64,000 bases of DNA from Trichosphaerium sp. ATCC 40318 (taxonomy: Eukaryota; Protista; Tubulinea): NCBI GenBank assembly GCA_038496445.1, contig JALMLS010000168.1:1-64000 (forward strand). The letters are read 5' to 3'. The number at the start of each line of letters is the position of its first letter. Within the stretch, counting starts at the first letter, position 1. Below the pieces are notes generated by a model, which was not told the DNA's origin, did not search any database, and saw nothing but the letters and a program-made list of their open reading frames with translations. Of this stretch, positions 1 through 64,000 are shown in pieces. The position numbers and the translations under genes are program-made.

Positions 1-429
1 CTTCTATCGAATGAAAATCAGCTGGATTTTGGCCATCAAAAGCAAAAAAAAAGCCCCAAAAATGGCTATCTCAGCATGTATGCCACCGACACAAATCTAG
101 TTGCTACTACCAACATCGCGGCGGTGTTTTACATAAAAAAAAAGTATTCTATTTTTTCAAAAGGTATTCTCAAGAGTCAGAATCTGCTAAAACATTTGGC
201 ACCTCCGTAGTAGTATCCTAATAACCCTAGCTCAATAGTAGTCAATTGTAAACTTGTAAGGAAAAAAATACACAATGTCAACACAACTCTAGCATAATTT
301 TATGTGTGTATTTAATGCAACATAGTATAGGATGAAGCGCCATATTAATTCAAGCACAAAAATGCCTTCAGCATTTTTGCACCTACCTGCGATGGCCTGT
401 ACAGGATGATATTCGGCGAATAAAAATCA

Positions 430-516
430 CATAGTCCCTAACCCTATGATACGAACCCTAATATGTATTTAGGGTTAGGGTTTGTTGCCCTAATGTATAT
501 TAGGGTTAGGGCTATG
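430..516. repeat. Telomere-like (TTAGGG/CCCTAA) nested inverted repeat
   Basis: catagtccctaacccta (430-446) is nearly the reverse complement of tagggttagggctatg (501-516). Two inner hairpins lie between them: aaccctaatatgtatttagggtt and gccctaatgtatattagggt. Confidence 0.7.
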
Positions 517-645
517 AAAACTACTTCAAGTTAGAGCACAGCCTTAATGTACTTTAGGGATAGGTTTTTTTCTAATGCATGTAGTTTAGTTTGTAGTCAT
601 GCAAATACAATAAGTGAGAACTTTTATGCTTCATTATGATAACAA

Positions 646-1411
646 CAGAGCTAAAACTGGAGTTGGCATTACCTATCAAATGCTGGCATTTGGTTGAAAT
701 CAGGCATAATGAAGCATAAAATAGGCATTTCATGGAACACAAGTAACAACTGCTTATGAAATGCCTGCATTTTTTTGGCATTGCATTAATCAAGCATTTC
801 AAAACATGCCACCCTTGGCATATGTAGGCAATGCCAAAACCCTTTTAGTTCAATGAAGGGATGTTCATGTTTGTATACTTTAAGGTAGGTATATAGGAAA
901 AGTACAATCTCCAAACATCAACAGCAAAAAAAACACTGAACGAAAATGGTGGTCCTATATTAAACGGTACGTAGCGCTCTTAGTATTTCATTAATTCTAA
1001 CGAAACCTAGCTCATTCGAACCGCAGCACCCAAATACACCTGTACATACAGCGAAAGTAAATTGCATGTAATACACAGGCGATCGAAATTATAACAATAC
1101 TTTGGAACTTTTTTTTGTAATTGTACATTGTTGTAACACAAATAAATACAAGTTTGATGCCTTATAAATGCCTATTTTATGCCTGCATTATACCTGAATT
1201 ATGCTTGATTTATGCCCAGCATTTGGAGGGTTAAATGCCTTGTTTATGCTGGAATAGTTGTGAACTGGATTCAAGCATCTAGCAGGCATTTGGTTAAAAA
1301 AAATGCAGTTTTTGGTTGGCATCTACCAGGCATTTGGCCATAAAAAACAGGCATTTAAACAAGCATTTAGTAGGCATTTGTTTTCAAATGCCAACTCCAG
1401 TTTTAGCCCTG
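646..1411. mobile_element. Non-autonomous DNA transposon (MITE), hAT-like CAGGG termini, 5-bp TSD
   Basis: TIR CAGAGCTAAAACTGGAGTTGGCATT (646-670) matches the reverse complement of 1387-1411, CAGGGCTAAAACTGGAGTTGGCATT, at 24/25. AACAA flanks both sides (641-645 and 1412-1416). Many subterminal ATGCC/GGCAT motifs; no convincing ORF. Confidence 0.85.
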
Positions 1412-1890
1412 AACAATTGTTTGTTTGTTATTACTTAGCCATTTTAAATGTTTAAAAGCCCACTCATGACTAATTTAAACTATGTCAAATTTGTAAAACT
1501 ACAACAACAATAAAAACCAATATTAAAAGTTGCAATCATTTTGATGAAATAAAAAACCTGTGCCTCTTCATAGATGTACAAGCCAACCTTTTTTTATTTT
1601 ACAAAATCTGCAACAATGTACCATACATTTGCATCAAGTATTGTAATTGCTAAGTGGTGTCCCATTGGTACATAAACTTGAATAAAACAATTTTGACTTG
1701 AAAAATTTATACAAAAAAAACTATCACATAACACTGTGCAACACAAGTTTATTTGCAATGACAACTTCTGAGAGACCAACAATAAGGACATTTAATGGTT
1801 ATTGTTATCATGTGACAGTCGCTTGTTGGCATGTGCTGCTTTGTTCATATGTATTGTCTGTGGTGGCTCTTTTTAACTCAACATGCTAAC

Positions 1891-2256
1891 TTATGGTTTT
1901 TTGACTTGAAAAGGTCCTTTTGCTGTGGAAGGATCGACAACTTTACCGTTCTGGGTTATAAGAAGTTCGTTCCTTGCAACCAATCTTCTGGCAGCTCTCC
2001 GACCTCGTTCTCGTATAGTGGTGGGCGAAATGACGCCCTCAAACAGCTTCATAACTGATTCAACGTCAGCTTGCTGTTGTCGATTTTTAACAGCGTTCAA
2101 TAGTGCCGTCTCTATTTCAATGTCGTGTGAGTTAGGTTTATTAGATTTACAGGACTTTGAACAAAACTTGATCTCTGCCCAGTTTCTTTCCCATTTCTTA
2201 CGCCAAGTGATCCTCCTGCCGCACGTTAAACATATTTTTGCTAACGTTGATGCCAT
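1891..2256 (-). CDS. DUF2256 + DUF3253 domain protein (intronless)
   Basis: KICLTCGRRITWRKKWERNWAEIKFCSKSCK is the DUF2256 signature. The C-terminal RRAARRLVARNELLITQNGKVVDPSTAKGP is DUF3253-like. Confidence 0.85.
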   Translation of the reverse strand: MASTLAKICLTCGRRITWRKKWERNWAEIKFCSKSCKSNKPNSHDIEIETALLNAVKNRQQQADVESVMKLFEGVISPTTIRERGRRAARRLVARNELLITQNGKVVDPSTAKGPFQVKKP

Positions 2257-2536
2257 TTGATTTCTCCGTCTTCAGTTTACACTTGCTGCGCAAGGTTAAT
2301 TCTCAATACAGTAGTATGTCTCAGTTTGGCGTTAGTGGGCTTGTTTTTGTTAATACGACGCAATGTTTTTATTGGCACGTAGACTAAACGAGAATTGCCC
2401 AATAACACCCAAACAAGCGTTTCTTTCTCCACAGGTGGTGACTACGCGTGCGTAACAAGTTTTTGTACCGGTATGGCGATTTTAACGATGTAAAAAGTAG
2501 TCGAAAGTTCTTTTTGACCAAAGACTATCCTACACG

Positions 2537-3978
2537 ATGGAAATGGCGCCCTTTTTCAATGGTAGTGCGAATAACACTGAACCAACGTATCAAATACTAC
2601 CAGGCAATGAGCAAGACATTTTAGTTATTGTTATAGTTACGACAGCTTGTATGTCGCTACTGGGATCATTATTTATAATTTGCAGGTAAGTGTTAGCTTG
2701 TTTTTCGTTAAAACGTGAAAAAACCCTGACACGCTTAGTATGCTTTATTTTGGACTGCTGAAGCACCTTTCAAGCAGATTGGTATTCTTTCTGACGGTGT
2801 CTGATTTTTTTTTCGCTATTGCTTTTATTCTGAGTTGGCCCAACAAAGACCTGAAATCTAATGACGAAAGCGGTGCGTTTTGTAAAGTGTTAAAACTACG
2901 TCAAGTTCTTCGGCTTGTGTAACGCACGTGTTCTGTTTTCTCAAAAAAAAATTGTGTAGGTCTTTGTTACACGCAAGGAATTGTGATGGCCATATTTGAT
3001 TTAGCCGTTTGCTTATGGACTATTGTCATTGCTTTCAACTTATTCCTTGTTGTTGTAATGCACGTTACTCACTTACGGCATCTTGAGAAATGGTACTTTC
3101 GGTTTTTTCCAGTCTTTTTTGTTGTGCTAATCATATGTTTGCAGGTATCATATATTCGTGTGGACCATGTCAGTCAGTACGTAAACTGTTTTTATAAGAA
3201 TTCCTAAAGAGCGATAGCACTTGCAGTATTACCTATGAGTACACAGGCATATGGAAAGAAAGGGGATCGTAATTACTGGTATGGTAGTAGTGGCTTGAAA
3301 AGCTAGACAGGTTGCTAAGTTAGGCTACATAGGTGCTGGATTAGCGTATACAATAGCAATGATGTGCATGAGGCAGGATTTATATGGCGTCTCGTTGTTT
3401 TTTATGCGCCATTGTATTTGTGCATTGTACTACTTATAGTGATGTACGTTGCGATTTTACGTACAATTTTGAGAACAGCAAAGGTAACATTGATAACGTC
3501 ACTTTTTTGTTACTAACACTGCTTTCTTATCAGCAAGCTAACTACGAGGCCGGTGACAGAAGAAAGCAACAAGTCAATTGGCTTGTCAGGCGCTTGTGGC
3601 TGTACCCACTTGTGTTTGTTCTCATCTGGATCTTTCCAACCATCAATAGAGTCTATCATTCGTTCGTGCACAAGGGAGTACGTCTTTGCTTTCATCACGT
3701 GAAGCGTAATTGCTACGTGTCATGTTGTAAAAGGAATTCATAGTACATAGGACGTTTTCGCCTTATTCATACTGCACAGTCTCTCTGCGCCATTGCTTGG
3801 ATTTGTAAACGCAATAGTTTATGGAACTAGCCATGAACTGAGAACCAAATACAGAGCCGTTTGCCAGAAGTGCGGTATATGTGGGTGCTGCATCTCTCCC
3901 CAAGATCCATACGAATTTGCGGAAACTACTGAGGGATTCACTTCGTTTGAGGAAGAGTCATTGCAGCCAGACTGGTAA
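2537..3978 (+). CDS. cAMP-receptor-like (Dicty_CAR/GCR1 family) 7TM GPCR, multi-exon
   Basis: Spliced translation gives ACMSLLGSLFIICS, RLVFFLTVSDF, LCYTQG, WTIVIAFNL, WCWI, RRLWLYPLVFVLIWIFPTINR and LLGFVNAIVYG. Introns are GT-AG with CTAAC-type branch points. Confidence 0.88.
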
Positions 3979-4127
3979 ATGGACAATAAGAATTGATCTG
4001 CTGATTGAATGTAAAATTAACGACGTGGAATTCCACTGCCTCTCGCCCTTGTAAATTAAAAGTTGTAGATATTGAATTAATAGAAAATTGTTATCGCATC
4101 GTGTTTATTCAAATGTTAACTTCTAGG

Positions 4128-11210
<7,083 letters not shown>

Positions 11211-11629
11211 TATGTATGCTGCATTATGTACAGATGTTATTGTGTAATTAAGCTGTACTTAACTACCATCACTCTTTACTATACTGATAACGCGATGGTG
11301 CCTACAAGCACAGGGACACAGTGTTACCAGCGACGTTGCGTTTATTGAGCCGAAACGGAAAACTAAAATGATAACTCATCGAACCCGCCAAATCGCATGT
11401 CTTTTGCAAGGATACAATAAGTTGTATCAACACGTTCAAAGTTCTTGCGGTTTATTGTAATTCTTCTGTTTTTGGCAATGTTTCGAATGTCAGTTCAACA
11501 AACGTGCTGTCAACAGTTTTTTCGAAAACGTAAATATCTTTAGTGTGAGCTCTAATTTGTGTTAACAGAACACGCTACAGAGTGTAGTACTCTAATAAAC
11601 GATAATCCGTCTTGTTAGACCGATACAAT

Positions 11630-12400
11630 CTTTGGGTTGTGAGATTGATTTTTGTGGATATCCACCATGTAAGAATTGATGCTATACGCGTAGAAATACG
11701 CTTGATAGCTTGTATGTACCACGTACTATGTATTCAAGGCAGCAAAATTGTTTAACGGTTGACACAAATGTAATTCGGTTGCACCGTGCCAAAGCCTTTG
11801 TATGTATTTATTGAGCGTATTTAAACGCAACAGAGGTTCTATAGTTGACATTCAAGCGTTTGGGTGACGTTAAAGGGTGTTCAAGAGAGTACTCAGTTCA
11901 ACATAAACCAATTTGAAAAACAGTTGCACAACAGTTATCACCGTTGGCATGGCTATGCTGTCATAGGTTTTAGTGTAAACTGCATTTTACTCAGCTCAAT
12001 GTAAACCAATTTGAACCAAAGTCACAACTATCTGAATCACCATGGACAGGGCTACAGGTATTGTCTATCCCACAATTTATTTTTATTTGAGTTTTAGGTG
12101 TATAAAAGAAAACGAATTTATCGTGTTATCGTATTTGTAAAAAAGTACCATGAGCACTTATCATGTAAAAATTCTGAATCGATCTCAATGCCCAAAATCT
12201 GTCTTGGATGCGCCAAAGCTATAATGACCCCTGAAATAACTGACTAAGACCGTAACCTGGTAGCCATATCTTTTTGTAAAAGTTACAATGTGTGACACTC
12301 TTACCATTACTCGCAGCTTTCCTTAAGCCAAAGCTTGAACTTCACTGTAACTTGATTAATCTCGTAAGTAAACCAATTCTCACAATTTTCTTACTTCAGA
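11630..12400 (+). repeat. Dispersed intergenic element, copy 1 (core about 11877-12277)
   Basis: Core gtgttcaagagagtactcagttcaac...gtaacctggtagccatatctttttgt is nearly identical to the copies at 23.9, 30.3 and 44.0 kb. Outer limits are approximate. Confidence 0.95.
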
Positions 12401-12497
12401 GAGATTATTACTTTGAACCAAGGTCGTCAACGCAGACAGTTATATGCGCATTTCTTCTAATCAGCAAAATCGCAGCATTAAGAATGCGCAGATAACT

Positions 12498-12900
12498 TTA
12501 CAAGCTTGCTAGCAGTCCTCTCTTTTTACATAAGAGAGACGATGACAAATATTGCACCATTAAATATTTCACAACATGCAACAAGCTGTTGAAACGAGTT
12601 GGTACGGAAGGCTTAGTCACTTCTCTGGCTGTAAGGTAGGCTTCGTTGCAGGAATAGCGTTGATTGATAAAGTACAGGGTGCAAAACGTAGCGTATTCTG
12701 TTCTTATTTGACAAGTGTTTGCCTCTAGAGGATTACATTGTACCAAACAAACTCCTCATTGTTCTGTTTCAACCATTGGACTGTACTCAGAGTTAGCTTT
12801 TTTGGTTTGAGTGATGCCATGAGTTCTGTACATATTTTTTGTATTGCACATAGGAAGCCAAGTCTGAAACTCAGTATGGTGACGGAACAACTTTTTATGT
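12498..12900 (-). pseudogene. Possible decayed hAT-family transposase fragment
   Basis: Minus strand reads KLFRHHTEFQTWLPMCN (resembles the W-x-P-C-x-x-H motif) and later KPSVPTRFNSLLHVVKYL (resembles TRW/FNS). Interrupted by a stop. Confidence 0.3.
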
Positions 12901-13112
12901 CTGGCCGTAAATATCGGGATAACTTTTGTGGGTGAGAAGCACGCTTCAGCTCACATGAGATTTTTTAAAGCTGTGATTCACTCGACACGCGTTGGTACTA
13001 CCCTTTTGATCGTCAGCATGTCAAATAATGAAGAAATGTGGGTTTTGTGCAGTATTTCACGACAAGTGTTTTCAAGGGATTTCAAGTCAACAAAAACAGG
13101 TTACGTGACACG

Positions 13113-16100
13113 ATGATAAAGCCGCAACTCGTCATAGGCGCTGTACTTGTTTTATGCACCCTTTTCCAGGTCGCCACGTATGAAAAGCTTTCCGTTTTAT
13201 CTAAAGTAGTTTCTCAAGCTTTTACTTAGCTCTCAAATCACAGTACCGTTCCCAGAGTATCCAGACTCATTCTCTGTTGGTGTTGAGATAGTAGATCTAC
13301 AAGAGTCAACTACTCAAGCCGTCTACGAAGTGTTTGGTATGTAACAGAGCCGAAAAGCAAAAACCAATTGTTTTTCTGGTTTTTTGGGTTTATCACGTGA
13401 TAGCGCGATATTCCACCTTACCTACGTCTGACTGTTCTGTTTTTAGACTTTCCAAACCAAAGAGAGTACTACCAATCTACAACAAGTTTTGGTACCTTTA
13501 AAATTATAAAAAATTACGCAACGGTATGTAGTATAGTATATTATTATATTATTCGATAGCGCGCTTTTTTTAATCTTATTTTACTTTTTAGAATGAAGCA
13601 TACACAATACGTGACCACACGACTTGTACGGTTCAAGACGTACGTCAGTTAGAGGGAGATGAGAACGCCAAGATGAGAACGGTGGAAGAGCTATTTCTCT
13701 TTGGTCTTGATGCTGTACGATAAAACTTTTTCAAAAACGGTTTCGGTTTTTTTCTGATAATATTCGCTAGGACGTACCAGCAATTTATGTACCTGGCTTC
13801 GATTTTGTAAGAGGGATCCCTGCAAATGTGTTCAAAAGAACCGGTAATTCTACCGTTGATGGTGAGCTAGTAGAGATGCTTGATATCACATACTACTTTC
13901 CTAGACCAGACGAAAATTGGTAACCAACAAAGTTTTTTTGCTTTTCTTTTCACATATTTCTCCCGGTTTACTCACTTTAATTTCAGGCAATATTACCACA
14001 GCGATAACTTTACGCTACCACTGAAGTATGGTTCTTTTGCTTTTCACTTTACCCGCTTTATCTAGAATTCATAACAGACCTAATGGTTTTTTTTAGAGTA
14101 GAAGTTGATACTCACGACGGAGACGCATACGCTGACGCAACCGAGTATAATTTTTTTGGGGCCACACTCAGAGTAGATGATTTTGATTTTCAGGTACTTA
14201 GTTTATAAGGCGTACACGGTTTATCGCGTGTTTCAAGTAAAAAAAAAATCACGTGTTCATTCGAGTTTATTTTTGTTACAGATTGACGATAGGCTCGATT
14301 GTGGATCTCTCCAAACAAGAGAATTACCAACAATACCTCTCCAATGGTCTGCCACGATTGAAATTACCGATTTCGTTGCCAACACAACTCAGACCCTAAG
14401 TACGTCCGGGACAACAATTTTTGTTTGAAAATATTGTACGTAAGCACGTGATTAATTTATTTTTACGCTAGCTGAACATTACGACTATGGCGCAAATGTG
14501 TTTATGTTTGAGTGGCATATGAACCCATCCGCTGACTATACTCAGATATTCCGCTTAGATAAGGTGCGTACCAAGCGCAGCACGTAGTTATTGAAGTGAC
14601 CCTGCTGTTTCAACTACGCACTCTACAAATGGTTGTTCTAACTTGTTTGTCGTAGGGTGCTACTATCAGTCTTACAAGAACTGAAAATGATCACCTTTGT
14701 AAGATATCCAAGCTGGATGGCGCTGGTCTTGATATAACCAATCATACCTACCATCTCAAGACCTCTGCAGACTTGTGGCGGTTTGGAGAGTACAAAAACT
14801 CTTTTCATCTTCTGTTATGTTAAATATTTATGTAGGACATATGGTGAAGAGTACCAAGGTATGACTACTGTCAGAGGCAGAGACGTACATTATTGGAAGT
14901 CCTCCCCACCTGTACAAATCAGAAAACAAATCCAGTTTTATTTTTTTTGCTGTTGGCTCTTTTTTTGACTTCGTTCTCATGTCTTTAGATACGCACTGAC
15001 AGAAATGGCGAGATTGATGTTGTAAGTTACTTCTACTTCCTTGCAGAGCCTTGGTCCATCGGATACGTATTCCCAAATGGAACTGCTATTTCTGAAGCAC
15101 AAGAAGTGCCTGTAAGGTATTCATTTTTATGTCAATCAAAAACTGACCATGCCTCTTCTCTTTCCTGACTCAAAGAGGTTTTTAAAGCACCTTTGGTGTA
15201 CTTGTTACTCTTCGGCGTAATTATTTTTTATCGGATGAATTATTTAGTGATACCTTGAAAACTCTTTACTACTCAATTCTTTGGATGTTGGAATAATTCT
15301 GTTTTTTTTAGAGTTGATATACAAGGACGGCGTAGAGAACCTGCTGGCATTTGGGAACCTATGCATATCGTTTATGACGTAATTAACTTCTTACCATGGT
15401 CAGGAGAAAAAACACACCTCTTCCAGACACCTGATGACTTAGAATGCGAATTCCAAGACTCTCTATCGTGTATGTTGCCTGTCCTTGTTCTTAAACTCAT
15501 TAAAACTAACAACTTTATCATAGTCTCATGCTTACCTGGTTGCGGACAAAATGGTGTTTGCCAAATTGATAAATGTCATTGTAACCCTGGGTACACTGGA
15601 GATTTCTGCCAACTGCTAGAAATCCCAGTACAAACCACTCCTCCTTCACGTATGTCGATTTAATTTATCTATTTTTTTTATTTAAATGTTACTGTGATGA
15701 TCAACCCTCTTTCACGTGAATTTGTCACGTGTTAGAAGAACTTGTTGGCTCATAAGAGCTGGGTTGTTGAGATATTTTTGCAAGTGTAGCGAGTGGATTT
15801 TTTTGTTGACTTGCTGTTTAGTAGCAAGCACAAGTGAAGTAACAAATATTTCATGCAAGGGCCATACTGGAGCTATTATTGCACTTGTTCTATTCTTAAT
15901 ATTCTTTGTTATTATCGCTACAATGGCTTGCTGCGTTCTATGGAGATTGAGAAGGAGATTGAGAATAAAGTACGAATAGCTTCGTTTTTACTTTCTTTGT
16001 TACTAACACATCAAAGGGGAAAATCTAGTGCTTCTGCTTCTCCTGCTAAAGAAGATAAAGAAATGCATGTTGTTGTTGATGAAGATAAAAACGGTGAAAC

Positions 16101-16167
16101 CGGAGATGGAAACGGAGAGAAAAAAGAGGATGATGAGGGTAAACAAGTAGACCTGGAAGAAGAGTAA
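13113..16167 (+). CDS. Type I membrane protein with repeated LolA/ependymin-like domains and an EGF domain
   Basis: Signal peptide MIKPQLVIGAVLVLCTLF; two related units (PEYPDSFSVGVEI...VRGIPANVF and PTIPLQWSATIEI...VRGRDVHYW); EGF CLPGCGQNGVCQIDKCHCNPGYTGDFC; TM GAIIALVLFLIFFVIIATMACCVLW; acidic tail. Confidence 0.7.
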
Positions 16168-16643
16168 GTTGTTTTTATCACAATTTTATTCACCTATGCT
16201 TATTAACTTCCAAATTGTAGTTCACTTTGAGAGCACCTAATTCAAGTACTTATTGTAACAAAGTGTGTAAAAAACTCTCGTTTAAACAGAACGCATTGTG
16301 TTGATGTTGAAAAATAAATAAACACATATTATTTTCCATGTACCTTCGGCTTCCTCGAAAACTCCATCCTGCGTTCCTTCAAAATATCAACAATCGACAA
16401 ACAGAGCAAGAACGAATAGGATAGTAGCCAGAAAACGGGAATTCCCAAACTGAACCACCACAGGGGAATAACTTCTTTTTTTTTTTCATCATGTGTTCAA
16501 CTCATTTTGATTGAATTTTTTATTTTGTCCTTACAGGTAGCATTAAAATTATTCTATTCTTCATTGCGCCCAAATCTGAACTACAGGCGCAAAAACTATA
16601 TTCTCATGAGAAGTCATGAGGAAACTTGTTGTCAAATCAGTCG

Positions 16644-18158
16644 TTACAACTTTGTTGGTGCAACTTTGAGAAGAGATTCTACAAGTTTCGGTACTAACTT
16701 TGGTGAAACAGTTGATGGTCTATTCCTTGCTGGATTCTTTGCTTGCAATACTGTATTAACCATCAAGGGTGGTATACCAGAAACACCATGCAAAGCACCT
16801 GCACAATGAGTAAGATGCTACAATAGCAAATAAAAAAATGGTCCAGAAAAAAAACCTCAAAAGTTGTCTTGTTATTTGCGCTTACCTAGCAGTCCACCTA
16901 CAATCGCTGCATTTGTATCAGTGTCCCCACCTCCAAAAATTATAGTCTCCAAGGCTTCGGCATAAGGTGTCTTCTTCAAGAGGTGTGCAAACGCATGGGT
17001 GAACGCAATACAAATGTATCCTGTTGGTTGTAAGCGTTTACTTCATTTCTGATGTGATGTACCTGCATGAGGATGGAATGCTATTAAATTATCATCACGT
17101 GCATCAATTAACCATTGCTTAACTTCATCACATGCATTAGCGTCAGCCCATGTCTTGGCGACATCAAAAGCGCCTCTAAACGAAAAAAATGTGAGACAAC
17201 TTCTTTGTTTTTCAAAAACTGCTACGTACTGGGCGTCTCCAGGGTTATTAATTAAATGAGCAACTGCTATGCAATACGCTGATACAGAGTCTTTACATGA
17301 TTCATTAGGGTGGGATAAACTACTGTCTTCACGACAAATGAGTGCAATATCTTCTGGTGACAGCTAATGTTAGGTCAGCGATTTTGATGGAATAAATTAA
17401 GAAACAACTACTCAAACTCATACCTTATGACCCCATACTGCCAACGGACTACATCTCATTAAACTACCATTAGATTTGGATAACATAGCAAACTTTGAAG
17501 CTGCAGTCTTACATACTAAGGCAACGTATTACTCAACAAAGAAAATTAGAAATAGAAAAAAACGTGCCTGTAGCATATCCATTTTCTTTGATATGCTTCC
17601 TCCCATGGGTACTCTTGCTCATTCTCCGTCCAGCACCTAGAGTCTGGAATGTCGTAAAGCCCAAATCAAAAGGATCAGAGTCCACCCACTCACAGTACGC
17701 CTTTGCAACCTAAAAAACGGAATATTCAGCAAACGGCTTAACACAACTCGCTTGCAAAGCGTACAGGTTCGATATCCCATTGTGTAAGGTTGCACAAAGC
17801 AGTTGCGAGCGTAATTGTTGCTTCTCCGTCATCTGTGACTTGGCCTTCGATTTTTTGTGACGTTCATAAATAAAAAAGCTGTAGTGTACCTGGACCAAGT
17901 CGCTGAAGGCCTCCACCGCTCAATTTCATTGCTATCTACAAAATCAGTTTCTCTTTAAACCGTACAAAACAACGTACTTTGGTCTCCGATAGCGTTGGTT
18001 TCCTTCCTAGCTTCTCTAACGGCGCACCAGCTGCGTCTCCACAGCACACGCCAAGCATTGACCCAAGAGCTCTTTCAAAGAGTCCACGCTCGTCTATTTC
18101 TTATTGTGGAGTTAGCGCAGCTCAGTAAAGTTACAGACATACGTTGCTGTTCAGCCAT
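16644..18158 (-). CDS. ADP-ribosylglycohydrolase (DraG/ARH family)
   Basis: GSMLGVCCGDAAGAPLE, PGQVTDDGE, SNGSLMRCSPL, SHP and GGDTDTNAAIVGGLLGALHG reconstructed across introns. Confidence 0.92.
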
Positions 18159-18369
18159 TATTCGTTATTTGAAAAAAAAGTACAGTTTACACTAATTGAC
18201 TCGTACCATGAAGAAAGGTAAGCACGTGTGAATGACCTCTCAATATAGCAACAATTACGAGCGAAAACAGCGTATTCGTTTATTGTTTTTAGTGAATGTC
18301 AACAGAGTCTTTAGATTTCATTAAAATCTTCGTATTGACAATATCTAGAACACTAGAGGCTCCAAGTAC

Positions 18370-19409
18370 ATGACGGAGGCTGGATACGGAGCGAATAACG
18401 TTGTAAAGCTAAACGTTGGTGGCACGCGCTTTGAGACATCGCAATCTACGTTACAGAGCCATGGCGAGAATTTTTTAACGTTATTATTACAAAATGCGCA
18501 AAGTGGCAGAGTGCCTGTATTCCAAGACAAAGATGGCTACATCTTCATAGACAGAAGTGGTAGAAAATTTGAAGCAATATTAGAATATTTACGCACAGGT
18601 ACGTGCGAAACGCGTTAATTTCACTTTGATGGACTACGAATACCGTAGAAACTGCGTTAAACCCTTTATACAACACTTTGTTTAAATTCCGTAAAAAAAA
18701 TCATTAAACCGACGTTTTAGATGTCGTTGAAGTACCTCCTGGCGTCACATACTACCAACTGCTAAGAGAGTTTGACTTTTATCAAATAAACGTCAACCAA
18801 CACGCAAATAATGCTAGTAACGACACAACAATAGCAGAGGCAAGAGCGTGCGTATTTTTATCCACTTGGCGCTCTTGATGTGATCATAAAAGCCTGACGC
18901 TGTACTTTATTTTTTCTTATTATTCTGTTTTAGGTTCAACCCAGACGCTGCGCGTTCGTTCTATTGGAATTCTCTGCCAGTTGTTCAAGCCAAAACATGG
19001 TTAGATAATCACTGGCCACGTATGTACGCCCTCTTGAAGACACAACTACAACTTGGGTGCGTGTCAAACATCAAAATAACTTAATTTCACTGAAGGACAT
19101 TTTGACACATGTCACAAAAATGTCGTTCACTTGTCCGACTTGTACTGCAAGAAATTTTAATCTTATATGATTTGTAGGTATACATATATGTCGTATGTTG
19201 ATTTCAATGAGCTTCAAATATTTCAACAGCCTTATCCTGAAGGTGTTGATCGAGATGCTTTTCACGTTGCTTTGGCGAGATGGGTTAAGCGTTTGTATGG
19301 ATTAAAGTTTGATAGACGTCAAGCAAAATGGCAACGAGGTTATGAGAATATGATTAGCCTTGATTTAGGTTTTGATGTTCTATCAGCGCCTGAACATCCT
19401 AGTTTATGA
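18370..19409 (+). CDS. BTB/POZ (KCTD-type) domain protein
   Basis: VVKLNVGGTRFETSQSTL...DKDGYIFIDRSGRKFEAILEYLRT...LLREFDFYQI. Confidence 0.9.
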
Positions 19410-19855
19410 TTAAACAATAATAATAACAGTGTAAATAAAATTGATACATTATGCAAAAAAAAGCGTCGCCGACACAAAAAAGCATTCAGCGCGCGTAGGA
19501 GAAAACTATCAGTAACGTACGGAAGTTACAGTTTTTACCATGGCCTTTTCAGGTTACATTGGAATCGTAACCACTTCCTTACAGTGCTACCTCTTTTTTT
19601 ACAACTCAGAACTTTGTTTGTGTATCAACAAACGTCTTGCCTTCTCTAGAATACCTCACGGTGAGACGTGGTTTTAATGTGCAGTAGCCAAAGTACTAAA
19701 AATGAACTGTACAAATATGTAACTGTCTGTTTTGGAGATTTTTTGTCTACCTCTTATCATCGAGTCTACAAAAAAAACCAGAAGAGTTTGGTTTATGATA
19801 CAAGTGCATTTATTTACATTTTAGTTTACAAGAAGAATGTTAGAGTGAAGCAGAG

Positions 19856-20269
19856 TTATTTTTGTTGGCGCCTAGATCTTTTCGCTTGAAGGTGTCTTGT
19901 GAAGGCAGAGGCTTTAGTAGCTTCTTTTACAGTTGATTTTGCTTCTTTTACTGTGTTCGCCGCCTTCTTAAAGGAGTATTGACGTAACTTCTTCAATTTT
20001 GCGAGTTTTGCATTAAACTGCTCTATCGTTATCTGGTGCCTCTTCGGCGTCTTTAGTGCCGTAGGATGACCTGGCTTTGGTTTTGGCGCGCTGTTTTGCC
20101 GCTGGCAGTCTGTTTTGTTAATCGCCGCCTCCGCTTCGCGCCGTGCGTTCTCTCCCTGTTGTGCTTGAGCTCGAGCCAGAATGTAAGCTCTTCCGCGTCG
20201 TGGACGTTGTCGTTGTCCTGTAATTGCCGATCGGATGGAGCCAAGAGTTGCAACAATAAATTTAAGCAT
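19856..20269 (-). CDS. Hypothetical basic Lys/Ala/Arg-rich protein (intronless)
   Basis: 137-aa ORF starting with ATG, locally raised GC and an AT-rich region downstream. No family recognised. Confidence 0.5.
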   Translation of the reverse strand: MLKFIVATLGSIRSAITGQRQRPRRGRAYILARAQAQQGENARREAEAAINKTDCQRQNSAPKPKPGHPTALKTPKRHQITIEQFNAKLAKLKKLRQYSFKKAANTVKEAKSTVKEATKASAFTRHLQAKRSRRQQK

Positions 20270-22223
20270 TTGAGGGCGTGTTGGGGTACTTTTAGAGTAT
20301 TACTAACCATGACTGTTCCTTATACAAGAAAACTGCCCAAAATATAAACTCTGTCACTTTTATCGAACTGTAGAATACCCATAAACAACGTTCTACTTGT
20401 GTATCATACATTCCGTGCGTTTGCTTCTTGGGAAACTGAGTTGGAGGTCATTTGTATACAAAACTGTCAGTTAACGCCTAAATATTGTTTAGAAAGTGCA
20501 CTAGAACGCTTGTGCATACAATACCTTTGTAGTTTCCTACAATGCAGTATCTAAATTTAACGTGTAGCGTGCAACAAGCTTATACCTACGCGAAAAGAGC
20601 ATTAAACGAACTAGTACATGTTGACACAAAACTATATGACGTACTTTGCACTGTCAAGTAAATCTTCGCCCAAAATGAACATTGTGTTGCTTTGACGCTC
20701 AACAGGATTTTGCTCCAAACCGCACCACATCCCACAGAAATTTCTAATTGCTCGAAGCAACTGACATTTCATGTAGAGCGTGGAATATGATGTGTTTGCA
20801 GCAATTTGGTCGAGGTCTTGCGTTATTATTAATCATTTCCTTAGGACAGACAATGGTGCTTGGTGTATTCTTCACGCGCATTATCTATGTAGCGAGAGTA
20901 AGCACCACGAAAGTGAATAAAAATGTAGTTTTAAGATCTGGGTGTACAAAAGCGCAATTTACGACGTATGAGTGCATTTTTTAATATCCAAAGACTGTTT
21001 TTGTTTCGTGCGCTGCAAATAGAACGTTTACAGGAGTTTTGATCAAAAACTGTAAATTTAATTAATTCTGGATAGGTACCGATCGTGTTTGAAAGTTGCC
21101 AATGTATCAGCGCGTGAAAGTAAACGCTCTCAACGCTGTGTCAGCGATTTTCAATTTTCTAGGTTAAAACGGTCTTCATCTTCGGCTCTTAGTAATTATT
21201 TGAGCTCTAAATAGCGTTTTAGACGACACAAACTAAAAAAGTATATCCTCTTCCTCCAAGCCTTTCCAATGGGTAGAGAGATTGATATGATGCTACTTAC
21301 CACGTTTTCGAACTGATAAATTCATCACGACTGCCTTTGTTTTCCTACTAACCCAAGACAGCTGTTACTACCTCGCTTGATAATTGAGGTTAAAAATAAC
21401 GACGTACTGCAAGTCTAGTCGCAGTACCGTGAGTTTTAACTTAAAACACTTTAAGCCAATCTTTAAAGGCTTATGGGAGCGTCGGTGAACTTACCCAGGC
21501 ACCACAAACTCGAGCCCGCAGTATTGTACCAACCACAACCCACCGCATCAACCGTTGTACGAAATACGCTACAAGACGCCGTTGCTTTGTCTCAAGTTAA
21601 ATAATAAACCAGAACAGACCATTTTTGCAAAGATTGTTTAGGAAATGAAGCTTGACATTGCATACGAAGATGACAGTGCGTTTATACTAGAAAAGTACTT
21701 TTTACGATCAAAAACGTTGACAAATGGTAATTGTAAAAAGTACTTATATTTGTTAAAAATCTGTCATTTGTCTTGTTGCGTGCCATTACGAATCGTGGCG
21801 AACTGTGTTTAGATGTTCTACAATGTGGGCAAATTCGACTAGAAAAAGAAAAGTCGTGTTTTGACTTTGGACAGGTGCTCACAGGATTAGCGACGTTGAC
21901 TCATTTGACCTTTCTAAATCTTTGGCAAAGGTAAGTGAGTGCTTGCCGAGTTTACGATTGCTTTGTAACATTGACCACTATTTCTGGAAAGCGAATTCCA
22001 TGAGATTGAAGTACCCTTTGGCGCTTGATGAGATTCGTTTCTAGCTATCTTTTTTGTAGTCTGCGTGATTTATTTACGTACTTAGTACATGCAATGAGCC
22101 ACAGCGGTCGTAACAGAGGTGCAAACGTTAGCGTTATATATGAGTGGACCAAAAAAAAAAAGATCTTTTAAATATGAAAGTACTTCCTTTTGTTAAATAC
22201 AGGTATGTTTTATAAGGGTTTAG

Positions 22224-22955
22224 TTACGTGAAGAAGGGTTTTACATCGAATCTGCACGTTCTCTTACAGGTTTTAAAGGACGACTCGGTCTTCTAATCCC
22301 TTTACCACGTGTTCTCTTCCACTTTAGAACAAATTTTGCCGGTTCGAAACTATTTCAAAATAATTAGTTATAAAATACTTGTTAAATACCTCAACGCACC
22401 CCTTATGCTTAATACTATACTTTTGCGTGAATCCTCCCGGTAGCACCCATTTACTAGGATACTCTACAGCGAAACCTAGTACACGCTTCTCCTATAATAC
22501 AGTAAATAAACGTGAAACCGTTTATTTTTTTGGCTTGCTTTTTGGTTTTTTTTTCACGTTATTTCATAAAAATCACGTGCCTTCCTAGTAACGCTCAACT
22601 TCGCGAATGCACTCTTATCAATCCAATGAACGTCATAAAAATACACTTGAAGTCTTTTTTTCATCTTAATTTCACCTGTATACACGGTGTCCCCTTCACA
22701 TGAAAAAGTAAATACAACAGGTTTTTTAGTGTTTGATACTTTGTAAATTAGACAAACACCAAACTCTCTTCCCTTGTCATAAGAAAGCTTACCTAGCTTT
22801 AAAGTAAATTCATAGGGCTCTTCCGCAGCTGATAAACGAAGATCTGTAGTGGTAGATGGTGCAATATCGTCCGGTATGCCTGCGCAACAATCTAATGTTA
22901 TACATACACGTTGTGATGAACTAGAAAAACTGTGGCCTCTTCTTCTTCTTGACAT
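22224..22955 (-). CDS. Hypothetical protein, multi-exon
   Basis: MSRRRRGHSF...EEPYEFTLKL / PVVFTFSCEGDTVY / EKRVLGFAVEYPSKWVLPGGF / FEPAKFVLKWKR, separated by intron-like segments, one with a GC donor. The stop position depends on the splice phase. Confidence 0.55.
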
Positions 22956-23679
22956 TGCTCTCGATATGCTCTGTTTAGTTTCGGAACAAAATGATCCAAT
23001 TGGCTTAATTATAAACGTCAAAAAAACATGACGTTTTGATCACGTGATAGTTTTTTTGTCTGGTAGGCTGTGAAGTGCGCTCTGGAAGCGTTCCGCATGT
23101 TAAGGCATTAAGAGCTCAATGCACTGATTGGTATGTTATACAGTTTACTAGGAGCAGGGCACATAAGTGTGTCAAGCTTATGGTTTGGTGTAATCCTCTT
23201 GGCGCTATTTAGCTATTTATACACAACCGAACCTACAGTTGCACTAGTAGGTGGTATCGCGAATGGTTTTAGCTTAGGAACCCTTCACGCGTCGATTTGA
23301 AGCGCTAGGCGTCAGCTTCAATAAAAAAACCGTTTCTTTACCGCGCTCTGCGTGTTCATTAGTGTAATATCACTTCTATCAAAGCGACTAGTACGTCAGT
23401 AAGCCTATATGTCGCTTTGGAGTGTTTCCGTAATGTGTCGGTTTGCAAAACGTGATTGAGTAATTTTTTTGGGTAAAGCGTTATTTGTGCGTTAATGTCG
23501 TCCATTTATCTATTATACGCGTACGCCTACACATTTCTAGTTCTCAAGCAGGTTTCGAGTGCTTTAAAGCTATTTCGTAAAATCGTTCGTTTCGTTGCTT
23601 TGCCTTTTGGGAAACGTGAAGGTAGTATTAAAACAACCGATTAGCGGCGTAGTTAGATGAATGAAGTTGGCGCGTTCTT

Positions 23680-24457
23680 GTGATGTTTGGTCCTTTTGTG
23701 GATAGCACCTATCCAGTGCGGACCGGACGCTGTACACTTAGAAATATGCTTGGGAGTTAGCATATACCATGTACAATGTATGTAATGCAGTAATAATTTT
23801 TAACGGTGACACAAATGGAATTCGGTTGTTGCACTGTTCCAAAGCCTTTATATGTATTTATTGAGCGTATATAAACGCAACAGAGGTTCTGGCGTTGACA
23901 TTCAAGCGTTTTTGGTGACTTTAAAAGGTGTTAAAGAGAGTACTCAGTTCAACATGAACCAATTTGAAAACAGTTGCACAACAGTTATCACCGTTGGCAT
24001 GGTTATGCTGTTGTAGGTTTTAGTGTAAACTGCATTTTACTCAGCTCAATGTAAACCAATTCGAACCAAAGTCACAACTATCTTAATCACCATGGACAGG
24101 GCTACAGGTATGTTCTATCCCACAATTTATTTTTATTTGAGTTTTAGGTGTATAAAAGAAAACGAATATATCGTGTTATCGTATTTGTAAAAAAGTACCA
24201 TGAGCACTTATCATGTAAAAATTCTGAATTGATCTCAATGCCCAAAATCTGTCTTGGATGCGCCAAAGCTATAATGACCCCTGAAATAACTGACTAAGAC
24301 CGTAACCTGGTAGCCATATCTTTTTGTCAAAATTACATTGTACAAACCTTAACGTTCAACCAACCAAGTCATGAGCACAACTCTATGCTACTTCATTAGC
24401 GCTTTACACAACAACATACCAAAATAATTCTCATTATTTTCTTACTTCAATAGTTGT
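23680..24457 (+). repeat. Dispersed intergenic element, copy 2 (core about 23929-24327)
   Basis: Direct sequence match to copies 1, 3 and 4. Confidence 0.95.
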
Positions 24458-24902
24458 TTTGAAGAATTACGCGCTTGTGAACAAATGACTCTAGAGAAAT
24501 ATAATTCAATAAAATGCACCATCTTGTATTCCTTCGCGATTATTACATCCTTCAAGAATCAATTGGAAGCCTTTACGAGGAGCTGAAACATCAAGTGTAC
24601 CTATCGTTTATGCCATAGTCTAGATAGTTCGATACATACTGTCAACCTTCTATCTTTGCATAAGTGGGCGTAGTCACAGCAACTTAAAAAAGTGCCGTGC
24701 TCTAACTTAGACTAAATCCCGTATGGTTTTCGAACTCATGGTTCACAGAGTTTCCAGGCGTTTTACTAGAGACATGTCAGTTCGAGCATCAGACCCACTC
24801 TTTTTTCTACGGGTGAATTCAGTATTTTTTCGGCTTTTTTGTAAAACGCCGACGGGCAAACTTAAAAAACTCCGACGCCTCTTCATTTTCCATTCAACAA
24901 CA

Positions 24903-25852
24903 ATGATAGCTGTTACTCATTTTGTTTATTTCTTTTGTGGTATTATTGCAGGCATTGCGTACTTGAAACGAAAGTTTATATACGTTCTGTGTTACTATAT
25001 CTTACAAGTTCTGTGGTTAAAGTACAACAACACTACAAAGGAGGAGTTCACTCTATCTTACATAAAGTCACACGCTATAAAAGGCACGTGTTCTTCTAAA
25101 AATAGGCAGCTATTCAAATACCTGAACATGTCTAACACACGTGTAGGTGATGCTGAGTCTGTTATTAATGCTTTTCATGATTTGGCACATAGTAGCAAAG
25201 GTGAATTACCACGCATACTACTTACAAACGTTGGTAAAATCAAGGCCGACAAAATGACACATACAATACTGGAAGCAAAGTCAAAGTACACGTGAATAGT
25301 GACCATTAACTAAACTTTACTTTTAGACTCATCATCGAGTTTGGTGGGCACACAGGATACTCTGCAATACTCATGGCAAGAGCACTAGAATGTGTACAAG
25401 ACGGACTTATCCTTTCATTTGAAAAGAATCCCAAGTTTGCAGATATTGAGCGACAGATAGTTGAACACGCAGGGTATGCTCTTGTAAAATGTGATAACGA
25501 TGTTGTTTACCCTATCTCCTTCAGGTTATTAGACAAAATAAAGGTAGTAACAGGAGATAGTTCAAGCTGTATAGAGAAATACGTTGCCAAGTATGAGTTA
25601 CATGGTAAAGTCGATGTTGTGTTTCTGGATCATTGGAAAGACAAGTATGTGCCTGATATTAAGAAAGTAGAACAACTTGGATTACTTCATCCTGGTAGCA
25701 TTGTAATAGCAGATAATATTTTATATCCGGGAGCACCAGACTATGAAAATTATATGATCAATAACAGTGACTTTGAAAGCAAGTACTATTTAGATCATAA
25801 TTTTCTTGGAGGAGCTTTTTTAGATGCTATTATGATATCAACATTTAATTGA
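24903..25852 (+). CDS. Catechol O-methyltransferase-like SAM-dependent methyltransferase with N-terminal membrane anchor
   Basis: IIEFGGHTGYSAI (SAM motif I), VDVVFLDHWKDKYVPD, GLLHPGSIVIADNILYPGAPDY. Confidence 0.9.
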
Positions 25853-26125
25853 CTTTGTTGTACAAAGTAAATAATAAACTGAATTGCATGATTCGTATTA
25901 CTGTACACAAGTATGTTGCATAGAACAAAAAATGCGAGGTAACAATAATACGCTCAAAGATTTGGGACTAGAGCCACACCAGTTATAGCTACTGGTCAAG
26001 AATGGAACACTATAATATTACCAGTTCATGGTTATTCATGCTCAACAAATATATATAACCTTTATTATTTGATACACAAACTGTAACTTATATTCAAAGA
26101 GAAAGCCAAAGCTAAATTCTCGTAG

Positions 26126-27403
26126 TCAGACAATGTTTCTCCATTCAAGGAAATGCGTCGGAGACATATCTATTATCACGCCTCTTTTGTTAAGAGCATC
26201 TCTACAGTCGTATGTTATACCATCATAATTCACATAGAGTCTACGCAAGTTAACCAGTGATTCAATAACTTTACTCGAAATACTCGATTCACTAATATCT
26301 ATTTCTCTGACACTATCAGCAATTGGTTCAAGCCACTCATCTGTTGCATATGTACTTGATAAATAAATGGTTTCAACGCCTTTGAGACTCTCCATACATG
26401 TTCCTGTAATATTTCTACAGTGATCTAGGTTGATGTGTTTCACACCAGAGAGTAGAATAATCCAATCATCTGTTGCGTTTGTGTAAGATAAATCAATGGT
26501 TTCAACACCCTTGAGACACTTCATACAAGATGATGTGAGAGATTTACACCCCATCAGGTCAATTAGTTTCACACCAGAGAGTGGAGTAATCCAATCATGT
26601 GTTGCGTTCAAAAAGGCTAAATTAATGTACCTGACACCAACAAGATCTTTCATACATGTTCCAGTTAACCGACATGCAACCAGTTGAATATTTTTTACAC
26701 CCTTCAAGCTTGATACTCCTGAGTCTGTAACGTTACAATTAGTCAAATCTATTGAGTGTACACCAGCCAAGGCTGAGACACCCTTGTCCGTGATTCGTGT
26801 AAGAGACAAATCTATGGTATGTACACCAGCCAATGCTGAAACTCCTTCGTCAGTGATGTGCTTACAGCCATGTAAATAAATACTGTGTATGCCGGCTAAC
26901 ATATACAACACATTGTCAGTAACCTTACAAGTGTCTAGGCTGATTCTTGGTATGCCGACCAACGCTTTAATGCCATCATCTGTTACTTGTGGGAGGTAAT
27001 TCAGTGAGATATATTTGAGGTGTTTTGAAGGTTGGTCTCCACAAAAATTCTTCAACCCATCATCTGTGATGTGCTTGGTCTCAAAAAGTGAGAGCGAGGC
27101 GACACCAGAAAGCATAGCTAGGTCTTCGTCTGTTCCACCTTCCCAAAGCTCAATTTCAGTGTTTTTCAGGAGCGGACTTCCTGAAATGAGCGAACAGCTC
27201 TCGCTGGATTGAACGTAGATTTTATCGTAGCCAACATGATGGTGAATGACGTCTGATAAACGTGTACAGCTTTCAGAAACGAGAAATCGATCAGAACGGC
27301 CAACATACGATAATAAATGAGCGATTATCTCTGTTGGTATGTCTAATAGCGTAGTTTTGTCGCTAGGCTTTAAATGTCTCGTGTTTGCTTCTCTAGAAAG
27401 CAT
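26126..27403 (-). CDS. F-box / leucine-rich-repeat protein (intronless)
   Basis: F-box LLDIPTEIIAHLLSYV followed by about 14 repeats of the type ITDEGVSALAGVHTIDLS. Confidence 0.9.
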   Translation of the reverse strand: MLSREANTRHLKPSDKTTLLDIPTEIIAHLLSYVGRSDRFLVSESCTRLSDVIHHHVGYDKIYVQSSESCSLISGSPLLKNTEIELWEGGTDEDLAMLSGVASLSLFETKHITDDGLKNFCGDQPSKHLKYISLNYLPQVTDDGIKALVGIPRISLDTCKVTDNVLYMLAGIHSIYLHGCKHITDEGVSALAGVHTIDLSLTRITDKGVSALAGVHSIDLTNCNVTDSGVSSLKGVKNIQLVACRLTGTCMKDLVGVRYINLAFLNATHDWITPLSGVKLIDLMGCKSLTSSCMKCLKGVETIDLSYTNATDDWIILLSGVKHINLDHCRNITGTCMESLKGVETIYLSSTYATDEWLEPIADSVREIDISESSISSKVIESLVNLRRLYVNYDGITYDCRDALNKRGVIIDMSPTHFLEWRNIV

Positions 27404-27908
27404 TATGTTGAGGTATTTGGCAATTGCTGTCAACCTTACTTAATAAAACGCACTTAAACAAAATAAGCTACAGCTACACGTGACACATCAACATATCGCA
27501 ACACAGTGTACTTATGAAAATAGCGGTAGGGTGTCTATCAAAAAAGCTTTCTGATACGCTACACGTGACAAATTCAATTTCAACAAAGATAAAAGTGGCT
27601 TGTTACTTTATTAAACATATGTACTCCACGTGTGAAGCTCATGTTTCTCGCTTACTTTGTGTTATTATTAGCGTATTCGTTTGTTAGAAACCTTTATTGC
27701 ATTCTTCTACATCTGTTATACGTATTGCAAGGGAGAAGAAGCTCTTGTTAAAGCAAGGTGAGAAAGCTGAAACAAGTGTCCTCACAACATTTTATTTACA
27801 GTTTTGGTACAGGGGCCATACAACAAAAGACAAATATGTAACTTTTACAGTAGCTTCCTAACAGTTTAGGATTGAGCCATTTGAATAAACCGTTGCTCTA
27901 GGTTTGTT

Positions 27909-29189
27909 TTAAGCACTATCAGCAACAATATTATCTATGAATCCATGAAAATTACAAGAAGCCACAAGCAGCAAGATGTCCACATCAACTTCAGGTCCAC
28001 AGAAATCGGCCTCTTCTTCTCCTCCACTATCTTCATTACAACGAAGTGTTAGGATGTTACTTATAATAAACGGACGCCAATTACTAACTCCTGAGAGGCA
28101 AGCAAAGTTAGTAATTACAGCAAAAGACTGGGACAAATCCTCTTGGCAATGAGGTTGTGGACTTACCTGTGATGATACCTAGTTCTCCTAGTTGTGCAAC
28201 AAAAGCAAGGGTTCCTGTTTGATTTCTTTCTTCAAAGTAAGCGCATTTGTTCTGGGCTGTTCCATCAATGAAACACTTTACAAAACGTCCAGCTGGCATT
28301 TGTGTATCCGACAAATTTGTAGTTGTCCATCCACTACACTTTTTAGCTGCCATTCTTAACGCCTCTGCAAAGGCCTTTACACTATCCATTGAACATGCAA
28401 CCACTTGATCGCCCAAGTAGTTTGGTACACCAATAGTATCTTCATTAAATTTGTCAAATAAACGTGACACAAATGTTGACATATCTCCTTCAAATACAGA
28501 GTATAGCTTTTCCCAGTTGATTTTAAATGGCTTATACTTTGCAAGCTCTCCAGAGATTAGTGCCTCAGCTTTCGCTTTTGCCAACGGAAAATCTGATAAC
28601 AGTGTTGTGAGGAGAAGTGAAATACGATCTCTTGGAAGTGATGCAATTTTATCCTCCAGAGACATATTCGCTGTATCAGGTTCACCAAATGCCATAGGCT
28701 CTGATACATCTTCGTAAGCTACCCTTAATGATATCGTGAGCTATGAAGAAGAACACCGGAGTGAGAAAACGTACGTTTCACCAATAGATACAAAATGATT
28801 CGAAGAAACACTCGCAAATACTTGTATTGTAGACCAGTCAGTATGACTATCGAGATATCCTCTAGCACCATCTGAATAGTATAAACTTTGAGAGTCATAA
28901 GCCAGTAGAATCATCTCAGGTCTTTCAGAAATTTAGTCAGTTTTCGCTTGTTTTGTGCTGGTAAAGACTTACCCGAGTATTTCATCTTGTCTTACTTGTC
29001 GAAAGTATGCAGTGCTTTTATTTGTATTACTATACTACAACAATGGTTAGTGTTGGTGAGGTTTTCATGAAAAATGGACACCTTAGACACAATTTCTTCG
29101 ATAGTACCGTTTTCGGATACTTCTACGCGTGGAAACCTTTGTGGGTTGATTTTGGTGTATTGTGTTGCTTTCTTGCGTGGTTCTTCCAT
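27909..29189 (-). CDS. MIF4G-like helical domain protein, multi-exon
   Basis: The C-terminal VSRLFDKF...GTLAFVAQLGELGIITG / VSNWRPFIISNIL...PEVDVDILLL resembles MIF4G helices. An intron GTAAGT...TACTAAC...CTCAG joins the two ORFs in the track. Confidence 0.55.
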
Positions 29190-29749
29190 TTAGCGCCTTT
29201 ATTTACTACCAGTGCTTTTAAGTGGTATTTGACGTGCTATTTATTGCCAATACAAACAGTACGAACGAAGTTGACGAAACCTGGTTGGGTTTTAAAAATG
29301 GTTGGCAACCATTTTTTTTTTCAACAAAACTTCAAATCGTTTGACATACAACCCGCCTGTGAGAAATAGTACAGTAGTGTATGTGCTTTGATCGTACCGT
29401 AAGTTGTTTGGTACCTGATTATGCGTGCTTTCTGACAGAGTTACTCACTAAAAAAGCACTTATGGCTTTGTTTTTGTGGGGAATTTGTAAACACGGATGA
29501 TAGTTAAAGAGCTTGTAGAATTTCCATGTAATATGTTCCTACCGCTTAATATGTCATGCGACACCACTCCGTTAATGTGTCATGCGATACTTACAAACAG
29601 CGTCAAGTGTTATAAGATTGTGAAGCTATTTTAAGATGCCGCTTTAATAAAAAATAGAGTTCAAAGGCTGCCTTAACTGTTTTTACCGTAAACAGTGATG
29701 AAAACTCTTGTTTACCGTAAAACGTTTCGCTGAATGAGTAAGCTAAATT

Positions 29750-30782
29750 GGAATACCAAGTAGCTTTGTCTACTTGCACTGTATGAGTAAAACCAAAGAA
29801 TGAAATTTCGTTTTGATATACATATCACTCACATTTGCTCTGTTCTGTAAAACGTGTTTGTCAGTCAGTACCACAACCAAATAATAGGAATTAGTGCATA
29901 ATATACTATATTAAGTACTTTGAAGCGTTTTGGTGACATGTCGGTTCAAAAAACGTGGTTGAACAGTTTTTTTTTCTGAAACAAGAGATATGTTGTGAGA
30001 TTATATCTTTTTGTGGATATCCTGTATCCGTTGAGAAACCGACGCAATATGCATAGAAATACGGTCAATAGTTCATACGTACCATGTTCAACGTGTTAAA
30101 CACAAAAATAATTTTAAACAGTTGACACAAATGGAATTTGGTTATTGCGCTGTTCCAAAGCCTTTGTATCTATTTATTGAGCGTATTTAAACACAATAAA
30201 GTACCTAGCGTTGACACTCAAACGTTATAACATACTTTAAAGCGTTTTTGATGACTTTAAAAGGTGTTCAATAGAGTACTCAGTTCAACATGAACCAATT
30301 TGAAAAACAGTTGCACAACAGTTATCACTGTTGGCATGGTTATGCTGTTGTAGGTTTTAGTGTAAACTGCATTTTACTCAGCTCAATGTAAACCAATTCG
30401 AACCAAAGTCACAACTATCTGAATCACCATGGATAGGGCTACAGGTATGTTCTATCCCACAATTTATTTTTATTTGAGTTTTAGGTGTATAAAAGAAAAC
30501 GAATATATCGTGTTATCGTATTTGTAAAAAAGTACCATGAGCACTTATCATGTAAAAATTCTGAAATGATCTCAATGCCCAAAATCTGTCTTGGATGCAC
30601 CAAAGCTATAATGACCCCTGAAATAACTGACTAAGACCGTAACCTGGTAGCCATATCTTTTTGTCAAAATTGCATTGTACAAATACCTGACAGCACGCTG
30701 TGCTTCATCCAATAATGCAGTCTATAACGATAGCACTTGCGCGACTGTAATCGCAACAAATCTCATTATTTTCTTATTTACG
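29750..30782 (+). repeat. Dispersed intergenic element, copy 3 (core about 30264-30664)
   Basis: Matches the other copies and shares a longer left arm with copy 4. Confidence 0.95.
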
Positions 30783-31350
30783 AAGCATGTTGGTAGACAA
30801 ATGATGAAAACCCGCAGTGGCGTAGAACGGCAGCCCTGTAAAATGTCACTTTACAATAAGGAGTTGGTCTAGTAGAATAGATATACTCTTGGCTGCTTAC
30901 CATTTGCTCTGAACTTGCTATAACAAACTAAAAGAAAAATAAACTTGTAATGTAGTATAAGGTTTGTGATAGCTACACTGACTACATGTCCTAGCCTAAT
31001 ACTACAAATTCTGCTTCAATATGACATTTTTAAACAGTATGCCATTTCTGCTTAGTGCATTAAATAGACTGACTTGTTGCACTTCTTGTTTAGAAGCATG
31101 CAACAAAAAATTTCGAGAATTCACGAGAAATACCTTTCGGGAATGTTGGGCAAAAAAAACTACACAAAAGTCGCTCTTTCTGTGATTTCAGGCGTTATTA
31201 ATTTGCTTTTTCGGGTTTACACCATATAACGTTACTACTATATTTAACGTTAGAAACTACTGCGTACAAATTTTTGGCGGTTTGTATCACGTGATACAGT
31301 ATTTTTATTTCAAGATAAACGTAACATAAAAACAAGGTTCGCAGTATATA

Positions 31351-34300
31351 ATGGCTGCTGAACCAACTGCTGAGGTCCTATTTCAACTAAAACCTGTACC
31401 TCTTCAACAAAAGAAAGGTATAGTACAAGAACTAGATCTAGTACGCTTTAATTAGTACTAATAAACAAAAAAGGACGAAGTAAACGTGAAAATATACTGG
31501 TTGAGATACTTGAAACAGAAGTAACATACGTAAACAATCTTATTGTAGCGCTGGAGGTACGTAAAGGACTTTTCCAACACAAGTGTTCGATAGCGTCAAT
31601 TTTGATTATGGAGAAAAATCATTTTAATGTTTTTGCAAGCACGTGACGCAGGTGTAACCAAACTGAACGTTTTTTTGTCTTTTTCGTTTTAACTCTACTG
31701 AAGGTTTATAAAAAAGCGTTGATACGCGAAAAACGAGTACCCCAGAGCGATGTACGCTGTTTAAAACAATAGACAATTACTGAAGATAATTATAAGGTTG
31801 ACACTATATTTTCACGATTTCTTGATGTTATAGTACAATTGAACAAAAGTCTTGTCGTAGAATTACAAGATACAATGATAAAATGGCCTCTTGATGACGA
31901 AAATAAGCAATTAATAGGCGAAAAGTTTAGTTATTTTGTACGTAATCACGTGTATAAAATGCGATGATTGTCTTTAACATAAGGAACTAGGTACCTCACT
32001 TTAAGAATTATAAGTTTTATGGGACGAATTACGAACGTGCCACTAAATTATTACACAACTACCTTCAAAAGTCATGGTTTACAGAGATAATGAATGAATG
32101 TAATACCACTGCTATGCATCTACTTGGACGTACAAAAGGATTAGGTGACTTGCTCATCACACCTGTTCAGCGTAAGATTTCTAACAAACACAAAGTTTAT
32201 CAAAAAACTAAATTTTTTTTACAGGTGTTCCTCGCTACGAATTACTCCTTAGAGTATGTCAACGCTATACTATCACGTGATATTTTTTAAAAATAATGTT
32301 AAATATCTAAACACTTTTTAGGAGCTTGTAAAGCATACAGACAAGGATCATCCTGATTGTAAAAGTATTTCTTCTGCGTACAAAGAGACAAAAAAGATTG
32401 CGCGATATTTAAATGAAAGTATGGAAAAAGCTAAAGCGGATGAAGCGTGGCGTGATTTATTGACACATAAGGATTATCTTGTGGTAATTAATAATACAAG
32501 TTTACAAAGGCTTCTACTAGAAACTAAACGCTACGTAGATGCTCGCAAGCCCAAGTAGATATTTCGTAAGGTCGGAGACCATTTGGCTTCTCCAAGACAA
32601 TGAAAAAATGAAGACAACATTGTACCTTTTTAATGGTATACATATTGCTCTAACATCATTCGTTTTTTATCCTTAAAAATCTGTAGATATGGTAGTTGTT
32701 GATGAATTGATTGAAGAACACTCTGACGAAGGATGGCAGGTAAAGATCGAAAATGAAAAAAGGAAAATACAATACTAACTGAACAAAAGGTTTATGGAAT
32801 GAAGCTTGATCTCATGTGGCTTGAGTCTAATCTCACCAAAACTATTACACAAAATAAAGCATACGCAACGATCGACTTAAATTGCGGCATTGAACTCATT
32901 AGCACGTGATAATCACGTGTTATGTCACAACTTACATGTAAACATAGGTCCTGACAAAAGTTGGAAGCTGCTATTTGGGAACACTGTAAAGCGTCGTAGC
33001 TGGATAAAAGCTATTAAAGCTACTGTAAAAAAGAATGTCAGAGTTAAGGTAACAGAAGATGATCCAGGTATGTAGTAACATAGACAGAAGTTCAGAAAAA
33101 AACAGTATCATGTATTAAGTTTTCTCCAGACGGAAAAAGGCGACAAGGAACGTACACATATTTAGGACCTGTTCATGGGACATACACTGGGACATTTAAC
33201 TATGGAATGGTATAGTTTAGAAGTAATTAAATTGTACTAAGTAGTATTTTTTGTAGCTTCACGGACAAGGCCAATTCGAATCAACGAAAACCGGAATTAT
33301 GTTTGAAGGATACTGGGATTGCTCTCAACAGGTATAGTTATACCTCAATACCATCTCGCTGAGTGTATTCTAGCTTGGATATGGTACTGTAACATATCCA
33401 AATGGAAGTAAAGTTCAGGATATGTGTTGGTACAACAAGGTTCCACATAAGAAACCTGATATTCATGCTACTATTGTAAGTTTGTGGTTTATCCGTTTTT
33501 TTACTCACTGACACATTTATCAAGTCTACAAATGTAGAAGTATCGACGGATATAGTAGCGAAGACATTTAGAGGATTAAAAATAGCAAATAATTCGGAGA
33601 AGGTCTTGAAGGAACTCAAAGATAAAGACTGGGAATTGTTATCAGCTGAAAATCCAGAACCACGAGAATTCTTTAGAGGCACTACACTTTTTTAGCACGT
33701 GAAAAACACGTGACTAATAGCTGAAATAGGTCAAGTAATATTAAAAGAAGAGGCTCTTAATATGCATGTGTATCGTATACTCGAAGGAGAAGTAGAAATG
33801 TTTATAACTGTTCCAGATAAAATAACAGGAGAACCTGTAAGAAAGGTTCTTGGAACTATATCGTATGTGGCTTTATTATACTGAAATTGTACTGATCCTT
33901 ATATCTATGTAGGGCTCCTCATTCATTTGGCGAGGTTTGCGTATTTAATTACAGAGAAATGCCTGGCGTTATTGCAAAAACTGATGTGAAATGTAACTTC
34001 ATATCACTTACTTTTATTTATCGAATGTGCTCTTCAAAACCACGTGCGTTTCCGGATTTCCTCTTTGTGCACCACATTTATTATTCTTTGTTATCTTACT
34101 TCATGTAGATCTTGCAAGACGTTATCATGAGGGTATGGCTCAGATACTAGGTCAACTTCTGCGCACTGCAACATCAGCAACTTTGTCAAGCATACTTTTG
34201 AAAAAAAGAGGTTAGACTTGTCTTTTGTAGCTTGTTTATAACTCTATTTAAGGTCTTGGTAGTCGTAGTAAATCTGAAACTACTAGTAGAGGAAGTATTT

Positions 34301-36634
34301 TGTTCAAGCGAAACCCTTCTTTGAAGCTAAATATACCAGAAATCGATAACTCAAAGAGATTCCCAAAATTTACGTTCTTGAAAAAAGGAGAAAAGAAACT
34401 ACAACGTACGCAGTGCTATGATCCTTTTTTGTTTCCAAAGCTCATGCAGTTGTATACAGAATGGGATTGTTTCCTTGCAAAAGGATTACGCCTATTTTCT
34501 AGCCATGGACAGCGTGTTACTCTGTATTTATTCCAACATCACGTGGCTTATTTGAAAGTTTCGTTTATGAGAGAAACATTTGTACGTCAGCTCACGTGGT
34601 TTTTTTTTCAACGTAGTTTTTCATACGCATTACTACATATTTTATTACAACAATAACATTAGAATATAGTCTCACATACTGAATAAAAGGCTACATTCTG
34701 TAGTTAGGGTTTTTTTTTAATGTCAAAAAAACTGTTTGACATTCTTTCTTGGTTCTTCTGCTCTTTGGCTGATGTTTTTTACAGGAATTCGTTAGCCTAG
34801 AAAATATTCTTGACATAAAGCTATTAAACGGAAAGAATGACCAACGTAAAATACTAGAAATCGAATCACCATCCATAATGGTAAGTTTCTTTATCAGCCT
34901 TTTTTTTTCTCAACTTTGTTTTTCAGATGCATTTCGAGTTTGCCAACATCAAAGAAGGTGAAGAGTGCCGTGACCTTCTGCACAAGTATGTATTATAAGC
35001 AGCGATACTTTTCATTTGACATGAAGCTAAATCTTAATAAAGCATTTGGAACGCGAGACGTCATAGTCTTTCAAAAAGGCTTGCTAGCTCAATTATTGCA
35101 ATGACAGATTCAAAGTCATCTTCCAGGAGCTCTCTCAGCCAAAGGTACTAAATCCTAGAAATCTCTTACTTTACTGAAACGTATTTTTAGCAGTAGAAGT
35201 CTACGAAGCACAAGAGGTACGTTTTAAAGGAAAAGAAAAAAAAGTACAAAAATAACTCTTTTTCAAAGGAACTCACAAGCCTCACGCATCAATTGGTGAC
35301 GCCCCTTCAAAATGGTTAGACTTTCACAATAAACAAAAAAAGCGTAGAAAAGGAACCAATATTGGATCAGAAAGAATAAAGAACGAAGAAACGAAACACG
35401 AGCCAAAACAAGAACCTGAAGAAAACCCAGAGAAAAAACAAGAAAAGGTTGAAGTAAAAGATGAAGAAGAAAACATTAAACTGAACGCAACACCGGAGGA
35501 CGAAGCAGGTGATATCGACCTACCACCACCTCCAAAAAAAGCTCCACCAGATCCTTTACTTAAGGAAAAACAAATGAAGCGCTCTGAGGACATAGAGAAC
35601 CTTAAAAAGCCTGAGGAGAAGGTATCAATTCGTAGAAGTACAGATGATTCTCTATCCATTGCGAAAAGAAAACTAAGCTCAGGAGAAACCAAGTCAAAGA
35701 GTGCTCTATCTCTTCGTAGAGCTAAGTCTATACAACCTCAGTCACCTACAGAACAAAGGAAAAAACCACCAAGAATAAGAAGAACACGTTCGCAGTCGAT
35801 GAACGCGAAACCAATGCCAATTCGAAGAAAAAGAAGCAATCCAGCAATCAAGAAAGGCGGAAAACGCTCAGCATCTCATCTTGCTTTAAGCACCAAGTCA
35901 AGGTCACGACGTAACAGGGAGTTGAGAAATACGGTGGATAATACACAAGACCGAGAGACGGAGAAGAAGCGAGTTAAGAGGAAATTACCTAGAGCGAAAA
36001 CAACAGATGACATAAAAAAATTGGCTCATATTGATTCTCTTCTTGGTGATGACTCTGTACGTTTGGAGATCATCTTGGGTTATGAACTAATATCTACATA
36101 GTATTATGATAGCCACTCAAAGTCCGAGCATTTGTATGAGACGATGAATATGACGAAACAAGATTGGGAAATGATTCTTGATGAATCACCTTACAAGACT
36201 TATAAAAAAGGAGATGTTGTACTTGAGTATGGAGCAAATTTAAATCAATTATCTCAAATCACACGTGGTATGTGTAAAGTATTACGTAAAGATAAAACTC
36301 AGATTGGAACGATGGGAGCAGGAGATATATTCGGGTAAACATTTAAAAACAAACTTTTTTGTTGACTTTTTTTAAAAAGGGATTTGAACTTTCTTCTTGG
36401 CACGCCAGCGTCAGCAACAGTTGTAGCATGTGAAGAAAACACTGAGGTAATAATATTAAAGTTGTTTATTAGAAAATTAAACTGTCTCAGGTACTATCAT
36501 TGAATGGCATGTGGCTTCAGATTCTATTTGTTAAAAGACCACATTTGGCTGCAAGATTTTACTTTTATATTGCTTCTGTTTTATTCCGTCGTTTACATCA
36601 AAGAAAGGCTTTCACGTACACAACTGACAGATAA
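31351..36634 (+). CDS. RhoGEF: DH-PH-MORN-CNB-GRAM-like-(low complexity)-CNB
   Basis: DH: RENILVEILETEVTYVNNL...LGDLLITPVQRVPRYELLLEELVKHTDKDHPD; PH; MORN-like YTGTFNYGMLHGQGQF; CNB1 HSFGEVCVF; GRAM-like TLYLFQHHVAY...SLENILDIK; CNB2 YKKGDVVLEYG...GAGDIFGDLNFLLGTPASATVVA. Confidence 0.85.
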
Positions 36635-36862
36635 TATAAGAACAGATGTATACAATATTTCTATTTAAATAAAAATATACTACACTATGGCACACCTAGA
36701 ATTTACAACAAAAAAAATTCACCATAGACTAAGTTTTGCAACCTAATCGTACTTTATTCTTAAAAAACAAAAATAGCAAAGTGTAGCGTGAAAATCTGTA
36801 CTAATAAACACACCTACTACAAGCAACTAGGTAAATGGGGGTACGAATTCATACCAAGTTTA

Positions 36863-37569
36863 TTAGGTAGTCTTTTTTGCTTTCGCACTTTTACAAGAAG
36901 CTTTTTTTGTACACAATACGTTACATGGCCATGTAGCACAGAAAGCTGTGATTAAAATAAGCAAACCGATACCATACACAAATGAAGGAACTTTCCATGA
37001 TGTTCTATGATTATTAGACCACTCAGCTTTCGATTCAACAAGCTCTTTTCTTAAATTTTCAATAATAAACTCAAGCCTTGCTATATCTGAGACATCTATA
37101 CTCTTTAACTCTACTTCGAATTCTCTAATCGTCGAGAGTACTGATACTTGAAATACTAAAGAAGCTTTGTCGTCCTAAGAAAACTCAGTAAGCTATCGCC
37201 TTGAAGTGTACCACTTACAGATCTAGTGACAGCTACAGAAGCTTGGGTGTTATTTTTGGCTAAACTTGATTCTAATAAATCAACAAAGTCTTCTGGTGTT
37301 TGTATGATGCCCTTTGAGATATCCTTCGTGTCACTTGCTTGTATAACAGCTTCGTAGACCCTGTAGCTCCTATGATTTGCAAAAATTAATCACGTGACCC
37401 TCCATATACCAAAGCGTTACCTTGTATGTTGTAGGTGTAAGCGAAGTTCGTCATCTTTGCTGGTTAGTTTTATAACGGAATCCTCTAAGAGACCTTCGAA
37501 AGAAACTGCACTAACTATCGAAGCAAAACATAATATAGTTACAATGGAAGTGAATGATATCATCCTCAT
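36863..37569 (-). CDS. Small type I membrane protein (signal peptide, coiled coil, C-terminal TM)
   Basis: MRMISFTSIVTILCFASIVSA; IARLEFIIENLRKEL; TM FVYGIGLLILITAFCATW; two GT-AG introns. Confidence 0.7.
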
Positions 37570-37816
37570 ACTTTTTAAACAATGACAATTGAGTAGCATA
37601 CTTTAAGTCTAGTAACATCAATATGGTTTTGTTAAGTCATATTACCATTTCCGAACGGACGTGTTGTACGTTATCAAGCTGATTTCGTTTTGTCCTAGTT
37701 CATCAAGTTAAAACAGATGCTTCTTCTAATACAGCGCATCAAAACAGAGCAACTAACTAACTTCTGTAAGGAAATGTTTTTTGCCTTGCTTGTCAATGAA
37801 TGATTCATTCGGCTGT

Positions 37817-39743
37817 TTATGAAACAATATGATATTTATTATGAGTGGTAAATTCCGTCAAATTACATCTGCTTGATGTTCTTTCCTTTAAAAGCTTTAT
37901 AGAAGCATTTCTTAACTTTTTTGTTCTTATTCTTTGTTTTTTAGTAGAGGCACGTGCAGGTTCTGTTAAAGTATCCCACGTGATACTCTAATTGCGGAAT
38001 ATTTGTACGCAAGAATATACAATACCATTCGTCTACATCACAGTGCCATTCTTTTGGTCCTGTTTGACGGCAAGGGAAGAGAGGATCACACCTTTTAGAA
38101 CCTTAAGAAAAAGAAGATTTTTAAACAAGCACGTACATGCACTCGTTGTTAGGTCCTACTGTAGGGTGAACACATGCTACCTCTGGTGGCGGAGGTGTTG
38201 GAGCGGTTGTTGTTGGTGGAGCGGTTGTTGGTGGAGCTTGTACACTGACTTGAGAAGGTGAAGGAGGTCCACAAACTGCAGGTGTTCCGGCGCTAAAAAC
38301 CTTTAATACAAATTGAATGCCATGTCACTACTCACCGAGGTCCACCACTGTGAGATTGGTATGAATTTCCAATAGTAACATCATTTACTACTAACCACAT
38401 GTCATAGTCACCTTGTACGTCCCAACATACTAGCAAACTTTAGGAGCTTATTTTAATTGCTTATAGGTTTTGGAACAAATTGAAAAAAGCTCTTACCTTC
38501 CCATGAACATGTAAATTCTTGTCCATTTGATAGTGTCGTCGAACCAGTAAGTCTTCTCTCGCTTCCGTCAATAAACGCAGCTCCCTAGTCGCAACATTAG
38601 CAAAGTTCGAAGTCAATAAAGTACAAAGTGAACTTGGAAAAAAAAAGTAGAGAACGCGCTTACTGAACCAGTGCAAGAAAGTGAAGGTGGTGTGATACGG
38701 CCACCAGGATGATCAAAAGACCATGTAGTATCGTGAATGGTATCAGGCATACGAGGTGGATTCGAAATAGTAGTAGAAACAATAGAGCAAGTGCCTAGGG
38801 ACAAAATTAGAATTCTTGTTTGGGCCAAGACAGCGTCTTTCTTTCATAAAATCTTCTTTTTGTACCTGGCAATACTTGACCATCAGGTACAACACTGTGC
38901 CATGCATCTCCTCTAGGGACACAGCAAAATTGCGTAAGGACTACATCGAGTTGTGACTCAACAGTGCCATCCATCTCAAGTTGGATGTTATCTACTGAAT
39001 CAAAAACAGTGTATGGTGGTTCTAAAGGCAAACAAATGTCTCTAAAGCACCAGTGAGAACAACGTGTACAATAATTATCAAAGAAAACCAACAAGTTTCC
39101 TACTCCGATGCAAACAACGCGAGCAACAAACAAACATTATAGCGAATGAAAAAGATTTTGGTCACGTGACCAAAAAATCTATCAAAAAAAAAAGTTCTTG
39201 TGTCGTACCTTTCGCCAATAAACGCAGGTAGAGCAAGCGTAGAAGTACTGGTTGTACCGCCTGAAGTTGTTATTACTCTAATAGCATGTTCTCTATCTGG
39301 GTTATCCTCTATAAAATTCCAGCAACCTACAAAGCAATTAAACTACTCCAACTCCCTAAAAACTACAAAAGAAGCATAGAAAGCTTTTTTTTTTGTTTTG
39401 AATCTTTTTTTTTGTCACGCGTACCGCATCCAATCTCTCTTAAATTGGTTCCTCCTATGTTACTGTACTCAATATCACACGTGCCAAGAGACATAGCAGC
39501 AGTGTTACATTGTAAACTACCAACTACAGCACGCGTTGTGACCTCCGGACCGCCTGTATTATCACAATTGAGCTGACGAGTGCCAAGAAATGAAGCATCT
39601 GTCATAGGAGCACTGCTTTGACTTCCAGGCGTTTCGCATCGTACAGGAGGTGAGAAAAGGGTAAGTAAGTCGATAGCGTATGGAGACTGTTGGGAGTGTA
39701 CTAGAGATAAACACGACAGTATTACAAGTAGAATAATGCGCAT
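37817..39743 (-). CDS. Secreted Cys-containing protein with PPTT mucin-like linker (tandem paralogue A)
   Basis: Signal peptide; PYAIDLLTLFSPPVRCE...QFCCVPRGDAWHS...CWDVQGDYDMW; APPTT repeats; CDPLFPC...WHCDVDEWYC. 3' end approximate. Confidence 0.75.
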
Positions 39744-40099
39744 CTCGGGGATATCTCGAACACTTGAAGAATATAAAAGAACAAAACTTATGAAAGACTT
39801 TTTTTTTTTTTGTTGAACATTTGCAGACTCAAGTCTTAATTTATGGTTGGGGTAAACATGTGCACCAGTTTGTACCCTTGGTATTTATCTTGAGATTGTG
39901 AGTTTGTATTTTGGTAGTTCGTAACTCTTGAATGTGAAAACTGCAAAAAACAAGCGAACGCTGATCTTTTTTTTGGTGGCACGTGTTCCTTGAACTAAAC
40001 AGAACAAAAAATTTTTACGCTTTTTGTTTTAATGTATTTTCGTTTGTCTTTGATTTTAATGCGTCACATGCCGACTACAGGCCTTGTTTATAGTATTCG

Positions 40100-42276
40100 C
40101 TTGTGTAGTAATACAAAAGACGTTAAATGAGCAATTCTATACTAGTAGAAGCAGGTACACATTCGGTCATAGTAGCTCACAGTGTACTCTGTTGGTGGGC
40201 TGTTCACACGAATGAAACTACAATACCATTCTGATGTATCACAGTTCCATTTACGAGGGAAATTGAAGTCAAAGACTTCGCAAGGGAAACGTGGATCGCA
40301 TCTAGAAGTATATTACGTCAACAGAAAGATGAAGAGGCGAAAATCGATTTGTGAATATTCAGAAAAAACAACTTTTGATAAACGTACACACAACTGCCGG
40401 TAGGTCCGACTTGAGGAGCCACGCAAATCATCTCTGGTGGAGGTGCCGTTGGAGGTTGTGTTGTTGGAGCCATAGTAGTAGGAGGTAGAGTTGTAGGTGG
40501 CTGAGTGGTTGGAGGCTAAAAATGTTTTTAAAAAAGCGACCAGATAAACTATATGCTACCTCTGTTGTTGGTGGTAACGTTGTTGGAGGAAGTGTGGTTG
40601 GTGGAAGTGTAGTTGGAGGCAACGTTGTTGGCTGTAGCGTCGTTGGAGGTTCAGTAGTAGGTGGCTAAAAACATAAGAACCGATTTCAAAACTAGTGAAT
40701 TTGTACCTCTGTTGTTGGAGGTAGAGTTGTAGGTGGTAACTGAACGGTGATTGTAGTTGGCAGAGGGGCAGTACAGTGATCCTCTGTTGCGAATCTGCCA
40801 AAGAAAAGAGGTAAGAATTTGATAGTCTGGACGTCTCGCATGACGTTTTGTGAGTTGTTTTTTATCGCACCTTGAACCGCCTGAGTGAGAGTTGTAAGTA
40901 TTACCTACAACAGTATCTCTGACTTCCGTCCACATATCAAAAGTTCCAGGTGTGTCCCAACAAACTATATACCAGTAAGGCTAACGCAAACTAAATACCT
41001 GTTTCAGTACTCACCTTCCCAACTACAAGCATAAGAGGCGCCAGATATAAGATTGGTAGTTCCAAAAACTCCACGTTCGTTACCTTGAATAAACGCAGAG
41101 CCCTAGTAAAATATAAGTTACGTCATGAGAAATACTACAAAAAAAGCACTTACAGCACCACCAGTACAAGCGAGTGTAGGACTGTTTATGATTCCAGCGT
41201 CATGAATTAACATCCACTCAGTAGTGTGACTTGTTGGAGGGAATGTTGGAGGGTTATCGATAGTCATCGTGATCGTTGAACAGTCGCCTTATCAATAGTA
41301 AGACTTTTTGTGGTTAGTTATTTGCATACCTGCAGTCAAATCGGCAGACGGCGTAATTGAATGGTAGGCGTCTCCACGTGGTACGCAACAAAATTGCTCA
41401 ATGACATCGTCTAGCTGGGACTCTGCTGTACCATCAATAACCAAAGTAACGCTATCAAGTGAAGATAATACAGATGTTGGCGCAGAGATAGGAAGACAGT
41501 GGTCTCTGTTGTTTGAATAAAAATGTAAGTAATTTTTTTTTGACCATGTGACGAATCACGTGGAGGGCGAATATCTTTGGTTGGTGTATATTAAAAAGAG
41601 TACCTTCTACCAACAAAAGATTGGGACGTAATTGAAGTTACACTTTCTGTAGCGCCTGAGCGTGCTGTGACTCTAATGTCGTGTAATCTATCAGGGTTTT
41701 GTTCTATTATACTCCAACAACCTTTATACAAATAAATAAATTAAACTCCAAAGAAACAACTCAAAAACCGCTTTATAAAGGAGTAATTAATAAAGACTAC
41801 ACTCCGCAATAAAAGAAAAGATACGAAAACAATCAGCAAGCTGAAAAAAAGCAAAACAACAAAAACGGCTTTCTGTTTTTGTGGCTTTTTTGAAATCAAA
41901 ACAAAAAAAAAAAAAGATTCATTTCTTCATCTTATAAAAACAACGCTATCTTACCGCATCCATTTGCTAATAAATCAACACCGCCAATATTACTATAATC
42001 ATAACTACAAAAACCAAGAGAACCAGACGCGATATCGCATTGTAGAGAGCCAACAAGAGCACGTGTTGTCGTTTCTGTTCCTTGTGTTGTATCGCAACCA
42101 AGTGTTCTTGTACCCAAGAAACTAGGGTTATCTAGAGGAACGCTCATGGCAGGCCCTATTGTTTCACATCGTAGTGTAGGTGTAAAAACTGAAAGTGTAT
42201 CTATAGCGTAAGGAGTCTCCGGTTGTGAAGCTACTAATGTAAAGGAAAACAAAAGGAGGAGTACTAGCCTCATCAT
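40100..42276 (-). CDS. Secreted Cys-containing protein with expanded (LPPTT)n linker (tandem paralogue B)
   Basis: PYAIDTLSVFTPTLRCE...QFCCVPRGDAYHS...CWDTPGTFDMW; CDPRFPC...WNCDTSEWYC; intron positions largely shared with paralogue A. 3' end approximate. Confidence 0.75.
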
Positions 42277-42690
42277 CTCGGGGTATCTCTTTTTGCTTTG
42301 TGAAAAGAACACGAAACTTTTTGACACTGGTTTTTGTTCGCTGTTTTTTTTCAAAACAAAAGGGAATTGTAATACGAAGGTTGATGTTAACCTGTGCTTT
42401 GAAAGTTCAACTTGTTCGCCTTTTTAAGACTTCTACTTGTACGCTACTCATACCGCTTCGAGAGCACGTACAGCCACGTGATAGTTGCTATGTAGTACAA
42501 GTAGCGCACTCAATTTCCAAGTTAAAAAGCTGTTGACTAGCTCTTGTTTATGGAACAAAAACAAGCTATTTGTAGAAGGGGGGGGATTGTGGCTTTATTT
42601 ACATCTATTTTCATAAGGGTGAACTGGAGTTGAAGCACTGGAAAGGTGTTTTGTCGAAGAGCTTCAGTTGACTTGTCTTTTGGTTTTTTT

Positions 42691-43459
42691 TTACTGTTTC
42701 TCGACAGTCTTAAAAGTCCTCAGATCCTGAGTACTTGCTTCATACAACCTATAATATTTGTGTGGAGCTTCAATATCTTTGAAAGGGAATTGTCCGTTTA
42801 CTTCATGCTCGGCATATGCAATCTCTCCAATTAGTTTATATCCACATTTTTTGCAAGCTGCGGCACTAAACTTGGTTGAACAAGGACACAGTGCACCCTA
42901 TGGCTATAATTATTTATTGACATGATTAAAGCGAGGGTTACCTTATATCCAAGGTCTGTGATATGCTCAAAATTAGTTTTGTAAAGTTGCGTGGCAATAC
43001 CACGTCTCGAGTGATTTTTATCCACAGCAATCCCAACCCATTTGACCCAAAACCCTTCTTTACTAGCTTCAAACTTATGTCGTGGATTCCATTTACTATA
43101 CAGTGTTTCGTATATTGAAGAATACTCTGACGTAACTCGCAAACTGGTAAAAATAAGTCACGTGACAGTAGTGAGTTTGGCGTGTACCATTTGTACTTTG
43201 AGGGTGCCTCTAACGCCATATCTAACGCTAAACGAACACCTACTACGTTCCCGGAGGAGTTTTCTATAGCTACAGTTGATAAACCTTGAGAAGTGATGGA
43301 TGGGAATAGTTGTATAAAATAATCTTCAATTTCTTCCCTAGATGCCCCAACCACTTTACACGTAGTTTCTCCAGCATAAAAACGATCTGTAATTATTTTT
43401 ATAGCTTCTGCTGTATGTTTCGTTGTCAAGACAGTGTAAGAGTAGCTTTGAAGATGCAT
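42691..43459 (-). CDS. GNAT acetyltransferase (insect AANAT-like)
   Basis: FYAGETTC, STVAIENSSGNVVGVRLA, IAVDKNHSRRGIATQL (acetyl-CoA motif A). Confidence 0.85.
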
Positions 43460-43896
43460 CTGATGTGTTTATGATGGTTGTAACAACTGTTATCTGTACA
43501 AAAATGTCGGCTTTTGTTAAGTATGGGAAAATGTGACACTTGTGGTTTTAATGTTGAGCACGCAAAAATTAACAAAGCATTCAATGAAAAAAACAGGCTA
43601 TTCGGAGTGGTAAATTCAGTGTCTGTTGGTGACTATTGGGTTGGCTCACAATGAAAAGAATGTACGTGGGCAAGTTTAACGGTCATGTTGTACTTGTAAC
43701 GCTACTTCTGCTGCAGAACCAGAATTGTGTTCACAACTTTGCTTGCCATACATTTTGGTGAGGTATTCATAGCTGATAAACAGTACGCTATTATAACAAC
43801 GTGGTTTGAGTGGTTTACATTCATCAATAACACAATGGAACTGTTCTCCTACCGAGAAATAGGAAACTTGCTGCAAGACTAAGGGTCACAACAAAA

Positions 43897-44930
43897 CAAC
43901 TATTGAAGTAAGAAAATAATGAGAATTGTTTTGTATGTTGTCGTGCAAGGCGCTAATGAAGTAGTATAGAGTTGTGCTCATGACTTGGTTGGGTGGAGAC
44001 AGCAAACGTTAAGGTGTTTGTACAATGTAATTTTGACAAAAAGATATGGCTACCAGGTTACGGTCTTAGTCAGTTATTATTTCAGGGGTCATTATAGCTT
44101 TGGCGCATCCAAGACAGATTTTGGGCATTGAGATCATTTCAGAATTTTTACATGATAAGTGCTCATGGTACTTTTTTACAAATACGATAACACGATAAAT
44201 CCGTTTTCTTTTATACACCTAAAACTCAAATAAAAATAAATTGTGGGATAGACAATACCTGTAGCCCTGTCCATGGTGATTCAGATAGTTGTGACTTTGG
44301 TTCGAATTGGTTTACATTGAGCTGAGTAAAATGCAGTTTACACTAAAACCTACAACAGCATAACCATGCCAACGGTGATAACTGTTGTGCAACTGTTTTT
44401 CAAATTGGTTCATGTTGAACTGAGTACTCTCTCGAACACCTTTTAAAGTCACCAAAAGCGCTTTAAAGTACGTTATAACACTTGAATATCAACGCTGGGT
44501 ACTTTATTGTGTTTAAATACGCTCAATAAATAGATACAAAGGCTTTGGAACAGTGCAATTACCAAATTCCATTTGTGTCAACCGTTTAAAATTATTTTTG
44601 TGTTTAACACGTTGAACATGGTACGTATGAACTATTGACCGTATTTATATGCATATTGTATCGGTTTCTTAACGGATATAGGATTATCCACAAAAAGATA
44701 TAATCTCACAACATATCTCTTGTTTCCGAAAAAAAAAAAACTGTTCAACCACGTTTTTTGAACCGACACGTCACCAAAACGCTTCAAAGTATGTAAGATA
44801 GTATATTATGCACTAAGTCTGATTACTTGGTTGGTGGCACTGACTGACAAACACGTTTTGCGGAGCAAATGTAGCCAAATTAGGTGATACGAATTTTATT
44901 CATTGGTATTACTCATACAATGCAATATGC
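43897..44930 (-). repeat. Dispersed intergenic element, copy 4, inverted (core about 44035-44440)
   Basis: Reverse complement of copies 1-3, for example acaaaaagatatggctaccaggttacggtcttagtcag. Confidence 0.95.
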
Positions 44931-44949
44931 CGGATATTCTTGTATTAAT

Positions 44950-45200
44950 GTAGAGAGTGAGGACAAGCTTATTCATTTGTCAGCGTGTTGTTTAAAAATA
45001 CAAGTAATCTTTGCATTGTGTCATAACATTATGATAGCCACGTGAGCTTGCTCCAAGGATGTAGTATAAACATGCTGCAACGACGTTACAGATGATGGTG
45101 TTGTGGGGCTTTCAAGCACAAGTGATATAAACTTGAGACGAGCTAAAGTGACCAACTGAAGCTTCAAGGCTTTGGCTGGTGTACATACTCTTCAATCTAA
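44950..45200 (+). pseudogene. Decayed LRR fragment of the LAGVHT F-box/LRR family
   Basis: Reads DVTDDGVVGLSSTSDINLRRAKVTN*SFKALAGVHTL, with a stop and no intact ORF. Confidence 0.7.
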
Positions 45201-45472
45201 ACTAAAGCTAACTACCTGGAACGAAAATGACCCTGAAAACTTTCTAAGCACAAACAAGATGAAACTGGTGCGCTTCTTCGAGCTTTTGGAAGGTGAGATA
45301 CACTCGCTGTTATCAAAGACATTCGAATAGTATGTGGAATCTAATTATTATCATCTATTCCAAGAATGTAGAATTTGAATTCTTAGAAAGTTTGATAAGT
45401 CAAGCACAGCTCAACATAAAATAGCCAACAACACAAACTGCAACACCCACTAACACGAAACAACGGCTAAGC

Positions 45473-47437
45473 ATGTCTAAACCAAAGGTGCAAATACAGA
45501 AATATCACGTATTATCGTGACCTTGAGTTTTTAGTTGAAGCGTGAAGGTACTATGGAAGCTACAGCCACTGAAGGCCAAAGCATATTGGATGCACAAGGA
45601 TTTGAAAAAGCAAAGGATCGACAAACACGCTCTACAAAGCGCGTACGTACCTCAGTGATAATAGCACATTGGTCCATTGAGCTTACATCATGCATTACAG
45701 GCGGTAGAATCGGCGTCAGTGATGCTTGGCGGAAAAAGAAAACGGCCTAAGGAGATGACCAAAGACGATCTTAGTTCTTACATCAAAGGCCTCCGTATGG
45801 CGTTTAGGTAATTTTTGAGCATTTAAAGTGTTGCTAACAGCAAAATAGAGTTTTCGACGAAAACAAAGATGGCGTTATAACCGGTGATGAATTAAAGGCC
45901 GTATTACGCTCTCTGGGTAAAACCCCAACGGTTGCGAAGATAAAAGGCATTTTAAAGGAAGCTGACACGAATAAAGATGTAAAATAGCAAAAACTATGGA
46001 AAATTTCTCACTGTTTTCTTACTTTCGCTTTAGGGAGGTATTTCTGTTGATGAGTTTATCAAATACATGGAAAAACAGAAAATGAAAGTTCAGGTGCGTT
46101 CGCTTTTCCAAGATAGGCTACCTTACACAAACTAACTGAGTTTGAATCAGAATGATGAAAAACAACCAAAGAAAAGAAAAGTTGCTAAGAAAACAAAGCA
46201 AGTACCATCGACTTCAACACCACCAAAGGAAAAAGCACCTCAGAAAAAGACGGGCCCAAAGAAAAGTAAAAAAGCCGATAAGGAAGAAGACAAAAGTGAT
46301 GCAATGGAAGTTGATACACCACCAACAAAGAAAAAGCAAAAGTAAGTTTCGTTTAGCAATCAATCTTTGAGCATTCTGTTGCTAACTCTTTCTTCTAGAC
46401 CAGCATTAAAGCGTGGATTGAGTATCACTGGATTCTTTACAGAGTTTGCTGATCAACATGATGAGATAAAAGCAACTCACAAAGATGCGCACATGAACCC
46501 TTCAGGTCGTGGATATGATCTCGGTAGAGAAAGTGCTTTTGGCATGTTCACAATCATCTTGCGTTCTTATTATTATGGCGATAACGTGTGGACCAAGCCT
46601 AAGGAAGCATTAGAAGCTAAGGGATTTGTAGTCATTATTGCCAAAAATGATAAGGTACAACAACGAAAGCAAAACTTAAAGATACTAAGCGCTTTTTAGG
46701 AGTTTTTGGATGACTTGGATAACCACGATGAAGCTTGGGTTTGTGCTGGTCATTCGGGTACTCTATCAAAAGAAATGTGTGATGCATTGGCCAAGTATCA
46801 TGCTGCAGGTAAAGGAATATTCATATGGGCAGACAATGAACCATATATTCAGCATGTACGCAACTTTATGCTATTTCCTTGTTGTTAATCGAATTTAAAA
46901 GGCGAATGGTCTAATTAAAGCACTCGGTTTTGATTACCAACTAACTGGAAACGTATTTGGATCTAAAAACCTAACTCTGGGCGGACGTGGAAAACCTAAG
47001 ACAGGACAGTGTAAGCAACAGTCTTTCGGGGTTTTTTTGTTGTTGTTTCTGACTTTAGATTTAGTCAAACGACACTTGATAACAACTGGTCTTGTTTCTC
47101 TTTGTGAAGGCTTCACTATTTGCTATCCAACAAAAGAAACGGAAGATATGAACATCATAGGTACAGGCACTGACGGTCACCCTTGCTTCTGGTCACATCA
47201 CCCTAAAAACAAAGGTAAACTAGCAACTTCTCATTCTTTGCCTTCAACTGAGTTTCAATTCTAGGACGTGTTGTTGTTGATTGCGGTTTCACCAAGCTTT
47301 ATATGAACTGGGATTCAGCGGGTACTGGACGCTATGTTCGAAATTGTGCTGTTTGGTTATCTGGAGTTGATTGGCGTCTTAAAATTGGAGCAGGACTTAA
47401 AGGCGATATTGATTGGTCATCTGTTAATCAACAATAA
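45473..47437 (+). CDS. EF-hand protein fused to an uncharacterised domain (possibly class I GATase-like fold)
   Basis: LKREGTMEATATEG motif; EF-hands AFRVFDENKDGVITGDEL and EADTNKDGGISVDEF; C-terminal GKGIFIWADNEPY, HLITTGL...EGFTICYP, GRVVVDCGFTKLY...AGTGRYVRNCAVWL. Confidence 0.8.
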
Positions 47438-47615
47438 ACTCAAGCGTTTGCTTTATTAAACTATAGTTATCTGTTTTGCCACCGCCACAACACCAGAAAA
47501 CAATGAAACTACTTCTTGGTCTAGTACTTATGCGCAAACGTTGCTATTGCAAGAAGATCGTTGATGTTCGAATGAAGTCTCAGTTTAGAAACTCTAGACC
47601 ATGCTTATTCTCAAT

Positions 47616-47681
47616 GCCAACCCAGGACTTGGTGTAGTTGATAACATACCAATTGCGGTAGCACACTTCGAAATCTTACCT
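47616..47681 (+). repeat. Inverted duplicate of 48967-49032 (5' end of the neighbouring gene)
   Basis: 60/66 identity to the reverse complement of 48967-49032. Both translate as LGV(V/A)(D/G)NIPIAVAHFEILP. Confidence 0.9.
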
Positions 47682-48024
47682 AGACAACTACAATTAGTGG
47701 TAAACATTTTTGTATTTTATTTGCATAGAAAATTCCGCTTTAAGTCATACAATGTTGCTGCCCTCAAATCTCTAGTTTGTACAACCGAAATTAATACCTA
47801 AAAAGACTAACAGGGCAACCTGGACCCGCTCCAATGATCAGCTTGGAGCAGCAGCTTTTTATAATTCTACAAGCTTGCGGTTTTTGAAGGTGTAGAAGGC
47901 TTTAGTAACACATTTCGATTGTTGACAATGTTCGAAAAAAAAGATACTATGAACTTAGAATAGCAATTACAGTTGACCGGGCCTCATGTGTATACTATTG
48001 TACATTTTATTTAGCTAAAACACC

Positions 48025-49044
48025 TTATTTTACAGATAATTCTTTGGCAATACTCTTCACATTATCAGTCTCATAATATGGTACACCAGCATAATCGGCA
48101 AGATCTTGCATGTCTTTTCTTGATACTTTTACATCCATATGTTCCGATTTGTACCCAACAAGTAACTTACACTCAGTCTAAACGAAAATATAAGCAAAAA
48201 AAAAAGAATGAAACTGGCGCGATGCATAAACCAACGTCTTGACGCATACCTGTGCTGATTTGTCATCAATAAATAGTGCTGCATTTGCAAGTGAATCAAT
48301 ATCATCCAAAAATACAACTATCACGTGACTAGTTGGTATTTGTTTTCCTGCCTGTGACAATCTACCTCCGCGATTTCCAAGATCGTCTTGACGTTGTCTT
48401 TCTCTCTCTCTTTGGATTCTCCGAAACCTTGGCGCTGATCTACCTCCGCGATGTCTCCACAGCCTTAACTTGGCCTTTACAGGAAGTGTTTGAACTTGTT
48501 GCGTGCTCTGGATAGGTGTTTGCGCTTGAAAGCTTTGAAGTAATACCTGGCTACCATGTTCTGTATTTGAGTGCGTCGCAGTCGGTTGTGTGATCACTTG
48601 AGGCGCCATTGAGAGTATATTTGGCGTTTTTTGTTGCGTATGGTTGCCGATATCTTGTTTTGAAGGATCAGGTATTGGAACGTTTAAAAACGGGTCGTGA
48701 AACTGTTGTGAGAACTGTTGTACGGTTTTGTTGTTCTTTGACATTAGATAGCCCGGTACAGGTGTGTACATAATGAAATTACTGGTATTACAATGAAGAA
48801 GCATGTTTAAATGGGTGTGATGTTGTATTGTTGCCTAAACTAAAAACCGTGGACATTTCACTGAATCGATCTCAGGTGAACTTTTTGATGTTAAGCGGAA
48901 CGGTATACAGTAATTGTCCGTATTTGACAAAGTTTTTAAACACAGAGACACGTGCCACGTTTCTTCAGGTAAGATTTCGAAGTGGGCTACCGCAATTGGT
49001 ATGTTACCAGCTACACCAAGTTTTAGGTTGGCTTGGTTGTGCAT
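48025..49044 (-). CDS. Highly degenerate Rab/Ras-like small GTPase (pseudo-GTPase) with a Gln-rich insertion
   Basis: Colinear remnants: NLKLGVAGNIP (beta1/G1), AKLRLWRHRGGRSAPRFRRI (G3), HVIVVFLDDIDSL, KLLVGYKSE (G4), VSRKDMQDLADYAGVPYYETD (G5). 5' exon structure uncertain. Confidence 0.55.
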
Positions 49045-49154
49045 TTTACAATTTTAAATAGCTACCTTAAAATAAATATGTGCTTTATTTAGCAGTACTT
49101 CATAGTAAGGTTTATTGCAATGTAATAAACCAGTCCACTGTAAACGTTAGGAGA

Positions 49155-51922
49155 TCATATGGTATGCAGAAAATTCCGCATCTTGTAAAGGTCCTTCAGG
49201 TAAAACTTGCTGATTTGAAGTATGCTACACCAATACCTTGTGTTGTTTTCCATTACGCTGGGAAGTTATTTTAATGTCACATTTATTTCCGTGTTTTGTG
49301 CTACATTTTGGTATGTTCATAGCTATACAATGAGAATAGTTATTGCTTAGTCTGTTGTAGTTACTCCTCACCAATTTTTTATCCACACCTTTAAGGTGTA
49401 GGTCAGGAATTGCCGTTGTTCAACATTAAACTTTTTACTTCTTTCTCATGTCACCATCCATATATCTAGTGCAGTTTTCCCAGTTGCTACATTCTCTGTT
49501 CCAAGTATTCTCTGTTTGGCTGTTGAAAAGAAAATATTAGAACGACCTTGAATCTCGAAAAAAAAAAAAAAATCAAGAACGTTGCTGAAATAAAATCACG
49601 GAGTCTTTGGCCACATACCTAGTTCACCACGTATTGACGCTCTTGCTGTAGAGTGAGCCATACGTTTAAACCATTTCAATGACATTTCATGGTAATTCTT
49701 GTTAACACAGAACAAACCAACACCTAAGAAAAAAGTTGGAAACACAAACAAAAAAAAGAAAAGTGTCTGGAACGTGTCACGGAAACAGCTTTCTTCAACC
49801 TCCATAAACAAATTATCGTTTTGTATGTGAAAGCTAAAGTCACAGCGGATATTTTAGTTACCTACCTGAAGGGACTTTGAATGATTTGTGCCAGATGTAT
49901 CCTTCTATTTTATTGAACTCATTTGCTTTTGAACCAGCTGGAAACATTTCAACAATACCAAAGAAATAACCTAAACGTTTATATTAGAAAGGCTTCTAAA
50001 TGCATGTAAACATTTTTGAGAGTAAAATAAATGGTAAATTATGTATCAAGGTTACGTACTGTGGCGTGAAATGACATGGTGTTGTAAATTCCTAATATTT
50101 TCTTAGTAAGTATTTTTAAAACGCTCACTTTTTACTATGTTGACAGATAATCTGAACAACAGGATATTATCATAATGGCGTAATAGTATAAAAGATGGCA
50201 AAGTATTGTAAGATTAAATATCTTGTTGCGGCGAAGAGACAAACAAGTTTTTTGAAGCAAAAAAAACAGAAGGTTACCTTGTGAAGATACTCCAACGGTC
50301 CCCAAGACTGATTATTGTAAATTGTATAACTTTGAATACACAGTATGCAAATGTGGGTTTATATAATGTACTAAAGAAGAAATAAGAAAAGCCAAAAAAC
50401 CAAGAAAAACTGTTGCCACCAAATGTTGCGGTTGAAAAGAAATAATCCTTCTTACTTGTTTCTATCATTTTTGGCTTTTTTATGTTTCTCTGCGAGTGAC
50501 CACATTGGCATCTCTTTTACAAACTCATTGTTCATATCACTCATGGGATACGTAACACTGCAAGTGTCATGTTACAATAAGGCAGCAAACCAACAACAAA
50601 ATAAATTAGAGGCAATACGCACACATAGCTGCCTGAGGTTGCAATGTCAATCAAGTTTGATACCTCTCTATACAGTTGTTTATCAACTTTTTTAGCCTCT
50701 TCTTGTATTGACTCCAGTACTTCTAGTATAAAGTCATCATCATACTCTCTCTGCCACTCCTAGAGCAGGTTCAGTAAGCAATACAAACTTGTTACCATTC
50801 TTGTACCCTATCATCTGACATTCGTGTTCTCATGTCCGTAACAAGCATAAGAGTTTTACAAGCTTCTAATTGAATAGGTATATATTCACATGTGGCAAGG
50901 TCATGAAGCTGACTAGAGAGTCTAAACCAAAGTAAGTTTAAAGTAGAAAAATAATCAATGTACTTTTTGCAAATATCAACAAAAAACTTGTCAGTCAAAT
51001 AAAGACACATATAGCCAAGCATCTCAATATTGAATCGTATAAACTCAAGTGTATCTACGCTTAATATATCTGGTTCTTGATCAAGAGAATAAAGCTCAAC
51101 CAAGTTATCAAGAACAACAGCCAATAAACTCTTAAAGAACAGCCGACTTCTTTCACCTCTAAAAACGCCCATAGTATACGCCAACATAACAACAGTTATA
51201 GCCTATTTTTAGATCAATAATCACGTGTAGTACAAAAAAAACCCAGTGGGTTTTTACTAATAATGTTAAATGCGTTTAAGTGCTTACCTTCTTGCGTAAC
51301 GCGAGATTTGAGGAGTCTAGTAAACATACCAGTTCGTCTTCCATTTTATCGAAATGGATGTCATTGTAAAAACTTACTAGTAGTAACATAAGTATACCCA
51401 AAGTATCAGATTTAATATCATCATCAGAGTCTTCCTATGTTGTTCCTCGTTAGCCAACTTATCGCACACCAATCCTTTTGGAAAGACTTGTGTTTGAACA
51501 ACACCAAAATGGCGAAAATATTAAAGGTTTTCAAAGAACAAAAAACAGAGCGTTCTCAAGAACTTGTAGCATTACCAGTAGGGTTTTTAGTATAGTTATG
51601 ACATATGGGGTTGATTCAGATGACATTGAGCGACTACGTAGTAAATATCCCTCTCTAGACCGAAATACCCTGCACAAGCCGTTTGTTTAATAATTAATTA
51701 CGCATGGCGTACGATTTAGCCCATTTTACCCAGTTAGACCTGAGATTAGTTCTAGTGCACCAATTAAGCGTTATTTACCTCTACTTTATCACCGTACGCT
51801 TTGTTAGCTATTATATCGGCAACTAACGCTTTATCTGGGTTTCTAAAACGTTCATCCATTAAACGACCTTTATCTTTATCTGACAGCTCTCTTCTTCCTT
51901 TCTTTTCCTTTCTATGACTCAT
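49155..51922 (-). CDS. Multi-exon alpha-helical protein, possibly divergent STRIP/Far11-like
   Basis: Many exons with canonical splice sites. LLDSSNLALRKKAITVVMLAYTMGVF and KKFNVEQRQFLTYTLKVW...NNTRYWCSILQ loosely resemble the N1221 and DUF3402 regions of STRIP. Gene is likely real; the family call is weak. Confidence 0.45.
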
Positions 51923-52933
51923 TACAGGCTACCCACTTGTTGTTGCTGAAATAAATACAGTACAGAAATTTAAGCGTTTTTCGAATTTTCATTGAATGTT
52001 ACATCTGTTGCAACAACATTTCAGGCGCCATTTGCGATCAGAAAAAGTATCCCAAAAGGTGCAGAATCACAATTAGTGCATATTTTGTTCAGGAAAAGTG
52101 TCAGTAAACAGGAAATTTCGTTTTATAACAAAGTAACCTTGGTAAAAAGAGAAAAAGAAAGAGATAAGTTTTGTGAGCACCCTTAGGCTTAGTATAATTA
52201 TTTATATGCGATCACTACATAAAGCTCAGATACTAGTAAGAGTGGCTAGTGTACAAGTACTTGGTGAAATGTTGAAAGTGTCAGATTTGCTAGAGTGCCA
52301 ACTCGCAATTGTTAGAGCAATTTTGGCGATTAATCGTTGCAAGGTGGTATGTACGCCTCAGAGATGAATAGAATCGGTCGATTAGAAGTTTGTCAACAAT
52401 ATACCGGGAAGAATTAGACTCGTGTTAGACATCATTAGTGATTGCTGTTTGTGACTAGTGGGATTGAAACAACAATTTCGACTTGAGCGCGCGTTTACGA
52501 TGTACCAACTACAACTAATGGATAAGAAAACATAAAAAAACGTGCGCAATCATGTGCTAAATATAAAGAGTATCTTTTCTGTAAGGAAACGTGGCAATGT
52601 GTACTACATAGGGAAATACGTAGTTACCTTCAGAGGTGACTTTGGGAACGGTGTGTTTTTGAGCGAGTTTGGTTGAATACTACGCCCAGAATGTACCGGA
52701 CAAATTAATCATGGTTTTTTTTTATTAATTTGCCGAAAGAATGCTCGTGGTATCTAAATACAAGTAGTAACAGCGACAGAGACAGCAATTAGGCAAAAAA
52801 AGGAAAGACCTAAGAAATGACGTTTAAGTATCACAAAGAAAGCTAGGAACAATCCACGCGTTGTTATTGCCTTTTTTAAGCACTTGAGAAGCAGTCAACG
52901 CTAGTTTTGAACACTTGTTCTACTCTCGTAACT

Positions 52934-54364
52934 ATGGACGCCTCGGCAACTCTAGAGTCTAGAACGCGTGCTCACTGTAAGAAATTCAGAGCCAACGACA
53001 CTCGGGCGTTGTGGGAGCTATTTACCACAGTTGTTACCTATGCAATCGTCGACTGCCTCATTACAACACTACCTGCTTGGTTATGGATAATATTGAAGGC
53101 ATATGTTGCCGTTCGTACTTTTGTCGTATTTCACGATTGTTGTCACGAAGCCTTTTTTACATCTCGTGTGTGGAATAAGCGCGTGGGAACCTTCCTCGGT
53201 GCATTTGTATTAACACCATACGATCACTGGAGATACACCCACAATGTAAACCATCACCACGTATTCGGCTTGTACCGTGGTACGTATTAAACGCGAATCT
53301 AGCAACCTGGAAAAACTTTTTTTTTGTTTTTGCATCAGTTGCCCTTATTTGTTTTTGATCACTCTCTAAAAATGCACTAACGCTAAGGGAGTAATAAATT
53401 AAAGTTGATTGCTCAAGTTAACCCAACAGAAAAAATATTTCTGAGCTTTTTTGTGTGAACTCCTTTTTCCTTTTTTTGGCATTTTTTACTGTACTGCTTA
53501 ACGTTTATACATTTTGAACCTTACATTGTATACACATTAGATACAAGAGACTCTGGACAGACACTATTATTCACAAAACAATCATGGGAGGAAATGCCGT
53601 TTTGGAAAAAGTGTGTTTCTCGTGTATTCCGTGATCCTTTTGTATTCGTTACTATTACAGCTATGCTTCATTTCTACAAGTACCGTTTACCATACTACAA
53701 AGGATGGTTATTTGTTGATGTTTTTTGCGTTGCCTACCATGCTCTCTTTATATGGCTTGGATTGAAATACTGGTTATACCTAAACATTGCCACTATGCTT
53801 GCTGATGGTACTGGACTAATGTTGTTCCATTTGCAACACAGCGTAAACCCGTACGTAACATTCATTCTTCGGTTTCAGAAAAACTAAAAATACGAAGCCA
53901 CTCACGCAAGTTTATACGCCATTTCGATGACATATGCTTCTCTTGTGTCTTGTAAACCGTATTAACTGTTTATTTAGTGTCTACAAGGTTAAGGAAGGCG
54001 AAAAGAGATCCGGTTACGAAGTTGCTATCAAGGGATCAACTCACCTCCTAGTCGCCTGGTATCTCAAGTTTATGACCATGGGCATCCAATACCACCACAT
54101 CCATCACTTGGACTCTAAAGTGCCTGGATATTACCTCAAAGAGTGTCATGAGGTGCGATTTTTATTTAAACTTGCATTACAACAGTTGCAGTTTCTTAAT
54201 CTTAACTTTAGAGCGCACCTCCTGGTATGTGGGATGATGTCGTTCAAGTTGACGCCAAAAGAGCTCTACGCTCATTTTTTGATGCCATGTACGATGAAAA
54301 AACTGGCACAGCTGTATCATTCCCTATTTACGAGTGGTTATTGGGTCCTTTTAGTCCTAAGTAA
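52934..54364 (+). CDS. Membrane fatty acid desaturase (bacterial Des-like)
   Basis: Three His boxes HDCCH, HNVNHH and HHIHH, plus LFHLQH and VPGYYL. Confidence 0.92.
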
Positions 54365-55781
54365 TCAAGCACAAAAAAAAAACTTTCTAAAGAACGAAAT
54401 CTCGTCCTTTGTTAATAAACGCTACGAAAGCTCAAACATTTTAAATCCTGTGCGATAAAACGTCATTGCGACAGATTTTTTTTTTGAAGGCTCAGTTTTT
54501 ATGTCTACTCGCGTAGATAGTTTGTTGATTCGTTCTTGTATTTGTCATAGATAACGTAAACAGTGTTGTGGTAATGCTGGGATGTTATTCCTTAGATGAA
54601 TAGCAAGTTATTTTACACAGTGTCAAAAAAAGCGTTGCCAACCCTTATTTTCTTCCAAGCTTTATAATATCGCTCGTTGTAGGGCTAACAAAGGGAAAGA
54701 GCGTGACTTTGAATTCATTCTAAGCCAAGATCATTGCTTTCTTAATCCTTCTCTGTTTCATGTAATCCAAAGCCAATACAGTCTATAATGCGTTAATACG
54801 TTTCTTTTTGCCGCTTGTTAAATGTTTAAACCATTAGAACAAAAAATTTAGTAAATAAGAGCGTTTTGAGACCCTTGAAGTGAATAACGAACGTGTCGCA
54901 ATTTTTGAGCAATTTTTTCTTGCAGAAGCGTGTTTCGTTTTTAATTATTAATGGCGCCACTGAGTTGATTTACGTACGTAGAATGGTGCGCGTATCAATA
55001 AGCTGTACTTCGATCGATTACCAGGGAGAGAAAAAGCCAATGCGGTACCGGCGTATGCCAATCTCTCACAGGTTCTGAAGAGGTCATTTACGTCTTGAGG
55101 TTGATGGAAGAAGTAGTCAGCGAAACAAGCGCCGGCGTCACCTAAGTTGTACAAAGCTAGTGGTGCTAGTACAGCAAAGTTCTACGACGGAATTAGTGAT
55201 TTACAGAGCTACAAGCTTTTAAAAGATTGAGGCGGTCTAAAACAACGAATTAACACTACAATTATTATCGTACAAGGTATTGGAGAGGGTGATAGCCTGT
55301 TGCGTTACTGAACTTGTACACTGTACCGCCAATAGCAATGCTAGCCGCTGGAATTGGAGTGGTAGCCATTTCTAAGTTGTCTTCAATAGAAAAAAGTGAC
55401 TGCAGTTTTCAATGCTGTTCTCTTTGGAACAATCTATCACAAAATAATCAGTTACTATTGCTTGTATTGCTATACATGCGTTGCAAGCTCGTAGTTTGAG
55501 CAAAGCTGTATCTCGTTAGCGTGCGTATTAAGAAGCACAGTTGTTAGGTCAGTTGTATCACGTGTATGTTGCAGAGCTAGAATTGCGCAAAAGGGCTCCT
55601 AGTTTATTGTGACCGTCCCTTCGCTACTCCATAGGAAAAGCGTACAAATTAGAAAATTAGCGAATTTTTGTCGTTTACTTTGTTTTAACGCACTCATACC
55701 ATACCGTTTACGATAAGAGTGCTTGGGTCCAATACACATTTGCAAGAGGGTTTATTTAGGCTGTAATTAAGGCTGTACGTC

Positions 55782-57721
55782 ATGAACACGGATAAAACGG
55801 AGAGTAGAAAGCGAAAGAGTAAAGCACCTTGCACCAAGAGGCGAAAAAGGGCTAAAAAAGCGAAAAAAGAGCCAGATCCACCTCTATGGAAAGTTTTCCC
55901 ATCACCGTTTGTTTCACGAGAAGTATATGAAGCATTTAAAACCAAAGGGTACGAAACAAATTTTTGATGCACCTGGTATTGTTGTGTTCTCTCAGAAAAA
56001 ACCAGATGTCACGTGACGATGCTACACATGTAGTGAAACCTGCCATGCTTTTGCTCGTACTTTGTGAGAACTTTATGGAGCTGACAATGTCTTTAGTTTT
56101 ATAACATCTTTTTGGGGAGACGAAACACTTGACATTGTTGAATTGATGGATAAACTTGTGTAGTTCTTTGTTCATAAGCTCATTTATAACTTATAATAGG
56201 CCAATAAAGGATAATAAAAGGGTAGGCATGATGACTATATTAATGCCAGGCGAAAGTCGTGGATACTACCTTACTATGAAGTAAGACTCTAAACTTTTTT
56301 TTTCTTTTTTTTGACATTTTCCTCCAAACTAAACGTATTTAGCACGTTGTTCTTCAAGATGAAAGTAGGTGATGCTGTTATTGTACAAGATCCAAAATAC
56401 AAGGAATACATTGTTGGGAAAGTGGCCAGCGGAGTTGAGTATGCAAAAGAGTCTGACTTTATTGGTACGTATTTAACAATGGTTGATTATGTCTAAGTAT
56501 TTTTCCAGACTCCCAGATTTGCAGGTCTGAAATGCTTCCTTTCAGACGAGTGAAGTGGCTTAAAGTATCAAATGGTAATGCAATAAACGGTAATCCTTGG
56601 GGCGGTTTATTTGAAGAGGTACAGATCGTCAAATTGAAGAGTAAATTTACTTCATTCATTTGTTTTTTCAAACCAAATTTTAGATAGCGATTGAGACTCA
56701 AGACACAGTCAATGGTGAAAAGAAAGATACTTAACAAAGGACCTACTATCCATAATTATTTGGGAAAGCCAAAAACGGTTATATACAGACCGTTTATACT
56801 GCGACCATCAGTTGTAAGGAACTTTACACCCGAGGTACATTTGATCTGTCATCTTCTTTAAACTTCCTTCTCATTGATCCATCCAATTAAAGGACGGAAG
56901 AGTATTCGAGTCTAATGGCATTACTACATATAACCCAATACAAATGTACAAGGTAAATATCTTGGAACACCCTATACGTTTGTGTTCTTGTGAACAAACT
57001 CTTTTAGTTTTTCCGATTGTAGTATAAATATTCGGTTAATGTCCCATGGTTTGCAAACCGTAGGATCAATGAAATCAACACTGGAGAAGGAGGTGAACAT
57101 GTACTTAATGGCGTAGATGGTTCTAATATAGTTCTTGATGATACCATAAACATACTTCCTATACAAGCACCGAGTACAACCAACATCGATTCAAATGAAG
57201 AACAACCACAAAAACCTCAAATTAAAACGGAAAAGAATAGTTCACCAACAACAACAAAAGAACTCTTATTCCACAAAATGGATACAGATGACAACGACAA
57301 CGATGGTAATCACATATTGCAAATTTTGCGCCTTATCTTACCTTTCTTATTTTATACAGAAGAAGAAATTGAGATTGATCTGACAGGGGAGGATGACGAG
57401 GAGTTTGAAGGCACATCAGGCTACCACCAGTTCAAACTGCCATCTGTGAGTATACTATCATCTAAACCTTTGGATTATATTAAAAAAGGTGACTTATTAA
57501 GTGATAGTATTGTTTTTGCTTGCTGAATCCTTTTAGAAACTACACCTCTTCAATCACATGTCAATAAAGCCAAAGATTGGAAAACAATTGAAGATGAGAA
57601 ACAAGCAAGTTTATTAAAGATACAGAAGCTGAAGAAACTTATCAATGAAGAAAAACAACATCTCAATAATCTATACGAGCAACAAGCAAACTTGACTATA
57701 AATAAACAAACACAAAATTAA
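55782..57721 (+). CDS. Putative nuclear protein with a Mrr-N/EVE(PUA)-like domain, acidic region and C-terminal coiled coil
   Basis: Basic NLS RKRKSK...KRRKRAKKAKK; LFFKMKVGDAVIVQDPKYKEYIVGKVASGVEY...FRRVKWL; about 7 introns. Confidence 0.6.
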
Positions 57722-58117
57722 TTGGGCTACCTTACATTCATTACACATTTACAAGCGGGACTTTTTAAGCGTTTAATTAAAGCTCACCTCTTGAGCGCCA
57801 GCCAATGCCTTAAAATTTTACCTGTTGTTTCAATCAGGCACACCTGCCAACAATCTGATGAGACAGACTAACTCTCTAAGTTTTTTTGAAATTATATATA
57901 ATTTCTTTAAGCGGATTTCTGTCCTTGTTCTCCCAACACGAGGCCCTTTGCTTACAATAAGCTAAATTTATGTAATACACAGGTTTAAGATAGTGCCCAT
58001 ATTTGACTCCACGCCAATAATCGCGTGTTTTCTATTCTTGTCATTTAAATAGTAACACAAGGTGAGAAGTGACTCGTTTATTTATTATCAAACAAACTAT
58101 TGTTAACATTGTAACTT

Positions 58118-59611
58118 TTAAATGCAGTAGGAATCAAAGTGATCAGTTGTCGAATACCCATGATGAATACCTCCACCACCAATGTAAAGTTTACCCTGGT
58201 ATAGAAGAGGATATATACCATGTCTAGGAAGAGGCATATCCTTTCCAGAACGCCATGAATTGGTTGAAGGATTATAGATATCAACACGAGAGTAAACAAA
58301 ATTAGAAGTTGCGTTTTTACCAGTTTTTGTTTCTCCCCCGAATATGTAGAACTCTCCTACACCGTTTGCGTTTTCAGCATACCTTGCTGTACCCATACCA
58401 CCTTGACTAAGTTAAAAAAAAAAGTGTATCCAAAAATACGCTCAAGTCAAGATTTGTTGTACCTCTTTCTTGAGGGAACGGTTTGAGTTTTGAACCTTCA
58501 TCTTCACTTGTCTATTTTTAGATTAAAAATCACAAATCGCACGTGCGATTTTTTTGTTTATTCTCTCTTAAACTATTCGTACCTCCCACTTGTCTGTTTT
58601 TGGATCGTAGACCTGAATAGTATTGTATCCATTAGAAACTACATTTCTACCCGTCCTTCCGCCAAAAATCCACATCTTCTCTCCTTCAGAAGTAGTTGCA
58701 GCGTGATTTCTCAAGCAAACTGTTAGTTAATTATATGGATAACGAACAATCCTTACCTTCCATACGGCATAGGTTTCATGTAGGACCATGAATTTGTAGC
58801 TACAGAACTTAGTCCAAGTTATCATCCATTTAAACGTACCAACATCATATTTTCCACATTGCGTGGTTGTGTTTGTTCCACCTCTTCTATGACCGTCTTC
58901 AAAGCCTTGAACACCGCCACAAGCGTAAATGTAACCGTTTATGTAGGCAGAGCATACAGAACCACCGTCCCAAGGCATGCTAAGATTTCACATTAAATTA
59001 GGAAAAAACTTCTTGACAGAGCAAAAAAAGAGCATCAACTTACGGTTTGCCTTCTTTCCATGTGTTCGTTTTAGTATTGTATATCTGGATGGTACCATAG
59101 GAGTTTTCGTCAATACCACCAACAACATACCATAAATCTAGTTGAATAATAAGAGAACAAAGAAAAGTACGATGAACTTTTTTATTTTTCTGTACCATCG
59201 ATTACGTGGGCCGAGTGGTGGTTACCAGCATGTATTCTATTTGCTACAGCTGACCATTTGTTTGTCTTGAAATCATACTTATATGTATCGGTATTAGCCT
59301 GTAACTAGTTAGAGGATGTATACCCGAAAGTTGAAAAACGGTTAATCAAAATATTTTTCGCTCTACTTTTCGTTCGAAACGGTTGTTCCAAACAGCGTCG
59401 ACAATTTATAAAATTACCTCTCCTGCGAGATACAAGGCATCACCAATAACGGCACCAGCGACTTCTCCTGTCTCTTTCGGCATATTTGGGAGACTTTCGT
59501 CCCAAGTATTGCTTGTACAACAGTTTGACAAGCAAACGAACCTATCACGTGATTAATTTCAAAAAACCAACTAAAATAGCCAAAAGGAACATACAATAGA
59601 ACAATACGCAT
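58118..59611 (-). CDS. Kelch-repeat beta-propeller protein, probably secreted
   Basis: MPKETGEVAGAVIGDALYLAGE, YVVGGID, YIYACGG, FYIFGGE, MPLPRHGIYP...LYIGGG. Start codon uncertain. Confidence 0.88.
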
Positions 59612-60667
59612 TGTTGATACAACGTTTAAACAAAAAGCAGCCGTTATCACGAAACCGCGCTGTATTTGATTGTGAACGGTCTTGGCGTTTTCAACAAGAA
59701 AAAAAGTCGACATTGACATTCGTTTTGAGTAGTAGCTACTATCGTGTAATGTACCTCCTTGATACTTTAGTAGCTTTCAAGGCAACAAAATGATTGCTTA
59801 CAAGTTTGAAGTATCAAAGTTTAAGATCTTTCAAAACTCAATTTCAACAGTTCCAGTAATTTACGTAAATTTACAAGCACGTTACTATGTTACACACCAT
59901 TATTTTTAGTTGATGTGAACACGTATCGCGTAGCTATTTGCTAAGAATCTTCTTCTAAATGTTCGTTCTAATCGTCAAGATATAATATTATATACAAAGT
60001 CACATCGTGACCCAGCGACAATGAGATATATGCTACAACCGTGCGGCTGTATGCTAGCACGTGTACATTAACATAATTCATAGTTCTACTTTGTATACTA
60101 GGAGTGTAAATGTACACCTTGAAAAACAACAATACCATGAGATTGACTTCACAACGGTTTTCCTACCAATGGAGCTTGCGGATATATATTGCATACGGAT
60201 CAAGTATACGTTCTAGCACCTGGTGTCAAACATTCAACAAAAAAAAAAGTCTTAGCTTAATTGAAAAACGTTCCAGGTTTAAATGAAATCCGACATAGTA
60301 TTGCCATGGCTAGCTACAAACATGTATTAAACGGCTTGATGTAAGGATAGCGAAGATAACCAAACCAACTACAAAAAGAGTTCTATCATTGTGTATGTAC
60401 GGCATGGTGCTGATACTATTGTAGGATCATAATATAAAGGTAACGTGATAAACATTTTATAGTTGTTTTGGCTCTTTTGTAGGTGATTGTAAAAGTTGAT
60501 TCTGAGACGTTTAATGAACTAATCTTAAGGACGATGTAGACCAAGTCATTAAGGCACCCTTATTAGATTAATAAATTAACTATCTCGGCAATATACTGCT
60601 CTTTCGTAATCAATTTATCAGATTTGTTAGACGTTTGTTAGACGAATACTAACACTCTGACCATAAA

Positions 60668-61486
60668 ATGAAAAAGAAAATACAACAACATACAGACCAA
60701 GCATTCGACCTTGTTGCGCTACCAATTGAAATAATAGTCCATATTCTCAAACAAGGGCCACATACACTCCGTACAGCCCAAACAAGTCATCTTTTGCGGG
60801 ATATTGTTCACAACCACGTTGGATATGGTCATATCAGAATAAAAAATGAAACAGAGGCTCAGATGCTCTCTGGTAGTCCATTACTCGAAAATACAATAAT
60901 CAACGTTCAAGGATCAAAATTAAAGGATAAAGCAATCAGATTGTTGGCAGGTGTACATACTATCTACATATCTAATTGTAAAACAATAACAGACAATGGC
61001 ATCAGGGCATTAGCTGGTGTTCATGAGATTGATATATCTTTTACCAATGTAACAGATGAAGGTTTGAGTGCCTTAGCAGGTGTACATACTATCAACTTGG
61101 ATAGCTGTAAATCAATAACAGATAAGGGTGTAAAGGTGTTGGCTGGTGTACATGATATTAACTTATCATTTACAACCTCTAATATAACAGATGAGGGTAT
61201 TAAGGCGTTGGCAGGTGTGCGCACTATCAGGCTTACTTATTGTAAATCAATAACAGACTATGGCATCAAGGCATTGGCAGGTGTACGTGAGATTTCTTTA
61301 TCATTTACAAGTGTAACAGACGAAGGCATTATGGCTTTGGCAGGTGTACATACTATTTCCTTGATGCATTGTAAATCAATAACAGAAGTAGGGTTAAAGG
61401 CACTTGTAGGTGTACATACCATCTACATGGAAAACGACAGACGATCTGAGTTTGGTGCCCTTGACTTAGGTATAATCTATTTGTAA
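60668..61486 (+). CDS. F-box / LRR protein (intronless), paralogue of 26126-27403
   Basis: DLVALPIEIIVHIL; shared HxHVGY...LSGSPLLxNT linker; about 8 ITDxG(I/V)xALAGVHxI repeats. Confidence 0.9.
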   Translation: MKKKIQQHTDQAFDLVALPIEIIVHILKQGPHTLRTAQTSHLLRDIVHNHVGYGHIRIKNETEAQMLSGSPLLENTIINVQGSKLKDKAIRLLAGVHTIYISNCKTITDNGIRALAGVHEIDISFTNVTDEGLSALAGVHTINLDSCKSITDKGVKVLAGVHDINLSFTTSNITDEGIKALAGVRTIRLTYCKSITDYGIKALAGVREISLSFTSVTDEGIMALAGVHTISLMHCKSITEVGLKALVGVHTIYMENDRRSEFGALDLGIIYL

Positions 61487-63084
61487 GCAAAAAAGTCGAA
61501 TTGTGTTTTGGCAGTTGTTCAATAAAGTTCCAACACAACTTTCTATTATCTTTGCCTTTGGAATGGTTCATTACTAACTGCAAGATTCTTATCATTACTT
61601 ATGTGATAAGTGTTCACTTGTTAAAGTATGGAGCCAATGAAGATTGCACAGTGCTAAAGAACGTTCATGAAGGGTGCTACAGTTCTATCTTTTCCAACTA
61701 TATGTTTGCCATATGAGTCATATTAACTTGATTTTAGAGTATCACTGGAACCAAGACTTCATCATCAAAGTGGTATCCTATTGGTGGGTCTACACAAAGA
61801 AATGTTCCATTCTGGAAAAGACCAGTATTTATATGTGTGGCAAAAAAGTAGTTCGCTCTTCTCATTGAACGTGTTGTACAACCTCTTACATCTGATATTG
61901 GTGAAACCCCGCATCCACACTGGTGCGATTAACAGCTGAGGATAATTGTAACACTATCGATCAAATTTCTTAGGACTTGTTAACTTTTTTGAACCGTAAT
62001 GTGCCATTGTATTGAACTGCTACTTGCCGATGTTGTTTTACAATACTACCTTACTTAAACAGCTATCTTTCACTTCAAACGTCACTAAAATACTCGTTTA
62101 TACTGTAATGGTAGTCCTGTTTCAGGCTTGAGCACTGAGTATGGTACAAATTATTTTGATCAATAGCACGATTTATGAACAAACAATTTGCTGTGGTACA
62201 ACTTCGAGCTGTGTTGAGCTGCAGTATATTGTTATAAGAACATTACATAGACGTGAAAGTTCTTCACAGTATCAGTTAGCTTTGTATATCCTTCAGTTAA
62301 CTCATGTACCTTTACTTTAATGTAGAGTTCTCGGTAACTAGCTTGTTGGGTTGGCGTACAACATGGAGCGAAGAAGGGAATGTGGAAGCAAGTGATGAAT
62401 AACTGGTGTATTGTTTGGCATACTACCCATATCAAAACCTCACTTTCATTAAATTAACGGTACCACTAGCTCACTTAGCTTGTACTGTTAACTTTGTTTA
62501 AGTTGAATCACCCATCTTGGATAATGAGGTAGTATTCTATGTCAAGCTACTACAGAGTGGCATGTCGACAAAATTCCCTTGTCCTTGTTCAAGGGTTTTA
62601 AAGTTCCAAAGCCAGTTAGAGCAGAAGCCTAATAGGAAGTTCCGCCTATTGCTTGATACAAGTTTACAAAAGTGCGAGTTTTCTGCCACTTTTTATCACG
62701 TTTTATGTTACCAGACTAACTTTCAGAACGCTGCTTGTAGTTCTTGGATTAGTATTAAACCCCGTGCAATGTCTAAACTCGCTATTTAAAGCTGCAACGT
62801 GAAATGACGTCAAATTGCAAAAAAGTGCAAATTCTCCTTTTGTACAACAATCAAACAAAGTCGAATACGCTTTATTTAATGCAATACTCACATTGGAGTT
62901 GTTAAAAGGAAGTTCGAAGTAAAATAAAGTTCCGGATAAAAGTTTCTGTTGTATTCCGCGGAAATACACGAAAATCACAGAAAAAAAGAAAAATAAAGAC
63001 TCATAATTTCAATACACAGAAGTCAATAGAATCGGCTCCTCAATTGTTCACACTATTAAATTATATACAAACAATACTAGCACC

Positions 63085-63835
63085 ATGGGTAAAATCACAG
63101 CGTAAGTTCGGAGTTTTGTTTGACTTTTTTTTTTCGTCAAAAAGAGCTAGAAAGGTGCTCTAATATATTTTTGGAGTGTATCATGGCGTAAGACACAAAA
63201 ACGAAAATGAATAATTATTTTTAGAACAAAGGAGTTTAACAGGTCAGCCGATGAGGTATGGAAAGTATTAGGAGATTTCCCAAACATCCAAGCATTTCAT
63301 CCAAATGTAAAAGAATCTCTTTCAGTAAGTGACAGTACAGAAGGTGAGCGAAAATGACCAAAAAAAAAGAGCTTACACATGTATTTCTAACACATACAAA
63401 AAGGTATTGGTGCAACTCGTTCTTGTGAGTTTTATGATGGTGGTAAGATAATTGAAAGAGTGATTGAATGGAGCAACGAGGAACAGTATTATATTATTGA
63501 ACTTGTTGAAGGAACAGCACCAATACGTAAAATGATAGCAAGATGTGGAGTTGTATCGTAAGTAAAAACAGTCCACTTTATTTGTTTGTCACGTGATTCT
63601 TCTGACCTGTGTTTTTAGTACTGGAAAGAATACATGCCAAGTATCAATGTCAAGTGATTATAAACCAAAGTATGGCGTTGTAGGTAAAGTTATGGATAAG
63701 ATGATTATTAAGAATTTGTTTGAATCTCTTGGAAAAGACTTTATGATTGCACTTGATTATCATCTTAAAACTGGAAAGGAGGTTCAAAAGAATACAGTAA
63801 AACATATCAAGTCTGGTAAGCTTACCGACTATTGA
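63085..63835 (+). CDS. SRPBCC / polyketide cyclase-dehydrase family protein
   Basis: SADEVWKVLGDFPNIQAFHPNV...GIGATRSCEFYDGGKIIERVIEW...YKPKYGVVGKVMDKM...LDYHLKTG. Confidence 0.88.
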
Positions 63836-64000
63836 TGAGTAAGTACATCAAACGTGTATTCCTTGTACAATAAAGTAAACCCTTGCTTGGTATTCCACAC
63901 GTGCATTCCACATTACGTATGTGCCCTGGTTTTCCGTGTACAAAGAAGTGCCGTGGTATTGTCAGTAAGAATCCAACCTTAATTAAGATGTGTTGGAACG

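Follow-up and report, generated by a model that had tools for sequence, protein, structure and literature searches.

The repeat that occurs four times in the window, meaning the whole stretch of 64,000 nucleotides of Trichosphaerium DNA analysed here, is most likely neither a jumping element nor a chromosome-organizing site, but the gene of an undescribed small RNA. Judging from sequence, the family to which the four copies belong probably consists of orphan small-RNA genes of the RNA polymerase III (Pol III) type, spread by segmental duplication with some recombination. Each repeat would be one small non-coding RNA gene built like the U6 genes of the same genome, with a box (CCCACAAT plus a T-run) about 62 nt and a TATA element about 30 nt ahead of the start. 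The non-coding transcript of about 145 nt would stop at a run of four or five T, an end that implies Pol III. The copies would have arisen when DNA segments of about 1-3 kb were duplicated, in some cases together with pieces of neighboring genes, and would occasionally recombine. With RNA and promoter kept by selection and the flanks left to decay, the result would be a near-identical core and gradually fading flanks. The copies may lie in large divergent intergenic regions simply because a small gene fits there. An earlier interpretation, made from the letters alone and called here the sequence-only reading, had listed a multicopy non-coding RNA among several candidates. This is the one we favor, as the conserved center coincides with a U6-type promoter, a predicted transcript of about 145 nt, and a T-run. 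To call the repeat the best candidate for an undescribed system, as that reading did, was an overstatement: genes with this architecture are known, and it is just the RNA that has no assignment.

All four copies in the window are real. The genome-wide family, however, is larger than the four-copy element first described, with about 25 loci that contain the core block, of which about 15 are full, and these loci are concentrated on a few contigs (C94, C146, C18, and C237). The first copy, c1, lies at about 11636-12399 on the forward strand, where the shared part of the unit runs from the left edge GTTGTGAG through the AG that follows a downstream 17-mer. Its promoter spans 12069-12108 (box CCCACAAT at 12069-12076 and TATAAAAG at 12101-12108, 32 nt from start to start). 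The predicted small RNA of about 145 nt occupies 12131-12275, its start placed by the U6 spacing and its end at the T5 of 12271-12275, and the 17-mer island at 12377-12393 has two mismatches and is followed by CAG. In c2 (shared part 23678-24453, forward), the promoter is at 24119-24158 (box 24119-24126, TATA 24151-24158), the predicted RNA at 24181-24325 with T5 at 24321-24325, and an exact 17-mer at 24428-24444, followed by AATAG. Copy c3 (29774-30790, forward) begins with a stretch, 29774-29991, that it has in common only with c4 and the copy on C18; the part it has in common with c1 and c2 starts at 29992. Its promoter lies at 30456-30495 (box 30456-30463, TATA 30488-30495), its predicted RNA at 30518-30662 (T5 at 30658-30662), and its 17-mer, with one mismatch, at 30760-30776. 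Copy c4 (43892-44925) is on the reverse strand, with the promoter at 44208-44247 (box 44240-44247, TATA 44208-44215), a predicted RNA of 148 nt at 44038-44185 owing to one 3-nt insertion (T5 at 44038-44042), and an exact 17-mer at 43909-43925.

The promoter ties these copies to the U6 genes. From box to TATA, the distance is exactly 32 nt in 13 of 13 full copies; the TATA element reads TATAAAAG, or TACAAAAG or CATAAAAG in five copies, and is followed after 169-176 nt by the terminal T-run, which is T5 in 10 copies and T4 in four. The predicted transcript itself contains no earlier T4, its longest T-run being T3. The U6 genes of this genome have CCACAAT plus a T-run at −62/−61, TTTAAAAAT at −30, a box-to-TATA spacing of 31-32 nt, and a T7 terminator. 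When aligned, the two promoters are in register, and the U6 +1 position lands on a family G (30518 in c3). In about 330 kb of this genome's sequence, box and TATA occur in this arrangement at U6 genes, family members, and two related sites, and nowhere else. Like the family, the U6 genes are multicopy, form local clusters, and are best conserved between box and terminator. The family nevertheless differs from them in its transcribed sequence, which is unrelated to U6, in its terminator (T4-5 versus T7), and in two conserved features that U6 genes lack, namely blocks reaching about 1 kb ahead of the gene and the 17-mer some 115 nt downstream. Around U6, U2, and U5 genes, a search turned up none of these upstream boxes of the family. 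The 3′ box of the U2/U5 type (AAAGAAAAACAA) was sought in the family and is absent, which would fit Pol III better than Pol II. Spacing alone is a weak guide to the polymerase, because in the U2 genes, presumably transcribed by Pol II, a similar box is shifted toward the start by only about 7 nt. Transcription, the polymerase, and the ends and role of the RNA are inferred. Multiple copies clustered at a spacing of 1-30 kb, as in the family, are common to the snRNA genes of this genome, and canonical U1, U2, U4, U5, and U6 genes are located elsewhere in it. The comparison also yields snRNA promoter rules (a CCACAAT box, a TATA element, a T-run terminator, and a 3′ box for Pol II snRNA genes) that can be used to find further small-RNA genes in this genome.

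The conservation profile follows the limits of this predicted gene. Between the A/B-type and C-type subfamilies, identity rises from 59% far upstream to 74% between −280 and −63, 90% between the box and −1 (a stretch that includes the TATA element), and 95% over the predicted RNA (about 145 nt, to the T4-5 run); it then falls to 70% over the following 16 nt and to 39% over the spacer. In the same six zones, the window copies are 79, 96, 98, 99, 88, and 55% identical. The data bear out three points of the sequence-only reading, namely a near-identical core (96-99% identity among the four window copies), flanks that decay, though unevenly along their length, and selection on the center. Even divergence would be expected of a repeat that decays neutrally, and the family departs from it, which argues that its center is under selection. 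Promoter-intact copies have 1-10 substitutions and at most six indel columns in the RNA region, whereas most of the five copies without box and TATA have decayed much further in this region, the counts reaching 51 substitutions or 23 indel columns. One of the five, C94c, is an exception, with 5 substitutions and 6 indel columns, within the range of the intact copies. Conservation upstream comes in blocks that extend 200-1000 nt from the gene. Gene conversion had also been proposed, and recombination between copies is indeed visible: c4 is a mosaic of a left part resembling c3 (95%) and a spacer resembling c2 (92%). The c1 locus is 92% identical to contig C514 across 2.2 kb, downstream DNA included, and the copy on C18 has taken along 99 nt of the gene that lies beyond c3; this match and this gene piece point to a spread at the DNA level.

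No Rfam family matches the predicted RNA. Rfam covariance models gave nothing at gathering score in the window, and permissive scans of a full copy and of the RNA alone (E up to 10) returned only noise, with E at or above 0.85. A resemblance to three motifs that we take to be those of U1 was dropped, canonical U1 genes being located elsewhere. The predicted RNA of c3 folds no better than 200 shuffled sequences (z = +0.5). The consensus fold (alifold) is weak, at −4.1 kcal/mol, and lacks compensatory support, with a double change in only one of 21 pairs and that in a degraded copy, in a block that is too invariable for a fair covariation test. No tRNA-like part was found in the unit. A coding exon was rejected: the longest ORF has 49 codons, substitutions show no codon periodicity (12/8/12, 13/12/19, and 8/4/5 by codon phase), and conservation continues past stops in all frames. 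An apparent GT..AG intron of 40-42 nt before the TATA element proved to be the interval between box and TATA. Outside this genome, two metagenome scans for relatives gave only a chance match in a bacterial vWA gene. Against a Pol III gene stand the lack of a significant fold or Rfam match, the blocks conserved 200-1000 nt upstream, which exceed the known needs of a U6-type promoter, and the 17-mer island 102-131 nt past the T-run, which such a gene does not explain.

Other explanations fare worse. A non-autonomous mobile element (a MITE, or an element resembling a Helitron/DINE, a SINE, or an introner) might have captured an snRNA-type promoter and prefer promoter regions. We consider this distinctly unlikely, even though the family is dispersed, multicopy, non-coding, and intergenic, its right end looks like the 3′ end of an intron, as in introners, and SINEs typically carry a Pol III promoter. 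No termini are common to all copies, the left edges differing by subfamily, and we confirmed that the copies have no TIR (best terminal 20-mer match 10-11/20, against a null mean of 9.9 and a 95th percentile of 12), no TSD (no flank duplication longer than 5 nt), and no poly(A), other A-rich, or simple-repeat tail. There are only about 25 loci, no autonomous relative was found, and the upstream parts occur only with family members. Flanking host DNA was co-duplicated, divergence is strongly uneven, and the unit is present in all haplotig-like pairs, with no empty site seen. The suggestion of a Helentron/DINE-like element found no support either, as shared termini, a TSD, a hairpin/CTRR end, and a partner element are all missing; where a hairpin plus CTRR would be expected at the right end, the unit has the pyrimidine-rich 17-mer and an AG. 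A SINE or other retroposed copy was rejected because the external promoter and the host flanks were copied along, which is impossible by retroposition; a tRNA-like part, tail, and TSD are lacking as well. CORE-SINEs and V-SINEs share with the family a conserved center, diverging ends, and a Pol III-type promoter, but their promoters are internal and of the tRNA type, their tails derive from LINEs, and they come with target duplications and in thousands of copies; none of this was seen in the family. It is not a recognizable transposon. The conserved center could instead be a DNA-level cis element (a promoter/enhancer module, chromatin boundary, replication origin, or centromere-type unit) kept for protein binding and not as RNA. 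Three features agree with such an element: short motifs conserved in blocks as far as about 1 kb ahead of the gene (among them GTGGATATCC, AATGGAATTCG, two AACCAATTTGAAA boxes, and the palindrome ACGTTT..AAACGT), the missing RNA structure signal, and the placement between divergent genes. It is very unlikely nonetheless, since binding sites need far less than some 150 nt kept at 95% identity between old subfamilies, and the limits of the best-kept block are those of promoter and terminator. The window, moreover, is gene-dense and of ordinary composition, and ordinary snRNA genes here show the local clustering that had suggested an origin, a holocentromere unit, or a chromatin boundary; nothing supports any of the three. 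Least probable of all, and to our minds highly improbable, is that the copies are neutral segmental duplicates whose center is kept alike solely by ongoing gene conversion. The mosaic c4 and the 99% likeness of the window copies in their center are what such a process would leave. Between contigs, however, the center is still 89-96% identical although the far-upstream parts are near saturation (about 59%), promoter-less copies on the same contigs have decayed and were not converted, and the limits of the conserved tract are always the same functional ones. A false lead is thereby removed, as the repeat is no evidence for a new mobile element, origin, or centromere unit.

The 17-mer leads to a further alternative. 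It is 92% conserved across subfamilies and has 199 near-exact matches genome-wide, versus 3 for the control; as a genome-wide motif, it was rejected as a transposon end. It resembles the 3′ end of an intron and equals the branch/polypyrimidine part of a verified intron in the window, although a noisy intron harvest did not support it as a generic intron 3′ consensus. The unit might be a spliced Pol II unit, in which an snRNA-type promoter drives a leader of about 33 nt ending at an invariant CAT/GTAAAAAT. In a cis version, this leader would be joined to the 17-mer plus AG, as a portable cassette of promoter, leader, and intron feeding the downstream gene; in a trans version, it would be the leader of a spliced-leader RNA. 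GTAAAAAT is invariant in 18 alignable copies (the rearranged C18b excepted) and is the same donor type as in the verified intron, which also contains the 17-mer. An AG follows the 17-mer within 5-14 nt in 11 of 12 family copies, and introns evolve in the way seen here, with the 5′ part and the 3′ signal conserved and the middle free to vary. Despite this, we regard a spliced unit as unlikely. It does not predict the collapse of conservation straight after the T-run, the 3′ box that follows Pol II snRNA genes in this genome is missing, the sequence past the acceptor shows neither a consistent reading frame nor a conserved exon, and the leader contains an AUG. Donor-site scoring did not discriminate, its training set being contaminated. 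The narrower claim, that the family encodes a spliced-leader-like RNA whose leader of about 33 nt, up to GTAAAAAT, would be joined in trans or in cis via the 17-mer, is very doubtful. Like spliced-leader RNA genes of kinetoplastids, nematodes, and others, the family is multicopy and has an snRNA-type promoter, a predicted RNA of about 100-150 nt, a short 5′ segment up to a consensus donor GT, a U-rich stretch (AUCUUUUUGUG) that we take to resemble an Sm site, if only loosely, and a terminal T-run; unlike them, it lacks a Pol II 3′ box and its putative leader holds an AUG. In the papers that could be searched, we found spliced-leader trans-splicing reported neither for Amoebozoa nor for Heterolobosea. 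If this narrower claim were true, the 17-mer would be a preferred acceptor signal, and, in the trans version, leader trans-splicing would occur in an amoeboid lineage where the papers searched describe none. Common throughout the genome and tied to every copy, the 17-mer deserves a study of its own.

If the family does consist of Pol III-type genes, this amoeba would have an abundant small RNA that no database recognizes, encoded by at least 13 intact genes, a copy number comparable to that of spliceosomal snRNA genes. It might serve as the RNA of a vault-type or Ro/Y-type particle, or be an snRNA-like RNA specific to the lineage. The genome does code for partner proteins of such particle RNAs, with at least six major-vault-protein loci and two TROVE loci, and the TROVE protein TEP1 is bound by vault RNA (PMC12547018). 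Vault and Y RNAs resemble the family in size (about 90-150 nt), in having a Pol III-type gene, often in several clustered copies, and in a fast-evolving sequence that databases miss outside vertebrates. A possible terminal stem, pairing the 5′ part with the 3′ end, can also be drawn for the family RNA, without covariation support and within a fold that is not significant. By inspection only, the family differs in showing neither internal A/B boxes nor a bulged helix for Ro binding. We therefore regard a vault or Y RNA as a possible identity and claim no membership. The family would in any case offer a concrete candidate for the missing RNA partner of vault/Ro particles, or for a lineage-specific snRNA.

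The repeat had been described as always lying between head-to-head genes. By ORF strand, this holds at the four window copies but not across the family, as ORF strands, the only evidence used for this test of orientation and neighbors, are mixed and ambiguous at the loci outside the window. The orientation of the copies is itself uninformative, because an element placed between divergent genes faces a gene of its own orientation whichever way it lies. There are no telomeric repeats at the start of the window that would make the clusters subtelomeric, and the window's protein was absent from the protein collection searched for public gene calls. The neighbors of c1 are PH (−) and EGF (+) genes, the right neighbor of c3 is a RhoGEF gene (+), and that of c4 is an EF-hand gene (+), which contains the verified intron. 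The labels MIF4G, COMT, and GNAT given earlier to other neighbors are without Pfam support in the exons tested. A strictly head-to-head arrangement at c3 is called into question by an open frame of 134 codons on the forward strand (28965-29366), which separates this copy from its left neighbor. The large ORF at 26129-27439 (−) is an F-box/LRR gene, judged by its homologs.

The repeat of which the window holds four copies, c1 to c4 (11636-12399 (+), 23678-24453 (+), 29774-30790 (+) and 43892-44925 (-)), belongs to a real, selected, low-copy family that, on balance, probably consists of orphan small-RNA genes of the U6 type. The copies lie where the sequence-only reading had placed them: in a repeat search, 11859-12239, 23967-24289 and 30019-30626 each pair with 44077-44684 at 96-98% identity. 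In the four-way alignment of c1-c4, about 690 columns are almost identical, and the flanks are alike only in certain pairs. An alignment of 14 copies resolves blocks of sharp conservation separated by free spacers. Between the two deep subfamilies, A/B-type and C-type (bracketed figures: c1-c4 among themselves), identity is 59% (79%) far upstream, 74% (96%) from -280 to -63, 90% (98%) from the promoter box to the predicted start, 95% (99%) over the ~150 columns after the start, 70% (88%) in the 16 nt past the terminal T-run, 39% (55%) in the spacer, 92% (91%) in a 17-mer island and 37% (41%) past it. Copies are also mosaic, as the left part of c4 is c3-like (95%) and its spacer c2-like (92%). 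The selection that had been proposed from the conserved centre is therefore upheld, with some recombination, by this uneven conservation and mosaicism.

The comparison that decided the reading was with the snRNA genes of the same genome, where a search located at least 16 copies of U6, at least 30 of U2, five of U5, seven of U4 and at least 10 of U1, all dispersed, often in local pairs or clusters, with pairs often 1-2 kb apart. In U6 genes, CCACAAT followed by a T-run sits at -62/-61 and TTTAAAAAT at -30, and the gene is closed by a T7 terminator. The CCACAAT box is found at -55 in U2 genes, where the TATA-like box, at -27, is weaker; U2 and U5 genes have a 3' box, AAAGAAAAACAA, 10-25 nt past the gene. 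In the family, CCCACAAT and a T-run are followed exactly 32 nt on by TATAAAAG in all 13 full copies, and a T-run lies 169-176 nt past the TATA (T5 in 10 copies, T4 in four); the U2/U5-type 3' box is absent. The family shares with U6 the plan of box plus T-run, TATA and T-run terminator, although U6 ends in T7 and the family in T4-5. A MAFFT alignment places the two promoters in register, with U6 +1 aligned to G 30518 of c3, and in ~330 kb of sequence examined the box-plus-TATA arrangement was limited to U6 genes, family members and two related sites. The best-kept stretch therefore begins with a U6-type promoter and goes no further than a Pol III-type terminator. It is a weak point of the U6-type reading that conserved motifs reach ~1 kb upstream in family units; none of these was found near the snRNA genes of this genome.

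In the RNA region, copies with an intact promoter carry 1-10 substitutions. Substitutions or indels are far more numerous in most of the five copies that lack the promoter (one is within the intact range), and the degraded ones look as pseudogenes would. Two promoter-only relatives lie on other contigs of the assembly (C161:132865-136270, minus strand from ~383, and C146:111663-114917, minus strand from ~1145). They have ~130 nt of upstream sequence, the box and the TATA in common, and share the box-TATA module with the family; past the predicted start their sequences are unrelated. The C161 relative contains AAAACCCCTAAACC ~95 nt past the TATA, which brings to mind the template of a telomerase RNA for TTTAGGG-type repeats.

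Other readings of the family fared less well. A transposon was rejected: the absence of terminal inverted repeats and target duplications, already remarked on from the sequence, held (best terminal match 10-11/20, the same as the null; no duplications detected), and the copies have no tail, no terminus common to all and no larger parent element, because the upstream parts of the unit, searched for in its own genome, never occur without the family. Left edges differ by subfamily, with A/B-type units starting at GTTGTGAG, c3, c4 and the unit on contig C18 reaching ~220 nt beyond that edge and C-type units ~480 nt beyond it. Nor is the core coding: the largest ORF has 49 codons, substitutions lack three-base periodicity (counts by phase 12/8/12, 13/12/19 and 8/4/5), and conservation continues beyond stops in every frame. 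The family is not a chromosome-organising element. No tRNA was found, no Rfam family matched either at gathering score or when a whole copy and the predicted RNA by itself were scanned permissively, and two metagenome scans returned no relatives, the one match, in a bacterial gene, being due to chance.

A rival that we keep alive is that the family RNA carries a short leader spliced in cis or in trans. The island, TTCTCATTATTTTCTTA or a near variant, occurs in every copy, promoter-less ones included, 102-131 nt past the T-run (the range widens to 67-131 nt with rearranged promoter-less copies included). In the window it lies at 12377, 24428, 30760 and 43909 in the family copies and recurs at 46005-46021 (+), where it supplies the branch/polypyrimidine part of a 55-nt intron of an EF-hand gene (45989-46043), verified because only splicing restores the loop DTNKD/GGISVDEF. 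In 11 of 12 family copies the 17-mer is followed within 5-14 nt by an AG, and an invariant CAT/GTAAAAAT lies ~33 nt past the predicted start, as such a leader would have it. Against this, conservation collapses at the T-run, the 3' box is missing, no conserved or in-frame exon lies downstream, and the literature searched held no leader trans-splicing in amoebae. The 17-mer is not confined to the family: it has 199 matches genome-wide at ≤1 mismatch, where the reversed control has three; its variants are patterned, and only ~10 of its 33 exact matches are in the family. Candidate general roles are a strong acceptor signal, the end of a 5'-UTR intron, or other.

Read as orphan small-RNA genes, the family would belong to an already known kind of gene, with a small chance that it is something much more unusual. 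The fold is a further weak point of this reading: thermodynamically the predicted RNA does not stand out (z = +0.5), and its consensus fold is weak and lacks covariation, the one thing of note being that nt ~20-37 might pair with the last ~15 nt ahead of the U-run as a terminal stem. The genome encodes potential partners of vault/Ro type, with at least six major-vault-protein loci and two TROVE-domain loci. TEP1, a TROVE protein, is bound by vault RNA (PMC12547018). A vault-type or Y-type RNA would be a reasonable guess for the family.

In the 70-Mb assembly (642 contigs), ~40 pieces match a 682-nt query, and the best-kept block is present at ~25 loci, ~15 of them full. Loci are clustered: the window has four in 33 kb, C94 has seven in 120 kb, C146 five and C18 three. 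Some contigs form haplotig-like or segmental-duplicate pairs (C468/C146, 99%; C283/C94, 96%). Small contigs C514, C468, C239 and C283 repeat stretches of C237, C146 and C94 at 92-99%, family copies among them; they are haplotigs or the products of recent segmental duplication, and in both cases the copy counts come out too high. C514 and the c1 locus are 92% identical across 2.2 kb, downstream DNA included, and a 99-nt piece of a gene situated 1.1 kb beyond c3 also occurs just past the C18 unit; copies therefore spread as DNA segments. ATATCTTTTTGTG occurs twice per unit (30024-30036 and 30653-30665 in c3, likewise in other copies), once ahead of GGATATCC, where the shared region begins on the left, and once as the terminator region. 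This doubling could be left over from an older head-to-tail arrangement, or be due to chance.

The window itself is AT-rich (35-40% GC), gene-rich and ordinary eukaryotic DNA. The sequence-only reading had put every copy between head-to-head genes; by ORF strand and Pfam, diverging genes do flank all four window copies, but family loci elsewhere are ambiguous. Unit orientation is uninformative, because any orientation in a divergent region points at some co-oriented gene. A 134-codon open frame lacking a Pfam match, 28965-29366 (+), separates c3 from the minus-strand gene on its left and, if real, would make the c3 gap not strictly head-to-head. The label MIF4G given to a neighboring gene was not reproduced, the large adjoining ORF being F-box/LRR. 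Tandem 129-nt repeats, probably LRR units, occupy 26298-26656 within the F-box/LRR ORF 26129-27439(-), and tandem 129-nt repeats also occur at 60944-61386 (3.4 copies, 71% identity).
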